A stretch of 64,000 nucleotides of DNA, taken from contig CBDFGR010000002.1 in the NCBI GenBank assembly GCA_965247115.1, positions 2,112,001 to 2,176,000 on the forward strand, in the 5' to 3' direction. Each line of letters opens with the position of its first letter. Within the stretch, counting starts at the first letter, position 1. Positions 1 through 64,000 of this stretch are shown here, one piece after another. The position numbers and the translations under genes were made by a program. The stretch comes from Myxococcota bacterium (GTDB taxonomy: Bacteria; Myxococcota_A; UBA9160; SZUA-336). The notes beneath the pieces are model-generated. The model saw only the letters and a program-made list of their open reading frames with translations. It was not told where the DNA came from and did no database searches.

Positions 1-1088
1 TGCCGGTGGATCTCGACGAGGCCGGGGATGAGGACGATCCCCCAGACCGCGAACGCCAGCGCGACCCACGGGAGCGGGAGCAGCAAGAGTGCCAGGGCCC
101 ACGCGCCCGCGAAGCCGTAGAAGCGACGGAGCATCTTGGCCGGACTGGCCGGGGGCTTGTCCCCGGGGCGCGCGAGCGGGAAGGCCTTCGGGCGCAAGAA
201 CCAGCCGTGGGCGAGGAGGATCAGGAGAAAGCGGAACCAGGAGATATCCTCCGCACCGAGCTCCGGCGCGTCGTCGAGCGGGGGCTCCTCAGCGCTGGCG
301 GCGAGTCGCGACCGCAGCTGGTTCCAGGTGTAGGTCGCGGACGGGCGGGCTCCGGCGCCGCTCATGTTGTTGCGCGTGGGCCTGCAGCGCCAGCGGTAGA
401 GCACGCGGCCCTCGTTCGTGAGCGCCACCACGGCGGGCTGGTAGTAGCCCTTGGGGTGGGACGCCCAGGGCCGGTCGCGCAGGTGACCGAAGTCCCGGTT
501 GAAGAAGACCTCGACGAGACCGCGCTCGCGGCAGGTCTCGAGGATCTCGTGGTGCGGATCGCCCACCGCGGGGAACCCGAACTCCCAGTCTTCCTCCGCT
601 TCGGCGGCCAGGGTCTGCGGTTCGCTGGTGATGGCAAACACCTCGCCACCCGCTTCGCGGATGGCGTCGAGCACTCCCGACTTTCTGTAGCTCCGCAACT
701 CGAAGCGACAGGGCGGTCACCACCTGCCGCGGTAGTAGAGCAGCAGGACGAACTTGTGCTTCGCGAGCTGAGCGTCGAGCCACGTGCGGCGCACGCCCGC
801 AGGGGGGTCGAGAAGCGGCGGGATGGCGGGGTCGTCCGCCTCGATCGCGGTGACCTCGAAGCCGTCGCCCCGCGCCCGGATGCGGACCTGCTCGCGCGCG
901 CAGACCTCGCCCTCGCACAGGACCAATCCGAGCTCGAGGGCGTCGCCCGGCTTCGCGGCCAGGGCTGCCTCGGTTTCGACCAGGCCGGTCAGGCGGAAGT
1001 GGCTTCCGCGCGTTTCGTTGAGCCACGCCAGGGCGGCGTCGGCCGGAAGTCTCAGCTGCGGAGGGATGTCTTCGAGCAGTTGTAGACG
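1..1088 (-). CDS. Peroxiredoxin-like (AhpC/TSA-type) probable selenoprotein with C-terminal hydrophobic segment; start codon unclear, runs off window end
   Basis: Frame is open from 1088 to position 1 except for TGA at 717-719 in KFVLLLYYRGRW-U-PPCRFEL. Downstream reads GGEVFAITSEPQ..FPAVGDP..GYYQPAVVALTNEGRVLYRW. Confidence 0.75.
684..711 (-). promoter_or_regulatory. Candidate bacterial SECIS hairpin
   Basis: CTGT-C-GCTTCG-[AGTTG]-CGGAGC-T-ACAG on the minus strand; the loop starts 16 nt after the TGA and contains G/GU. Confidence 0.55.
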
Positions 1089-2840
1089 TCAGGCTCCCGG
1101 CGCGTACCCGTGGCGCAACAGCTTGCCCGGGGTCGCGCCGGTGCACTTGCCGTCCGCGAACGTGACCTCGCCGTTGACGACGATGGCGCGGTAGCCGATC
1201 GCGTGCTGCACGCGGCGCCACTCGCCTCCCGGGAAGTCGTGGGCGACCTCGCCGGTCCAGCGCGGGGAGATGTCGAGCGCGTCCAGGTCGTAGACGACGA
1301 TGTCGGCCGGAGCGCCGACCCGCAGCGTCCCGCGATCGCGGAAGCCCGCGGCGTGGGCGGGCAGCGCGCTCAGCCGGAAGTGCGCCTCCTCGAGGCTGAT
1401 CCGGGGCTCGTCGCGGACGAGCCACACCAGGAAGTCCGTGGTGAAGGCGCCGCCGGTGAAGAACTTCGTGTGCGCGCCCCCGTCGGAAACCCCGGGGAAC
1501 GTGTACATGGAGTCGTTGATCATCGCAGCCATGTGGTCGGCGTTCAGACCGCGCGCGGGGGGGGGCCCGAGGAACTCGACCTCGAGGTCTCCGGCGACGG
1601 CGACGTCCAGCATGGCGTCGACCGGGAGCTTGCCCTCCTCCTCGGCGATCTGCGCGACCGACTTTCCGACGTACTTCTCGAGCTCGGCGTGGCCCTTCAC
1701 GTCCTGGACGAGCAGCTTCTCCATCGGGCCGCCCACCCCGGCCTGGACGATGCGGAGCTTCTCCGCGACCTCGCTCATGGACTCGCGGCGCATCTCCTCG
1801 CGGATCTTGGGGTCGGAGAGCTTCTTCAGCCGCTCCTCCTTGCTTCCCGTGGTCGCCTTGCGCCACGCGCGACTCGCGTCGTAGAGGTTCCAGTCCTCGA
1901 GCGTGAAAACGAAGCCCGCGCGCAACGTCCCGCCCTGGCCGAACATCTGGAGCCCCTCCTCCCGGCAGCGGTCGATCCACTCCAGCCGCTTCTCGTGGAT
2001 CCGCGGGTTCCTGGGGCTGACCGGCACCGCGTTGTGGAGGATCGGGCGCTGCGCCACGCGGGCCAGCTCGGCCTGGAACGCCAGGTCGCGCCGGTTGTGG
2101 CCCGTGGCCTGCGTGATCTGGATGAAGCCCTCGTCGCGCTCTCGCAACACCTCGGCCAGGCAGAGGATGTCCTCGTCGACCATGGTGTCTGTGACCATGG
2201 GAGATCCGTCGAAGTCGGCCTGGGTGGAATCCTTGCCCAGTCGTTGAATCGAGAAGCCACACAGACCCGCGTCCATTCCCTCGTGGAGCAGCCGCTGCAT
2301 CTCCGCGCGCTCCGCCGGGGTGGCCGGGCGGGTCTTGGCGGCCTCCAGGCCCATCACGTAGGTCATGAGCGACGCGGTGGGCATGTACTGCAGGCAGTTG
2401 ACGCCCTTGGGCGCGCGATCCAGGGAGTCGAGGTACTCGGGGATCGTCTCCCAGTCCCAGTTCATCCCCTCCTGCATCGACTCCATGGGGATGGCCTCGG
2501 TCCGCGTCATCGTGAGCATGGAGCGCTCCCGGAACTCGGGTCGGACCGGTGCGAACCCGAACCCGCAGTTCCCGAGCACGACGGAGGTCACCCCGTGCCA
2601 GCTGGAGATCGTACACCACGGGTCCCAGCGGATCTGGGCGTCGTAGTGGGTGTGAAGGTCCACGAAGCCGGGGGCGACGATGTGTCCGCCAGCGTCGACC
2701 TCGCGCGCGGCGGCGCCCGGGGCCCGGCCGCCGATCTGCGCGATCCGTCCGTCCTTCACCCAGAGGTCACCCGCGAACCGGGGAACCCTCGTCCCGTCCA
2801 CGATCGTGCCGCCGCGAATGTGCAGGTCATACTCGGCCAC
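1089..2840 (-). CDS. N-acyl-D-amino-acid deacylase-like amidohydrolase
   Basis: GFVDLHTHYD, GVTSVVLGNCG and SDGGAH motifs; GTG start after GGGAGG (ATG at the same position in copy C). Confidence 0.9.
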   Translation of the reverse strand: MAEYDLHIRGGTIVDGTRVPRFAGDLWVKDGRIAQIGGRAPGAAAREVDAGGHIVAPGFVDLHTHYDAQIRWDPWCTISSWHGVTSVVLGNCGFGFAPVRPEFRERSMLTMTRTEAIPMESMQEGMNWDWETIPEYLDSLDRAPKGVNCLQYMPTASLMTYVMGLEAAKTRPATPAERAEMQRLLHEGMDAGLCGFSIQRLGKDSTQADFDGSPMVTDTMVDEDILCLAEVLRERDEGFIQITQATGHNRRDLAFQAELARVAQRPILHNAVPVSPRNPRIHEKRLEWIDRCREEGLQMFGQGGTLRAGFVFTLEDWNLYDASRAWRKATTGSKEERLKKLSDPKIREEMRRESMSEVAEKLRIVQAGVGGPMEKLLVQDVKGHAELEKYVGKSVAQIAEEEGKLPVDAMLDVAVAGDLEVEFLGPPPARGLNADHMAAMINDSMYTFPGVSDGGAHTKFFTGGAFTTDFLVWLVRDEPRISLEEAHFRLSALPAHAAGFRDRGTLRVGAPADIVVYDLDALDISPRWTGEVAHDFPGGEWRRVQHAIGYRAIVVNGEVTFADGKCTGATPGKLLRHGYAPGA

Positions 2841-2869
2841 GGGGAAGCCTCCCTTCACTAGGTGGAAGC

Positions 2870-2899
2870 ATTATAGGCGTCGTTCGCTAACTGTTTCAA
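2870..2899 (-). promoter_or_regulatory. Sigma70-type promoter overlapped by 9-bp inverted repeat
   Basis: TTGAAA-18-TATAAT; GTCGTTCGC-13-GCGAACGAC straddles the -35. Confidence 0.7.
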
Positions 2900-2969
2900 C
2901 GCGAACGACACGAGTCGCAACTCATCGGGTATTCAAGACCCGCCGACGTCCGGTGGCACAGGGGAGGAC

Positions 2970-5247
2970 GTGGGGCGTACCCGCCGTCCGAAGACGGTTC
3001 AGTCCTACAAGATCGCGGTCATCAAGCTGATCGAGTGCGTCCCGGCAGCACGCGAGCGCTACATCACGCGCGCCGACCTGATCAAGTTCCGGGACTGGCG
3101 CGCGGACACGACTTCGGTGTCCAGCGCGAACCGCGACCTCAAAGCTCTGAAGGCGTGCTTGTCGTGGAGCTGGTTGAACGAGCTGGGCCACCCGCCTGTC
3201 AACCTGAAGCGCCTGCTCTTGCAGCCTCCGCCTCGCAAGGACGAGACACTCACCCCTGACGAGGTTGAGCGGGTCATGAAGGCATCGGAGTTCGACGTGC
3301 CCGTGCGCATCGTGCTGCGGATCTGCCACGCGACTGGGTTCAGGCTGGGTGAGGTCCTGAACCTGATCTGGTCTGACGTGGACGAGATCAGCATCACCGC
3401 GAAGCCGTGGTGGCAACCGAAGACAGACGCGGCGATCCGGACGGTCTACCCCCCTGAGCTAGCCGAGTGGCTCGTCGAGTACCGCGAGACGCTGCGGCAT
3501 GGTGGCGCGGGCGACCGCGTATGCCAGCAGCATGAGATGTCGGGCAAGTTTGCCCAAGGCCGACGCGGTCTTCTGCCGACCTACAGTGAAAAACTGAATG
3601 CAAACGACTGCTCATCGCCCCGCAGTCCAACCTCATCGGCCGAGGAGTGGGCCTCAGAGCGAATACAGAGACCCTCCCCACCGTGCACCTCAACACAGAT
3701 CATTTCTGTCCCAGCAGCATCATGCTTCCCTCGACGCCGTAGGAGGCGGACACGAAATTCGGCCCGAGCCCAAGGAGAGTCCGTCAGAGAATTAGCCTAG
3801 AGTTCGATGCGATATAGCTTGCAGGCGTTCTCGCAGACGATCTTGCGGGTAACCGCTTCGGGCACATCGGCAAAATCTCTTTCAATGACTCTTTGCGAGT
3901 GGGGCCACGTCGAGTCCGCATGCGGGAAATCCGACGCCCACATGTAGTTGTCCTCGCCGAAAAACCGGTAGTTGGCCGGCGCTACCGGATCGTCTTGAAA
4001 CGTGGCCCAGATCTGCCTCTTGATGTACTCGCTCGGTTTCATCGGGATCTGAATCTTCATCATGCTCCCGAATTTCTCGTGGACATGGTCCAGACGGTAC
4101 AGGTAATGGGGGAACCAGCCTGCATCGTTTTCGGCAGAGACGATCGGGAGTTCCGGAAAACGTTCCAGGACACCACCGAAGATCAAGGTCGTGAGCGACA
4201 GCTGTACCTCATGCAGGATACGCATTTCCCAAACGCCAATCGAGCGAAAGTCGATCTGGCCCGCTTTGCTCTTGCCCGTGATGACGTGGAGTGAGAGCGG
4301 CATGTGGAGCTCAGAGGCCACCTGCCAGAAGGGATCGTAGACTTCGTCGTCGTAGGGTCTGTCTTCCGGTGGAGCCCCCCAGATCATCGCCCCTTTGAGG
4401 CCGTTCCTGGCGCACCGCTCGAGTTCCTTGACGCCCTCTGGAATATCTTCGAGCGAGATGAGCGCGATTCCATAGAGGCGTTTTGGAGCGTGCGAACAGA
4501 ACTCCCTTACCCAGTTGTTGTAAACCTCAAAGCAGGCCCGCTGCAGCTCCGCATCGTCCATCTGAAAGAGCGGCATGCCGAGAGTGGTGTACAGCACCTC
4601 AGCGTGGACGCCATCGACCTCCTGGTCCTTGAGCCGTTCTACCGGATCCCAGCCACTCGGCCTGGCGGCCTCGTAGCCCCTCTGCATGTGCTCTTTCAGT
4701 TCCTCGCCGCTTCTTCCGCTGGCGAACCCACCCGCCACAGGGAAGGGATTGATTCCGGGAGCGAGAAACGAATACCCCGGCTTTCCCTCATTCTTGACTA
4801 CCTGAGGAGCCCGGTCGCGGAACTTCTTGTCTAGCCGCTCGGTCCACAGATCGGCTGGCTCCATCATGTGCGAGTCGGCGGAAATCACACGCAGTGCCAT
4901 CCGGGCCTCCGAGGGCGTTTCTTCTCACACTTCTCTTGTCGGCCGGCACACTCTACATTGAGCGACGTGCATCGGGCAAGCCCTGGGGGCACAGAGTCCA
5001 CGAGAGGCTACGCCGGGTCTACGAGCGAGCTGGAATCTCGGGGAAGAAGCCGACGCACAGCCTGAGGCACACGATGGCATCCGACCTCGTTCAGTCTGGC
5101 GCTCCGATCCACGTGGCACAGCGGCACCTGGGGCACGCCAGCGCGAGCGTGACGCTGGCGGTGTACGCGCACGCGAAGTGGGACGGGCTGCGGCAGGCCG
5201 GCGCGGCTCTGGAAGAGTACCGGCGGGGCCACCAGGGACGGGACTGA
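2970..5247 (+). pseudogene. Tyrosine recombinase/integrase split by an insertion; probably 5'-truncated
   Basis: 2970-3548 has TGFRLGE (catalytic R); 4981-5247 has HSLRH, LGH and AVYAH. The halves rejoin in frame across the duplicated TCGGGCAAG (3540-3548, 4972-4980). Confidence 0.85.
3797..4900 (-). CDS. Amidohydrolase_2 family protein (inside integrase insertion)
   Basis: ISADSH, EVLYTT, LSLH, MWASDFPH and ENACKLY motifs. Confidence 0.9.
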   Translation of the reverse strand: MALRVISADSHMMEPADLWTERLDKKFRDRAPQVVKNEGKPGYSFLAPGINPFPVAGGFASGRSGEELKEHMQRGYEAARPSGWDPVERLKDQEVDGVHAEVLYTTLGMPLFQMDDAELQRACFEVYNNWVREFCSHAPKRLYGIALISLEDIPEGVKELERCARNGLKGAMIWGAPPEDRPYDDEVYDPFWQVASELHMPLSLHVITGKSKAGQIDFRSIGVWEMRILHEVQLSLTTLIFGGVLERFPELPIVSAENDAGWFPHYLYRLDHVHEKFGSMMKIQIPMKPSEYIKRQIWATFQDDPVAPANYRFFGEDNYMWASDFPHADSTWPHSQRVIERDFADVPEAVTRKIVCENACKLYRIEL

Positions 5248-5669
5248 TCTGATGGGTGCCGCCCAGCCTCTCTGCGATGGGTGGCAGACAGTCCTCGTTG
5301 CACCGGAAACATCGCGCTCCCTCGGGTGCCTGGACCTAGGAGTACGCCGTGTGCCTTGACCTTGCCCGCCAGCTCCTCTGATCACGCGATCGTCGAGCTT
5401 CTCGATCTGACCAATCGCGGTCGTCTCTCCACGACGCTCCGAGTCTAGGAGGGAGAGCCGCTTTCTATTGAAGTCGATCCTCACAAAGTCGGCGAGGCTG
5501 ACCCCGTCCGCATCTCCCTTGACGCAGTCGCCGTCCACTCGGCACTCGACGGCGTCCATGAAGGCGCAGATGAACTCGGAAGAGCCGTCGAAAGTGTCCG
5601 CGCCCGCGGGAGCGGCGACGAGGAGGGCACACAGGCCGCGGAGTCAAGCTCCCGCTCGTTCTCGTGCAA

Positions 5670-5850
5670 TCACCGGCAGATCTCGACGCTTCGAGGTGGG
5701 CGGAGCCACGCTCTCCTCCGCACTCGAGGCACTCATCCAGCAGCGGCCCGGCCTCGCTTACCACCTCTTCGACGACGCCCGCCAGATGCGACGCCACATT
5801 CTGTGCTTCTGCAACGACGAGTACCGGCGCGGCCGCGCTGTCGAAGATCC
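5670..5850 (+). pseudogene. MoaD/ThiS-like fragment
   Basis: FEVGGATLSSALEAL..PGL..HLFDD..RRHILCFCND; no start or GG terminus. Boundaries approximate. Confidence 0.45.
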
Positions 5851-5921
5851 CTACTCGAAGCGACCGCTGAGTTCGATACTGGTATGTACCCTAGGGCCGA
5901 CCGAGCGTTCGCGCGGAGAAA

Positions 5922-8285
5922 TCAGTGGAAGCGATATTTGAGCTCTACTCCGTAGCGCCGGGGATCCGCGTAGAGGCTCATCGGACCACCGGTCGTTGCG
6001 ACATCGATCACGAGATTCAAGTGGTCTTTGTCTCCGAGATTGTTGACGAAGAAGTGCAGCTCAAAGTCGCCGAGCGTGTCCTCGAGCCTTCCACCTGCGG
6101 TGGCGAGGATGACCCGCGCGTTGGATAAGCTGTAGCTGGACTGTTCGGAGTAGGTTTCGTTGAAAGACGTGAAGTAGTAATTGTCCGACCAGGAATACTC
6201 ATACCGAAGCGAGGCCGATCCAAGGTCCGAGATGGGCACGGTGTAGTCCCCGCTGATGAAGAAGCTCTTGTCGGGGGCACGGGGCAGCTGATTCCCTTTG
6301 AGGTCCTCGATATTGCCGAAGAACGGGTTAAGTGAGAAGTATTCCTCGAACTCGGCATTCTGGATGGAGAGCCCGGCAGTCAACTGGAATCCCTCGAACG
6401 GGAAGGCCTGCAGCTCGGCTTCGAAGCCCAGCACCTCGGCGTCCGCGGCATTCTCAATGGTAGAGGAACTCGCGACGTTGACGGCAGCCTGGTAGTCTTC
6501 GTAGTCGTAGAAGAAGCCGACGAGATTCAAGCGGAGGCGGTCGTCGAGCCACTGGCTCTTCACACCGATCTCGTAGGACCAGAGGGTTTCCGGATCGTAG
6601 TCGGCCCCACAGGCGTCGGGATTTACGCCGCCGCCCTTAAAGCCGCGACTCACCGATGCGTATGCCATGACGGATTCCGCGACGTCGAAATCTACGCCGA
6701 ACTTCGGGGTCCAAGAGGTGTATTCCAGCTCGGTTTCGTGCCCTTCGCACAGGAAAAAATCGTGGCCAAAGCCGGGGATGTCCTCGAGCCCTGGGACTCC
6801 AAAAGACACAGTCTGATCAGTGTCCTTCTCCTCGTCACTGTATCGTATGCCGGCGGTTGCGCGGAGGCGCTCGGTCACGTGGTACGTCGCCTCCCCGAAC
6901 AGGGCCCAAGCCTCGGTGTCCTGATCCATACCGAAGATAAAATTGTCGACGATTTCCGCGTCCAGCACGTCAAACCCAGTTCCGCCGGCGTCCAGGATCT
7001 CCTGCCCCACGGCCGCCAAGTCGGGCAGTGTGTAGAAGAAGTGCGTGTCGGCGCGGTCCTTGAAGAGGTACGCTCCGACCACCCATTCGAGTTTCCCGTC
7101 GCCCGCGGAGCTCAGGGTGAGCTCCTGAGTCCACACCTTGGAATTCTGTTCCGAATTGGTGTTTATAAAGTTGGCCTCGGTTCCATCGAGGTCCCCATCG
7201 ACCTCCAACTCGTTATTGCGGAACGACGTGATGGAGTTGAGCGTCGCGTCACCAATCAGCGGCAGTCCGTGAAGGTCCAGCTTGATGGTGCTGCTGAGTC
7301 CCCAGACGCGCTTCTTGTCGGACAGCTTCCTGTCGATGTTGACGCGTTGGGCGTCCGGTTCCAGAGTGCCCCCGAACGTCACCGGACCGAACGGGATTAG
7401 CTGGCCGTTGTGCTGGAAGTGCGGCCCATGGTTACGGTCGCGCATCCAGTCGTAACGCACCAGGATCTCAAGGTCTTCGGCGGGGGTGTAGCGCAGCGCG
7501 CCTCGAAACGAGCCGTGATCGGTGTCGTCGAGCTTGTCCCCGTCGAAATTGTTCCGCCTCAGGCCGTCGCTCTGGTCCGTGGCCCAGCTCAGCCGCGCAC
7601 CCAGGTTCTCGTTAACCGGGCCGCCGAGAGCAGATCGAACGCGGTAGCGGTCGTTGTCTCCAGCCAGGGCGGAGAACTCCGCTTCCATAGATTCGGGTGG
7701 GGTCTTCGTCCACAGATTCATCGCCCCTCCGGTTGCATTCCGGCCGTAGAGCGTTCCTTGCGGACCTCGGAGCACCTCGATTCGCTCCAGGTCATCGTGG
7801 ATCGAGCTCGCGATGAAGTGGCGGGCCTGGTAGACGCCATCGATGTTGAGAGCGACTCCCGACTCACCCGCCATGGTGGGGATTTCGACGCCGACGCCGC
7901 GCAACGTGAATTGCGCGTTGGAGAGCGACTTGGCGAAGGTCAGGCCGGGAACGTGGAACTGCAGGTTCTCGATGCTGTCGAGGTCGCTGCGTGCGATATC
8001 ATCCGCAGAAAAGGCCGAGATCGCGATCGGTGTGGCCTGCAGGTTCGTCTCGCGACGCTCCGCCGTCACGACGAGCTCCTCGATCTGGGTCCGTCGGCTC
8101 AGGGAGGTCGCCTCTTCGGCCGCTTCTTCGGCCTCCTCTTCGACCAGTGCGGGCGGAGCCGGCACATCCACGTCTTCTCCGCTCGCCTCATCTCCGAGCG
8201 CGGGTGACGCAATGAGAGAGGCGCAGAGGGCGAGGGATGCGCCGTAAACAAAGAGCCGGCCTAAGTCAGTCGAGGGATTGCGCAT
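5922..8285 (-). CDS. TonB-dependent receptor
   Basis: Signal peptide, IEELVVTA TonB box, IEVLRGPQGTLYG, C-terminal YRF. Confidence 0.93.
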   Translation of the reverse strand: MRNPSTDLGRLFVYGASLALCASLIASPALGDEASGEDVDVPAPPALVEEEAEEAAEEATSLSRRTQIEELVVTAERRETNLQATPIAISAFSADDIARSDLDSIENLQFHVPGLTFAKSLSNAQFTLRGVGVEIPTMAGESGVALNIDGVYQARHFIASSIHDDLERIEVLRGPQGTLYGRNATGGAMNLWTKTPPESMEAEFSALAGDNDRYRVRSALGGPVNENLGARLSWATDQSDGLRRNNFDGDKLDDTDHGSFRGALRYTPAEDLEILVRYDWMRDRNHGPHFQHNGQLIPFGPVTFGGTLEPDAQRVNIDRKLSDKKRVWGLSSTIKLDLHGLPLIGDATLNSITSFRNNELEVDGDLDGTEANFINTNSEQNSKVWTQELTLSSAGDGKLEWVVGAYLFKDRADTHFFYTLPDLAAVGQEILDAGGTGFDVLDAEIVDNFIFGMDQDTEAWALFGEATYHVTERLRATAGIRYSDEEKDTDQTVSFGVPGLEDIPGFGHDFFLCEGHETELEYTSWTPKFGVDFDVAESVMAYASVSRGFKGGGVNPDACGADYDPETLWSYEIGVKSQWLDDRLRLNLVGFFYDYEDYQAAVNVASSSTIENAADAEVLGFEAELQAFPFEGFQLTAGLSIQNAEFEEYFSLNPFFGNIEDLKGNQLPRAPDKSFFISGDYTVPISDLGSASLRYEYSWSDNYYFTSFNETYSEQSSYSLSNARVILATAGGRLEDTLGDFELHFFVNNLGDKDHLNLVIDVATTGGPMSLYADPRRYGVELKYRFH

Positions 8286-8510
8286 TGTGCGGCCTCCATA
8301 TTCGGTGGCCAGGTGCTATCCCGGCTCCCAGCGTAGTCTGTCTCTCGCAATTCTTCCAGGTGAATGAGCATACGCTCGCCCGGTCCGCCCAGTCAACCGC
8401 ATAGTGCGTTGTTGAATCCGAGCGATTTCCGGCCAGTTACAGATCATCCCCGCCCGGAAGAACTCCACAGGAGGGAACCTCTAACTGGGCACCTCCTCGG
8501 TGCCACCGAC

Positions 8511-9330
8511 TTACTCCAGCAGCTTGAACGAGACCGCCGCGAAGAACCCCACCAGCGTCGAGATTCCGACCCGCGACCCCGAGCCCGCCAGGTGGACGGC
8601 TTCCGGAATCATGGTCGAGACGATCGTCGTGATCATGGCCCCGGCGGCGACGCCCTCGATGGCGATGAGCGCGTAGTGGGGAACCGCCCCCCCAATCGCG
8701 TACCCGACACCGGCGCCTGCCGCCGTGATCACCATCAACGCGCTCCACATCGAGAGCACGCGCATTCGGCTCCATCCCTGTGTCCGCATCGCCAGTGAGC
8801 TCGACAGCGCCTCTGGGAAGTTCGCCAGGAACAGCCCCGCGATCAGCGTGTAGGGGACGACCTCCGCAAAGGCCACGTCTGTTCCGCTCGCGAGGCGTCC
8901 TCTCAGTATCCCGAGGAAACCCGATCCGATCACGATGCTCTCGGGGATTCCGTCGATCAACATTCCGAGCCACACCGCGAGCCCGGCGCCGCTGCGCGCC
9001 TCTGCAGCCTGCCGGATCTCCGCCGGGCTCGGTACGACTGTTCCCTGTCGCAAAGCACCGATCGCCTGCTCCCCCCAGCTCTGTTCCATCTGGCTGCGAA
9101 CTGCATCGCGCTCGCGGATCTCCTCCAGTCGCTCGCTGGCCATCTCGCGAAAGCCCAGATCAAACTCCGGACACTCCGCACGCCAGCGCTCGAAGTCCGC
9201 TCCGCGCAGCACCAGTGCCTCTACGCGCCCTTTTGCTTGCGCAGAGACGGTGCGCGGAATACCGGCCAGCAGCGGAAGCTCGCCAAAGATCCCCCCGGCC
9301 CCCACCTCGAATAGCTCAGCATGGAGATGA
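8511..9330 (-). pseudogene. C-terminal part of cNMP-binding/ZIP-type metal transporter fusion
   Basis: FGELPLL..PRTVS (cNMP); DGIPES and ANFPEAL (ZIP). The N-terminus is replaced by unrelated sequence. Confidence 0.65.
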
Positions 9331-9512
9331 GTCCGAACTGACTCGCCCTCGGTAGCGCCTCTGCCATGGCTCCGAGGGCGTCCCAGTTCATCGTACCTCC
9401 GCTCCCTCCACATCGAACAGAGGCGCAAACCGGGTTGAGGCTTGTTCGACCCGAGGCGTCTAGGTTCCTCGCCCCCTCCTCCAAGGATGAGCTAGCCGAG
9501 GACGACGCCTAG

Positions 9513-10787
9513 CAGGCTGCGGAGAAAGTGACTGGTTGAGGGGTGGTCCTTCCGACGAGGGGGTTCACCGGCCGAGGGGCGGGGCGCGATTCCCGGTTCG
9601 AACCGGTCTTGGGCTCCGCTGATCGCGGGGCGGTTTCGCACATGACCTACGTGGCCTCCAGCAGCTTGCGGATCCGGATCAGGTTGTAGGCTGCGGCCGT
9701 GAAGGTGAAGACCCAGCCGACCCGATCCGTGCCGCGGTGTCGGGTCTTGCGCATCAGCCCCACGGTCTTCATCCAGCCGAAGACCTCTTCCACCCGTTTG
9801 CGAAAACGCTGACTCAGTTCGTAGCCCCGGTGGCGCGTCGTCCGCCCGTCGATCGCGCTGCGTCGATTCGTCGTGTTCTGCGCCACGTGTGGGGTCACGC
9901 CCAACTCTCGAAGCTCTTCCACGAACCCCTTCGTGTCGAAGCCCTTGTCTCCGCCCAATGTCCTCCGACGCCCGCCTCCCAGACCTTCCACCATCTCGAG
10001 CGCCGCTTCGCGCTCCGCATATCCCGACGCCTGCGTGAGCTTCGCCGCGACCACCAAGCCGTTCCGGTTCTCCGTCACCACGTGTCCCTGGTACGCGAGT
10101 CGGGCGCCTTGGCCTCTCATACCGGCGAGTCGTGCGTCGGGATCCGTCGTCGACGCATGCGTCTGGTTGCTCCGCTTCTCGCCTCGGAAGTTCACCGTCG
10201 GGTTGCCCGGGTCATCGTCGTCTCTCCGTTCCTCGTCCTTCCGTACGAAGCTCTTCTGGCTCGCCCACGCCTCGATCAGCGTCCCGTCTACCGTGAAGTG
10301 CTCCAACGACACCCATCCCTCGGTCTCGGCCTGCTCCAGCACTGCGTCGAAGAAGTGCTCGGCAATCTCGCCCTTGAGCAGCCGGTCTCGGTTCTTCGTG
10401 AACACCGTGGCGCTGAACACCACCTCGTCAAGCTCCAGACCCACGAACCAGCGATACAGCAGGTTGTACTCCAGCTGCTCCACCAGCTGCCGCTCGCTCC
10501 GGATGGTGTAGAGCACCTGCAGCAGCAGGGCGCGCAGCAGCTGCTCCGGGGGCACGGACGGGCGCCCTACGCCTCTGGCGTAGATCGCGTCGAAGCGCGG
10601 CGATAGCCGCTGCAGCGCCGTGTCGACCATGCGCCGCATCGCTCGAAGCGGATGATCATCCGGAATCCGCGACTCCAGCGACACGTAGCTGAACATCCCG
10701 CCCTGAAGCGTCCCCTGTCCTCTCACGCCTCCCCCTTTGGGGCTCGCTCCCAAGGTACCCTTCGATGAGGAGTTTTTCAGCAGCCTG
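9513..10787 (-). mobile_element. IS5-family insertion sequence, copy 1 (1,275 bp)
   Basis: Imperfect TIRs CAGGCTGCGGAGAAAG/CAGGCTGCTGAAAAAC; CTAG on both sides (9509-9512, 10788-10791). Confidence 0.9.
9647..10726 (-). CDS. IS5-family DDE transposase
   Basis: MFSYVSLE..HPLR, GRPSVPPE, RSERQL, VDGTLIEAWAS, GDKGFD, RKRVEEVFGW. Confidence 0.92.
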   Translation of the reverse strand: MRGQGTLQGGMFSYVSLESRIPDDHPLRAMRRMVDTALQRLSPRFDAIYARGVGRPSVPPEQLLRALLLQVLYTIRSERQLVEQLEYNLLYRWFVGLELDEVVFSATVFTKNRDRLLKGEIAEHFFDAVLEQAETEGWVSLEHFTVDGTLIEAWASQKSFVRKDEERRDDDDPGNPTVNFRGEKRSNQTHASTTDPDARLAGMRGQGARLAYQGHVVTENRNGLVVAAKLTQASGYAEREAALEMVEGLGGGRRRTLGGDKGFDTKGFVEELRELGVTPHVAQNTTNRRSAIDGRTTRHRGYELSQRFRKRVEEVFGWMKTVGLMRKTRHRGTDRVGWVFTFTAAAYNLIRIRKLLEAT

Positions 10788-12404
10788 CTAGAGGCCCGGC
10801 TCGCCCGCGGCGCGCGCGCGCTCGAGGCGGCTCGCCTCGTCGCGCTCCAGGTGGCGGCAGGCGAGCAGTAGAAGCGCGACCGTCGCCAGGATGGCCAAGA
10901 GCGCGAGCAGCATCGCCGAGCGCAGCGCCTCCGCATCCGTTTGCCCGCCCGCCTCGAGCGCGTCGCTGAGGCGGCCGATCGTGTAGGGACCGAGCGCGAG
11001 CCCGACAAACGTGACCGTGAGGATGTAGAACGCCGACGCCGTGGCGCGCATGCGCGGCATGACCAGGTCGTTGACCGTGGTCGCGGCGGGGCCGATCCAC
11101 ATGTACGTGCCCAGGGCGAGCGCCACATTCATCAGGTATGCGAACCACACCTTGTCGGTCAGGAGCATGCCGACGATGAAGGGCACGGGTGCGACCGCGG
11201 CGAAGAGTCCCACGTAGAGCCGGGCGTTTGGCGTGTGTCGGCGCAGCCAGTCGGACACGACGCCTCCGAGGGTCACACCGGCCCAGCCTACAATGGCGGC
11301 GGTCAGACCGAGCACGGTGCCGGTCTCGGCCGCGCTGAGACCGTGCATCCGTTGAAAGAAGGGCGGCACCCAGAAGCCGAGGCCGTAGCCCGTGAACGCG
11401 AGAAGCGAGAACCCACCCGCGCTGTAGAGGAGCGCGCGGCTCCCGAAGATCATCTGAAACGTCGCGGCGTCGCGCAGCACCAGGCCCTGCGCCCAAGAGA
11501 TCGCACCATAGAGACCGATCCCGAGGGCGATCCACTGCTCCGGGTTTCCGAGCCAGGCGATTAGGCCCGCGGCCAAGAGCGCTATGGCAGCCGCGATGGC
11601 CACGTTCAGGCCAAGGGCCCTCCGGGACGCGCCACTTCGCACGAGGCTCCAAATGGTGAAGGGCGGCAGCACCGCGAGCAGCTCGCGCAGGGGCTCCCGA
11701 AAGGGATGGAGGTTCGGCTTGGGAGGTGCCAGCCCCTCGCTCTGGCCGCGCACAGGCTCCCGCAGGGTCCAGACCCAGACCGCGAGCAGGAGACCGGGCA
11801 GGCCGACGGCGAAGAAGGCTGCCTGCCAGCCGACCAGTCCGAACGGGGCCCCGCCGGCTTCGAAAGCGCGATTCCACGAGTCGGAGATTATTCCGCCGAG
11901 GAAGATCCCGATGCCCGCTCCGATGTTTCCGCCGCTCGAGTAGATCGAGAGGACGGTTGCGCGCAGCCGGGGTGGAAAGTAGTCACTCAACAGCGAAAAT
12001 GCGGCCGGGGTCGCACTCGCTTCGCCAATACCGACCCCGACGCGGAACACCGCCAGGCTGCCGAAGCCGCGCGCAATGCCCGATAGGGCCGTCATGACGC
12101 TCCAGAAGGACAGTCCCAGCGAGATCAATCTCGTGCGCACCCACACGTCGGCCAGCCGACCGAGCGGGATCCCGAACATCGCGTAGAACACCGCGAAGGC
12201 GGTGCCGTACAAGAACGCCAGCTGGGCGTCGGAGAGACCGAGGTCGGCTTTGATCTGCTCCGCGAGGATCGACAGGATGTGCCGGTCGAGGAAGTTGAAC
12301 ACGTACACGATGACGAGCACGCCGAGCACGTAGCGGGGGTACGGCCCGCCGACCTCCGAGCTCGGATGGGCGGGCTTCGGGTCGGGCGCAGCGGGGGCGG
12401 GCAT
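10788..12404 (-). CDS. MFS transporter (Spinster-like)
   Basis: FNFLDRHILSIL, GRLADVWVR, GVGIGEAS, SDYFPP; many hydrophobic segments. Confidence 0.9.
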   Translation of the reverse strand: MPAPAAPDPKPAHPSSEVGGPYPRYVLGVLVIVYVFNFLDRHILSILAEQIKADLGLSDAQLAFLYGTAFAVFYAMFGIPLGRLADVWVRTRLISLGLSFWSVMTALSGIARGFGSLAVFRVGVGIGEASATPAAFSLLSDYFPPRLRATVLSIYSSGGNIGAGIGIFLGGIISDSWNRAFEAGGAPFGLVGWQAAFFAVGLPGLLLAVWVWTLREPVRGQSEGLAPPKPNLHPFREPLRELLAVLPPFTIWSLVRSGASRRALGLNVAIAAAIALLAAGLIAWLGNPEQWIALGIGLYGAISWAQGLVLRDAATFQMIFGSRALLYSAGGFSLLAFTGYGLGFWVPPFFQRMHGLSAAETGTVLGLTAAIVGWAGVTLGGVVSDWLRRHTPNARLYVGLFAAVAPVPFIVGMLLTDKVWFAYLMNVALALGTYMWIGPAATTVNDLVMPRMRATASAFYILTVTFVGLALGPYTIGRLSDALEAGGQTDAEALRSAMLLALLAILATVALLLLACRHLERDEASRLERARAAGEPGL

Positions 12405-13200
12405 CGGCCGATTCTACCCCCGGTTTTCCGACGCCGGCTCTGGCGCTGCGCTCAGGCCGGGCTGGCTGGCGGCCGATCCGGTCTCCGATGTCGAACGCTG
12501 CCGAGCGGGGTGCCGGTGGAGGGATTTTCCTGAGCCGGACACAGGCATTCGAATCCAAGGGGCGGGGCAGAACTCGCGCGTGAGCGAGTCTCCATACCGG
12601 GAGAATTGGACGCGGCCGGCAACCCGGATAACTTCCACACCATCAGGATCAGTAGAAGGCCTACGCGGCGCATCCGGCACATGGCCGCCTAGCGGGTGCT
12701 TGCAACGACGTATGCTCTGCCCACTTTGCGACGATGGAGACGCCTGCACTATCGACGACACCGGGCATCATGTCACTTGGTCGGCGTTGCAGCGACGGGT
12801 GATGAGGTTCGCACCGGCCATAGCCATTGGGATGAGGGACGCGAGAGACGAGGTGATACCAAACGGGGAGGGTATCCCAGTAGGCGACCTGGGCGATCAC
12901 GCCGACGACCAGCAGAGCCAGCCCGGCAAGGGGTCCGATCCGCGTGAAGACGGGGTTGGCAATCCAGCCGGAGATGGCGAAACCGTTTCGCACAATGACC
13001 AATCTCCCCGCGCCTCCGAGTTGGTAGTGATTATACACAGTCGGGTAGGAGGGCGGGAACGCGTACACTTGGGGGGTAACCAGGATATCAGCGGATCCAA
13101 ACGGATCCGGAGAGTGTGGTACGCTGCCGACCGCGCGAGCGGACGCAACGGGGTGCGCGATGTCGGAGCCGAGTGGGAAGGAGCGCGACGGGTACCTGGC

Positions 13201-13602
<402 letters not shown>

Positions 13603-13891
13603 CCGGAGGTCAGAGCAGGAACTTGGCCGTGTGGAAGGTGGTGCGAAGCTCGCGCCGTACGCGAGTGCGAGCATGTACACAAAAGCGAGGGCTGGCCAGC
13701 CGCGACCGTAGACGTGCACTGCAGCGCGAAGACGAAGAACACCAGAAGGGCGAGCGCCGCGGGCAAGCCGAACGTCGGCTCCCCCGGGCTCGCGGCCTTG
13801 GAGGCGGACGGCGTGATCGGGGATACGCTTTTCGACTAGCTCCGAAGGGCGCTGCGTGTATACTCCTCGGGGTCGCGAACGAGGAGTTCCG

Positions 13892-15079
13892 ATGCAGTGT
13901 CGAGCCGCCGTCGCCGGTGTGGGCGAGTCGAACTACTACAAGCGAGGCGGCGCCCCCGAGACCGAGTTTCAGCTGGCGTGCATTGCCATCCGCAATGCGG
14001 TGGAAGACGCGGGTCTCGGGCTCTCGGACGTAGACGGCTTCGTGTCGTACGTGGACTCGCGCAACGACCCCGTGCTCCTCTCGTCCGCGCTCGGTCTTTC
14101 CAAGGTGGACTTCACCGCGCAGACGTACGGCGGGGGCGGAAACGGAGTAGGGTCTGCGGTCGCGATCGCGGATGCCGCGGTCATCGCGGGGTACGCGCAA
14201 CACGTCGTGGTGTTCCGCGCGGTGGCCCAGGGCCAGTTCGAGCGCTTCGGGCAGGCCATGATCGGCTGGTCCACGATGTCACAAAAAACAGGCCGGACGC
14301 GCGCCCCCGCGCCCGACGCCTACACGGCGCCGTACGGCTTGGTCAGCGCGGCCCAGGTCAACGCGATGCAGACCCAGCGGTATATGTACGAGCACGGCCT
14401 GGGGCAGGACGCCCTCGCGGACGTAACGCTGGCCTGCTACGAGCACGCGCAGCACAACCCGCGGGCCCTGCGCTACGGCACGCCGCTCTCGCGCGAGGAC
14501 TACCACGCGTCGCGCTGGATCGCCGAGCCCTTTCACCTGTACGACTGCTGCCCCGAAAACGACGGGGCCGCGGCTGTGGTGGTGACGACGACTGAGCGCG
14601 CGCGCGACCTGCGCCACGCGGCCGTCCCGATTTTGGCCGCCGCGCAGGGGCTCGAACGAGGCGGTGGGATCGGCGCGTTCAACGAGACGCCCTTTCCCAC
14701 CGCGCACATGCGCCCCGTCGGCGAGCGCCTGTGGGGGCGGGCGGGGGTGACGGCCGCGGACGTGGACGTGGCGCAGTTCTACGAGAACTTCACCGGGCCG
14801 GTGCTCATCGCGATCAGCGAGATGGGCTTCTGCGAACCCGAGGGACTGAACGAGTTCGTTGGGAACGACCGGCTGCTGTGGAAGAGCGGGGGCCTGCCCC
14901 TGAACACGAGCGGCGGGAACATCGGCGAGGCGTACATCCACGGCTTCGGGCTCGTGAACGAGGCCGTGCGCCAGATCCGCGGCGACTCGACGTGCCAGGT
15001 CGAGGACGCCGGGCTCAGCCTGGTCGTGGGGGGGCCGGGCTACGCACTGGGTAGCGCTGTGCTGTTCTGTCGAGACTGA
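13892..15079 (+). CDS. SCP-x-type thiolase / lipid-transfer (Ltp-like) protein
   Basis: AVAGVG, HAQHNPRA, DCCPENDGAAA, LNTSGG..EAYIHG. Confidence 0.88.
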   Translation: MQCRAAVAGVGESNYYKRGGAPETEFQLACIAIRNAVEDAGLGLSDVDGFVSYVDSRNDPVLLSSALGLSKVDFTAQTYGGGGNGVGSAVAIADAAVIAGYAQHVVVFRAVAQGQFERFGQAMIGWSTMSQKTGRTRAPAPDAYTAPYGLVSAAQVNAMQTQRYMYEHGLGQDALADVTLACYEHAQHNPRALRYGTPLSREDYHASRWIAEPFHLYDCCPENDGAAAVVVTTTERARDLRHAAVPILAAAQGLERGGGIGAFNETPFPTAHMRPVGERLWGRAGVTAADVDVAQFYENFTGPVLIAISEMGFCEPEGLNEFVGNDRLLWKSGGLPLNTSGGNIGEAYIHGFGLVNEAVRQIRGDSTCQVEDAGLSLVVGGPGYALGSAVLFCRD

Positions 15080-15089
15080 GGGAGGCCAC

Positions 15090-15521
15090 GTGGCCCGTAC
15101 CATGCCAGACGAATGGGTGCTGCCGGCGATCGAACCGCGGACCGAGGCCTTCTTCACCACCGGGCGACTTCTGCTCCAGCGATGTACGGCGTGTGAGTTC
15201 ATCCAACACCCGCCCGAGGACGTGTGCCACCGCTGCCAGGGAATGGACTTCGACACGCGCGAAGTGGCGGGGCGCGGGACGATCTACAGTCACACGGTCG
15301 TGAGACACCCGGTCCACCCCATGCTCGAGGAGGCGGTGCCCTACACCGTGGTGCTCGTGAGCCTGGACGAGGTCCCGCACGTGCGCGTAACCGGCAACCT
15401 CGTCGACGTCCCACCCGAAGAGGCGCGCATCGGTATGCCCGTGCGCGCGGTGTGGGAGGAGGTCACCGACCCCGAGTCGGGCGGGAAGCTGCTGCTGCCC
15501 CAGTGGGAGCGCGCTACCTAG
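15090..15521 (+). CDS. Zn-ribbon/OB-fold DUF35 protein
   Basis: QRCTAC..CHRC, GTIYSHT, IGMPVRA; directly follows the thiolase. Confidence 0.88.
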   Translation: MARTMPDEWVLPAIEPRTEAFFTTGRLLLQRCTACEFIQHPPEDVCHRCQGMDFDTREVAGRGTIYSHTVVRHPVHPMLEEAVPYTVVLVSLDEVPHVRVTGNLVDVPPEEARIGMPVRAVWEEVTDPESGGKLLLPQWERAT

Positions 15522-15623
15522 GAATCACGGGCAGCAGCAGGTACGACGCCATGTCCTCTGGTGGTAGACGCTCTGTTCGGCCGTAGAGCCCGGACAGGTG
15601 CGAGGCCGCCCTCGCGCCCCTCT

Positions 15624-16826
15624 CTACACCTCCACGCGGTACAGGCGCGCCGCGTTGTCCTGCAGGATCTTGCGGCGCGTGGTCTCGCTCCAGTCGGCGG
15701 TCACGTCGGCGAGGTACTCCTGGACGTCGGGGTACTTGCAGGTGGGGTGCGGGAAGTCGGTCTCGAACATGATGTTGTCTTCGCCGATCTCCTCGATCAG
15801 CTTCTTGGGCGCCGTGCGCTCGAACCAGAAGGTGCTGTAGATCTGGCGGCGGAAGTAGTCAGAGGGGGCCATGGGGACCGGGAGCTCGCTCTTCGAGTCC
15901 GTCTCCGTCCACTCATAGTCGAGCGCCTCCAGCAGGAACGGGATCCAGCCGATTCCGCTCTCGACCGACACGATCTTCACCTGGGGGAAGCGCTCGAGAA
16001 TGCCGGAGTAGAGCAGGTTGGAGACCACCCGCGCGTTCTCCATGAACAGGTTCGTGGAGCCCAGTGCCAGGCGGCGGAGCTCTCCCATCGACGGCCAGGC
16101 GGCGCGCCCCCACATGTTCAAGGAGGTCTGGCTCGCCGCGATGTGGAAGTTGACCGGCACCTCGAGGTCGTTGCAGACCTCCCAGAAAGGCGACCACGCG
16201 TCTTCGGACAGGTCGGGCATGCCGACGCTGTCGGGGTCGCTGCACATCACGATCCCCCGCAGCCCGATCTCCTTCGAGCGCCGCACCTCGTCGACACAGT
16301 GGTCGACGTTCCACCAGGGCATGAGCGCCATCGGCAGGATGCGATCGCCCGACTCCGCCTGGATCTCGGCCATGGCGTCGTTGTAGACGGTGGCGCAGAG
16401 CTTGCGCAGCTCCAAGTCCTCGACCTTGAGGAAGTTCTGGTTCCCGAAGCCGGCGAGGTTCGGATAGAGGATCTGGGCGTGGAGTCCGAAGTCGTTGAGC
16501 AGCGACACGCGCGCCTTCATGTCGTACGACGCCACATGTACTTCTTCGTGACTCCAACGTTCGAACTCGAGGCCAATCGACTTGGAGCCGTCCTTGCGGA
16601 TCGTGCTCACAGTGTTATAAGCGACCGACCCGAGGTCGATGTCGCGATTCACCATCCAGTGGCGTTCGCCGTCGACCTCCCGAACGTGTGGCAAGAGCTC
16701 CTTGTAGCCCGCGGGAGCGCGCGAGCTCCACAGGTCGAGCGGCTCGGAGATGTGGCTGTCGGTGTCGATGATCTTGAGGCTTCGGATCGAGGCCTCGACC
16801 TCAGCGGACGACGCGGGCTGGGTCAT
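15624..16826 (-). CDS. Amidohydrolase_2 family protein
   Basis: IIDTDSH, LYPN, VNFH, VESGIGW, MFETDFPH. Confidence 0.9.
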   Translation of the reverse strand: MTQPASSAEVEASIRSLKIIDTDSHISEPLDLWSSRAPAGYKELLPHVREVDGERHWMVNRDIDLGSVAYNTVSTIRKDGSKSIGLEFERWSHEEVHVASYDMKARVSLLNDFGLHAQILYPNLAGFGNQNFLKVEDLELRKLCATVYNDAMAEIQAESGDRILPMALMPWWNVDHCVDEVRRSKEIGLRGIVMCSDPDSVGMPDLSEDAWSPFWEVCNDLEVPVNFHIAASQTSLNMWGRAAWPSMGELRRLALGSTNLFMENARVVSNLLYSGILERFPQVKIVSVESGIGWIPFLLEALDYEWTETDSKSELPVPMAPSDYFRRQIYSTFWFERTAPKKLIEEIGEDNIMFETDFPHPTCKYPDVQEYLADVTADWSETTRRKILQDNAARLYRVEV

Positions 16827-16969
16827 TTGGGGATCTCCTTTTTGACTTGGGCTAGTCTACACGGACTGGACGATGGGCACAGGACAAACAGGCTGCGTTT
16901 CGGCTCCAGGTCCGAGTAGGGGCGCTCTGTAAAGCCGGCAGGGGGAAGAGCTTGCCGATCATGCGCACG

Positions 16970-18043
16970 TCACAGCGACGCCGCGAAGCCGTGGACGTCG
17001 CGGATCGACGCGTAGTAGACGTCGGGCATGACGGCCAGCAGCTCGGTGTCGCCGCCGTGATTCGTGCCGTTGATCGTGCGGCTCAGCGTCGGAACACCGG
17101 CGGCCATCAGCCTTCGCGCGTAGTGGAGTCCCTCGTCGCGCAGCGGGTCCAGCTCGTTCACCGAGATCGCGTGCGGCGGGAGTCCCGCCAGGTCCTCCAC
17201 GCTCGCGCGGTAGGGCCACGCCAACGGGTTGTCGGCGTTCTCCCCGCCCGGGTCGTAGGCCGTGGCGAGGACCTGCATCATGTCCGCATCCACCGCGTAC
17301 CCCGCGTTCTCGTGCAGAGAGGTCAGCTCGGGGGGTGCGGGACTGTAGGTGCCGGAGATGTACGGGCACATCGCGTACACGCCCGCGATCTTGTGAATCC
17401 AGCCCTCGCGCTTGGCCTTGAGCGCCAGGGCGAGGCTCAGGTTTCCGCCCCCGGACTCGCCCGAGACGACGAGCTGCGAGATGCCGAGCGCGTCGCGATT
17501 TTCGTGCGTCCAGTGCGCGCCCGCGGCGCAGTCGTCGAGACCGGCGGGGAACGGACAGGGACCGAGCTTGCCCGCCGAGTTGCGGAACTCGACCCCGACG
17601 ACGCTCAGCCCCGTGGCGGCCAGCTCGTCCCGCCATCGGGTGGACTGGGGATCGGCCGCGGCGCAGATGGCCATGCCGCCGCCGTGGGTGTGCAGGATGC
17701 CGGGCCGCGGGCCGGCTCGCCCGGAGGGCTCGTGGATGAAGAGGCGGATCTCGTTGCCGTCCTGCCCCTTGATGACCTCGGTTCGCCGGGCGACACCGGT
17801 CACCGGGGGAAGGCGGCCGAACATCTCCCGATAGACCGCGTCGAGGCCGGCTTCGAGGGCGCCGACGTACTCGAGGATCTCTGCATAGGAGGAGCCCGGT
17901 CCGACGGAGGGCGCCTCCTCGGCGGCGTCCATGCCCGACTGGGCCAGGGATGCGATGACTCGCGGGTCGGTGCGCGGGTCCGTGGCGAGGGTGAGGTTCG
18001 GGTCGCCCAGTCTGCCGGGCAGTTTCGGCGAAGCTGCGGTCAC
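16970..18043 (-). CDS. Alpha/beta hydrolase (HSL-family esterase)
   Basis: HGGG, GESGGG, ELDPLRDEG, catalytic His in TNHG. Confidence 0.9.
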   Translation of the reverse strand: MTAASPKLPGRLGDPNLTLATDPRTDPRVIASLAQSGMDAAEEAPSVGPGSSYAEILEYVGALEAGLDAVYREMFGRLPPVTGVARRTEVIKGQDGNEIRLFIHEPSGRAGPRPGILHTHGGGMAICAAADPQSTRWRDELAATGLSVVGVEFRNSAGKLGPCPFPAGLDDCAAGAHWTHENRDALGISQLVVSGESGGGNLSLALALKAKREGWIHKIAGVYAMCPYISGTYSPAPPELTSLHENAGYAVDADMMQVLATAYDPGGENADNPLAWPYRASVEDLAGLPPHAISVNELDPLRDEGLHYARRLMAAGVPTLSRTINGTNHGGDTELLAVMPDVYYASIRDVHGFAASL

Positions 18044-19213
18044 GTCGTCGTCCTCCTCGCTTCCTAAGGGTCTCTACCATACACCGGGAGCGGCCGGGTC
18101 GTGAGCTAATCCCGCCCGGAGCCAGCAGCTTCAGTACCAGGTCCGTGGTCGTGTCTAGGTGGCCAGGCGCTTGGCTTCGTCGTCGGCGCTCGGCTCTTCG
18201 ATCTTGTAGAGGTCGCGCCCGTTCTCCCACAAGATCTTGCGTCGCACCGACTCCTCGCAGTCCGCGAGCCCGGCGTCGATGCGCTTGTGCACCTCGTCGC
18301 CGTAGAGCGAGGTGGGGTGGGGGAAGTCGGTCTCGAACAGGATGTTGTCGACACCCACCTTGTCGATCAAGCGCCGCGGGGCGACCTGCTCGAACCAGTA
18401 GCAGGCGTAGATGTTACGGGCGAAGTACTCCGAGGGATTCAGCTCGAAGGCGGGGTTCTCCTGGCGCACCCGGTTGCCGTGGAACTGGTAGTCGAGAGCC
18501 TCGAGGGTAAAGGGGATCCAGCCGATGCCGCTCTCCACCGAGACGAACTTGATGTCGGGATAGCGGTTGAGCACCCCCGACATGATGAGGTCGCCCAGGC
18601 ACATGCCGTTCTGCAGGAACAGGTCGACCCCAATGGAGGTGAAGGCCGCCATGCGACCGTAGGTCTCCGTCTTGGAGCGGAACTGCTCGAAGCCGAAGTC
18701 CCCCGAACCGATGTGGAAGCTGATCGGCAGGTTCAGCTCGACCGCGGTCTCCCAGATCGGGTTCCACTGCCGGTCGCCCAGCAGGGGCTGCCCCAGGGTC
18801 TGGGGTGCGCCGCTGAACAGGATGCCGCGGTGCCCCATCTCGGCGCAGCGCCGCACCTCGGCCACCGACGCCTCCACATCCCAGAAGGGCAGCGAGGTGA
18901 TCGGGAGCAGGCGGCGCGAATCGGCCTCGGCCCACTCGCTCTGCCAGTCGTTGTAGATCTGGACGCAGCAGAGCATGAGCTCCGGATCGTTCAGCTTGAG
19001 AAATTCCTGCGCCCCAAAGCCCCCGACGTTCGGGTACATGACCATCGCCCAGATGCCGAGCTGGTCCATGTAGGCGAGACGCGCTTTGGCGTCGTAGGCG
19101 CCCGGGTGCATATCCTCGTAGCGCTTGGGCGGATCGTCGATTGTGCCGACCCCCGCCGTCGCCGTCTCCCCCGGATTCGAGAACATCGACTCACCCCCGA
19201 GCACCCAGCCTAG

Positions 19214-20488
19214 CAGGCTGCTGAAAAACTCCTCATCGAAGGGTACCTTGGGAGCGAGCCCCAAAGGGGGAGGCGTGAGAGGACAGGGGACGCTTCAGGG
19301 CGGGATGTTCAGCTACGTGTCGCTGGAGTCGCGGATTCCGGATGATCATCCGCTTCGAGCGATGCGGCGCATGGTCGACACGGCGCTGCAGCGGCTATCG
19401 CCGCGCTTCGACGCGATCTACGCCAGAGGCGTAGGGCGCCCGTCCGTGCCCCCGGAGCAGCTGCTGCGCGCCCTGCTGCTGCAGGTGCTCTACACCATCC
19501 GGAGCGAGCGGCAGCTGGTGGAGCAGCTGGAGTACAACCTGCTGTATCGCTGGTTCGTGGGTCTGGAGCTTGACGAGGTGGTGTTCAGCGCCACGGTGTT
19601 CACGAAGAACCGAGACCGGCTGCTCAAGGGCGAGATTGCCGAGCACTTCTTCGACGCAGTGCTGGAGCAGGCCGAGACCGAGGGATGGGTGTCGTTGGAG
19701 CACTTCACGGTAGACGGGACGCTGATCGAGGCGTGGGCGAGCCAGAAGAGCTTCGTACGGAAGGACGAGGAACGGAGAGACGACGATGACCCGGGCAACC
19801 CGACGGTGAACTTCCGAGGCGAGAAGCGGAGCAACCAGACGCATGCGTCGACGACGGATCCCGACGCACGACTCGCCGGTATGAGAGGCCAAGGCGCCCG
19901 ACTCGCGTACCAGGGACACGTGGTGACGGAGAACCGGAACGGCTTGGTGGTCGCGGCGAAGCTCACGCAGGCGTCGGGATATGCGGAGCGCGAAGCGGCG
20001 CTCGAGATGGTGGAAGGTCTGGGAGGCGGGCGTCGGAGGACATTGGGCGGAGACAAGGGCTTCGACACGAAGGGGTTCGTGGAAGAGCTTCGAGAGTTGG
20101 GCGTGACCCCACACGTGGCGCAGAACACGACGAATCGACGCAGCGCGATCGACGGGCGGACGACGCGCCACCGGGGCTACGAACTGAGTCAGCGTTTTCG
20201 CAAACGGGTGGAAGAGGTCTTCGGCTGGATGAAGACCGTGGGGCTGATGCGCAAGACCCGACACCGCGGCACGGATCGGGTCGGCTGGGTCTTCACCTTC
20301 ACGGCCGCAGCCTACAACCTGATCCGGATCCGCAAGCTGCTGGAGGCCACGTAGGTCATGTGCGAAACCGCCCCGCGATCAGCGGAGCCCAAGACCGGTT
20401 CGAACCGGGAATCGCGCCCCGCCCCTCGGCCGGTGAACCCCCTCGTCGGAAGGACCACCCCTCAACCAGTCACTTTCTCCGCAGCCTG
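19214..20488 (+). mobile_element. IS5-family insertion sequence, copy 2 (inverted relative to copy 1)
   Basis: Same 1,275-bp sequence; CTAG duplication at 19210-19213 and 20489-20492. Confidence 0.92.
19275..20354 (+). CDS. IS5-family DDE transposase
   Basis: Protein identical to 9647-10726. Confidence 0.92.
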   Translation: MRGQGTLQGGMFSYVSLESRIPDDHPLRAMRRMVDTALQRLSPRFDAIYARGVGRPSVPPEQLLRALLLQVLYTIRSERQLVEQLEYNLLYRWFVGLELDEVVFSATVFTKNRDRLLKGEIAEHFFDAVLEQAETEGWVSLEHFTVDGTLIEAWASQKSFVRKDEERRDDDDPGNPTVNFRGEKRSNQTHASTTDPDARLAGMRGQGARLAYQGHVVTENRNGLVVAAKLTQASGYAEREAALEMVEGLGGGRRRTLGGDKGFDTKGFVEELRELGVTPHVAQNTTNRRSAIDGRTTRHRGYELSQRFRKRVEEVFGWMKTVGLMRKTRHRGTDRVGWVFTFTAAAYNLIRIRKLLEAT

Positions 20489-20886
20489 CTAGGCTCCCGT
20501 CGGCGTTCTTCTCGACGCGCGGGACGCGGTCGCGCATCGAGGCCGGAGCGCGGCTGGTCCAGAGGTCTGGGGTCTCGGTGACGTGGGTGTCGGCATCGAT
20601 GATGGTGTAGCCGCTCATGGCGATGTCCTCGCGGATGAAGGTTCGGACCCGAGACGCGGCCAGTATACCACCGCTCCACACCTGGAACTACCCCGGTTCC
20701 GTGGACCGCTGAGCGCTGAGGATACTCCTCGGGTGCTCGTGGCTGATGTCTTTGATCTTCTATCCAAAGGACTCCCCTGACTCGGCCCCGAAGCGCGCAG
20801 CCCGCCGTCCAGCTCGGCCTGCTTGTCATCGTGGATCTTGGTCGTGTAGCATGAATTCGCCTTAGCGAGTAGAGGAGGAGAGGGAA

Positions 20887-21975
20887 TTGGAGTTCGGTGT
20901 TTTTTCCACGATTGATGTTCGGCCGGACTGCGGGCAAACCGAGGTGAGCGCAACCGAGAATTTCTTGACGCAGTGTGAGTATGCGGACGAGTTGGAGTAC
21001 GACAGCGTCTGGCTTGCCGAGCAGCGGTTCTTCCCGGAATACTCGTGTTCGCCGGCGCCGGAACTGATGGCGGCGGCCTTGAGCCAGCGGACCCGCCGCG
21101 TCCGGATCGGGTTTGCCGTTCTGCTGATTCCCTACCATCATCCAATTCACACGGCGGGGAAGATCGCGACGCTGGATATCCTGACCCAGGGGCGGGTGGA
21201 CTTTGGCTTGGGGCGGGGAGTACAGCATGTGGAAGCCGAAGCGTTGGGTGTGTCGATGGAGGACAGCCGCGAGATCTTCGCTGAGCACCTTGAGGTTGTC
21301 CTCAAGGCGTGGACACAGGAGAAGTTCACGCACCGGGGAGTGCACTACGATATTCCCGAGAATCTCCGAGATGCGCGAGGCCGCGAGATTTCCATCATTC
21401 CCAAGCCGGTGCAGAAGCCGTACCCACCGGTGTGGATCGCGGCCGTTTCACGCAAGACCCCGGATATCGTCGGGAACATGGGGCACGGTCTGCTATTGAA
21501 CTCGCACTACGCCACGTTTAAGCAGATAGAGGGGTGGATCAAAACCTATCGAGCGGCCTTCAAGCAAGCTGGGCATAGCCACAAGCCCCGAATCGGCGTG
21601 CTGTCGGAGCTGTATGTAGACACGACGCAGAAGCAAGCACAGGAAGTCGCCGAGAAGTGCTTCCTCTGGAGCGCGAAGTACTCGGGTCAGATCGTCAAGA
21701 GCCTGGGGGCCAAACCAATCAAGAGCTACGAGGACTACTACAAGCTAACCAAGGCGGGAGGAATGCCGGACGACAAGATGACCTTCAAGGCGATGCAGGA
21801 AGTCAATTCGATCATCGTTGGCGACGCGGACTACTGCATCGACAGACTGAAGGCCTTCGAAGGACTGGGGGTAGACCTGCAAATCTCCTGGACACAGAGC
21901 GGCGGGATGCCACACCAGAAGGTGATGGACTCGATGAGGCTATTCTCGGACAAGGTCATCCCGGCCCTTCGCTAG
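20887..21975 (+). CDS. LLM-class (luciferase-like) flavin-dependent oxidoreductase
   Basis: MEFGVF, VWLAEQ, ATLDILTQGRVDFGLGRG, PKPVQKPYPP. Confidence 0.9.
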   Translation: MEFGVFSTIDVRPDCGQTEVSATENFLTQCEYADELEYDSVWLAEQRFFPEYSCSPAPELMAAALSQRTRRVRIGFAVLLIPYHHPIHTAGKIATLDILTQGRVDFGLGRGVQHVEAEALGVSMEDSREIFAEHLEVVLKAWTQEKFTHRGVHYDIPENLRDARGREISIIPKPVQKPYPPVWIAAVSRKTPDIVGNMGHGLLLNSHYATFKQIEGWIKTYRAAFKQAGHSHKPRIGVLSELYVDTTQKQAQEVAEKCFLWSAKYSGQIVKSLGAKPIKSYEDYYKLTKAGGMPDDKMTFKAMQEVNSIIVGDADYCIDRLKAFEGLGVDLQISWTQSGGMPHQKVMDSMRLFSDKVIPALR

Positions 21976-22018
21976 ACCGCAGCGCTTCGGGTGAGCCGAT
22001 TGAAGAGCCCGCTGTCCG

Positions 22019-22188
22019 GGGTCCGACTTCGACGGCGCGCCGTGGTTCCCCGAGGGTCTCGAGGACGTCGGCGACCTACCAACCTGACGCGCACGCTCGT
22101 GCGGCGCGGCTACGGCGAGGCGGACGTGCGCAAGGTTCTGGGCGAGAACATCCTGCGCGTCTTGGCGGAGGCGGAGCGCCCCCGCTAG
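22019..22188 (+). pseudogene. C-terminal fragment of membrane dipeptidase (M19)
   Basis: GSDFDG..GLEDVGDLP/NLT..RGYGEADVRKVLGENILRV with a 1-nt frameshift. Confidence 0.7.
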
Positions 22189-22189
22189 A

Positions 22190-22633
22190 TCACATCTTGG
22201 TGTAGTCCTCGGTGCGCCAGCGCTCGGGGCGCATGAAGATCACCACGAGGTCGTCGCCCATCGGCTTGACTATCTGCTCGAGGTACTGATCGCCACCCTC
22301 GGTTCCCAGGTAGCGGTGCGTCAGGGGACGTTGGTCCTTCTCCATTTCGGCCGGGCGCACCTCCGTGACCGGCCCCGAGACCGACACGTACCGTTGGTCG
22401 GGCGGTTCATCCTTCTGGACGACCAGCGTGAAGGTGCCCCTGCGCTTGGCCAAGCGAGCCTTGGCGGACGTGCGACCCGTCACGAACGAGACGGACCCGC
22501 CGGGTTGGTAGTCGTACCAAACCGGCACCGCCAGCGGGGCCGCGTCGCCCTTCCGCGCGATACACACGACGCCGACGCGCACTTCGGCCAGAAACTGCTC
22601 CCGTTCCGCCTGGGTCATATCGAGTCTGGACAT
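22190..22633 (-). CDS. Pyridoxamine-oxidase-like (PPOX) protein
   Basis: MTQAEREQFL, PLAVPVWY, YVSVSG, RPERW. Confidence 0.85.
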   Translation of the reverse strand: MSRLDMTQAEREQFLAEVRVGVVCIARKGDAAPLAVPVWYDYQPGGSVSFVTGRTSAKARLAKRRGTFTLVVQKDEPPDQRYVSVSGPVTEVRPAEMEKDQRPLTHRYLGTEGGDQYLEQIVKPMGDDLVVIFMRPERWRTEDYTKM

Positions 22634-22760
22634 GCGCCTAGTTTACGCGCTCACGCGGCGGGGCGCGACCTCAGCGGCGAAGCGCTGCAACGCACTCCGG
22701 CCCGCGATGGCCACCGTCCCGGAACCTCTCTGATCGGAATCAGTTCGCCTTATGGTTTTG

Positions 22761-22820
22761 GGAGCCGGTCAGCTGGCGTACGTCGCCGACGGCGAGTCTG
22801 GCTTGCGGGTGATCGACGTA
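22761..22820 (+). pseudogene. Isolated LVIVD-repeat fragment
   Basis: Translates GQLAYVADGESGLRVIDV. Confidence 0.55.
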
Positions 22821-22855
22821 GGCCGGCTCGGACTCTAGCTCCGAGCCGGGCGGCG

Positions 22856-24820
22856 TCAGCGCACGTCGAGATCTGCGAAGTTTGGTTCCCGCAGCAAGTT
22901 CCACATCTCCAACGATGTCAGCGGATTCTGCGTCGCGGACCGGCCGAACCTCGTCCAGTAGTAGTTCTCCGCGCGGGGATCGCTCCACGCCATGCGCCGG
23001 TTGCGCTCGTCGATCATCTCGTTGTAGCGCCGGTAGGGCTCCTCTTTGACGTCGATCGACTTCTTGTCGTCGAGAATGAGCCGCTCGATACATTTGAGCG
23101 CGTAGAACGTTTCCAGTTCCTGGAACGCGGGCACCAGCAGGCCCCCGTTTGTATTGGGACCATACAACGTCCACAGATTGGGGCAGCCCGGGATCATAGC
23201 GCCCACGTAGCCCTGTGCACCCGTCTGCGCCCAAAGTTTCTCGACGGTCATGCCACCACGGCCGGTGATCGACATCGGGAACAGGTACTCGGTCGCCTTG
23301 AACCCCGTCGCGTAAACAATGGCATCCACCTCGTGGACCGTACCGTCCTCGGTCTCCACGCCCGTTTCGGTGATCCCGCGGATGCCATCCACGACTAGCG
23401 TAACGTTGTCGCGCTGGATGGCGTCGAGAAAGCTGTACGCGGGATCGACCAACACCGGCCGCGCCGATAGAACGGGGTGCTCTGGCGTCATCTTCTCGAT
23501 CAGGTGCGCGTCCCCGAGCTTCTCTTCGAGGAACGCGATGCAGTCGTCGCGAGCGGCTTTGTTGATTGGGCTCACCGCGTGCTCGTCCTGGAAGTCCGGA
23601 TCGATCTTGGTGAGGCCGATGAACCCCTCTGCAAAGCTCGCCGCGACGCGCATGCGCAGGAAGTTCGCGTAGTACGGCAAGTTCCGATCCAGCCAGGGCA
23701 CCTGCGGGGGGAACGGCGACCGGTAGCCCGGCACCTGGAAGAGCCACTGGGGCGTGCGCTGAAAGACGGTGACCTGGTCCGCCTCGAGCGCCAGCTCCGG
23801 GACCAGCTGAATACCCGTACAGCCCGTGCCGATGACCGCCACACGCTTGCCGGTCGGATCGAACTCTGCCGGCCAGCGTGCCGTGTGCCAGGACGGACCC
23901 TTGAAACGCTCCATGCCGGGGATCTCCGGCGTATTCGGGCGATTGAGGAAGCCCACCGCGGTAATCACCGCGTTCGAGCGCAGCGTGCGCTTACCCTCCG
24001 GGCCGTCGACCGTGATCTCCCACATTGAAGCCGCTTCGTCCCATACCAACGAGCAGACTTCCGTTTCGAAGGTGATGTCACCGCGCACGTTGAACGTGTC
24101 GGCCACCCAGTCGAAGTACTTCTGGTTCTCGGTCCAAGGACAGAACGCATACGGGTAGCTGTAGTCGACGCCGAAGATGTGCGAGTAAAGCCGGCTTGGG
24201 GTGTCGACGCGCGCACCCGGGTAGCGGTTCTCGTACCAGGTGCCGCCGACACCATCGTTCTTCTCGATTACCCAGAACGGAATCCCGGCTCGCTTGAGCT
24301 GAATGGCTGCGTTGAGGCCTCCCATTCCGGCGCCGATCACGGTGACCGAGAAATCCTCGAGTCGCTGCGGCGCAGGCTCCTGCGACCATTCCAGACCGCG
24401 AGCCCATGGATTCAGTGCCAGTTCTTCGAGCCACAGCTCGATCGAGTCGGGCTCGAGTTCAGTGCCGATGGTCAGGGCCATACTCGTCGGCAGACGGTCC
24501 CTAGGACCAATGCCAAGTTCGCTGGCACCGCTGTCCCGATAGGATCTGAGGAATTCGGCTGCTTTGCGGCGGACGAGCGCTGCGTCTTCCTCACCCAGTT
24601 CCATGGCGGCGAAGAAGCCGTTGCCGCCTCTCCTCGAGGGAGTCGTTGTCGCAAGCTGCGGATCGCCAGTGAGCTGATAGATCAGCCCCCTGAGCGCCAT
24701 CGGGTCGGCGAATTCTGTCGCCTCCTCGATCGTCGCATCATTCGCCGCAAGCAACTCTTCGCGAGCCCCAGCGTCCGCCACCCAGCCGTTCTCACTCCGG
24801 TCCTTGATCGGTTCAGTCAT
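22856..24820 (-). CDS. Baeyer-Villiger monooxygenase with N-terminal extension (4-hydroxyacetophenone monooxygenase-like)
   Basis: VIGAGMGG, GGTWYENRYPG, FKGPSWHTARWP fingerprint, VIGTGCTG, YATGF. Confidence 0.88.
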   Translation of the reverse strand: MTEPIKDRSENGWVADAGAREELLAANDATIEEATEFADPMALRGLIYQLTGDPQLATTTPSRRGGNGFFAAMELGEEDAALVRRKAAEFLRSYRDSGASELGIGPRDRLPTSMALTIGTELEPDSIELWLEELALNPWARGLEWSQEPAPQRLEDFSVTVIGAGMGGLNAAIQLKRAGIPFWVIEKNDGVGGTWYENRYPGARVDTPSRLYSHIFGVDYSYPYAFCPWTENQKYFDWVADTFNVRGDITFETEVCSLVWDEAASMWEITVDGPEGKRTLRSNAVITAVGFLNRPNTPEIPGMERFKGPSWHTARWPAEFDPTGKRVAVIGTGCTGIQLVPELALEADQVTVFQRTPQWLFQVPGYRSPFPPQVPWLDRNLPYYANFLRMRVAASFAEGFIGLTKIDPDFQDEHAVSPINKAARDDCIAFLEEKLGDAHLIEKMTPEHPVLSARPVLVDPAYSFLDAIQRDNVTLVVDGIRGITETGVETEDGTVHEVDAIVYATGFKATEYLFPMSITGRGGMTVEKLWAQTGAQGYVGAMIPGCPNLWTLYGPNTNGGLLVPAFQELETFYALKCIERLILDDKKSIDVKEEPYRRYNEMIDERNRRMAWSDPRAENYYWTRFGRSATQNPLTSLEMWNLLREPNFADLDVR

Positions 24821-25080
24821 TGGTTGACCTCAGGCGCGGTGGCCCGAAAGCTCCGTTTCCCGAGGTCCCCTTTCCAACCGTGCGTGCGGATTACCCGCAC
24901 ACGGCTGACCGATGGTCTTCTCACGTCGCATGCACACCTCCAGGATAGTGTACGGTACCGAGCAGTCGATAGAGGCCGTGGTCTTCCACAAGGCGCTTAT
25001 GGGGCCACTCCCGTGGATTGCAGCGTGGACGCCGGCGGCCACCCCGCTGTGCCAGGAGCCGCACCAGGCGATCCCTGACC
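24819..25080 (-). mobile_element. 3' end of a group II intron (maturase tail, domain V, domain VI)
   Basis: ORF tail ..HGLYRLLGTVHYPG (stop 24921); DV AGCCGTGTGCGGGTAATCCGCACGCACGGTT (24906-24876); DVI stem GACCTCGGG/CCTGAGGTC with bulged A; ends ACCAAT. Confidence 0.85.
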
Positions 25081-25276
25081 AGGTGCTGGGCCACAGCCGC
25101 TACGCCTCCAGCTCGTGGAACTCCCGGCCCGTGTACCGGGCCACATCGACCGCAAGGCCCTCGACCCACTCGTAGGCCTCGCGGAGCAGCGGTGCCGGGG
25201 CCGGCGTCGGGTCGGCTTCGAGGAGGGAGGTGTAGGTCGGGCCCGTGGAGCGCGCCTGTCCCCGTGTCGCGGTCAT
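25081..25276 (-). pseudogene. N-terminal fragment of a Rieske oxygenase alpha subunit
   Basis: VDVARYTGREFHELEA*RLWPSTW, with internal TAG, cut by the intron fragment. Confidence 0.65.
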
Positions 25277-25288
25277 CCTGTCTCCCCA

Positions 25289-25719
25289 GTGGCACCGGAC
25301 GTCGGCGGGTCTTGAATACCAGATGAGTTGGGACTCGTGTCGTTCGCCTTTAAATAGTTCGGGAACGACGCCTATAATGCTTCCACCTAGTGAAGGGAGG
25401 CTTCCCCATGGCCGAGTATGACCTGCACATTCGCGGCGGCACGATCGTGGACGGGACGAGGGTTCGCGGGTGACCTCTGGGTGAAGGACGGACGGATCGC
25501 GCAGATCGGCGGTCGGGCCCCGGGCGCCGCCGCGCGCGAGGTCGACGCTGGCGGACACATCGTCGCCCCCGGCTTCGTGGACCTTCACACCCACTACGAC
25601 GCCCAGATCCGCTGGGACCCGTGGTGTACGATCTCCGGCTGGCACGGGGTGACCTCCGTCGTGCTCGGGAACTGCGGGTTCGGGTTCGCACCGGTCCGAC
25701 CCGAGTTCCGGGAGCGCTC
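25289..25719 (+). repeat. Diverged 5' partial copy (C) of the amidohydrolase unit
   Basis: Matches the start of copy B with promoter substitutions and an 8-bp deletion between GGTT repeats. Confidence 0.92.
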
Positions 25720-26070
25720 GCGGCGCGCGGGACGGTCTTCGACCGCGCCTACGTGGCCAATCCGATCTGCATGCCCAACCGCTGCAGTATCCTCACCGGC
25801 CGCCTGCCGTCCGCACACCGCGTCATCTCGAACGATCGCTCGCTCGCCCTCAACAGCCGCACGTTCGCGCGAGCGCTGCGCGAGGCGTCGTACCGGACGG
25901 CGCTCGTCGGGAAATCTCACATCCAGCACGGGATGAGTCGCGGCAGCCGCCGGGCGGCCACCCTCGCGTCGCCGCTCGGCGACCCCTTCGAACCGGCTGG
26001 GACTCCTGGGAGGATCCGGACCGCTACCTCGATGCCGAGTTAGAGGTGCCGCCGGACTTCTACGGCTTCG
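25714..26070 (+). pseudogene. Sulfatase internal fragment
   Basis: ALAARGTVFDRAYVANPICMPNRCSILTG (CxPxR), LVGKSH; frameshift near 26000. Confidence 0.82.
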
Positions 26071-26125
26071 GAAGCCTCCGGCGTCGAGTACACTAAAGAC
26101 ATGAAAGCGCTGGTGATCGGCGGAA

Positions 26126-26230
26126 CGCGTCGAGCGCCGGTGTCCGGACCGTCGGGTTGCCGCCACAGCCGGTGTGGTCCGCGCCCTGCTGGTCGGTGAG
26201 AATCAGGAGGACGTTGGGTCTCGGTTTCAC
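26126..26230 (-). pseudogene. Sulfatase N-terminus (opposite strand to its continuation)
   Basis: RPNVLLILTDQQGADHTGCGGNPTVRTPALDA. Confidence 0.82.
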
Positions 26231-26275
26231 CGCCGGCGTCGATTCTAACAGGATCCGCGGATCAGGGGAGTAGAG

Positions 26276-28456
26276 ATGACCGTTTTGCCTCGGTGGTTGG
26301 GTTTGTTTCTCGTCGGTGCTCTGAGCGCGGCGTGTTCGCAGGAGGGCGGTGAGGCGACGCCCTCGGGCGCGGGCGCCGAGCTGGCTTCCGCTCAGGACGG
26401 CGCGCCGGCGCCCACGCTCGCGCTGATCGACGACGCGCGCATCCGGAACGCCGAAAGTGAGCCCGGCAACTGGCTCGCGTACGGGCGCACCTTCGAGGAG
26501 CAGCGCTTCTCGCCGCTCGACCAGATCGACCGCGAGACCGTCGCGCGGCTCGGGCTGGCCTACGCGGTGGACCTCGGGACGAACCAGCCGCTCGAGGCGA
26601 CCCCGATCGTGGTCGACGGCACGATCTTCTTTTCGAGCGCCTGGAACATCGTCTACGCCCTCGACGCGGCCACGGGCGCGGAGCGCTGGCGCTACGACCC
26701 GCAGGTGCCGCGGGAGTTCATGCGCAAGGCGTGCTGCGGCCCGGTCAGTCGCGGCGTCGCGGTCTACGGGGGACGCGTCTACGCGGCGACCCTCGAGGGG
26801 CGCCTGCTCGCACTCGACGCGGCCACCGGCGAGAAGGTGTGGGAGGTCGATACCGTCACCGACCACACCCGGAACTACTCCATCACGGGGGCCCCGCGGG
26901 CCGCCGGAGGCAAAGTCTTCATCGGCAACGGCGGCGCCGACTTCGGCGTGCGCGGCTATGTCACGGCGTACGACGCCGAGACCGGCGAGCAAGTCTGGCG
27001 CTTCTTCACCGTGCCCGGCAATCCGGCCGAGCCCTTCGAGCACCCGGAGCTGGAGCTCGCGGCAGAGACCTGGAAGGGGGGCGAGTGGTGGAAGATCGGC
27101 GGCGGAGGCACCGCGTGGAACTCGCTCGTGTACGACCCCGACTTCAACCACTTGTACATCGGAGTGGGCAACGGCGCGCCGTGGACGCGCGTCATCCGCT
27201 CCCCCGGCGGCGGCGACAACCTATTTCTCGCGGCCATCGTCGCGGTCGACGCCGATACGGGTCGTATGAAGTGGTACTACCAGACCACGCCCGGCGAAAA
27301 CTGGGACTACACGTCGGTGCAGGACATGATGCTCGCGGAAATGGAGGTCGACGGGAAGGCGCGGAAGGTACTCATGCAGGCGCCAAAGAACGGCTTCTTC
27401 TACGTGATCGATCGCTCCGACGGCACGCTCCTCCGCGCGAACCCCTTCGTGGCAGTGACGTGGGCCACACACGTGGATCTGGAGACGGGCCGTCCCGTCG
27501 AGAACCCCGACCTCGACTACGTCGACTCTCCGAAGTGGATCCTCCCCGGGGCGCTCGGAGGCCACAACTGGCAGGCCATGTCGTACGACGCCGAAGCTGG
27601 GCTCGTCTACCTCCCGGCTCAGGACCGGCCGGTCCTCTACGCGCTGGACGACGAGTTCAAGGAGACCGGCTTCTACAAGCGCAACGAGAGTACTCTCAAC
27701 TACGGCCTCGAGTTCGCACTGGCGGACGAGACACCGGGTGAGACCGAGTCGCGGGGGTACCTTAAGGCCTTTGATCCCCTCACTGGCGAAGAGCGCTGGG
27801 TCGTAGAGCACGCGCACCACTGGAATGGCGGAGTCCTGGCCACCGCCGGGGGGCTGGTGTTCCAGGGCGACGGGATGGGTTTCGTCACCGCCTACGATTC
27901 GAGCGACGGCAACCCTCTCTGGCGCTTCAACGCCTACACCTCCATCCTCGCGCCGCCGATCAGCTTCGCGCTTGACGGAGTCCAGCACATCGCCCTGCTG
28001 ACCGGCGGCGGCAGCGACTACTTCGACGGTCTGGTCAACGAGACCGCGACGGTCAAGTATGGGAACTTCGGCCGGCTCCTCGTGTTCAAGCTCGACGGCG
28101 ACGCGGAGCTCTCCGCGCCGACCGTCCTCGATCGGCGCATCCCTGAGCAAGCCCCCGTCACCGCGTCGGCTGCGGACCTGAAGCGCGGCGAGGAGCTCTA
28201 CACGCTGGTGTGTGCCTATTGCCACGGCGTCCTGGCGAAGTCGAACGGGGTCCTTCCGGACCTGCGGCTGATGACGGACGAGCGACATGCCGCGTTCAAC
28301 GACATCGTGCTCGGCGGGGCCCTGCGCGGGAACGGCATGGCGTCCTTCGCGGACTTCCTGAACGAGGCCGACGCAGAGCGCGTCCATACCTACATCATCT
28401 CGCGCGCGGCGATCGACCGGGCCGAGGCGCTCGCGGAGGCGAACGCAGGGGACTAG
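26276..28456 (+). CDS. Quinohemoprotein (PQQ + cytochrome c) alcohol dehydrogenase
   Basis: Lipobox-like LSAAC, vicinal CC (ACCGPVSRG), WDYT, QAPKNGFFY, C-terminal CAYCH. Confidence 0.92.
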   Translation: MTVLPRWLGLFLVGALSAACSQEGGEATPSGAGAELASAQDGAPAPTLALIDDARIRNAESEPGNWLAYGRTFEEQRFSPLDQIDRETVARLGLAYAVDLGTNQPLEATPIVVDGTIFFSSAWNIVYALDAATGAERWRYDPQVPREFMRKACCGPVSRGVAVYGGRVYAATLEGRLLALDAATGEKVWEVDTVTDHTRNYSITGAPRAAGGKVFIGNGGADFGVRGYVTAYDAETGEQVWRFFTVPGNPAEPFEHPELELAAETWKGGEWWKIGGGGTAWNSLVYDPDFNHLYIGVGNGAPWTRVIRSPGGGDNLFLAAIVAVDADTGRMKWYYQTTPGENWDYTSVQDMMLAEMEVDGKARKVLMQAPKNGFFYVIDRSDGTLLRANPFVAVTWATHVDLETGRPVENPDLDYVDSPKWILPGALGGHNWQAMSYDAEAGLVYLPAQDRPVLYALDDEFKETGFYKRNESTLNYGLEFALADETPGETESRGYLKAFDPLTGEERWVVEHAHHWNGGVLATAGGLVFQGDGMGFVTAYDSSDGNPLWRFNAYTSILAPPISFALDGVQHIALLTGGGSDYFDGLVNETATVKYGNFGRLLVFKLDGDAELSAPTVLDRRIPEQAPVTASAADLKRGEELYTLVCAYCHGVLAKSNGVLPDLRLMTDERHAAFNDIVLGGALRGNGMASFADFLNEADAERVHTYIISRAAIDRAEALAEANAGD

Positions 28457-28673
28457 AGCGGCGCCTTCGGAGGTAGGTCGGGCGGGAGCCCTGCAGGGAC
28501 CGGACCCCCACCCCCAGGTACGAACCGCCGTGCGCGGCGACCGCCGCATCGGCGAGCGCGAGGAGGAGCGTCACGCCTCGGGCACCCGCTTGACCGCCCG
28601 GACCAGCAGGGGCTTGGGGACGCTCGACACGCCGGACACGTCGCCGTCCGCGTCTAGCACGAAGCTCGGGGGG

Positions 28674-29016
28674 CGCCCGGCTTCGCGGCCAGGGCTGCCT
28701 CGGTTTCGACCAGGCCGGTCAGGCGGAAGTGGCTTCCGCGCGTTTCGTTGAGCCACGCCAGGGCGGCGTCGGCCGGAAGTCTCAGCTGCGGAGGGATGTC
28801 TTCGAGCAGTTGTAGACGTCAGGCTCCCGGCGCGTACCCGTGGCGCAACAGCTTGCCCGGGGTCGCGCCGGTGCACTTGCCGTCCGCGAACGTGACCTCG
28901 CCGTTGACGACGATGGCGCGGTAGCCGATCGCGTGCTGCACGCGGCGCCACTCGCCTCCCGGGAAGTCGTGGGCGACCTCGCCGGTCCAGCGCGGGGAGA
29001 TGTCGAGCGCGTCCAG
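28674..29016 (-). repeat. 3' partial copy (D) of the amidohydrolase unit
   Basis: Direct match to 944-1286 (343 bp). Confidence 0.93.
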
Positions 29017-29024
29017 AGGCCGCG

Positions 29025-29318
29025 ACCCGGGATGCCCTGGGGGACCGCGAGTTCGACCTGGTTGTCGCGATGTACGGCCGGTTGCGGATGCTGGCCCGGT
29101 TTCTTCAGGGTCGGTGCGGGCGTGTGATCTCGGTCGGCGGCGTGCCGGTCTACCGGGGCTACGCCCGTCCGACGACCGTGTTTCCGGTGGGGTTGCCCGT
29201 GCCCACGCGCGAGGACGCGCCGAAGGCCGGACCGGACGAGGTCGGGAAAGTCCTCCGCATCATCGAGACCGAGGACGTCGTCTTCGAGTGTCACCCGACG
29301 GCCGCCCACTTCCGCTAA
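29025..29318 (+). pseudogene. NAD-dependent epimerase/dehydratase-like internal fragment (putative N-terminus MKALVIGGT at 26101-26126)
   Basis: EFDLVVAMYGRLR..GRVISVGGVPVYRG..AHFR then a junction. Confidence 0.6.
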
Positions 29319-29480
29319 TTGCCGAGCGTGTGGATCGCGCTGACGACGAGCCGGCGCGACCGCCGCACCTCCGGCTTCCTCGAGGGTGTGAACACGTTCG
29401 TGTGCTTCCGCAGGGATGCCGAAGTCCTCCTTGTGCATGCACACCGCGTTCTCGACCGCAGCTACGGCAACCGCGAGCAG
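29316..29480 (-). pseudogene. Copper amine oxidase fragment
   Basis: NAVCMHKEDFGI / LRKHTN..EVRRSRRLVVSAIHTLGN(Y), cut at the TPQ-precursor Tyr. Confidence 0.7.
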
Positions 29481-29640
29481 CAAGGACGCCCTGGAGTTTC
29501 TCGGCCAGCGCAGCGGCGGCAGGACCTTCATCATCGACCACGCGGCGCTGAGCGCGAGCAGCATTCTGAAGACCGTCGTCAGCGCTCACAGGGGCATCTC
29601 GTTCGAGCTGATTGCGGACGCTGCCAAACGGGATCTGGCG

Positions 29641-30159
29641 CTACGTACTCGGCCTCGCCCTCCTGATGTGCGCGGTCGCCGTCGTCACGTACCGCGTCAG
29701 ATCGTTCGAGGACCAGCGCTCGGGTCGCACGCTCATCAGCACGCTATGGGACAGCGTCACCTCGATCTGCTTCGCGTACAGCTCTGCAGCCTCCTTGTCC
29801 AGATAGCGGTAACAGAGAGGCAGCAGGTCCTTCATCTTCGGTTCCCGTAGAGAGGCCACGGGACCTTCGACGCTGACGTAGGTCCTGAAGTCGCTCGTCA
29901 TCAAGAAGGTGACCGCGACCCCTGGCCGCAGGAGCTTGCCCTTGAGCGAAGTCTTCTCCGTGATGATCCAGACATCGCCGCCCGGTTCGTAGCCGTACCA
30001 CATGGGGACCGACAGTGGGCCGCGTCCCTCGCGCTGGATGGACATCACGGTGAAGTGGGGCTGGGCCAGGAAGGCCTCGCGCTGCTCGCGCGACATCGGA
30101 TTCCGCACGCTCTCGAAGTACTCCTGGGCCGCGGCAGTGATCGGGGTCCTGCTCTCCAT
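29641..30159 (-). CDS. PPOX-like protein (C-terminus possibly chimeric)
   Basis: MSREQREAFL, PLSVPMWY, YVSVEG, RPERW. Confidence 0.75.
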   Translation of the reverse strand: MESRTPITAAAQEYFESVRNPMSREQREAFLAQPHFTVMSIQREGRGPLSVPMWYGYEPGGDVWIITEKTSLKGKLLRPGVAVTFLMTSDFRTYVSVEGPVASLREPKMKDLLPLCYRYLDKEAAELYAKQIEVTLSHSVLMSVRPERWSSNDLTRYVTTATAHIRRARPST

Positions 30160-30324
30160 GCGAGTCCTCCTTCGCTTGCGCTGCCTTTCGTGGGACCGAA
30201 GTCCGCTCTCTTTGACTCTCCGCCCGCGTCCGGGTAAGGCAGCGAGGCCTACGGCGTCGCAGAGACGATGGTACCATACCGGGCCGCCCGAGGTCGCGGC
30301 AGCAACGAGGGGACGAACGTGTCG

Positions 30325-30968
30325 ATGTCGGGTATCTCGCTGGACGGCAAGGTCGCCATCGTGACCGGCGGCTCGAAGGGAATCGGTCGCGCCATCGCTC
30401 TCACACTGGCCGGGAACGGCGCCAGGGTCGCAATCGCCGCGCGGGGCAAGGAAGCCCTGGAGAAGACGGCGAAGGAGATCGAGCAAGAGCGGCGGACGTG
30501 CGCTCTCCGTCCAGGCCGACGTAACGAACACCGACGATCTCGTTCGCCTGCATCGGGAGACGGTCGAGCAGCTCGGCGACGTCGACATTCTGGTCAACAA
30601 CGCCCTGTACTCCGCGGGTTCCGGGGACGGTCCGGCGACGGCGATCACCGAAGACGATTTCGTGAATACGATGCGGGGGAACGTCTGGGCTCCGCTCCGC
30701 CTGGCTCAGCTCTGTCACTCGTCCATGGCGAAGCGCGGCGGAGGCGTCGTTCTCAACATCTCGTCCAATGCCGGGTTTATCGGCGATCCGGTCTCGGTGC
30801 CTACCCGTCGTCGAAGGCCGCCCTCATCAATCTCACCAAGCAGCTGGCCAAGGAATGGGCGTCGGATCGGATCCGGGTCGTCTGCATCGCCCCGGGCCTC
30901 GTTCGTACGGACGTCGCGCGCGGCCTGGTCGAGATGGTGGAGAAGGGGCAGGTCCAGTTCGCGCTGGG
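30325..30968 (+). pseudogene. SDR oxidoreductase, frameshifted twice and 3'-truncated
   Basis: [16 protein letters not shown] and YPSSK occur in different frames. Confidence 0.82.
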
Positions 30969-31602
30969 GGTCGTTGAACAAACCGAGCGCGTCGTACAGC
31001 CACCGCCTACTCCACCTCTTCCACCCGAAGCCTCCACGCTTCCGTGCACGCATCAGATGCCGTCGAATCTCCTTCTCCACCCAATCTCGAATGAAGTCGA
31101 AGCACCGGCTCGAATGACCCACAGCGAAGTAGTGAACCCATCCCCGCAAGATCGGATTGATGAGCTGCACCACCCGATCCACGGGCTGGGAATGAAAGCG
31201 TCGGAAGATTTCCTTCAGCTTCCGCAGCAACGCCGTTCGCCTACTCAGCTTGGGCGTACACTGCGCCCGCCAAACGCCCCGAAGACTGCGGACGCGGCGG
31301 AACTCGAAGCCCAGGAATCCGAAGCTCTCTCCCTTCGCCAGGTCCACGACCCGGCTCTTCTCCTCATTGATCTCGACGCGAAGCTTGGCGAATTCCCCCC
31401 GAAGTCGTTTCTCCACCGCCCGCAGTAGCCAGTCATGGCGCGGATAGGCGTCGATCAGGATGACGATGTCATCGGCCCAGCGCACGTACTCCACGTACGT
31501 GTACCGGCCCTGACGCGTGGTCTCTTTCGCTCGCTCCAGCATCCGATCCACCTCGGTGAGGTAGAGGTTGCTGAGCAGCGGTGAGATCACGCCACCCTGA
31601 GG
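30969..31602 (-). pseudogene. Group II intron RT/maturase fragment (RT4 to domain X)
   Basis: [38 protein letters not shown]; no intron RNA ends. Confidence 0.9.
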
Positions 31603-31614
31603 AAGGGCGCGGAC

Positions 31615-31644
31615 TTGACAGGATCTCGACCACCAGAACAGAAT
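31615..31644 (+). promoter_or_regulatory. Sigma70-type promoter
   Basis: TTGACA-18-CAGAAT upstream of GGGAGG and ATG 31662. Confidence 0.5.
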
Positions 31645-31661
31645 CGCGAGAGGGAGGCTCG

Positions 31662-33011
31662 ATGGCAAAAACGCGTGCGGACGTGTCGGGGCAGATGAAG
31701 GCGATCCGGGAGGAGCTCCAAGCTCTGATGCCCGGCTCTCAAAAGCTGAAGGAAAAGCACGGTCGCGTGCTGGCCCAGGAGCTGGTGGGAACGGTCGATC
31801 TCCCGAATGAGTTCTACGTGCAGAGCGCCAGGGGCTCCCGGGTGACCGACGTCGACGGTCGCGAGTACATCGATCTCACCATGGGATTAGGGCCGCTGCT
31901 GCTGGGTCACAACCCGGAGGTGGCCGTCGCGGCTGCGCGGCAGACGGCGGCGGAGGTGGGGCTCCACCTGGGCCTGCCGAGCCCCTACCAGGGGGAGCTC
32001 GCGGAGCTGGTGGTCGAGGCGTCTCCGTGCGCCGACAAGGTCGCGTTCTACAATTCCGGGACCGAGGCAACGATGGCCGCGCTTCGCGCCGCCCGGGCCT
32101 ACTCGGGAAAGACCAAGGTGGCGGTCTTCGTGGGGTCGTATCACGGGTCGCATGACTACGTACTCGTCCGACCCGACCCGCGTTCGAATCCCGACCGACC
32201 GCAGACTCGGCCGCTGGGACACGGGATTCCGCGCGAGACCCTGGACCAGCTGCTTATCCTCCCCTACCGCAGTTCCGCCGCATTCGAGCTGATCCGGCAG
32301 CACAAGGACGAGCTGGCGCTCGTGATGCTCGAGCCCGTGCAGAGCTCCAACCCGCGCCTGGACGTGGGACCCTTCCTGCAGGAGCTTCGATCGGTGTGCA
32401 GCGACTCGGGCGTGCTGCTCTTGCTGGACGAGGTGATCACCGGCTTCCGGCTGGGATACCGCGGGGCACAGGACTTCTTCGGAGTGAAGGCGGATCTGGC
32501 GAGCTATGGCAAGGTGCTGGGCGGTGGCACACCGATCGGCGCGGTCGCGGGGTCGGACGAGCTGATGGCGTGCTTCGGTCAGATCTTGAGCGGGGGGACT
32601 TTCTGCGGCAATCCGATGTCGATGCGCGTGGGCAGCGCGGTGCTCAGAACCCTGCGAGCAAACCCCGAGATCTACTCGCGTCTGGCGAGCGAGTCGGAGC
32701 GCCTGGCGCACGCGATCAACGGGTTCTGCGAGGCCGAGCGCATTCCGGCTCGTCTGATGAACGCCCAGTCGCAGTTCAAGCTCGTTTTCACCGATCAGCC
32801 GGTGAACAGCGCATGGGATCTGCCGTCCCCGCGTAGCCCCGAGGCCGAGATCGAGAAGCTCTTCTACGCCCATCTGCACAAGAACGGCGTCGTCGTGCCC
32901 GGCGCTCACGTCTTCTTCCTGTCCGCGGCGCACACGCAAGAGGACGTCGACGCTGTGATCGAGGCGTTCCAGAGCTCGTTCCTCGAGCTGCGAGAGGCCG
33001 GGGTGCTCTAG
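31662..33011 (+). CDS. Class III aminotransferase (GSA aminomutase-like)
   Basis: NSGTEAT, SYHG, DEVITGFR, YGKVLGGG, GTFCGNP. Confidence 0.88.
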   Translation: MAKTRADVSGQMKAIREELQALMPGSQKLKEKHGRVLAQELVGTVDLPNEFYVQSARGSRVTDVDGREYIDLTMGLGPLLLGHNPEVAVAAARQTAAEVGLHLGLPSPYQGELAELVVEASPCADKVAFYNSGTEATMAALRAARAYSGKTKVAVFVGSYHGSHDYVLVRPDPRSNPDRPQTRPLGHGIPRETLDQLLILPYRSSAAFELIRQHKDELALVMLEPVQSSNPRLDVGPFLQELRSVCSDSGVLLLLDEVITGFRLGYRGAQDFFGVKADLASYGKVLGGGTPIGAVAGSDELMACFGQILSGGTFCGNPMSMRVGSAVLRTLRANPEIYSRLASESERLAHAINGFCEAERIPARLMNAQSQFKLVFTDQPVNSAWDLPSPRSPEAEIEKLFYAHLHKNGVVVPGAHVFFLSAAHTQEDVDAVIEAFQSSFLELREAGVL

Positions 33012-33043
33012 AGCCTACCTTCCAAACCCAAGGGGGACCCTCC

Positions 33044-33385
33044 GTGATCTTCGAGATTCGCAACTACCACTACGAGCCAACTCTCATGCAGGCCTACAAG
33101 GAGTGGGCCCAACAGCGCGCCCTTCCATACCTCCGGGAGCACCCAGACCTAGACTTGGTCGGGTTCTGGGTAAACTTGGACGAGCCGGTGCAGGTCGATG
33201 GCAAGCCGCTCGACGAGCTCGGCTCGGCCACGGTGACCTGGATCCTGCGCTGGGACGATCTCGCCGTACGCAACGCCACCATGGACAAGTTGCTGGACAC
33301 GCCCGAGTGGCAGGCGATCATGAAGACCAACCCCGGCTTCGAGTACTACCACCGGACCGAGGTGAAGTTCGCGGAGGAGCTCTGA
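33044..33385 (+). CDS. NIPSNAP-family protein
   Basis: IFEIRNY..LVGFW..TWILRWDDL. Confidence 0.7.
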   Translation: MIFEIRNYHYEPTLMQAYKEWAQQRALPYLREHPDLDLVGFWVNLDEPVQVDGKPLDELGSATVTWILRWDDLAVRNATMDKLLDTPEWQAIMKTNPGFEYYHRTEVKFAEEL

Positions 33386-33425
33386 GCCGGGCTACTCCGA
33401 CGGCAGGCGCATCGCGCCCTCTTCG

Positions 33426-34367
33426 TCAGCTCGACCTCCACCCCCGCCAGCTCCAGAACGCGGCGCCCAGTTTGTTGAGGAAATCCCGCTCGTAGGCGGC
33501 GTCGGGCGCTCCGCGGACGAGACGGTCGATGGTGTGGGCGTCGTCTCCCACGAGGATGCGCCAGCGCTCGCCGCGAACTCCCGCCAGGATGATCGACGCC
33601 GCCTGCGCCGCGCTCGTGGGCGCCGAGTCCCGAAACGCGGTCCCCACCTGCTGGGTGGTCGCCGCGAGCTGTGCGTCGGTCATGTCCGCGCCACCGGCTC
33701 CGAACATCTCGCGCAGGGCGTCGGGCCCGCCGCCGAGCACGGCCTGCGAGTTCAGGATGATCGGTGTGCCGATGTGTCCGGGCATCACGACCGACACCTT
33801 GACGTGCGGTGCGTGCAGCCGGAGGTCCGTCACGAGGGCCTCGCTGAAGCCCTTCACCGCGAACTTGGCCGCGGAGTACGCGGTGTGCGCGGCGTCGGGC
33901 CCCGCCGACGCGAAGAACCCGTTGACGCTGCTCGTGTTGACCAGGTGCCCGCCGTCGCTGGCCACCAGCAGCGGCAGGAACGCGCGGGTGCCGTAGTAGA
34001 CGCCGTACCAGCACACCGCGAAGGTCTTCTCCCACTGCGCCCGATCGTCGCGCAGGAAGCTCCCGCCCCCCGAGATCCCCGCGTTGTTGAAGAGCAGGTG
34101 AATGTGGTCGGTCGCGTGGCGCTCCGTCACGTCGTCGCGGAACGCGAGCATCTGCGCCTCGTCAGAGACGTCGGCGCGAAACGCGCTGATGCGCAGCCCC
34201 TCGGGAGCGCCCTCGCGGCAGAGGCCGACGGTCTCCTCCATGTTCTCGGCCGAAAGGTCGCACATCGCCACGTGACAGCCCTGGGTGGTGAGCTGCCGGG
34301 CGAGTTCGCGCCCCATGCCCGTCCCGCCGCCGGTGATGACGGCGAGCTTGCCGTCAAAGCTCTGCAT
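33426..34367 (-). CDS. SDR oxidoreductase
   Basis: TGGGTGMG, LFNNAG, YSAAK, VMPG. Confidence 0.9.
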   Translation of the reverse strand: MQSFDGKLAVITGGGTGMGRELARQLTTQGCHVAMCDLSAENMEETVGLCREGAPEGLRISAFRADVSDEAQMLAFRDDVTERHATDHIHLLFNNAGISGGGSFLRDDRAQWEKTFAVCWYGVYYGTRAFLPLLVASDGGHLVNTSSVNGFFASAGPDAAHTAYSAAKFAVKGFSEALVTDLRLHAPHVKVSVVMPGHIGTPIILNSQAVLGGGPDALREMFGAGGADMTDAQLAATTQQVGTAFRDSAPTSAAQAASIILAGVRGERWRILVGDDAHTIDRLVRGAPDAAYERDFLNKLGAAFWSWRGWRSS

Positions 34368-34400
34368 CTCCTCGCTCCTCTCTTGCGGACGCCGCGCCGC

Positions 34401-34878
34401 CTACGCGGTCGCACCGGCCTTGGTGGCCAGAAACAGCTGGTGCATGGCATTCTCCACGTCGAGCCGCTCGAAGTGGACGAAGCCCGCCTCGTGCGCCAGC
34501 GCCCGCCATCAGCTCGGGCACGCGCTGGACGCATGCCTGCGCGTACTGGAACCCGCCTCCGAGGAAGGACGGGTGGCCGTCCTCCGCCAGCACGCGGGCC
34601 TGCTCAGGGGTGATCGAGAACGACCCGTCGGTCGCGTCGTACTCGACGTACTCGGCGGCAGCCATGGCCGCCGCCCACTTGCGCAGGTAGCGCTGGTCGA
34701 GGCCGGTCCGGTCCGCGAGGGCCTGCGACGTCGCGGAGCCCGCCTCGGCCAGGGCCCGGAACATGCCCAGCCGGTCCCCGATGTAGGCGAGGGCGACGGT
34801 ATGCGCGCCGCCCCAGTCCTGGAGTACGGGCGCGGCGAACCGGTTGACCGCTTCGGGGTCCGGGGGGCGCAGGGTCAT
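34401..34878 (-). pseudogene. HTH + SAM methyltransferase with internal deletion
   Basis: N-terminus IGDRLGMFRAL..RYLRKW joined out of frame to C-terminus LAHEAGFVHFERLD; SAM core missing. Confidence 0.7.
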
Positions 34879-35149
34879 GGCCAGAGACCTCCCTTCGGGT
34901 CTCGGAGCTTACCAGCCCCTGGAGTCGGTCGAGGTGGCCGCTCCCGCCGAGCCCCTGCGGGCGAATCAGGTCGGCGGCGCTGGGAACCGCCGCGGAGTGC
35001 GAGGTGGCGCTGCGGCACTTCGAGGGCGTCGTGGACGAAGTGGGGCTCGTGAACGTGTCCTACTCCGCCCGCGGCGCGGACCTTGGGACGGGCTTTCGCG
35101 ACCTGATCCGCCTGGGCGCCCGCGTGAAGAAGGCCGCCTAGGCTCCGCC

Positions 35150-36334
35150 TCAGGCGACGGTGGCGCTCGAGCGGAGCCTGGCGATTTCCTCGGGCGTCTT
35201 TCCGAGCTCGCGCAGCACCGCGTCGGTGTGCTCTCCGAGCGCGGGGGCGGCGGTGCGAATCGACGTCGGGGTGCCCTCGAAGCGCGTGGCCGGGCGCGGC
35301 TGCCGGACGCGACCCAGGCTCTCGAAGTCCTGCTCCACGATCAGCTCGTTCACGATGACCTGCGGGTCGTCGCGCACCTCGGCGCGGCTTCGCATGGGCG
35401 CGCACGGCACGCCGGCCTGGTCGAGGATGCGGGAGATCTCGGCGATGCTCATGCCTGCGAACAGAGTCCGCAGCTCGGCCTGGAGCGCCGCGAAGTTCTT
35501 GCCGCGCCGGTTGGCCGAGCGGAAGCGCTCGTCCTTGATCAGGTCGGGGCGATCCACGGCCAGGCACATCGCGCGCCACTCCACGTTCGAGCCGGGATAG
35601 ATCGCCATGAAGCCGTCCGCCGCCTCGAACACCGCGTAGATGTCCGCCATCGTCAGGCCGCGCTTGACGTCGTCGCCGACGAAGGTCTCGTTGACCATGC
35701 CGTCGGGCCAGAGAAACGCGACGGCCGCGTCGAGCATGGCCAGCCGCACGTGCTGTCCCCCCTTGCCCGAGGCCCGCGCGAGCAGCGCCGCCGTGATCGC
35801 CTGCGCCGCGGTGAGCGAGGTGACCTTGTCGCAGACGACGTTTCGCACGTAGTCGGGCCGTCCAACGGAGGGGTCGGTCTGCGTCTCGACCATTCCCGAG
35901 ATCATCTGGATCACAGGGTCGTAGACGCGCTTCCCGGCGTAGGGCCCCCGATCGCCAAACCCGGAGATCGAGACGTAGACCAGATCGTCCTTGACGCGTT
36001 TCAGGTCCTCGTAGCCGATGCCCAAGCGTTCCACGGCGCCGGGCCGGAAGTTCTGGACCACCGCGTCCGCGCTCCGGACCAGCTCGAGCAGCAAATCGAC
36101 TCCCGCCGGGGTCTTCAAGTCGACCACGATCGAGCGCTTGTTCCGGTTGACCGACGCGAAGAATGTGGAGACCGTGCCGCGGCGGTAGCCGACCGTGCGC
36201 ACCATGTCGCCGATGCGGGGCGGTTCGACCTTGATCACGTCGGCGCCCTGGTCGGCCAGGATCTGGGTGGCGAACGGTCCGGAGACGATCGCCGTGAGAT
36301 CGATGATTCGGAAGCCCTCGAGCGGACCTGTCAT
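35150..36334 (-). CDS. Class III CoA-transferase (CaiB/BaiF)
   Basis: GPLEGFRIIDL, GADVIKVEPP, NRNKRS, NFRPG, PALGEHT. Confidence 0.92.
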   Translation of the reverse strand: MTGPLEGFRIIDLTAIVSGPFATQILADQGADVIKVEPPRIGDMVRTVGYRRGTVSTFFASVNRNKRSIVVDLKTPAGVDLLLELVRSADAVVQNFRPGAVERLGIGYEDLKRVKDDLVYVSISGFGDRGPYAGKRVYDPVIQMISGMVETQTDPSVGRPDYVRNVVCDKVTSLTAAQAITAALLARASGKGGQHVRLAMLDAAVAFLWPDGMVNETFVGDDVKRGLTMADIYAVFEAADGFMAIYPGSNVEWRAMCLAVDRPDLIKDERFRSANRRGKNFAALQAELRTLFAGMSIAEISRILDQAGVPCAPMRSRAEVRDDPQVIVNELIVEQDFESLGRVRQPRPATRFEGTPTSIRTAAPALGEHTDAVLRELGKTPEEIARLRSSATVA

Positions 36335-36424
36335 GCTGGCGACCCTCCCCTGTCGAAGCGCTCGCGGCGATCATCCAGTATCGGCGAATGGCGCGTCAAG
36401 TCAGCTGCGAGGAGCGGTCTGCCG

Positions 36425-36920
36425 ATGGACCGCGAAGGCCTCGACCACTACTCCAGCTCGGTCGTCGCGCTCGACGGCGACAGCGGCGAGGTGGTCTGGC
36501 ACTTCCGGATGGTCTACCACGACCTCTGGGACTACGACACGCCCGCGCAGCCGACCCTGATGGAGCTGCGCAAGGACGGCGAGACGATCCCGGTCGTCGT
36601 GCAGGTCATGAAGATGGGCATGACCTTCGTACTGAACCGGGAGACCGGCGAGCCGGTGTACCCGGTCGAGGAGCGTCCCGTGCCGCAGCAACCCGCGCCG
36701 GGCGAATACCTCTCGCCGACGCAGCCTTTCCCCACGCACGCCCCGCACCTGCTGCCGCCGATCAGCGCGGACGACGCGTGGGGCTTCACCTTCTGGGACC
36801 GCGGGGCCTGCCGCGACCGCCTGAACGAGCTACGGAACGACGGGATCTACACCCCGCCCACGCTCGAAGGCTCGATCCTGTACCCGAGCAACGGCGGCGG
36901 GAACAACTGGGGCTCACCTG
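36425..36920 (+). pseudogene. Internal fragment of PQQ glucose/quinate dehydrogenase
   Basis: SSVVALD..HDLWDYDTPAQP..EERPVP..SPTQPF..GGNNWG. Confidence 0.8.
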
Positions 36921-36990
36921 CGAACATGTCCGCCCGTGCCAGCGGGATTCGAAGGCCCCTGAACCGGGCCCCAAGGGCATCGGGGCGCGC

Positions 36991-37641
36991 CTACATGCGT
37001 ATGCCGGCGGCCCTGGCCATCGGGTGGATGCTCTGCCCGGCGCTTGGCCGCGCGCCCATTCTCCGGTACCAGGCATCGAGGTTCTTGTTGGACTCGTCCA
37101 GCGGCTGGCCGACGCTCGGTGCGATGTCGAGCATGCAGTAGAGGTGAAGGTCGACGAGCCGCAGCTTGTCGCCGGCGATGTAGTCGCGCCCCGCGATCAG
37201 CCCGTCGAGCCACTGCTGGTTCTCGCGCGCGATTGCCTTCAGATCGTCGGACGCCTGCGGGATCACGTGGAGTCGATCCTTGAACATCGCGAGCCCCTCG
37301 CCGTAGCGGTAGCCGTTCGCCAGCGGCTCGGTGATGTTGAGCTCGCAGCGGCGCTGCCACATGCGCGTCTTGGCGCGCTCCTCGGGGGTCTCCCCGATCA
37401 GCGGCGGGTCGGGGTACTTCTCGTCCAGGTACTCGCAGATCGCGATCGTCTCCGACAGGATGCTCCCGTCGTCGAGTTCGAGACTGGGCACCTGCCCGCT
37501 CGGATTGAGCTTCTTGTAGGCGTCGCCGCGGTTTTCGCCGGCGTCGATGTCGATCTCCTCGGTCGGGAGCTCGATTCCTTTCTCCATCATGAACATCCGC
37601 ACCAGGCGGGGATTGGGGCCGAGCGAGTTGTAGAGCTTCAT
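36991..37641 (-). CDS. Glutathione S-transferase family protein
   Basis: GPNPRLVR, NPSGQVP, LSETIAICEYL. Confidence 0.9.
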   Translation of the reverse strand: MKLYNSLGPNPRLVRMFMMEKGIELPTEEIDIDAGENRGDAYKKLNPSGQVPSLELDDGSILSETIAICEYLDEKYPDPPLIGETPEERAKTRMWQRRCELNITEPLANGYRYGEGLAMFKDRLHVIPQASDDLKAIARENQQWLDGLIAGRDYIAGDKLRLVDLHLYCMLDIAPSVGQPLDESNKNLDAWYRRMGARPSAGQSIHPMARAAGIRM

Positions 37642-37689
37642 GCGACCTCCAGTCGAATGCGTCGTTGGGGCAGTCTACCACGCCCCTTG

Positions 37690-37879
37690 CTGGCACATCT
37701 GATCGATGTGCCAGCCTTGGAGCGAGCCCACCAGCGCATGCGCAAGAATGCGGCGGTGGGTGTGGATGGGGTCACAAAGGAGAAATACGGGCAGGACCTG
37801 GAGCGAAATCTCCGGGACCTACACGTTCGGATGAAGGCGAAGCGCTATCGCCATCAGCCGATCCGGCGGGTCCATATCC
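37690..37879 (+). pseudogene. Group II intron RT N-terminal fragment (RT0-RT1)
   Basis: LAHLID..AAVGVDGVT..NLRDLH..YRHQPIRRVHI. Confidence 0.82.
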
Positions 37880-37931
37880 GTCGTTGTTCGAGTCGAGGAA
37901 GAAGCGATCCTCGCCGATGAACGGACAGAGG

Positions 37932-39638
37932 CTAGCCGGCGGCGAGCGGCCCGCGCAGCACCCTGCCTGGCAGCGCGCCTGTAGGCTCCGAGCCCCGCAG
38001 GATTGGCTCTCCGTTCACGATCGAGTGCTCGATCCCGCGCGACTTCTGCAGGTAGCGACGCGCGCCCCCCGGCAGGTCGTAGACGACCTCGGGCAGCAGC
38101 GGCGCCACCTGGTCGGGATCGAAGGCGATCAGATCCGCCGCGAAGCCCTCGCGCACCAGACCCCGGTCCGAGAAGCCCCAGGCGCTCGCGATGTCGAAGC
38201 TGAGCATGCGCACGGCTTCACTCAGGGTCAGGGCTCCCTTCTCGCGCACCCAGTGGGCGAGCACGTGGGTCTGCAGGGACGAATCCATGATCTGTGAGAC
38301 GTGCGCGCCGGAGTCGGAGAAGGTCACCGCCGAGCGCGGATGACGCATCATCTCGAGCACGTGGTCCTGGTCCTCGTTCGCGAGCGGTTGCAGGAACAGC
38401 TGCTTCAGGTCCTTCTCGAGCGAGAGTTCGATCATCGCGTCCGCCGGATGCAGACCCCGGGCCTTCGCGACCTGGTTCAGCGAGGGGTGTGGACCCTCGA
38501 CCTTGTCGAGCGCGAGGATCCAGTCGTAGTCCGGGCGCCGCGGCTCGGCTCCGACCGCTCGCCCGCCGAGGCGTCCGGCCTTGGCGGACTCGACCAGCTT
38601 CGCGCGCAGCTCGGGATCGCGCAGGCGGCGCTTCTGATCCTCGAGCGGCAGCGAGCGCAGCTCGCGCCAGACCGGATAGTGGTCGAAGGGCATGTTCGTC
38701 TCGAAGCTCAGCACCGCGTTGAGGGCGCGGCTGTGCACCTGCGCGAACATCCGGCCACCGGCCGCGGCCGTCTCGTCGAGGAGCTCCATGTATTGCCGCC
38801 AGTAATCGGGCGCTCCACGAATCGAGAAGATGCCCCAGGTGACCGTGACCCCGGTGTCGACCGCGAGGTCGCGCAGCCACTCCAGGTAGTCGCGGATCCG
38901 CTCGGGGTCGCGATCGGGGTCCTCGCCGGCGATCTCGAAGATGCCGGCTCCCGTCTCGCCCATTGCCGCCACCAGGGCGCGCACCTCGTCCCAGCTCGCG
39001 ACGCGACTGGCCACCGGCTGCCCGTCGGGCGTCTGGTGGTGGTGCGTACGCGAGGTCGTGAAGCCCAGCGCCCCCGCGCGCACAGAGGCCACCAGCTCGC
39101 GCTTCATGGCCTCGAGCTCGTCGGCGGTAGGCGCGTCCGTGAAGGCGCGCTCGCCCATCACGTGCGTGCGCAGTGCGGAGTGGCCGACGTAGCCGGAGTA
39201 GTTGATGCCCTTGGGCAGGGCGTCGAGCCGGTCCAGATACTCGGGATAGGTCGCCCAGCTCCACTTGATGCCGGCCTCCATGGCCTCGGCCGAGATGTCC
39301 TCGGCGCGCTCGAGGTTACGGAGCACGAGCGCCTTGTCCCGCTCGCGGCAGGGGGCCAGCGTGAAGCCGCAGTTGCCCATCACCACGCTGGTGACGCCGT
39401 GATAGCAGGAGGAGGTCCCCAGCGGATCCCAGCACACCTGGGCGTCCATGTGCGTGTGGCCGTCCACGAAGCCGGGTGCGACGTGCAGCCCGTCGGCATC
39501 GATCGTGCGCCCGGCCTGCTCGCGAATCCGGCCGACGCGGGCGATGCGTCCGTTGCGCACCCCGATGTCTGCCGGATACGGCGCGCCTCCCGAGCCGTCT
39601 ACGATCGTCCCCCCTCGAACCACCAGGTCGTACGCCAT
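37932..39638 (-). CDS. N-acyl-D-amino-acid deacylase-like amidohydrolase (paralog)
   Basis: YDLVVRGG, GFVDGHTHMD, GNCGF, SDSGAH. Confidence 0.9.
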   Translation of the reverse strand: MAYDLVVRGGTIVDGSGGAPYPADIGVRNGRIARVGRIREQAGRTIDADGLHVAPGFVDGHTHMDAQVCWDPLGTSSCYHGVTSVVMGNCGFTLAPCRERDKALVLRNLERAEDISAEAMEAGIKWSWATYPEYLDRLDALPKGINYSGYVGHSALRTHVMGERAFTDAPTADELEAMKRELVASVRAGALGFTTSRTHHHQTPDGQPVASRVASWDEVRALVAAMGETGAGIFEIAGEDPDRDPERIRDYLEWLRDLAVDTGVTVTWGIFSIRGAPDYWRQYMELLDETAAAGGRMFAQVHSRALNAVLSFETNMPFDHYPVWRELRSLPLEDQKRRLRDPELRAKLVESAKAGRLGGRAVGAEPRRPDYDWILALDKVEGPHPSLNQVAKARGLHPADAMIELSLEKDLKQLFLQPLANEDQDHVLEMMRHPRSAVTFSDSGAHVSQIMDSSLQTHVLAHWVREKGALTLSEAVRMLSFDIASAWGFSDRGLVREGFAADLIAFDPDQVAPLLPEVVYDLPGGARRYLQKSRGIEHSIVNGEPILRGSEPTGALPGRVLRGPLAAG

Positions 39639-39794
39639 GCAGAGCTCCTCCTGGACCCGCATCTTACGCCGATTTCGCCGGCTTCGCGAAGGCGCGCCGG
39701 TCCCTCGGAGCCTGCGCGGGGGCTCGTCGATACGGGCCCCCCGCGACGGGCGCCAGGCGGCCGCCGGAAGGGCTTTTGGGGACGAGCAGGAGTA

Positions 39795-39828
39795 GCGGAC
39801 GCGGGTTCGATTGCGGCCGCCTGCACCA
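39795..39828 (+). other. Degenerate tmRNA/tRNA-like 3' end (possible att remnant)
   Basis: GGACGCGGGTTCGATTGCGGCCGCCTGCACCA resembles the tmRNA end GACGCGGGTTCGATTCCCGCCGCCTCCACCA; no 5' part seen. Confidence 0.55.
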
Positions 39829-40123
39829 CCAACTCGAGCGTTGGCTCGGTGACCAGGAGGGTCGTCTGCTCGGATAGCAATCAGCAAGGGGAACAAACCG
39901 CCCGCGGCGTCCCCACCAGATGAGCGGGCACCCGTTCGATCGCGCGGAGACGTCGCTCAACTGGATCAGGTCCACACGCCGTCGCGTCCCTCGAGCCCCT
40001 ACACCGTGGGGGGCGCGCGGTCGCGGTAGCGGCGCTCGATGCGCGCCCCCCAAATGCCCGACGGCTCGCCAGGATGCGAGTCGGCCGAGCTTAGGGCTCG
40101 GTCATCGCGCTCCCCTCCGACGG

Positions 40124-40503
40124 CGTGTCTAGGTGGCCAGGCGCTTGGCTTCGTCGTCGGCGCTCGGCTCTTCGATCCTGTAGAGGTCGCGCCCGTTCTC
40201 CCACAGGATCTTGCGTCGCACCGACTCCTCGCAGTCCGCGAGCCCGGCGTCGATGCGCTTGTGCACCTCGTCGCCGTAGAGCGAGGTGGGGTGGGGGAAG
40301 TCGGTCTCGAACAGGATGTTGTCGACACCCACCTTGTCGATCAAGCGCCGCGGGGCGACCTGCTCGAACCAGTAGCAGGCGTAGATGTTACGGGCGAAGT
40401 ACTCCGAGGGATTCAGCTCGAAGGCGGGGTTCTCCTGGCGCACCCGGTTGCCGTGGAACTGGTAGTCGAGGGCCTCGAGGGTAAAGGGGATCCAGCCGAT
40501 GCC
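40124..40503 (-). repeat. 380-bp copy of the 3' end of amidohydrolase 18150-18529
   Basis: Direct match with three substitutions seen. Confidence 0.93.
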
Positions 40504-42276
40504 CTAAGACCCGCTCAAGATGAAGTGTTCCTTCATGTTGTCCCGCACGTGCTGCATGTGGCGGATGTACTGCGGGTAGCTGCCGTTGTAGTTGCCGTCC
40601 TGGCGGCGCTGAAACTCGCCCTCGAAGTTGTAGTACCCGGGCGTGCAGTCGGCGGCGCGGCTGGTCTTGCCGCGGTTCGCGATAACCTCCTGCACCCACC
40701 ACTCCTCGGCGTCGTGGGTCACGTCGATCGCCTGGTGGCCGTGCGTGCGGGCGTAGTCGATGCACGCGGCGATGTGGTCGCCCTGCATGTTCAGCACGTC
40801 GGTCAGGTTGAAGCGGAACGACGCCTGGTAGCCGCCCATGATGAAGAGGTTCGGGTAGCCGTGTGAGTGGATCCCCAGCACGGTGCGGATGCCCTCGCTG
40901 TACTTGTCCTGCAGGTCGAGTCCACCCTGGCCGACGATCTTGTTGTAGATCCCGGTCTTCTGGACCTCGAAGCCCGTGGCGTAGATGAGGACGTCGAGCT
41001 CGTAAACCTTGCCGTCGAAGATCGGGCCCTTCTCGGCGATCTCGGTGATGCCCTTGCCCTTGGTGTCCACGAGGTGGACGTTGGGCAGGTTGAACGTCGG
41101 GAGGTAGTCGTTGTCGAAACACGGCCGCTTGCACATCAGCATGTACCAGGGCTTCAAGGCCTCGGCCGTCTCGGGGTCCCTCACCGTCTCCTCGACGCGT
41201 TTGTGGATGCGCATCATGGCGTCGATGTTCGCGCTCTCCTGGCGGCGGATCTTCTCCTCGCGCGACCGCGACGCGATCTTGGCCCGCTGCTCGGGGCTGA
41301 GCTCGGGCTCGCGCATCGCCTTCTCACGGCGCTTCGTCTGCCAGCCCGGTTCGAGCCGGCGAGCCCAGTTGGGGTCCGTCGGCCAGTCGTCCTTGACGTC
41401 GATCGACGACGGCGTGCGCTGGAAGGCGTAGAGCTCCTTCGAGTTCTGGCCCAGGTGCGGGATGGCCTGCACGGCCGACGCGCCGGTCCCGATGATCCCG
41501 ACCACCTTGTCGCGCAAGCCCGATAGGTCGGGCTTCGTATAGTCGTAGTCCCACCGCGAGGTGTGGAACGAGTGGCCCCCGAACCGCTCCATGCCTTCGA
41601 TCTTCGAGAGCTTCGGCTTGGACAGCGTCCCGTTCGCGCAGATCACGAAGCGGGCGCGCATGTGGTCGCCGCGGTCCGTCCCGATGTGCCAGAGCTGCTC
41701 TTCCTCGTTCCAGACGGTGGAGGTGACCGTCGTCTGGAAGACGGCCAGGTCGTACAGGTCGTACTTCTCGGCGATCGCCTTGCAGTGCGCGTAGATCTCC
41801 GGGCCCTTCGCGTAGTGACTCGTCGGGACGTAGTCCATCTCGTCTAGGAGGGGCAGGTAGTCGTACGCGACCACGTCGCACGCGAGACCGGGGTAGCGGT
41901 TCCAATACCACGTGCCCCCGACGTCGGCCCCGCGCTCCACGATGCGGATGCTCTCGACCCCGACCTGGCGCAGCCGCGCCGACGTGAGCAGGGCCGAAAA
42001 GCCGCCGCCGATGAATAGGACCTCGACCCTGTCCTCGATGGCCTCGCGCTCGAGGGTCTCGTCCGCGTACGGGTCCTGCTCGTAGCGGGCCAACGGGCCG
42101 GTCAGGTCCGAGGTGAACTGGGCCGTGCCCTCGGGCCGGTAGCCCAGCCGCAGGTCGCGCTCCTCCGCGAACTTGGCCTTGATTGCCTCGTAGTACTCCT
42201 GCGGCTTCCGCGTCTTGCGGTCGGGGCGGAACGAGAAGACGTCTTGCGGTTTGTCCGCGTCAGTATCCTTGGCCAT
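40504..42276 (-). CDS. Baeyer-Villiger monooxygenase (cyclohexanone monooxygenase-like)
   Basis: IGGGFS, GGTWYWNRYPG, FGGHSFHTSRWD, IGTGAS, CKRPC. Confidence 0.9.
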   Translation of the reverse strand: MAKDTDADKPQDVFSFRPDRKTRKPQEYYEAIKAKFAEERDLRLGYRPEGTAQFTSDLTGPLARYEQDPYADETLEREAIEDRVEVLFIGGGFSALLTSARLRQVGVESIRIVERGADVGGTWYWNRYPGLACDVVAYDYLPLLDEMDYVPTSHYAKGPEIYAHCKAIAEKYDLYDLAVFQTTVTSTVWNEEEQLWHIGTDRGDHMRARFVICANGTLSKPKLSKIEGMERFGGHSFHTSRWDYDYTKPDLSGLRDKVVGIIGTGASAVQAIPHLGQNSKELYAFQRTPSSIDVKDDWPTDPNWARRLEPGWQTKRREKAMREPELSPEQRAKIASRSREEKIRRQESANIDAMMRIHKRVEETVRDPETAEALKPWYMLMCKRPCFDNDYLPTFNLPNVHLVDTKGKGITEIAEKGPIFDGKVYELDVLIYATGFEVQKTGIYNKIVGQGGLDLQDKYSEGIRTVLGIHSHGYPNLFIMGGYQASFRFNLTDVLNMQGDHIAACIDYARTHGHQAIDVTHDAEEWWVQEVIANRGKTSRAADCTPGYYNFEGEFQRRQDGNYNGSYPQYIRHMQHVRDNMKEHFILSGS

Positions 42277-42357
42277 GGGTCTCCCTCTGGACGAGTCTGG
42301 GGGCGAGACTTCCTCCCCCGGGCGGAAGTCTCAGTAGGTATACCTCGTTCCGGCCCG

Positions 42358-43743
42358 CTACCGCACCGGGTCGATCGGAGTCGGCATGGGGGCCGCCGCC
42401 TCGATCGTCTCCGCGGCGGAGAGACACAGATCCTCGCGCCACAGGTCGGCGTAGACCTGGATGCCGGTGGGGAGGCCGTCCGCAACGCCCATCGGGAGCG
42501 CGACCGCGGGAAGCCCGAGGAGGTTGGCCGGGGTGATGAAGCGCACGCTGTCGACGAGGGTCTGAATTCCCGTATCCGGATCGAGATCGGCGTCGGCCGG
42601 CCACGGAAGGCAGCTCCATGTGGGGCCTACCGCCACAGGGTAGTCCGTCAAGAAGGCGGACCAGAGCCGGCCCAGGCGCGAGCGCTCCGAGTGGACCTCG
42701 GCGTTCGTCCTGTGCGAGGCGTCAAAGCGCGCCATCAAGCGCTGCATGCTCGCGAAGAGCGCCGGCGTGAGGAGGTCCTTGGTTGCGTCGTCCCGAGTGA
42801 GGTCGTCGATGGCAATCAGGTTGCCCCACACCTCGGTTACGCGGTCTAGCTCGGGTGGGTTTACCTCCTCTACTTCCCAACCCTGTTCCGTCAAGATTCG
42901 ACCCGCCCGCGGGATCTCTCCGACGGTGCTGGGCGGGAGCTCGATTTCGGGGACTTGCGTGACCAGCGCAGCTCGGCGGCGCGTCGGCGCGGGCCCCTGG
43001 AGGGGGGCGTCGACGGAGCGCGGGTCGCGGATGTCGCGCCCGGCCAGGATCGACAGGGCCAGCCGCAGGTCGGCGACCGAGCGCGCCATCGGCCCCTCGA
43101 CGAGCATCGCCTGACCCGACATGCCCATGTCCTGCGGCTCGAAGGCGCTCGCGCGCGGAATGCGGCCCTGGGTCGGTTTGAGCGACGCGATGCCGCAGCA
43201 GTACGCCGGATTGCGCACCGACCCGCCGATGTCATTCCCGAGCCCGATGGGCGTCATCCCGGTCGCGAGCGCAGCCCCCTCGCCGCCGCTCGAGCCGCCC
43301 GGGGTGCGCGCGCCATCCCAAGGGTTGCGGGTTCGTCCGCGCAGCGGGTTGTCCGTGTCGAGCCGCGAGCCGAACTCCGGCAGGTTGGTCCGAGCCAACG
43401 GGATCGTGCCGGCGCCCTTCATGCGCGACACCACCGGCGCGTCGCGCGACGGCAGCCGCTCGGCGAACGCTGGCACGCCGTCCGTTGTCGGCGACCCGAC
43501 GCAGTCGATGTTCTCCTTGATCGTGAACGGCACCCCGTGAAGCGGGCCTGTCGGCGTCGCCTGGTCGGCCGCGGCCGCCGCGAGGGCGGACTCGGCCAGC
43601 ACCACCGTGATCGCGTTGACGTGGCCGTTCACGTCCTCGATCCGCGCCAGGTGAGCCTCGACGACCTCGCGACTGGTCGTCTCGCGGCGGCGGATCCGTT
43701 GGGCCAGCTCGCTCGCGCTCTTCCTCCAGAGTTCCCCGGCCAT
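42358..43743 (-). CDS. Amidase signature family protein
   Basis: GPLHGVPFTIKE, GGSSGG, GNDIGGSVRNPA. Confidence 0.92.
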   Translation of the reverse strand: MAGELWRKSASELAQRIRRRETTSREVVEAHLARIEDVNGHVNAITVVLAESALAAAAADQATPTGPLHGVPFTIKENIDCVGSPTTDGVPAFAERLPSRDAPVVSRMKGAGTIPLARTNLPEFGSRLDTDNPLRGRTRNPWDGARTPGGSSGGEGAALATGMTPIGLGNDIGGSVRNPAYCCGIASLKPTQGRIPRASAFEPQDMGMSGQAMLVEGPMARSVADLRLALSILAGRDIRDPRSVDAPLQGPAPTRRRAALVTQVPEIELPPSTVGEIPRAGRILTEQGWEVEEVNPPELDRVTEVWGNLIAIDDLTRDDATKDLLTPALFASMQRLMARFDASHRTNAEVHSERSRLGRLWSAFLTDYPVAVGPTWSCLPWPADADLDPDTGIQTLVDSVRFITPANLLGLPAVALPMGVADGLPTGIQVYADLWREDLCLSAAETIEAAAPMPTPIDPVR

Positions 43744-43835
43744 GCGTCGCCTCACATCGGTGGGTGGTCGGTCAGTATGTCCAGCTTGGCGCACCCGCCT
43801 GCGGGCCTGTAAGCTGACGCCGATCGGAGGACGCC

Positions 43836-44684
43836 ATGGACGCCCAACTAGAACTGATCGCGAGCGGCTACAGGCTCGTCGAGGGCCCGCGCACCGACGC
43901 CGACGGCGCGCTCTGGTTTACCGACGCGTTGGGCGCGACGGTCCTCCGCCGCGACCCCAGCGGCGCCATCGAGACGGTCGTTTCGGACCGCCCGATGGTC
44001 GGGGGCTTGGCCGTCCACGTGGAGGGCGGGCTCGTCATGTCGGGGCCAAACGTCGCGCACTGGAAGGACGGCAAGTTTCGGGTGTTGCTCGAGGTGGACG
44101 GCGTGCGCTCCTTCAACGACCTACACACCGACGCGTTGGGGCGCGTGTACGTCGGCGCGATCCGCGCCGACGTCTCCGACTTGAAAAGCCCCCCCGAGCC
44201 ACCGGGCGAGGCGTACCGCATCGAGCTGGACGGGAGCGTCACCGAGCTGTACGGCGGCGTGGGCGTGTCAAACGGCATCGGCTTCTCACCCGACGGCGGG
44301 ACGCTCTACCACGTCGACTCGACGGGCAAGGGACTGTGGGCGCACGACGTCGACTCAGAGGGCGCGGTCTCGAACCGTCGCCACATCGGAGGCGCGGCGT
44401 TTGAGCGGGGCATCCCCGACGGGATGTGTGTCGACAGCCGGGGCAACCTGTGGGTCGCCCACGCCGGCCGTCGCCGCGTCGCGATCTTGGATCCGAAGGG
44501 GGAGCTCGTGGACGAGCTCCCCGTGCCCGCCCGCTCGGTCACGAGCTGCGCGTTCGGCGGAGCCGACTACGGCGACCTGTACATCGTGAGCGCGGACAAC
44601 ACGGACGACAGGAGCCTGCGCGGCTGCATCTGGCGCTGTCGCCCGGGTGTGACGGGGCTCCCGACGCCGCTCGCCCGCGTGTAG
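43836..44684 (+). CDS. SMP-30/gluconolactonase family protein
   Basis: EGP, FND, SNGIGFSPDG, PDGMCVD, SCAFGG. Confidence 0.9.
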   Translation: MDAQLELIASGYRLVEGPRTDADGALWFTDALGATVLRRDPSGAIETVVSDRPMVGGLAVHVEGGLVMSGPNVAHWKDGKFRVLLEVDGVRSFNDLHTDALGRVYVGAIRADVSDLKSPPEPPGEAYRIELDGSVTELYGGVGVSNGIGFSPDGGTLYHVDSTGKGLWAHDVDSEGAVSNRRHIGGAAFERGIPDGMCVDSRGNLWVAHAGRRRVAILDPKGELVDELPVPARSVTSCAFGGADYGDLYIVSADNTDDRSLRGCIWRCRPGVTGLPTPLARV

Positions 44685-44688
44685 GACC

Positions 44689-45021
44689 GTGGCGTCGGTC
44701 GAAGCGGGAGCGCCGGACGACCTCGCGGCTGCGCTCGCCCGCTGTGCCGACGAGTGGCGGAGCCACGGGTGGACGCTCGTCCCGTCGCTCGTGCCCGCGA
44801 CCGAGATCGACGCGGCGCTCGACGACCTGTGGGAGCTCTTCCCGACGCCAGCGGAGTTCCACGGGGACGCGCCGGATCGGCGGCGCGATCGCTTCTTTCG
44901 CGGGATCGATACGCGCGACATCGTCTCGCCTCCCGAGACGCAGAGCGGGCCCGAGTTCCGGCCGGACCAGTTCTTGGGACAGGCCGAGTTCCCGTTTCCG
45001 GGCTCGGGGCGCGGGACCTAG
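44689..45021 (+). pseudogene. Probable N-terminal fragment of phytanoyl-CoA dioxygenase-like protein
   Basis: WRSHGWTLVPSLV..EIDAA..FPT..EFPF; stops before any HxD motif. Confidence 0.45.
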
Positions 45022-47441
45022 CTGATCGCTCCGGAGGCGAAGGCCGCGCCGATTTCTTCTTCGGTCATGCCCAGGATCTCGCTCATCACCTCGTAGCTGT
45101 GCTGTCCGAGGCAGGGCGCCGCAAAGCGCGGACCGTTGTCGTAGCCTCGGATTCGATACTGATGACCGCTGTACGGGATGTTCCCCATCTCGGGGTGATC
45201 CAGGTAGCGGTAGAAACCTCGGTGCGCGTGCTGCGGGTCGACCAGTAGGTCGCTGCTGCGCTGGACCGCCCCCGCCGGGATCCCCGCACCCTGCAGGCGC
45301 TTCATCAGGGCGTAGCGCTCCTGGCCGCGCGTCCACTCGGCGAGCTTCTCGTCGAGCAGGTCGTGGAACTCCAGGCGACCCGCGGTGGAATCGTGCGCGG
45401 TTTCGCGGGCCCAGTCGGGATCCCCCAGCTCGCGGCGCAGCGCCCGCCACTGCTCGTCGCTTTCCACGGCAATCGCGCACCACTGGTCGTCGCCTGAGCA
45501 CGGGTAGCAACCCTGTGGGGCCGCGTCCGGGGCTCGGTTGCCGTTGCGAGTGGCCGCGTAGCCACTCACCTGGTAGTCGAGAATTTCTGGCGCCTGGAAG
45601 TGCAGCGAGGTCTCGATCTGCGCCACATCGATGTACTGTCCCTCGCCGGTTCTGCGCTTGTGGTCAATGGCGGCGGCCAGCACGGTGGAGATAAAGCGCG
45701 GAGCAATCGTATCGGTATAGGCGGCCCAGGGACCCGAAGGGGGAAGATCGGGCCAGCCCGTCACCTCGTGGAAGCCCGCGATCGCGCTGGCGTGATAGCC
45801 ATAGCCTGCAAAGCGCGCGGCGGGGCCGGTCTGCCCCATGAGGCAGGTGCTCACCATGATGATCCCGGGGTTGATCTTGCGAACCTCGTCGTAGCCCAGG
45901 CCCAGGCGCTCGATGGCTCCGGGCGCAAAGCTCTCGGTGAAGACGTCGGCCCAGGCGATCAGCTTCTTGGCGATCTCGAGCGCCCCCGGCGACTTCATCG
46001 CAAGGCTCAGACCCAGCTTCGAGGCGTTGAAGTCCCCGTAGTAATGCGAGCGATTCCAGCCCCCCACACCGTCCTTGAACGGTCCGCCGCCACGCAGCAC
46101 GTCGGGTCGACTCTCGGACTCGACGCGAACTACTGTCGCGCCGTGGTCGGCCAGGTACTTGGAGGATATCGGTCCGACTCCCACCCAGAAGAAGTCCGCG
46201 ACCTTGATGCCCTCGAATGGCAGTGCTTCGCCGGCGGGCTCTGGATAAGACTTCGGTCGGCGAGGCTGCGACAAAGCGGAGCGAATCTCGGCCCCGTGCT
46301 CATCGAGCGACGGCGCCGGGCGCCGCACCTCGAGCGGTGTGTTCGAGATCTTCGACCAGGAGCCCGGGCTGCGCACCGTCTGTCCGCCGGGAAGGGTCAG
46401 CGGCTTCCAATAATCGCGCGCCTCGAAGTGCTCGAAGGCGAGCAGCTCGGGAATCGAGTTGGCGGGCGCCAGTGTCGTGTCGTTCGACATGCCGAATTCG
46501 AGCAGCTCGCGCCGCGTGTGCTTGGCTGTGAACTGCTTGAAGAAGTCGCCGACCTCGTGAATGTTGTAGGGCTTGCGGTCCGGCAGGTGAAGCTGCTGGT
46601 CGAGCGCGACCCAATCGACGTCGCGCGCTGATTCGTCGAAGACACCGTCCGCGATCATCCAGTCCAGACAGCCGAGGATCGCGGCGGACGTGGGAAGCAG
46701 TACGATGTAGCCGTCGAGGCACTCGAAGAGAACGTACAAGACCAAGATTCCCGTATTGACGTTCGAGCCATCGCGCTCCAGGTTCCGCCCATCGATCCCG
46801 TGTGTCGCCATGCCGTTCAGCAGGGTCCAGGTCAGGGCCGCCTGGGCCGACAGGTCCACGAACTGCGCCGTACCCGTCTTGAGCATGCGGGCGTGCGCCG
46901 CCAGCGCCCCCGCCGCCGCCTCGGCTCCGGCGTGGCGCCAGATCTGCGGTAAGCTGACGCGTAGCGGCGCGCGGTCGCGCGGGCCCTGCAGGGCCACGGA
47001 CCCGCCCATTGCAGCCACGACCAGCTCGTCGCCGAGCAGGTCGGCGTGCGGACCGTCGGCGCCGAACGGCGAGAGCCGCACGTAGACGATCCGGGAGTTG
47101 AGCCGCTCGAGGTCCTCGAAGTCGAGTCCGTAGGGTTCCAGCGGGCGGCCCGGCGAGGACTCGAACAAAAAGTCGGAGCTGCGCACCAGCTCCCGCAGCG
47201 TCGCCCGGTCGTCCGGCGCCTCGGGATCCAGGACAATCGAACGCTTGTTGCGATTGAAGGCCAGGAACTGCAGGCTCTTCAGGTCCTCCGGCGCCCCCTT
47301 CAGGTGCGGTGCGCACAGGCGAGCCGCCGAGCCCCCGGGCGGCTCGACGCGAATCACGTCCGCGCCCAGATCGCCGAGCAGCATCGGCCCGAGCTCGCCC
47401 CGAGCATCCGTCAGATCCAGCACCCGATACGGGCTGAGCAT
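45018..47441 (-). CDS. Two-domain class III CoA-transferase
   Basis: Two CaiB units: LGADVIRVEPP/NRNKRS and HGATVVRVES/NASKLG. Confidence 0.9.
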   Translation of the reverse strand: MLSPYRVLDLTDARGELGPMLLGDLGADVIRVEPPGGSAARLCAPHLKGAPEDLKSLQFLAFNRNKRSIVLDPEAPDDRATLRELVRSSDFLFESSPGRPLEPYGLDFEDLERLNSRIVYVRLSPFGADGPHADLLGDELVVAAMGGSVALQGPRDRAPLRVSLPQIWRHAGAEAAAGALAAHARMLKTGTAQFVDLSAQAALTWTLLNGMATHGIDGRNLERDGSNVNTGILVLYVLFECLDGYIVLLPTSAAILGCLDWMIADGVFDESARDVDWVALDQQLHLPDRKPYNIHEVGDFFKQFTAKHTRRELLEFGMSNDTTLAPANSIPELLAFEHFEARDYWKPLTLPGGQTVRSPGSWSKISNTPLEVRRPAPSLDEHGAEIRSALSQPRRPKSYPEPAGEALPFEGIKVADFFWVGVGPISSKYLADHGATVVRVESESRPDVLRGGGPFKDGVGGWNRSHYYGDFNASKLGLSLAMKSPGALEIAKKLIAWADVFTESFAPGAIERLGLGYDEVRKINPGIIMVSTCLMGQTGPAARFAGYGYHASAIAGFHEVTGWPDLPPSGPWAAYTDTIAPRFISTVLAAAIDHKRRTGEGQYIDVAQIETSLHFQAPEILDYQVSGYAATRNGNRAPDAAPQGCYPCSGDDQWCAIAVESDEQWRALRRELGDPDWARETAHDSTAGRLEFHDLLDEKLAEWTRGQERYALMKRLQGAGIPAGAVQRSSDLLVDPQHAHRGFYRYLDHPEMGNIPYSGHQYRIRGYDNGPRFAAPCLGQHSYEVMSEILGMTEEEIGAAFASGAIS

Positions 47442-47547
47442 GAAGACCTCCTTCTGGGTCCAAGCATAACCCGACCTGGACCCTGGCCGGTCCCTTCATC
47501 CACTGCGCCTTCTACGGGGGCATCAACATCAGCGAGAACGGTGACGA

Positions 47548-49488
47548 GTGCCACCGGACGTCGGCGGGTCTTGAATACCCGATGAGTTGCGACTCGTGTC
47601 GTTCGCGTTGAAACAGTTAGCGAACGACGCCTATAATGCTTCCACCTAGTGAAGGGAGGCTTCCCCGTGGCCGAGTATGACCTGCACATTCGCGGCGGCA
47701 CGATCGTGGACGGGACGAGGGTTCCCCGGTTCGCGGGTGACCTCTGGGTGAAGGACGGACGGATCGCGCAGATCGGCGGCCGGGCCCCGGGCGCCGCCGC
47801 GCGCGAGGTCGACGCTGGCGGACACATCGTCGCCCCCGGCTTCGTGGACCTTCACACCCACTACGACGCCCAGATCCGCTGGGACCCGTGGTGTACGATC
47901 TCCAGCTGGCACGGGGTGACCTCCGTCGTGCTCGGGAACTGCGGGTTCGGGTTCGCACCGGTCCGACCCGAGTTCCGGGAGCGCTCCATGCTCACGATGA
48001 CGCGGACCGAGGCCATCCCCATGGAGTCGATGCAGGAGGGGATGAACTGGGACTGGGAGACGATCCCCGAGTACCTCGACTCCCTGGATCGCGCGCCCAA
48101 GGGCGTCAACTGCCTGCAGTACATGCCCACCGCGTCGCTCATGACCTACGTGATGGGCCTGGAGGCCGCCAAGACCCGCCCGGCCACCCCGGCGGAGCGC
48201 GCGGAGATGCAGCGGCTGCTCCACGAGGGAATGGACGCGGGTCTGTGTGGCTTCTCGATTCAACGACTGGGCAAGGATTCCACCCAGGCCGACTTCGACG
48301 GATCTCCCATGGTCACAGACACCATGGTCGACGAGGACATCCTCTGCCTGGCCGAGGTGTTGCGAGAGCGCGACGAGGGCTTCATCCAGATCACGCAGGC
48401 CACGGGCCACAACCGGCGCGACCTGGCGTTCCAGGCCGAGCTGGCCCGCGTGGCGCAGCGCCCGATCCTCCACAACGCGGTGCCGGTCAGCCCCAGGAAC
48501 CCGCGGATCCACGAGAAGCGGCTGGAGTGGATCGACCGCTGCCGGGAGGAGGGGCTCCAGATGTTCGGCCAGGGCGGGACGTTGCGCGCGGGCTTCGTTT
48601 TCACGCTCGAGGACTGGAACCTCTACGACGCGAGTCGCGCGTGGCGCAAGGCGACCACGGGAAGCAAGGAGGAGCGGCTGAAGAAGCTCTCCGACCCCAA
48701 GATCCGCGAGGAGATGCGCCGCGAGTCCATGAGCGAGGTCGCGGAGAAGCTCCGCATCGTCCAGGCCGGGGTGGGCGGCCCGATGGAGAAGCTGCTCGTC
48801 CAGGACGTGAAGGGCCACGCCGAGCTCGAGAAGTACGTCGGAAAGTCGGTCGCGCAGATCGCCGAGGAGGAGGGCAAGCTCCCGGTCGACGCCATGCTGG
48901 ACGTCGCCGTCGCCGGAGACCTCGAGGTCGAGTTCCTCGGGCCCCCCCCCGCGCGCGGTCTGAACGCCGACCACATGGCTGCGATGATCAACGACTCCAT
49001 GTACACGTTCCCCGGGGTTTCCGACGGGGGCGCGCACACGAAGTTCTTCACCGGCGGCGCCTTCACCACGGACTTCCTGGTGTGGCTCGTCCGCGACGAG
49101 CCCCGGATCAGCCTCGAGGAGGCGCACTTCCGGCTGAGCGCGCTGCCCGCCCACGCCGCGGGCTTCCGCGATCGCGGGACGCTGCGGGTCGGCGCTCCGG
49201 CCGACATCGTCGTCTACGACCTGGACGCGCTCGACATCTCCCCGCGCTGGACCGGCGAGGTCGCCCACGACTTCCCGGGAGGCGAGTGGCGCCGCGTGCA
49301 GCACGCGATCGGCTACCGCGCCATCGTCGTCAACGGCGAGGTCACGTTCGCGGACGGCAAGTGCACCGGCGCGACCCCGGGCAAGCTGTTGCGCCACGGG
49401 TACGCGCCGGGAGCCTGACGTCTACAACTGCTCGAAGACATCCCTCCGCAGCTGAGACTTCCGGCCGACGCCGCCCTGGCGTGGCTCA
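47548..49488 (+). repeat. 1,941-bp unit, copy B
   Basis: Inverted match to 1019-2959. Confidence 0.95.
47667..49418 (+). CDS. N-acyl-D-amino-acid deacylase-like amidohydrolase (duplicate)
   Basis: Same translation as 1089-2840. Confidence 0.9.
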   Translation: MAEYDLHIRGGTIVDGTRVPRFAGDLWVKDGRIAQIGGRAPGAAAREVDAGGHIVAPGFVDLHTHYDAQIRWDPWCTISSWHGVTSVVLGNCGFGFAPVRPEFRERSMLTMTRTEAIPMESMQEGMNWDWETIPEYLDSLDRAPKGVNCLQYMPTASLMTYVMGLEAAKTRPATPAERAEMQRLLHEGMDAGLCGFSIQRLGKDSTQADFDGSPMVTDTMVDEDILCLAEVLRERDEGFIQITQATGHNRRDLAFQAELARVAQRPILHNAVPVSPRNPRIHEKRLEWIDRCREEGLQMFGQGGTLRAGFVFTLEDWNLYDASRAWRKATTGSKEERLKKLSDPKIREEMRRESMSEVAEKLRIVQAGVGGPMEKLLVQDVKGHAELEKYVGKSVAQIAEEEGKLPVDAMLDVAVAGDLEVEFLGPPPARGLNADHMAAMINDSMYTFPGVSDGGAHTKFFTGGAFTTDFLVWLVRDEPRISLEEAHFRLSALPAHAAGFRDRGTLRVGAPADIVVYDLDALDISPRWTGEVAHDFPGGEWRRVQHAIGYRAIVVNGEVTFADGKCTGATPGKLLRHGYAPGA

Positions 49489-49704
49489 GGTCTGGATGGG
49501 CGAGCCGCGCAACGTGCGGGCATGACCCGCCTGGTGCCCAATCTGACCGAGAACTTCCCGCGCGGTCTCCGGAGCACACTGGTTCCTCTAGCCCGGGGAC
49601 CGCTGAGCACTCTTCCGCGAGGGACGTGCGCCGATGCAGGCGCCGCCCGTTCGCGGTTAGCAGCAGCGACCAATGGTGCATCCCAACACTCGAGCCGGAT
49701 GAGG

Positions 49705-50064
49705 TCAGGTCGAGGCATGCGCGGGCAACGGGCCGATCAGCTCGACGAACCAGCGACGTTCCCGCTCCCGCGCCTCGTCGAGCGCGCCTGTCAGGTACGC
49801 GGCCAGCCCGCGTTTCTCCTCATCCGAGAGCTCGCTCGCATTGGGCGCCATCGGGCCGGTCGTGAGCGCCTCGAGCACCCGCTCCGGCGTGAAGGCTCCG
49901 AGGGCCTCGCGACTGACCGCGTTGGGGATCGTAGCGGTCGTTCCGTGGCAGAGCGCGCACTGCTCCTCGAAGATGAAGGCGTAGTTGGAATCTGTCACCT
50001 GCGCCCACGTCGCCCCCGGCAGCAACACCGTGAGGGCGACAGACGCCAGGACAAACCATCTCAT
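49705..50064 (-). pseudogene. Signal peptide + cytochrome c domain, likely truncated N-terminus of a larger dehydrogenase
   Basis: CALCHG, ALTTGPM..LSDEEKRGLAAYLTG, then unrelated sequence. Confidence 0.6.
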
Positions 50065-50383
50065 CAGCGTGCCTCCTGGATGGACTGTGTTCCCCACTCG
50101 TGGCTTCCTTTGGGGAGAGGGAGTGTAAGAGGGTTTTTCGGGTTGTGACAATGGCCCTTCCCGTCCTATCGATTGGTCTGAGGACCGGGCCGCGGATCGG
50201 CCCGGAAGGGGCGGTCATTTTGGAGAGCCTGCGTGGCGACGACGCCGGCACGGTGATCGAGTACCTCGGCGAGAGCGGCACGGTTGTCGGGAAGGCCACG
50301 TCCGCGGACTTCGGGCAGCTCCTGGCCCAGTAGAGAGCCTGCTCCGAGCCCAGGGGCGGGCCATCGGGAGCTCGCAGCGCTTT

Positions 50384-50848
50384 CTAGTCGGTGCGCTGTG
50401 GGAGCAGGACCGTGCGGCGAAAGGAGATCACCAGCTCACCCCGCTGGTTCCGGCCGCGGCTCTCGACGCGCACGATACCCTGGCCCTGCCGGCTGTGCGA
50501 CTCTCGCTTCTCGAGCACCGTCGTCTCGGCGTAGAGCGTGTCGCCGGCAAAGGTGGGGGCGTGGTGGTCGATGTTCTCGTAAGCGAGGTTGGCGATGGCC
50601 TTGCCGCTGATGTCGGCGACCGTCAGACCCACGATCACGCTGAATACCAGCGGGCCCACCACAACGCGGCGGCCGAACTCTGTCTCCGCCGCGTAGGCCT
50701 CGTCGCTGTGCAGCGGATGCTGGTTCATCGTCAGCAGCGCAAACCAGCTGTTGTCGGTCTCGGTGATCGTGCGCCCGGGCCAGTGCTCGATCACGTCGCC
50801 CGGCTCGAACTCCTCGAAGTAGCGACCGAAGCTCTCGCGCGTCGCCAT
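50384..50848 (-). CDS. MaoC-family dehydratase
   Basis: GRYFEEF, GRTITETD, NQHPLH, GDTLYAET, NQRGE. Confidence 0.9.
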   Translation of the reverse strand: MATRESFGRYFEEFEPGDVIEHWPGRTITETDNSWFALLTMNQHPLHSDEAYAAETEFGRRVVVGPLVFSVIVGLTVADISGKAIANLAYENIDHHAPTFAGDTLYAETTVLEKRESHSRQGQGIVRVESRGRNQRGELVISFRRTVLLPQRTD

Positions 50849-52005
50849 TAGATGGCGTTCCTCTTCAGCAGCTGCTTGGCGATCACCGTCTTCTGGATCT
50901 CGTTGGTGCCCTCACCGATGATCAAGAGCGGCGCGTCCCGGAAATAGCGCTCGATCGGGAACTCGAGGGTGTAGCCGTAGGCCCCGTGGATGCGCATGGC
51001 TTCAAGGGCAGCGTCCATGGCGAGCTCCGTCGCGAAGAGCTTGGCCATCCCCGCCTCCATGTCGACCCGTTGACCCCGGTCCTTGGCCTGGGCTGCCGCG
51101 TAGGTGAGCATGCGAGCTGCTTCGAGGCGCGTCGCCATGTCCGCGAGCTTCTCCTGGATCAGCTGGTGCTCGGCGATCGGTACGCCGAAGGTCTTGCGCT
51201 CCTGCGCGTAGCGCAGGGAGGCCTCGAGGCAGGCCCGGGCGAGCCCGACCCCGCGCGCCGCGACGTTGATGCGTCCGGTTTCGAGCCCACTCATCACGTG
51301 CTTGAAGCCGCGGCCCTCCTCGCCTCCGATCAGGTTTCCGAGTGGTACCTCGAAGTCCTGGAAGATCAGCTCGCAGGTCTTGATGCCCTTGTAGCCGAGC
51401 TTGGGGATGTCGCGACTGATCTGGAAGCCGGGGTGGCCCTTCTCGATCACGAACAGGCTCATGCCGCGGTGGGGCGGATCCGCGGACGTGTCCGTCTTCG
51501 CGAGCATGGCGAAGGTGTTGCCGTGGCGGGCATTCGTGATCCACATCTTGGTGCCGTTCACCACGTAGTGGTCGCCAACGCGCCGCGCGGTGGTGCGGAT
51601 CGCCTGCACGTCGGTGCCGGCATCGGCCTCGGAGAGTGCGAGGCCGCCTCTCCGCTCACCCGTTGCGAAGCGCGGCAGCCACGCGCGCTTCTGCTCCTCG
51701 GTCCCGAAGTACAGCACGGCGTGGGCCATGATCAGGTGCGAGTTGATCACGCCGGCGATCGAGATCCAGCCCCGAGCCAGCTCTTCGATGACGAGGGCGT
51801 AGGTCGTGTGGTCGAGACCGATCCCGCCGTAGGCTTCCGGGATGGTTGCGCCGAAGAGCCCGAGCTCCTTCAGGCGCTCGACGATTGCAGTTGGGTACTC
51901 GTCGCGGTGATCGAGCTCACTGGCGACCGGCGCGACCTCGATATCGACGAACTTGCGCACGGTCTCGACGATCAGTCGCTGATCTTCACTGAGGTCCAGG
52001 AGCAT
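50848..52005 (-). CDS. Acyl-CoA dehydrogenase
   Basis: LSEADAGTD, NGTKMWITN, IHGAYGY, IGEGTNEIQ. Confidence 0.93.
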   Translation of the reverse strand: MLLDLSEDQRLIVETVRKFVDIEVAPVASELDHRDEYPTAIVERLKELGLFGATIPEAYGGIGLDHTTYALVIEELARGWISIAGVINSHLIMAHAVLYFGTEEQKRAWLPRFATGERRGGLALSEADAGTDVQAIRTTARRVGDHYVVNGTKMWITNARHGNTFAMLAKTDTSADPPHRGMSLFVIEKGHPGFQISRDIPKLGYKGIKTCELIFQDFEVPLGNLIGGEEGRGFKHVMSGLETGRINVAARGVGLARACLEASLRYAQERKTFGVPIAEHQLIQEKLADMATRLEAARMLTYAAAQAKDRGQRVDMEAGMAKLFATELAMDAALEAMRIHGAYGYTLEFPIERYFRDAPLLIIGEGTNEIQKTVIAKQLLKRNAI

Positions 52006-52104
52006 CGTTACTCTCCCCGGCTACGGATGGCGCGGGCCAGACGTATGATGGCAGGATCGGGCGGCTATCTAAAGCCCGCCGCTCATCTGGGGTACGCTCT
52101 CGGC

Positions 52105-53301
52105 ATGCCACCAGAACAGACCCTCCCGGACGGTCGCGAGCATCCCCTCTCCGACGTGCGCGTCATCGATCTCACCCAGTACGAGGCGGGTCCCTCCGCG
52201 ACCCAGCTCCTCGCATGGCTCGGCGCGGATGTGATCAAGGTGGAGCCTCCCGGCGGCGACCCTGCGCGACAGCTCGCAGGGGCGACGCCGGAACGCGACA
52301 GCGCGTTCTTCGTGCTCTACAACCAGAGCAAGCGGAGCGTCGTGCTCGATCTGGCCAAGGACGGGGGGCGTAGGCAGCTCGACCGACTGCTCGAGAGCGC
52401 GGACGTTCTGGCCGAGAACTTCGCGCCCGGCACCCTCGCGCGGCTCGGCCTGGCGCCCGAGCGGCTCGGTGAGGCGTTCCCGCGTCTGGTCGTCGCCTCG
52501 ATCCGCGGCTACCGCTCCGGGGGGCCGTGGTCGGACTACAAGTCGCTCGATTTTGTCGGACAGGCCACTGGGGGCGGGATGAGCGTCACCGGCGAGGCCG
52601 ATCGGCCCCCCGTCCGCATGGGTTCGACCGTCGCAGACAGCGGCAGCGGTGTGCACCTCGCGCTCGGGATCCTGGCCGCTCTGCACCGGCGCTTTCGCAC
52701 GGGCCGTGGGGGCCGCGTTGAGGTCGCGCTGCAGGACGCCGTACTGAACCTGACGCGCACGGCGCTCGTGCCCACCTACGTAACGGGCGCACCGAACGTG
52801 CGCAGCGGCGACCGCTACGTCGGATCCGCGCCGAGCGGTGTGTTCGCCTGCCGGCCGGGCGGGCCGAACGACTACGTCTACATCCTGCTCTCGTCACGGC
52901 GCCACTGGGAGGCGCTGCTGCGCGCGATCGAGCGCCAGGACCTGCGAGACGATCCGCGCTACGCGCGCCAGTCGCAGCGCAACGCCCGTGAGGACGAGGT
53001 CTGCGAGATCGTCAGTGCCTGGACGCGTCGTCACGACAAGATCGCGGCCATGGAGCGCCTGTCGGAGTTCGGCGTGGCCTGCGGGGCGGTGCTCGATACG
53101 GGAGAAGTGCTGCAGAACCGGCACCTGCGCGAATCCGGCATGATCGTGGAGCAGGATCAGCCGGGCTGGGGGCGCCTTGCGCTACCGGGCTGCCCCATTC
53201 GGCTGGACGGCCCGCCGCCGCCGATCACCCCAGCACCCGCTCTGGGCGCCGATACGGGGGAGCTGCTCGACGAGCTCGACGAGGGCAGTGATGATGCCTA
53301 G
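52105..53301 (+). CDS. Class III CoA-transferase (formyl-CoA transferase-like)
   Basis: DLTQYEAGP, LGADVIKVEPP, NQSKRS, ENFAPG, ADSGSG. Confidence 0.9.
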   Translation: MPPEQTLPDGREHPLSDVRVIDLTQYEAGPSATQLLAWLGADVIKVEPPGGDPARQLAGATPERDSAFFVLYNQSKRSVVLDLAKDGGRRQLDRLLESADVLAENFAPGTLARLGLAPERLGEAFPRLVVASIRGYRSGGPWSDYKSLDFVGQATGGGMSVTGEADRPPVRMGSTVADSGSGVHLALGILAALHRRFRTGRGGRVEVALQDAVLNLTRTALVPTYVTGAPNVRSGDRYVGSAPSGVFACRPGGPNDYVYILLSSRRHWEALLRAIERQDLRDDPRYARQSQRNAREDEVCEIVSAWTRRHDKIAAMERLSEFGVACGAVLDTGEVLQNRHLRESGMIVEQDQPGWGRLALPGCPIRLDGPPPPITPAPALGADTGELLDELDEGSDDA

Positions 53302-55835
53302 TTCCCGAAACGATACCGCAGCTTGACTACGAAGTTCTCGACGATGGGATCTTCGAAGGCATCGCTGAACAGATCGGAGAAGTCGGAATCACCGCTTTGC
53401 AGCAGGCTGTTCCCCAGGTTGTAGACCAGATAGAGATCCGTCAGCGGGGCGATCTCCCAACGATAACGCAGCTGCGTGGTGAGGATATTCACGGTGAAAT
53501 CGTGATCGGGTAAGGTAGGCGGCGCCGATACCAGATCTCCATCGCCGACAGGCACCTCGAAGAACCCGCGCTCAGCGGCTCGCACGCCTACCCACTGCAG
53601 CGACATGCGCAGCTCGTGCCTGGGCGCAATGAACCAGCTCACAGCCACGTTCGTTTGCCAATCTCGCGCGTGGTAGCTACCGAAGTTGCGCCCTCCCTGG
53701 TAGACGATCCAACCGTGGCGATGCTTGTAGCGCACGTCCAGGTCGACTGAGAGCCAGTCACTCGGACGATAGGTGACACCAGCGGCCGCGTTGTAGGACC
53801 AGTCACCGAGATTCTCCTGCAGCACACCGATGCTTGCCGAGTAACTCAGCTTCCGGGCCGAATCCGTGGCGATCTGAATATCTGCCCACCAACGGTCTTC
53901 GGTTCTGTAGGCGCCATTCCCGCGGCTATCGACGTCCTCCCACCGCTTGGGCATGTAAGCGAGCGCGGTCTTGAGCGTGTTGCGGCCTGGCAGGACCATC
54001 GAGTTTCGCCAGAACACGCCGCTGTCCACGACTTGCCCTTCGCTCTTGTTGTATTCCTGGCGAAAGGCAACGGTACCCCGAACGTCTTCGAAGTAGCGGG
54101 TAGCCTTGGGCTTGTTGTAGGAAAAGACGTACTGGGCAGCGAAGTAGTCGTTCCGGCGAAGGAAGCCTGCGTCGTCGAGCTCGACGTCTTCGTCAAAGAA
54201 GTCGAGCTCAAGCTTGTGCTGAATGCGATGACTCTGTGCGTACCTGATATCGAAGAGCGCGCCGTAACCCGTTCGATCGTCAACATCACTGGCTACGAGC
54301 TGAGCATCTGCGATCCACCGGCCGTTGGCGCTCGTGAAGTGACCATCCACGCCGTGGACGACCGCATCATATGCCGGTCCGCTCACGAGCGTGCCGAGGT
54401 AACCAACGGACTTGCGGCTGCTGCCAATACCTTCAAAGAGGATTCGACCCACGGCGAAGTCCCGGCCCGAGTCCTTGATATCGGCGCTGTTGCCAAAGGC
54501 GTCTGTGCCGAACCACTTGACATCGTCCTCGGACGCGCCGAGTGCTCCATAGCGCAGGTTCCCGACGGTTCCGGTCAATTTGCCCGCGCCGAGCAGATCG
54601 GTGGGTAGATCCCGCTCGCCCGGGTCAGGTGTGATGCCGTTCGGCACCGTCACCTGAGTGGCGGTCCCACCAATGCGGCGAGTGTTCAGCAACGATATCG
54701 GCGGCGGGAGAAACTCGGACCGAGAGACGTTCCGAGACGTGGTCGCGAAATTGTCGTTGGTCAGCAGGGTCAAGGTGTTGTAAAAGCTCGAACGAGGGGT
54801 CGACTCGAAGACCTGGTCGCCTTCCAGGAAGAACACCCGTTTCTCGGGAAAGAACGTCTCGAATGCGGTCAGGTTGAGGACCACGTCATCGGCTTCCACG
54901 GCCCCGAAGTCCGGATACGCACTAGCGGTCAACCCGAGCGCGGGTGAAGGTCTCCAGAAGAGGTCGGCACCCGCTCGAGCCTCGTCCTCGTCTCGGGCCT
55001 GGTCTACGGTGATGGAGCTGTACGGGATGGCGTAATACTGCTGCCTCGCCTCCACGCCGGTGACTTCCATCGTGTTCAAGGCGGTCACGAATCGAGACGA
55101 CGCATACGGATAGCCGGGCCATTGGTACTGCTCGTTGGTATGTGAGACCTGTCGGTTCGTCGAAAAGCCGATCGTTCGCGGCCCATCGACCTTCGGCAGG
55201 TCCATCATCGACCACGGCAGCAGCAGCTCGACACTCCAGCCGTCTTCAAACCGGGCGGTCTTGCCGATCCAGGGTCCATCCCAGTCACCCTCGTACTCAG
55301 ACTCTGGCAGCACCTTGCCATCCATCAGCGAATCGCCGAGCCCAATGATGAACCAGTACGCAAACAGACCCTGACCTGTGGTGTCGAGCGTGATCCCAAA
55401 GCTATCGCGATCGATGAAGTTGTCGCGCTTCGACATCCGAGCAACCAACGTGTCCGGCGGCTGATACAGGACCGCACTGACGAAGAGCCCACGATCTGTA
55501 GCCAGAAGCCGCAGCTCGGTGGGGTATTGCGCCGGTTCACTGGTACCAGGTACGTAAACCAACATGTTGTCGTAGTGGGGCACTTGCTGCCAGATAGGCT
55601 CGTCGACTCGCCCGTCAACGACGATCGTGGCGTCGCGGTCAGGATGACTCTGCACCACGATGTGATGGTGCGGTATGCCTTCGACATACCCGATGACTTC
55701 CTGACGACCGCTGGTTGCAGCAAAGGCCGGTGCGACCACGAAAGCCGCGCACAGAGCCGCAACGGCTCCGAGGATGGCCCCAACGGAGAGGGCCCGGGGA
55801 GTCATCCGCGGTTGGGGCATTGAGCATTTGCTCAT
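53298..55835 (-). CDS. Exported outer-membrane-type protein (CBM9-like/DUF5916-like)
   Basis: Signal peptide, VDGRVDEP.W, PDFGAVEAD, LNL..ETFFPEKR.FFLEG, C-terminal KLRYRF. Confidence 0.75.
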   Translation of the reverse strand: MSKCSMPQPRMTPRALSVGAILGAVAALCAAFVVAPAFAATSGRQEVIGYVEGIPHHHIVVQSHPDRDATIVVDGRVDEPIWQQVPHYDNMLVYVPGTSEPAQYPTELRLLATDRGLFVSAVLYQPPDTLVARMSKRDNFIDRDSFGITLDTTGQGLFAYWFIIGLGDSLMDGKVLPESEYEGDWDGPWIGKTARFEDGWSVELLLPWSMMDLPKVDGPRTIGFSTNRQVSHTNEQYQWPGYPYASSRFVTALNTMEVTGVEARQQYYAIPYSSITVDQARDEDEARAGADLFWRPSPALGLTASAYPDFGAVEADDVVLNLTAFETFFPEKRVFFLEGDQVFESTPRSSFYNTLTLLTNDNFATTSRNVSRSEFLPPPISLLNTRRIGGTATQVTVPNGITPDPGERDLPTDLLGAGKLTGTVGNLRYGALGASEDDVKWFGTDAFGNSADIKDSGRDFAVGRILFEGIGSSRKSVGYLGTLVSGPAYDAVVHGVDGHFTSANGRWIADAQLVASDVDDRTGYGALFDIRYAQSHRIQHKLELDFFDEDVELDDAGFLRRNDYFAAQYVFSYNKPKATRYFEDVRGTVAFRQEYNKSEGQVVDSGVFWRNSMVLPGRNTLKTALAYMPKRWEDVDSRGNGAYRTEDRWWADIQIATDSARKLSYSASIGVLQENLGDWSYNAAAGVTYRPSDWLSVDLDVRYKHRHGWIVYQGGRNFGSYHARDWQTNVAVSWFIAPRHELRMSLQWVGVRAAERGFFEVPVGDGDLVSAPPTLPDHDFTVNILTTQLRYRWEIAPLTDLYLVYNLGNSLLQSGDSDFSDLFSDAFEDPIVENFVVKLRYRFGN

Positions 55836-55894
55836 CTTTTGTTCGCCAGGATGGCAGCGGACGAGCCGAGGGTCAAGGCAGGGTTGGGGGACGC

Positions 55895-57168
55895 CTAGTT
55901 CCCGAAACGATACCGGAGCTTGACTACGAAGTTCTCGACAATGGGATCTTTGAAGGCGTCGCTGAACAGCTCGGAGAAGTCGGAATCACCGTTTCACAGC
56001 AAGCTGTTACCCAGGTTGTAGACCAGATAGAGATCCGTCAACGGAGCTATCTCCCAGCGATAGCGCACCTGCGCGGTGAGGATGTTCACCGTGAAGTCGT
56101 GATCGGGTAACGTGCGTTGCGCCGGTACCAGCTCTCCATCGCCGACAGGCACCTCGAAGAAACCCCGCTCATCAGCTCGTACCCCCACCCACTGCAACGA
56201 CACTCGCAGCTTGTGCTGGGGCGCGATGAACCAGTTCACGTCGAGGCTCGGACGCACTGCCGGTGAAGCCGAGCGCGGGGGAGGGTTTCCAGAATAGGTC
56301 GGCACCCGCTCGAACCTCGTCTTCATTCCGGGCCTGGTCGATGGTGATGGAGCTGTACGGAATGGTAGTACTGCTGCCTCGACTCTATGCCGCTGACTTC
56401 CATCGTATTCAAGGCGGTGACGAGTCGCGACGACGCGTACGGATAGCCGGGCCACTGGTACTGCTCGGTGGTATGGGAGACCTGGCGGTTCGTCGCAAAG
56501 CCGAACGTTCGCGGCCCATCGATCTTGGGCAGGTCCATCATCGACCACGGCAGCAGCAGCTCGACACTCCAGCCGCCTTCGAAGCGGGCGGTCTTGGCGA
56601 TCCAGGTTCCATCCCAGTCACTCTGGTATTCATACTCTGGCAGGACCTTGCCATCCGTCAGCGAGTCGCCGAGCGCGGTGATGAACCAGTACGCAAACAG
56701 ACCCTGGCCCGTGGTGTCGAGCGTGAATCCGAAGCTATCGCGATCGATGAAGTCGTCGCGGTTCGTCATGCGAGCAACCAACGTGTCCGGAGGCTGATAC
56801 AGGACCGCACTGACGAAGAGTCCCTGATCCGTGGCGAAGAGGCGCAACTCGGTGGGGTACTGCGCCGGCGCACTGGTGCCCGGGACGTACACCAGCATGT
56901 TGTCGTAGCGGGGCAGCTGCTGCCAGAGGGGCTCGTCGACTCGCCCGTCGATGACGATCTGGGCTTCGTTTTCGGGAAGAGTCGATACCACGATGTGATG
57001 GTGCGGTACGCCCTCGACGTAGCCGATGATCTCCTGACGACCGCTGGTTGCAGCGAAGGCCGGAGGGACCACGAAGGCCAGGCACAGAGCCGCAACGGTC
57101 CGGAGGACGGCCCCGACAGAAAGGGCCCGGGGATTCACCCGCGGTTGGGGCCTTGAGCATTTGCTCAT
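55895..57168 (-). pseudogene. Tandem diverged paralog of 53298-55835 with frameshifts and about 1.3-kb internal deletion
   Basis: Same N- and C-termini (MSKCS.., KLRYRFGN); middle missing at about 56255. Confidence 0.88.
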
Positions 57169-57258
57169 CTTTGCCGCCAGGATGCCGGTGGACGACTCGA
57201 GGGTCAAGGCAGGTATGATGGTCGTCAGAACCCGAATTCCCAAGGTTGGAGGGGTACG

Positions 57259-59271
57259 ATGGACGCTCACGTGGTGGAACCAACAGCTGCCGAGGCACGG
57301 GCTCGACGAATCCTGCTAGCGGGCCTCTGCTTGGGCCTCGTCGCAGTGCATGCTGGCTCGCTCCATGCCCAGCAGTCGACGGCCCATGGGGAATGGAGTA
57401 GCTACGGAGGAGACAAAGCAAACACGAAGTATTCCCCTCTGGCTCAGATCGATCGTGACAACGTCAGCAAGCTTCGCGTTCTGTGGCGCCGGCCAGCCGT
57501 AGATCCAGGGATCATCGAGGCGTTTCCCGACCTCGACCCATCCAACACTTTCCAGTCGACCCCGCTCATGCTTGGCGGTGTGCTCTATGCGCCGAACGGT
57601 GTCGGGCTGGTGGAAGCGTTCGATCCCGGGACCGGTGAGTCGCTCTGGATTCAGGAGCCGCTCCATGAGGGATTTCAGGGCGTGGCCGGGCGCGGCACGC
57701 GGGGGGTCGCTCACTGGCGCGACGGTTCGGGCCAACGAATCTTCTCGGTGCGAGGCAAATATCTCGTGTCGATGAGCGCGGAGACCGGGAGCCTGGTTCG
57801 AGACTTTGGCGACCGCGGGAAGGTGGACCTCTCGAGAGACGGCCCCAGTGGGCCGTTTCCCGCCGGCGGGACGTCAGGCCCCGTCGTTGTGGGCGACGTG
57901 GTCATCGTCGGCGGTGCCGGCGCCGACGATTTCGGGGTGCGGCAGGAGGCAGCTGCGGAAGATGTCCGGGGCTATGACGTGCGGACCGGCCGTCTGCGCT
58001 GGACCTTCCATGTGCTGCCGCGGCCGGGGGAATTCGGCTTCGAGACATGGGAGAACGACTCCTGGAAGGCCGGCGGGGCGATGGGCGCCTGGCCACCACT
58101 CACAGTGGATGAGGAGCTCGGCTACATCTATTTGCCACTGTCGTCCCCGATGCACGCCTTCTACGGCGGCGACCGGCCCGGGCAGAATCTCTTTGGCAAC
58201 AGCCTCGTGTGCCTCGACGCCAAGACCGGCGAGCGGGTGTGGCACTACCAGCTCGTGCATCACGACCTGTGGGACTACGAGCTGGCGTCGGCTCCTGTGC
58301 TCGGCGACATCACCGTCGACGGGAAGCCCATCAAGGCGGTGATGCAGATCACCAAGCAGGGCTTCCTGTTCGTGTTTGACCGCGCGACGGGTGAGCCGGT
58401 GTGGCCGATTGAAGAGCGGCCGGTGCCGGCGTCTACAACGCCGGGGGAGAGGGCATGGCCGACGCAGCCTTTCCCGACCAAGCCCGCCCCGTTCGACCGT
58501 CAGGGGGCGACCATTGACGATCTGATCGACTTCACGCCGGAGCTGCGCGCCGAGGCGCTCGAGATTGTCAAGCCGTACGTGCTGGGGCCGCTCTTCACGC
58601 CGCCGTCGGTGGCGGCGCAGGGGCATACCCAGGGTACGATCAGCGTCCCCGGGGCGTTCGGTGCCGGGAACTGGCAGGGTGGGGCGTTCGAGCCCGAGAC
58701 CGGAATCTTCTATATCGCCTCGCACACGAACCCGTACGTGAACGATCTCATCAGGCCCGCCCCGCTGCTCGAGGCGACGACGCCCTACACCCATGGCCCA
58801 GAGGGGGCGCCGCTCGCGGAGACCGAGTGCTGTGAGCAGTACGATGTCTATGGTCCGGAAGGTCTACCGCTCTTCAAGCCGCCCTACGGGCGCATTACGG
58901 CGATCGATATGAATACGGGCGAGCACGTGTGGATGGCGCCGAACGGAGACGGGCCGCGCGATCACCCGCGGTTGCGGCACCTGAATCTGCCTCCCCTCGG
59001 GCAGCAAGGCCGCCCGGCTCCTCTACTCACGAAGACGCTGCTCTTCATTGGTGAGGGCGATCCGATCATCGGTGGGACCCCGAAAGGCGGTGGGGGAAAG
59101 AAGTTTCGCGCCTACGACAAGGCCACGGGCAGCGTCCTGTGGGAAACCGAGCTGGAGGCAGGTACCACCGGGGCGCCGATGAGCTATCTGTGGAACGGCA
59201 AGCAGTACATCGTGGTAGCCATCGGAGGTGAGGATCACGCCGCTGAGTGGGTCGCGCTGGGTCTCCCCTGA
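57259..59271 (+). CDS. PQQ-dependent dehydrogenase (glucose/quinate type, exported)
   Basis: YSPLAQID, HHDLWDYE, EERPVP, PTQPFP, KPPYGRITAID, GKQYIV. Confidence 0.9.
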   Translation: MDAHVVEPTAAEARARRILLAGLCLGLVAVHAGSLHAQQSTAHGEWSSYGGDKANTKYSPLAQIDRDNVSKLRVLWRRPAVDPGIIEAFPDLDPSNTFQSTPLMLGGVLYAPNGVGLVEAFDPGTGESLWIQEPLHEGFQGVAGRGTRGVAHWRDGSGQRIFSVRGKYLVSMSAETGSLVRDFGDRGKVDLSRDGPSGPFPAGGTSGPVVVGDVVIVGGAGADDFGVRQEAAAEDVRGYDVRTGRLRWTFHVLPRPGEFGFETWENDSWKAGGAMGAWPPLTVDEELGYIYLPLSSPMHAFYGGDRPGQNLFGNSLVCLDAKTGERVWHYQLVHHDLWDYELASAPVLGDITVDGKPIKAVMQITKQGFLFVFDRATGEPVWPIEERPVPASTTPGERAWPTQPFPTKPAPFDRQGATIDDLIDFTPELRAEALEIVKPYVLGPLFTPPSVAAQGHTQGTISVPGAFGAGNWQGGAFEPETGIFYIASHTNPYVNDLIRPAPLLEATTPYTHGPEGAPLAETECCEQYDVYGPEGLPLFKPPYGRITAIDMNTGEHVWMAPNGDGPRDHPRLRHLNLPPLGQQGRPAPLLTKTLLFIGEGDPIIGGTPKGGGGKKFRAYDKATGSVLWETELEAGTTGAPMSYLWNGKQYIVVAIGGEDHAAEWVALGLP

Positions 59272-59318
59272 GGCGCTGAGCGCGACCGCAGGACGCACGC
59301 CTGCCTCCAAGCCTGGAG

Positions 59319-60026
59319 CTAGTCGAGATACCTGGCCAGGTGGGAGTAGAGCATCTCGCGTGCCTCGCGGCGGAGCTCGTTGGCATGTTGCGCGTGCCTG
59401 CCTCTCGCGAGATCTTGGACGAGGGTGGAGGTGGAGCAGAAGAGCTCCCCGACGTAGAGGAGCTGCCTTCTCGGAGCCTTGACTCCACGCCGCTCCGCAG
59501 CCTTCGCGAACTGCCGGGCCAGGGTCCGGTCGGCCTGCCTGTCTACGGCCCGCAGCTCCGGAAGGGCGGAGATCGCTTTTCGTATCGCCACGAAGCCGGG
59601 CAGCTCGGCAGTTCTCCTGGCGTACTCCGCACCATAGCCACGGAGAACCTCGCGCCAGTCTCGATCGAGATCGGCCAGACCCTCGAAGCGTTGGAACGCC
59701 GCAACCTCTGCAGCGACGGTGCGCAGCGCCAACGCCGTCAGAATCGTGAACTTGTCCTCGAAGTAGATGTAGATGGCGCTTACGGGGATCCCGGCCCGCT
59801 CGGCGATCAGGTTCGTGTTGAACCCGTCCACCCCCTCGTCCTCGAGGACCTCTGCCGCGGTCTGGAGGATGAGACCGATGCGCTTCTTCGCGCGCTCCTG
59901 GATCGGCTGCGACCGCAGGATCCCCGCTAGGTCCTCGATGCTGCTGCTCAAACGCTCGGCCCTTTCAAAGACTCCGATTGACGAAGAGGAGTACTGGAGA
60001 GTATCGTCAGGATCAAAACTGAGCAA
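59319..60026 (-). CDS. TetR/AcrR-family regulator (start uncertain)
   Basis: PIQERAK..TNLIAERAGIPVSAIYIYFEDK. Confidence 0.85.
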   Translation of the reverse strand: MLSFDPDDTLQYSSSSIGVFERAERLSSSIEDLAGILRSQPIQERAKKRIGLILQTAAEVLEDEGVDGFNTNLIAERAGIPVSAIYIYFEDKFTILTALALRTVAAEVAAFQRFEGLADLDRDWREVLRGYGAEYARRTAELPGFVAIRKAISALPELRAVDRQADRTLARQFAKAAERRGVKAPRRQLLYVGELFCSTSTLVQDLARGRHAQHANELRREAREMLYSHLARYLD

Positions 60027-60120
60027 ATACTCTAACCCGCGTTACGAGCCCGCGTAACCCTGGTACCGCTCCGCGCCCTGCCCGTGGTAACGTCCCGGAT
60101 CTGATTTCTCAGGGGATTTC

Positions 60121-62220
60121 ATGCACTGCGGCGTAAGTCTTCTAGCAGCCATCACCGTTCTGCTGCTGCCGAGTGTCGAGCTGTCTGCGCAGGAAACCGA
60201 GCCTTCCGCCGTTGCGCAGACGGAAGCGCAAGGGGCGATCGAGGAGATCATCGTCACCGCGGAACGGCGCCCCACCGTTCTGCTGGAGACTCCGGCGTCC
60301 ATCTCCGTGGTCTCGGCCGAGGAGATCCTGACCGCCAGGCCCGCGCTGGGGCTCGACGAGGCCCTCGACATGGTGCCCGGCGTCTTCGCGCAGTCCGCAC
60401 GCAACTTTTCGCAGGACACGCGCGTCTCGATTCGCGGTTTCGGTTCGCGCGCGGAGTTCGGCGTGCGCGGCATAAAGGTGCTCGTCGACGGAGTGCCGAA
60501 CACGCTGCCGGACGGCCAGACAGAGCTGGACTCGCTCGAGCTGGATTTTGTCGATCGCATCGAGGTCGTCCGCGGTCCGGTCTCGTCCCTCTACGGAGGC
60601 GGTGGCGGCGGCCTGATCTCGGTCTCCACGATCGAGCCGAGCCCAGAGCCACGGGTCACGCTCCGCACCCTGTTCGGTACGGACCACCTATCGAAGTACT
60701 CGGCGACCGTCACTGGAACCCACGGGGCGACGGGCTACGCAGCCGGCCTGGTCAGGACGCGGCAGAGCGCCTACCGGGACCACAACCGCGCGGAGCAGAC
60801 GGTGCTCATGACGAAGCTCCGGCGCGAGATCGAGGGGGGGGCGCAGCTCGGCCTGAACTTCTCCGCGGTCTGGGCGCCGGAAGCGCAGGATGCGGGGGGG
60901 CTCAGGGCCACGGAGGTGTCCGCGGATCGGAAGCAAGCGCGCTCGGCGAACGTCATCCGCGATGCGGGGGAGAAGCTCAACCAGCAGAAGCTGTCGGTCT
61001 CCCTGCGGCAACCGCTCGGTCAGGATCACGAGGTCAAGGCTGTCGCGTACGTGGTCTGGCGCGATTTCTCGAACTCGCTCCCGATCGACCGCCGGGTCGA
61101 CTTCGACCGGACGATCACGGGGGGTTCCCTCCAGTATCTGGGTGCCTCCGGCATCGTCAGCTGGATTGCCGGCCTCGACGTGGACATTCAGAAGGACAGG
61201 CGGCGCAACTACAGGAACGAGTTTGGCGCACGCGGGGACCTCACGCTGAGCCAGTCAGAGACCGTGCGCGCCGTCGGTCCCTTCGCGCAGGTCGAGGTCG
61301 CCTTACCCCACGACTTCAGTGTGGTGGCGGGCGCGCGCTACGACTGGGTCGAGTTTGTCGTCGGGGATCGTTTCGTGACCCCGACAAACGGAGACCGCTC
61401 CGATCGCATGCGCTTTCGCGAGCTCTCGCCGCGCCTCGGCATACACTGGGGGCGAAGCCCGGCGCTGCAGCTCTACGCCAATCTGGCCACGGGATTCCGC
61501 GTGCCCACCACGACCGAGCTGTCCCCTTCCGATGCCAACGGTGGCTTCTCTTCGGACCTCGATCCCGAGCGGAGCGTCGGGCTCGAGGTCGGTGCCAAGG
61601 GTCTGCTGTGGGAACGGATCTACTACGACCTGGCGCTCTTCGATATGCGGATCGACGACGTGGCCGTCGAGTTCGAGGATCCGACCGGGCAGTCCCTGTT
61701 CCGAGACGCAGGCGAAGCGCGACGACGTGGTGTGGAGTTCGCGTTCTCCGCATCCCTGACGCCAGGCCTCAGCATGCGCGCGGGCTACACGTACGCGGAT
61801 TATCGCTACAAGGACTTCAAGGTCATCGGAACAACAACGGAGTTCGACGGGAACCGCGAGCCCAACACGCCAAAGCACAGCGTTACTGCGGAGCTGCGTG
61901 GCGAGCTACCCTCGGGCGTCTACGGCACACTCGCGCTTCGCCACTTCTCCGACATCGAGGTGAACGACGCGAACTGCGCTGAGAGCTCTGGGTCGACGCT
62001 CTCTGACGCGCGTGTGGGCTGGCAGCTGGAACGAGGAGACACGATCTTCGAGTCCTTCCTCGGCGCGCGAAACTGGAGCGGTGCGCGCTTCAACGGCTCC
62101 CTTCGACCGAACTCCTTCTCGATCTTCAACCCGGACACTTGCAGGGTGATCGTCCCGGGTCGCTACTACGAGCCGGCTCCAGAGACCGAGCTGTACATGG
62201 GAGTGCAGGTCCGCTTCTGA
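60121..62220 (+). CDS. TonB-dependent receptor
   Basis: IEEIIVTA, IEVVRGPVSSLYG, YYEPAP, terminal F. Confidence 0.9.
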   Translation: MHCGVSLLAAITVLLLPSVELSAQETEPSAVAQTEAQGAIEEIIVTAERRPTVLLETPASISVVSAEEILTARPALGLDEALDMVPGVFAQSARNFSQDTRVSIRGFGSRAEFGVRGIKVLVDGVPNTLPDGQTELDSLELDFVDRIEVVRGPVSSLYGGGGGGLISVSTIEPSPEPRVTLRTLFGTDHLSKYSATVTGTHGATGYAAGLVRTRQSAYRDHNRAEQTVLMTKLRREIEGGAQLGLNFSAVWAPEAQDAGGLRATEVSADRKQARSANVIRDAGEKLNQQKLSVSLRQPLGQDHEVKAVAYVVWRDFSNSLPIDRRVDFDRTITGGSLQYLGASGIVSWIAGLDVDIQKDRRRNYRNEFGARGDLTLSQSETVRAVGPFAQVEVALPHDFSVVAGARYDWVEFVVGDRFVTPTNGDRSDRMRFRELSPRLGIHWGRSPALQLYANLATGFRVPTTTELSPSDANGGFSSDLDPERSVGLEVGAKGLLWERIYYDLALFDMRIDDVAVEFEDPTGQSLFRDAGEARRRGVEFAFSASLTPGLSMRAGYTYADYRYKDFKVIGTTTEFDGNREPNTPKHSVTAELRGELPSGVYGTLALRHFSDIEVNDANCAESSGSTLSDARVGWQLERGDTIFESFLGARNWSGARFNGSLRPNSFSIFNPDTCRVIVPGRYYEPAPETELYMGVQVRF

Positions 62221-62239
62221 GGGATCGAGGTCGATCGCT

Positions 62240-64000
62240 TCAGAAGATCCCCAGAAACCCATGGCTGGCGGCGGGCTGCGTTCGGAGGGCCCTGGAGACT
62301 TCCTCGTCGGTGATCCGTTCTGCCAGGGAAGCCGCGCTCTCGCCATCCTTGTCTCGATAGCGCTTTGCCGCGCCGGCTTCGAGCAGAACGCGGATGATCT
62401 CTGGGCTGCGGCTCTGGACCGCCAGCATGAGAGCCGTCGCCCTTCGTTCGTTACGTACGTCGACGTCGGCCTCCTTGGCGATCAGCTCCCTGACGACCCC
62501 GAGATGCGAACGAGATGCTGCGATCATGAGCGGTGTATTGCCGTTGCCGCTCTTCTCGTTGCAATTTGCGCCGTGTTGGAGCAGGACGCGCGCGACGCCG
62601 GCAAATCCCTCGTGTGCGGCAAGAGCCAGGGGAGGCCTGTCCGCCTCGTCGCGAGCACTCAAGGAGGCCCCTGCCTCGAGAAGAAGCGAGACAACCCCCG
62701 GCTTTCCCGAGCGAAGCGCCGCGAAGAACGCCTGCCCTCCCACGTCGAGCTCCGCCCCTGCCTCGAGGAGTACGGAAGCGATCCGCACGTCGCCCGAACG
62801 CAAGGCGGCCAGGAATGGCGTGCGACCCTCTCCATCGCGAGCCTCGAGCTCAGCCCCTGCGCCCAGCAATGCGCGTACGGTCGGCTGATCGCCTGCGCTG
62901 GAAGCGAGTATGAGCGCGGTCCTTCCATTCGGGGTCTTCGTCTCGGTCCGAACCCCTGCGGCGAGCAAGATTTCCACGCACTTCGCGCGCCCCCGCTCGG
63001 CGGCGACGTGGAGCGGTGTCAGGCCCTCACTGCCGGCCCTCGATGGACTGGTGCCGTTTCTCAGCAACGCGCGGACCAGCTCGGACTCCCCTGCTGCAGC
63101 GGCCCTCAGCAGAGCGGCTCCACCGTCACCCCTGCGAACTACCGCCTTGACCTGGGAGTCTGCAGAATCCCTCGGCTCTTCCGTCCGACCCCCTCCGGCT
63201 CGGCGCAACGCTGCAACGATGGCGGCGTTTCCTCGCGCAGTGGCGACGTCTAAGGCCGTCTCGCCGTCGGCGTTTCTGTGGCCGGGATCGGACCCGGCAC
63301 GGAGCAATAGGTTGACGAGCTTCGAGTGGCTCCTCTGTGCAGCGAGGATCAGGGGCGTGTTTCCATAGCGGTCGACCACGTCCTGTGGCACACGGTGGTC
63401 CAGCAGGATCCGAGCCACGGCCTGATGGCCGCCGCTCGCCGCCAGAGTCAGAGCGGAGTCGCCGAAGCTGTCGCGCATCAGGGGGTGAGCTCCCGCGTCC
63501 AGGAGAAACGCGACCGCCTCGTGGTGGCCCGCGGCTGCAGCGATGACCAGGAGCGTTCTGCCGTCCTCATCGCGTGTATCCGGTGATGAGCTCGCCGCGA
63601 TCAGCTGCTCGAGGTCTCCCACGGCTCCCGTAGAAGCGGCGCGCCGCAGGGACGCCTCGGCATCTGCACTGGCCAGTCGATCGGGAAGCGACTTCTCTAG
63701 CGTTCCGAGGCGTTCGCGAGCCTTGCGATGTCCTTGCTCTGCAGCACGGCCAAGCCAGAGGGCGGCGTCCGCGAGATCTGCTGTGACTCCCGTGCCGTTC
63801 AGGTAGCAGAGGCCAAGGCTGTACTGGGCCTTTGCATGCCCGGCTCGGGCGGCCCGAGAATACAGCGCGTAAGCCCGCTTCGCGTCCTTCCGGACGCCCT
63901 GACCGGAGCGATACAGGGCCCCGAGGTGGTACTCGGCCTCCCGATCGCCTTGCCGGGCCAGCGTCTGCCAGATGGCCGCAGCTCTGGCCGGGTCCCCTCG
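62240..64000 (-). CDS. Sel1-repeat + ankyrin-repeat protein (starts beyond window)
   Basis: Frame open to 64000 with AEYHLGALYRSGQGV and AQYSLGLCYLNGTGV, followed by many GxTPLxxAA repeats. Confidence 0.88.
   Translation of the reverse strand, partial: RGDPARAAAIWQTLARQGDREAEYHLGALYRSGQGVRKDAKRAYALYSRAARAGHAKAQYSLGLCYLNGTGVTADLADAALWLGRAAEQGHRKARERLGTLEKSLPDRLASADAEASLRRAASTGAVGDLEQLIAASSSPDTRDEDGRTLLVIAAAAGHHEAVAFLLDAGAHPLMRDSFGDSALTLAASGGHQAVARILLDHRVPQDVVDRYGNTPLILAAQRSHSKLVNLLLRAGSDPGHRNADGETALDVATARGNAAIVAALRRAGGGRTEEPRDSADSQVKAVVRRGDGGAALLRAAAAGESELVRALLRNGTSPSRAGSEGLTPLHVAAERGRAKCVEILLAAGVRTETKTPNGRTALILASSAGDQPTVRALLGAGAELEARDGEGRTPFLAALRSGDVRIASVLLEAGAELDVGGQAFFAALRSGKPGVVSLLLEAGASLSARDEADRPPLALAAHEGFAGVARVLLQHGANCNEKSGNGNTPLMIAASRSHLGVVRELIAKEADVDVRNERRATALMLAVQSRSPEIIRVLLEAGAAKRYRDKDGESAASLAERITDEEVSRALRTQPAASHGFLGIF

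What the first reader, a model, noticed from the sequence alone, without database searches (positions are those of the whole stretch)
5248..50333. Patchwork architecture: whole single enzyme genes separated by cut fragments of unrelated genes
Seen: most spacers are pieces of other genes, tens to several hundred bp long (MoaD, ZIP, SDR, dipeptidase, LVIVD, Rieske, sulfatase, epimerase, amine oxidase, methyltransferase, PQQ-GDH, RT, cytochrome c). Several are joined at microhomologies of a few bp. Intact genes keep little beyond -10, RBS and ORF, often abut a junction at their stop, and vary visibly in AT content. Inference: an integron-like outcome without attC sites, in which repeated capture plus microhomology deletion condenses a catabolic gene library. 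The alternative is chimeric assembly.
Basis: partly seen in the sequence, partly recalled or inferred. Interest (0 to 1): 0.8.

Follow-up and report, generated by a model that had tools for sequence, protein, structure and literature searches.

The report
Self-scrambling catabolic gene patchwork island
An uncultured Myxococcota bacterium carries a real patchwork of single enzyme genes packed among cut-up pieces of other genes, likely built by swapping and copying short modules between two sister species and re-joining broken DNA, partly at short rolling-circle-transposon ends, and some duplicated genes in it show an excess of amino-acid changes that likely reflects selection for new functions.

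Summary
The patchwork is real. 13 of 21 spacers hold named gene fragments. Fragment density is about six times the genome average, over C2:2.05-2.165 Mb. Contigs from three other studies bridge many junctions, and some junctions differ between strains.

It is not an integron: no IntI, no attC. Sister species G002 (backbone 82-90% identical) carries the same modules at mostly 93-99.7%, shuffled, with longer parents. These show the fragments came from inversion, deletion and duplication of neighbouring modules. Exact microhomology of 5 bp or more marks only 3 of 16 flush junctions. Most are blunt or overlap by 1-2 bp, which fits the genome's Ku/LigD.

(1) Two junctions are short IS91/ISCR origin stubs. 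One stub family is confined to this genus, and 17 of 27 copies end 79-88 bp in. (2) Duplicated TonB-receptor and luciferase-like genes have pN/pS of about 2, against a background of 0.2-0.4.

Best reading: a mosaic island built by horizontal exchange and end-joining, with ISCR ends as one vehicle, where duplicates likely diverge adaptively. It is a new variant of a known kind. The scan's earlier findings do not include it.

The parts
2964..3548 (+). Tyrosine-recombinase N-half, 5'-truncated passenger gene, not an integron integrase
   Evidence: PF00589; TIGR02249 23 bits vs cut-off 265; uninterrupted but frameshifted copy in G002 C32
3549..4980 (-). Amidohydrolase unit (gene 3797-4900) inserted into the recombinase with a 9-bp direct repeat (3540-3548 / 4972-4980). 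In G002 C26 the same unit ends at the same base, directly against a family-1 oriIS stub
4972..5247 (+). Tyrosine-recombinase C-half
   Evidence: PF00589
5638..9305 (-). Module: MoaD-like scrap + TonB-dependent receptor (5922-8285) + 5'-cut ZIP/cNMP gene (8511-9305). Second copy at C2:1.804-1.808 Mb and two copies in G002. Receptor copies show pN/pS 1.6-2.3
9507..10791 (-). IS5-family element (about 28 copies genome-wide), late insertion
   Evidence: absent at this place in G002
10788..12404 (-). MFS transporter, intact
   Evidence: 98% to G002 C26
12950..13602 (+). Short pieces and an SDR C-terminal half; G002 has 0.1, 0.9 and 4.2 kb more between them
13892..15521 (+). Thiolase-like + ChsH2-type OB-fold pair, intact
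15624..16826 (-). Amidohydrolase_2, intact; diverged duplicate at C2:1.81 Mb
16872..16940 (-). Family-2 IS91/ISCR origin stub (about 70 bp). In G002 C32 the transposase gene is still attached at this same place
   Evidence: PF04986 + PF14319 on L024
16970..18043 (-). Esterase (Abhydrolase_3), intact
18155..20620 (-). Amidohydrolase_2 split by a second IS5 copy (19208-20494); junction 5 bp past the stop
20887..21975 (+). Luciferase-like monooxygenase; four copies across two species, pN/pS 1.5-2.2
22018..22188 (+). Dipeptidase M19 C-terminal scrap
22190..22633 (-). PNPOx-like gene, pN/pS 2.3-3.8 against G002 (P about 0.09)
22734..22835 (+). LVIVD-like scrap (weak)
   Evidence: E 0.003
22856..24820 (-). 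Flavin monooxygenase, intact, purifying (0.28); junction 9 bp past the stop
25079..26215 (.). Scrambled block: Rieske N-terminus, amidohydrolase N-terminus, sulfatase pieces on both strands, epimerase start; an inverted and deleted version of G002 C26:180.5-191 kb
26276..28456 (+). PQQ dehydrogenase with cytochrome c, intact
28532..29692 (.). Scraps: hypothetical C-terminus, amidohydrolase C-terminus (copy of 931-1286), epimerase middle, copper amine oxidase piece, piece of a 361-aa paralog
30325..30969 (+). Frameshifted, 3'-cut SDR
30970..31629 (-). Group II intron RT/maturase C-terminal piece
   Evidence: TIGR04416 positions 180-352
31662..34367 (.). Aminotransferase III, NIPSNAP and SDR genes, intact
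34404..35141 (.). Methyltransferase N-terminal scrap plus unidentified scraps
35150..36334 (-). CoA-transferase III, intact
36431..36922 (+). PQQ glucose-dehydrogenase internal fragment
36991..37641 (-). Glutathione S-transferase, intact
37687..37878 (+). Group II intron RT N-terminal piece, opposite strand to the C-terminal piece; runs X4 and X7 differ here
   Evidence: TIGR04416 positions 4-59
37932..39662 (-). Amidohydro_3 enzyme, intact
39776..40503 (-). Copy of C2:2105036-2105763 with amidohydrolase scraps, cut exactly at the stop codon of the next gene
40504..47441 (.). Monooxygenase, amidase, SMP-30 lactonase, unidentified 110-aa ORF and double CoA-transferase; run X7 lacks 42394-43505
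47548..49488 (+). Inverted 100%-identical copy of 1019-2959 (589-aa amidohydrolase with 101 bp upstream and 70 bp downstream)
49786..50067 (-). N-terminal cytochrome c piece of a PQQ dehydrogenase that is whole in G002
50112..50195 (-). Family-1 IS91/ISCR origin stub, 84 bp, outer end at 50112; outward-facing TTGTCA-N18-TACACT read by eye
50199..53459 (.). Cargo on the inner side of the stub: cupin 3' half, MaoC, acyl-CoA dehydrogenase, CoA-transferase; 99% copy of C2:2078713-2081972

Best explanation
This is a real accessory island of single catabolic genes and cut gene pieces whose modules are shared, nearly identical but in shuffled order, with a sister species; it was likely built by copying and horizontal exchange of short modules followed by repeated break-and-rejoin events, likely Ku/LigD end-joining, with IS91/ISCR origin stubs likely serving as one vehicle and selection likely keeping and diversifying the whole genes. 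Steps: (1) Modules of 0.3-7 kb are duplicated within the genome and shared with G002 at mostly 93-99.7% against an 82-90% backbone. Shown; recent horizontal transfer is inferred. (2) The modules are inverted, deleted and re-joined locally, leaving pieces of one parent gene at several places, and this still differs between strains. Shown. (3) The joins are mostly blunt, 1-2 bp overlaps or short fillers, with a minority of 5-9 bp microhomologies. Shown; that Ku/LigD makes them is inferred from gene presence and junction type. (4) ISCR-like rolling-circle elements insert into such regions and are cut back to 70-88 bp origin stubs. Shown by position and by one full-versus-stub pair. That stubs then move or recombine flanking cargo is inferred, and applies to 2 or 3 of the window's several dozen junctions. 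(5) Deletion removes what is not needed up to the edge of useful genes; duplicated receptor and monooxygenase genes then diverge by amino-acid change. The excess is shown; new substrates are inferred.
For: Sharing: in 818 kb of G002 (14% of that genome, chosen around hits), best matches split into about 218 kb at 82-90% and about 100 kb at 94-100%. High-identity pieces sit on the same contigs as syntenic backbone and carry their own IS insertions and junctions. Local scrambling: G002's whole epimerase (C26:190873-191997) is in three G000 pieces; its Rieske gene is reduced to the N-terminus; sulfatase and RT pieces face opposite ways. Strain variation: X7 skips 42394-43505 with 2 letters fitting both sides; X4 has an opposite-strand joint 30974/33011; X4 and X6 have extra letters at 40503/40504. 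Junction spectrum. Ku at C2:976233 and three LigD polymerase domains, one beside Ku; ComEC present. NHEJ captures foreign DNA with end deletions and non-templated bases in Sinorhizobium (PMC6379672, passages). Stubs: the family-1 repeat lies about 130-210 bp downstream of a Y2-transposase 3' half at C2:1293173-1293940; 18 copies in G000, 16 in the G002 sample, 17 of 27 distinct copies end at 79-88 bp; found in 3 of 201 genomes of the class, all this genus. The last 82 bp of IS91 suffice for transposition (PMC13181058, passages). Selection: TonB copies within G000 have 130.5 nonsynonymous vs 17.5 synonymous differences, pN/pS 2.3, P 2e-4; LLM 1.5-2.2 (one pair P 0.026). Background is 0.22-0.39 in 305 cross-species pairs and 0.14-0.32 in 350 internal pairs. 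Codons with 2-3 changes: 31 vs 8.4 expected. Variable sites favour plug residues 98-164 (31 of 67) and the outer barrel (87 of 392 vs 18 of 200; turns inferred from DSSP order).
Against: No enzyme is tied to any junction directly. Ku/LigD occurs in relatives too (LigD in 4 of 5 genomes tested), yet 15 paralog-rich stretches from 9 other genomes show only 4 partial hits in 293 kb, so NHEJ genes alone do not explain the hotspot. Only 2 of the window's junctions carry a stub, and the densest part of the island (C2:2.05-2.11 Mb) has no family-1 stub. Stub insertion sites do not follow the IS91 CTTG/GTTC rule (1 of 18 distinct outer flanks). G000 has no whole Y2 transposase. No empty allele was found for any stub. 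The pN/pS tests are uncorrected NG86 counts, pairs are not independent, PNPOx and esterase are not significant, and six other cargo genes are purifying (0.12-0.5). TonB diversification could be phage escape. 29.5-39.8 kb and 40.5-47.5 kb have no close parent in the DNA examined.
Confidence: 0.6

Rival explanations
1. ISCR-led cassette system. An 84-bp mini-origin made by early termination is seeded across the genome. A transposase in trans then copies stub plus adjacent DNA of variable length into new sites, or 84-bp stubs recombine with each other. This cuts genes at both ends, and later deletion removes most stubs, so the patchwork is mainly its footprint.
For: Inner ends cluster at 79-88 bp in 17 of 27 copies. 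G002 C32:700-723 kb holds six stubs between different cargo genes. One stub + hydrolase unit has different outer flanks in G000 C2:1091793 and G002 C32:710525, and one outer flank carries different cargoes. The unit inserted in the recombinase ends at the base where a stub starts in G002, at CAAG. IS801 makes 229-679 nt one-ended minis and mobilises partial genes (PMC3189936, passages).
Against: 2 stubs among several dozen junctions; no target-tetranucleotide rule; no whole transposase in G000; the family-2 stub clearly arose by inner deletion at a fixed site. PMC3189936 concludes most IS801 fragments in genomes come from reorganisation.
Confidence: 0.2
2. Natural transformation with homology-facilitated illegitimate recombination. 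Incoming DNA from relatives anchors by homology in a resident copy and joins at a microhomology on the other side, deleting resident DNA.
For: ComEC is present; cross-species modules; microhomology enrichment; the process is summarised in PMC2884548 (passages).
Against: Most mapped joins have 2 bp or less of overlap; inversions and three-way scattering of one gene need further events; competence was not tested.
Confidence: 0.12
3. Ordinary decaying IS-rich junk region with no adaptive role; the intact genes have simply not decayed yet.
For: Frameshifts and a new stop in fragments; IS5 insertions; several recent pairs have pN/pS of 0.7-0.9.
Against: pN/pS significantly above 1 with multi-hit codons, and 74 of 75 conserved family positions unchanged in TonB; purifying selection on other cargo genes; junctions stop close to gene ends.
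Confidence: 0.06
4. Chimeric assembly or amplification artefact.
Against: Contigs of X4, X6 and X7 (three other studies, with their own substitutions) bridge many junctions. 11 of 65 probed 90-bp positions are spanned in G002.
Confidence: 0.02

Closest known systems
IS91/ISCR one-ended transposition mosaics: IS801 miniature fragments (PMC3189936), IS91-linked sdpA/rdpA catabolic clusters of Sphingobium herbicidovorans MH (PMC5737581), ISCR28 sandwich structures (PMC12772301); passages read
   Same: Y2 HUH transposase with a conserved end downstream; origin-only remnants beside captured or cut genes; catabolic cargo; outward promoter-like sequence in the end, as for ISCR1 POUT (PMC6218425, passages).
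   Different: Stubs are much shorter (70-88 bp) and sharply clustered; 18 occur per genome with no whole transposase in G000; no CTTG/GTTC preference; most junctions have no element at all.
Integron cassette arrays (defining features recalled)
   Same: A run of compact single genes with short flanks and turnover between strains.
   Different: No IntI, no attC, both strands used, genes carry their own promoters, spacers are gene debris.
Illegitimate-recombination variable segments (PMC2884548, passages) and NHEJ capture of DNA (PMC6379672, passages)
   Same: Junctions without mobile-element ends; blunt, short-overlap or filler joins; Ku/LigD present.
   Different: Here they are packed at about one per kilobase over a block of about 115 kb and act on modules shared between species.
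Helitron and Pack-MULE gene-fragment capture in eukaryotes (PMC4778049 and PMC4289320 seen as listing and abstract start only; Pack-MULE recalled)
   Same: Rolling-circle ends associated with captured gene fragments.
   Different: Bacterial; whole expressed-type genes survive; the element link is shown for few junctions.
Innovation-amplification-divergence of duplicated genes (recalled)
   Same: Duplicates kept in both species diverge with excess amino-acid change.
   Different: No function tested; for TonB, phage escape is an alternative.

Membership tests
Integron | IntI integrase | tested here: not met
   The recombinase halves score 23 and 35 bits on TIGR02249 (cut-off 265), and XerA/C/D models score higher. 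The gene is 5'-cut and split.
Integron | attC sites between genes | tested here: not met
   An RYYYAAC...GTTRRRY pattern gave 2 hits, both inside genes; random windows average 0.9. Rfam gave 0. No attC covariance model was available.
Integron | Co-oriented, mostly promoterless cassettes behind attI/Pc | tested here: not met
   Strand switches at 38% of neighbours, as genome-wide; -10-like boxes seen upstream of genes by eye.
IS91/ISCR element ends | HUH Y2 transposase upstream of the conserved end | tested here: met
   L024 has PF04986 and PF14319 above cut-off; C2:1293173 has a PF04986 3' half followed by the family-1 end. NCBIfam IS91 (104 vs 125) and ISCR clade Ia (322 vs 925) stay below cut-off, so the subfamily is not assigned.
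IS91/ISCR element ends | Insertion next to 5'-CTTG/GTTC | tested here: not met
   1 of 18 distinct outer flanks with an intact end reads CAAG/GAAC.
IS91/ISCR element ends | terIS at the other end | not tested
   Both G002 family-2 copies match each other only from position 1149 of the locus; the left end was not defined.
IS91/ISCR element ends | One-ended mobilisation of adjacent DNA | tested here: inconclusive
   Same stub + cargo with different outer flanks, but recombination between stubs explains this as well; no empty alleles found.
IS91/ISCR element ends | Transposition activity, circular intermediates | not testable with these tools
   Needs a cloned transposase or mobilome reads.
Ku/LigD end-joining products | ku and ligD present | tested here: met
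   Ku C2:976233; LigD Prim-Pol at C2:973736, C3:421836, C3:1150909.
Ku/LigD end-joining products | Blunt or short-overlap joins with non-templated bases | tested here: inconclusive
   12 of 16 flush junctions have 0-2 bp overlap or a 1-2 bp insert; compatible but not specific.
Diversity-generating retroelement | Intact DGR RT, template repeat, adenine-specific changes | tested here: not met
   The RT pieces are group II intron type and broken. Changes in TonB and LLM involve all bases and are spread over the genes (read by eye).

The most novel reading that the evidence does not exclude
A genus-specific integron analogue without an integrase. An 84-bp ISCR origin acts as a portable handle, recombination site and outward promoter. 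It lets single catabolic and uptake genes be copied and traded between sister species into a scrambling hotspot where the duplicates are under positive selection: a natural workshop for evolving enzymes and receptors.
Probability: 0.2. Interest if true: 0.82.

Novelty: new variant of a known kind. Interest (0 to 1): 0.6.

Why it matters
Uncultured lineages like this one carry large paralog sets of amidohydrolases, luciferase-like monooxygenases, PQQ dehydrogenases and TonB receptors, and how such sets arise is rarely caught in progress. Here duplicates, their longer parents, strain-level rearrangements and an excess of amino-acid change can all be seen in one block of about 115 kb and in a sister species. 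That makes duplication-divergence and NHEJ-assisted gene transfer testable on natural alleles. The 84-bp stubs match the experimentally sufficient length of the IS91 origin and give a concrete substrate for a trans-mobilisation assay.

Tried and rejected
- Chimeric assembly: rejected.
- Integron: rejected.
- The split recombinase as the island's own integrase: rejected; it is 5'-truncated and a passenger in G002 too.
- DGR-type hypermutation: rejected.
- The automatic junction survey (202 junctions) mixed in tandem repeats and alignment breaks. Its observed counts were not used; only its random null was.
- Empty-site test for stubs found none.
- Stubs as outward promoters: about half of the G000 copies have a gene pointing away on the outer side (read). 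Not decisive.
- No RNA holder was listed; this is no evidence on expression.
- The JGI metagenome scan with the LLM gave only 7 distant loci at 27-34%. The protein search with TonB gave three clusters at 80-92%, then 64% and below. More alleles could not be listed, so protein-level allele diversity beyond four copies is unchecked.
- The tRNA-Ala call at C2:2077415 lies inside an ORF and was not taken as an attachment site.
- The lineage name UBA9160 and a sponge habitat were my guesses, used as search words; no call confirmed them.
- Literature: eight searches were answered. None listed a description of this island or of 84-bp ISCR stubs, judged from listings and abstract starts. The library lacks most subscription papers, and supplements were not opened.
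- Scan look-ups by words, sequence and relatives found nothing.

Full report
SETTING. The window is G000:C2:2112001-2176000 in a 5.17-Mb, three-contig, 66% GC genome. Earlier scan notes call it an uncultured Myxococcota lineage. The record title of a locus matching the sister genome agrees at phylum level. I called genes with a self-trained hexamer model and named them with Pfam: amidohydrolases, TonB receptor, MFS, thiolase pair, esterase, luciferase-like and flavin monooxygenases, PQQ dehydrogenase, aminotransferase, SDR, CoA-transferases, GST, amidase, lactonase.

13 of 21 spacers, and 13 of the 16 over 200 bp, contain named gene fragments. The LVIVD, MoaD and ZIP labels are only weakly supported. 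A uniform screen against the genome's own proteins found 10 fragments in the 45 kb span against 1.6 per 45 kb elsewhere, with 0 of 498 reversed controls hitting. The enriched block runs about C2:2.05-2.165 Mb, so it extends some 60 kb left of the window; weaker blocks exist elsewhere, such as C3:1.035 Mb. A stricter test gave 8 partial hits in 40 kb of the window, 8 in 60 kb of the matching G002 region, and 4 in 293 kb of paralog-rich stretches from 9 other genomes (sensitivity is lower for distant genomes). Junctions lie a median 37 bp past stop codons (11 genes) and 90 bp before starts (10 genes). Operon-like pairs are rare (12% vs 38-47%), and GC3 varies only slightly more than usual.

NOT AN ARTEFACT. 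21 of 22 listed runs, in 11 studies, hold part of 22-32 kb. X1, possibly the source sample, gave contigs with no differences over most of 22.2-39.4 kb. X4, X6 and X7, from three other studies and with their own substitutions, bridge for example 24749-25320, 25690-26972, 29316-30807, 31619-35210, 32615-36247, 36429-37686, 43652-45855 and 45834-47859. They also differ from the window: X7 skips 42394-43505, X4 has an inverted joint 30974/33011, X4 and X6 have extra DNA at 40503/40504, and X4 and X7 leave the window's sequence at the RT scrap 37687-37878. There the support is that G002 or other G000 loci span positions such as 5900, 8480, 13620, 15584, 16872 and 20823.

WHERE THE PIECES COME FROM. 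G002, a different species of the same genus, has two regions (C26:178-243 kb, C32:795-826 kb) made of the same modules at mostly 93-99.7% identity (a few at 89-92%), in other orders. Its syntenic backbone is 82-90% identical. In the 818 kb of G002 that I fetched (14%, chosen around hits), about 100 kb falls in the high class, matching many scattered G000 sites. Because these pieces share contigs with backbone and have their own insertions, I read them as recent horizontal exchange, not binning carry-over. G002 supplies longer parents. Its whole epimerase is in three pieces in G000 (26070-26126, 29016-29317, C2:2111373-2111799). Its Rieske gene is cut to the N-terminus. The block 25079-29317 is an inverted, deleted and partly duplicated version of G002 C26:178.9-191.4 kb. 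The two group II RT scraps are the N- and C-terminal parts of one family on opposite strands. The 589-aa amidohydrolase is present whole twice and as two scraps. So the fragments are mostly debris of neighbouring modules, not single captures.

JUNCTIONS. Of 24 hand-picked junctions with both parents known, 8 have 5-258 bp of unassigned filler and 16 are flush. Three have exact overlaps of 9, 6 and 5 bp (null about 0.8% each, P 3e-4), one has an imperfect 7-bp overlap, and 12 have 0-2 bp overlaps or 1-2 inserted bases. This mixed spectrum resembles what PMC6379672 reports for Ku/LigD repair and DNA capture (passages). The genome has Ku beside a LigD, two more LigD polymerase domains, and ComEC. 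Relatives have LigD without showing the patchwork in the stretches examined, so end-joining would be a tool, not the trigger.

ISCR ENDS. An 84-bp repeat at 50112-50195 recurs 18 times in G000 at E below 1e-4, mostly between accessory genes. One copy lies directly downstream of the 3' half of a Y2 transposase, where an IS91-family oriIS belongs. Its likeness to the ISCR1 oriIS sequence is recalled, not tested. It occurs in 3 of 201 genomes of the class, all in this genus. Among 27 copies with distinct inner flanks, 17 end 79-88 bp in and 19 at 73-88. The last 82 bp of IS91 are sufficient for transposition (PMC13181058, passages). A second family leaves a 70-bp stub at 16872-16940; in G002 the transposase is still attached at the same site, so that stub arose by inner deletion. 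The amidohydrolase unit that splits the recombinase (3549-4980, 9-bp direct repeat) ends at the base where a stub begins in G002. Against a leading role: only two stubs in the window, no tetranucleotide target rule (1 of 18), no whole transposase in G000, no empty alleles. Miniature one-ended IS801 fragments, capture of partial genes, and the view that most such fragments come from reorganisation are all in PMC3189936 (passages). IS91-linked catabolic clusters are in PMC5737581 (passages), and outward promoters in oriIS are in PMC6218425 (passages).

SELECTION ON THE CARGO. Across 305 G000-G002 gene pairs, pooled pN/pS is 0.22-0.39 per identity class. Of the 12 pairs with pN/pS of 1.4 or more and at least 8 nonsynonymous changes, 11 are the window's TonB receptor, LLM, PNPOx-like gene and esterase or their G000 duplicates. 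That is four families, not independent pairs. The two G000 TonB copies differ by 130.5 nonsynonymous and 17.5 synonymous changes (2.3, P 2e-4). One LLM pair reaches P 0.026; PNPOx and esterase are not significant. Codons with two or three changes are in excess (TonB 31 vs 8.4 expected; LLM 8 vs about 2), and only 1 of 75 family-conserved TonB positions varies. On an AlphaFold model (pLDDT 91.5) the changes cluster in plug residues 98-164 and the outer barrel. That fits new ligands or phage escape; the cytoplasmic LLM cannot be a phage receptor. Both species keep both TonB types. Six other cargo genes are purifying (0.12-0.5), and several recent pairs are near 0.7-0.9. In strain X7, four intact genes show 16 nonsynonymous and 7 synonymous codon changes, and a fragment has gained a stop (small numbers). 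These are uncorrected NG86 counts; no codon model was run.

VERDICT. Observation confirmed; interpretation partly supported. It works like a mosaic catabolic island of the ISCR-associated, illegitimately recombined kind. It fails integron membership, and its stubs belong to ISCR-like elements by position but not by target rule. What is unusual is the combination: single-gene grain with few element remnants, trading of modules between species, sharply sized origin stubs, and whole-gene amino-acid excess in duplicates. My eight answered literature searches did not list such a case, within the limits of the library. New variant of a known kind; interest 0.6.

Noticed in passing
G000 C2:2004209-2032647 and 2056386-2058404: Tandem arrays of about nine cytochrome c/PQQ dehydrogenase paralogs and four to five PQQ dehydrogenase paralogs, 80-90% identical, just left of the patchwork.
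   Followed up: no
G002 C32:700001-723000 (L029, L030): Six family-1 origin stubs (plus a family-2-like end) within 23 kb, separating different cargo genes that match scattered G000 sites at 95-99%.
   Followed up: partly
L011:12203-12345 (G002 C26:232202-232344): A stub closed by a 13-bp inverted copy of its own outer end, giving a MITE-like unit of about 143 bp.
   Followed up: no
G000 C2:677299, 823191, 1091793, 1294154, 2197375; C3:1192519: Six stubs share a variant outer end with a short hairpin; possibly a circle junction or a second subfamily.
   Followed up: no
window 2859-2966 (copies at 25282-25390, 47547-47648): Near-consensus sigma-70 promoter overlapped by a 9-bp inverted repeat upstream of the 589-aa amidohydrolase; likely an operator.
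   Followed up: no
window 53293-57213: DUF5916 gene followed by partial 87-90% duplicates of itself.
   Followed up: no
G000 C3:2607996-2608472: 158-aa protein in a repeated phage-like region with 13 nonsynonymous and 0 synonymous differences from its paralog.
   Followed up: no
L017:14871-19377 (G002 C32:856-860 kb): Genes that look like a Trb-type conjugation set (recognised by eye from translations) about 30 kb from the G002 patchwork; a possible transfer route.
   Followed up: no
G000 C1:1-6007, C2:251-279 kb, C2:2205-2217 kb, C3:1-7341, C3:2634-2643 kb: Contig ends share near-identical phage-like blocks, which probably explains the assembly breaks.
   Followed up: no
window 62240-64000: Ankyrin-repeat protein with 11 matched repeat stretches.
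   Followed up: no
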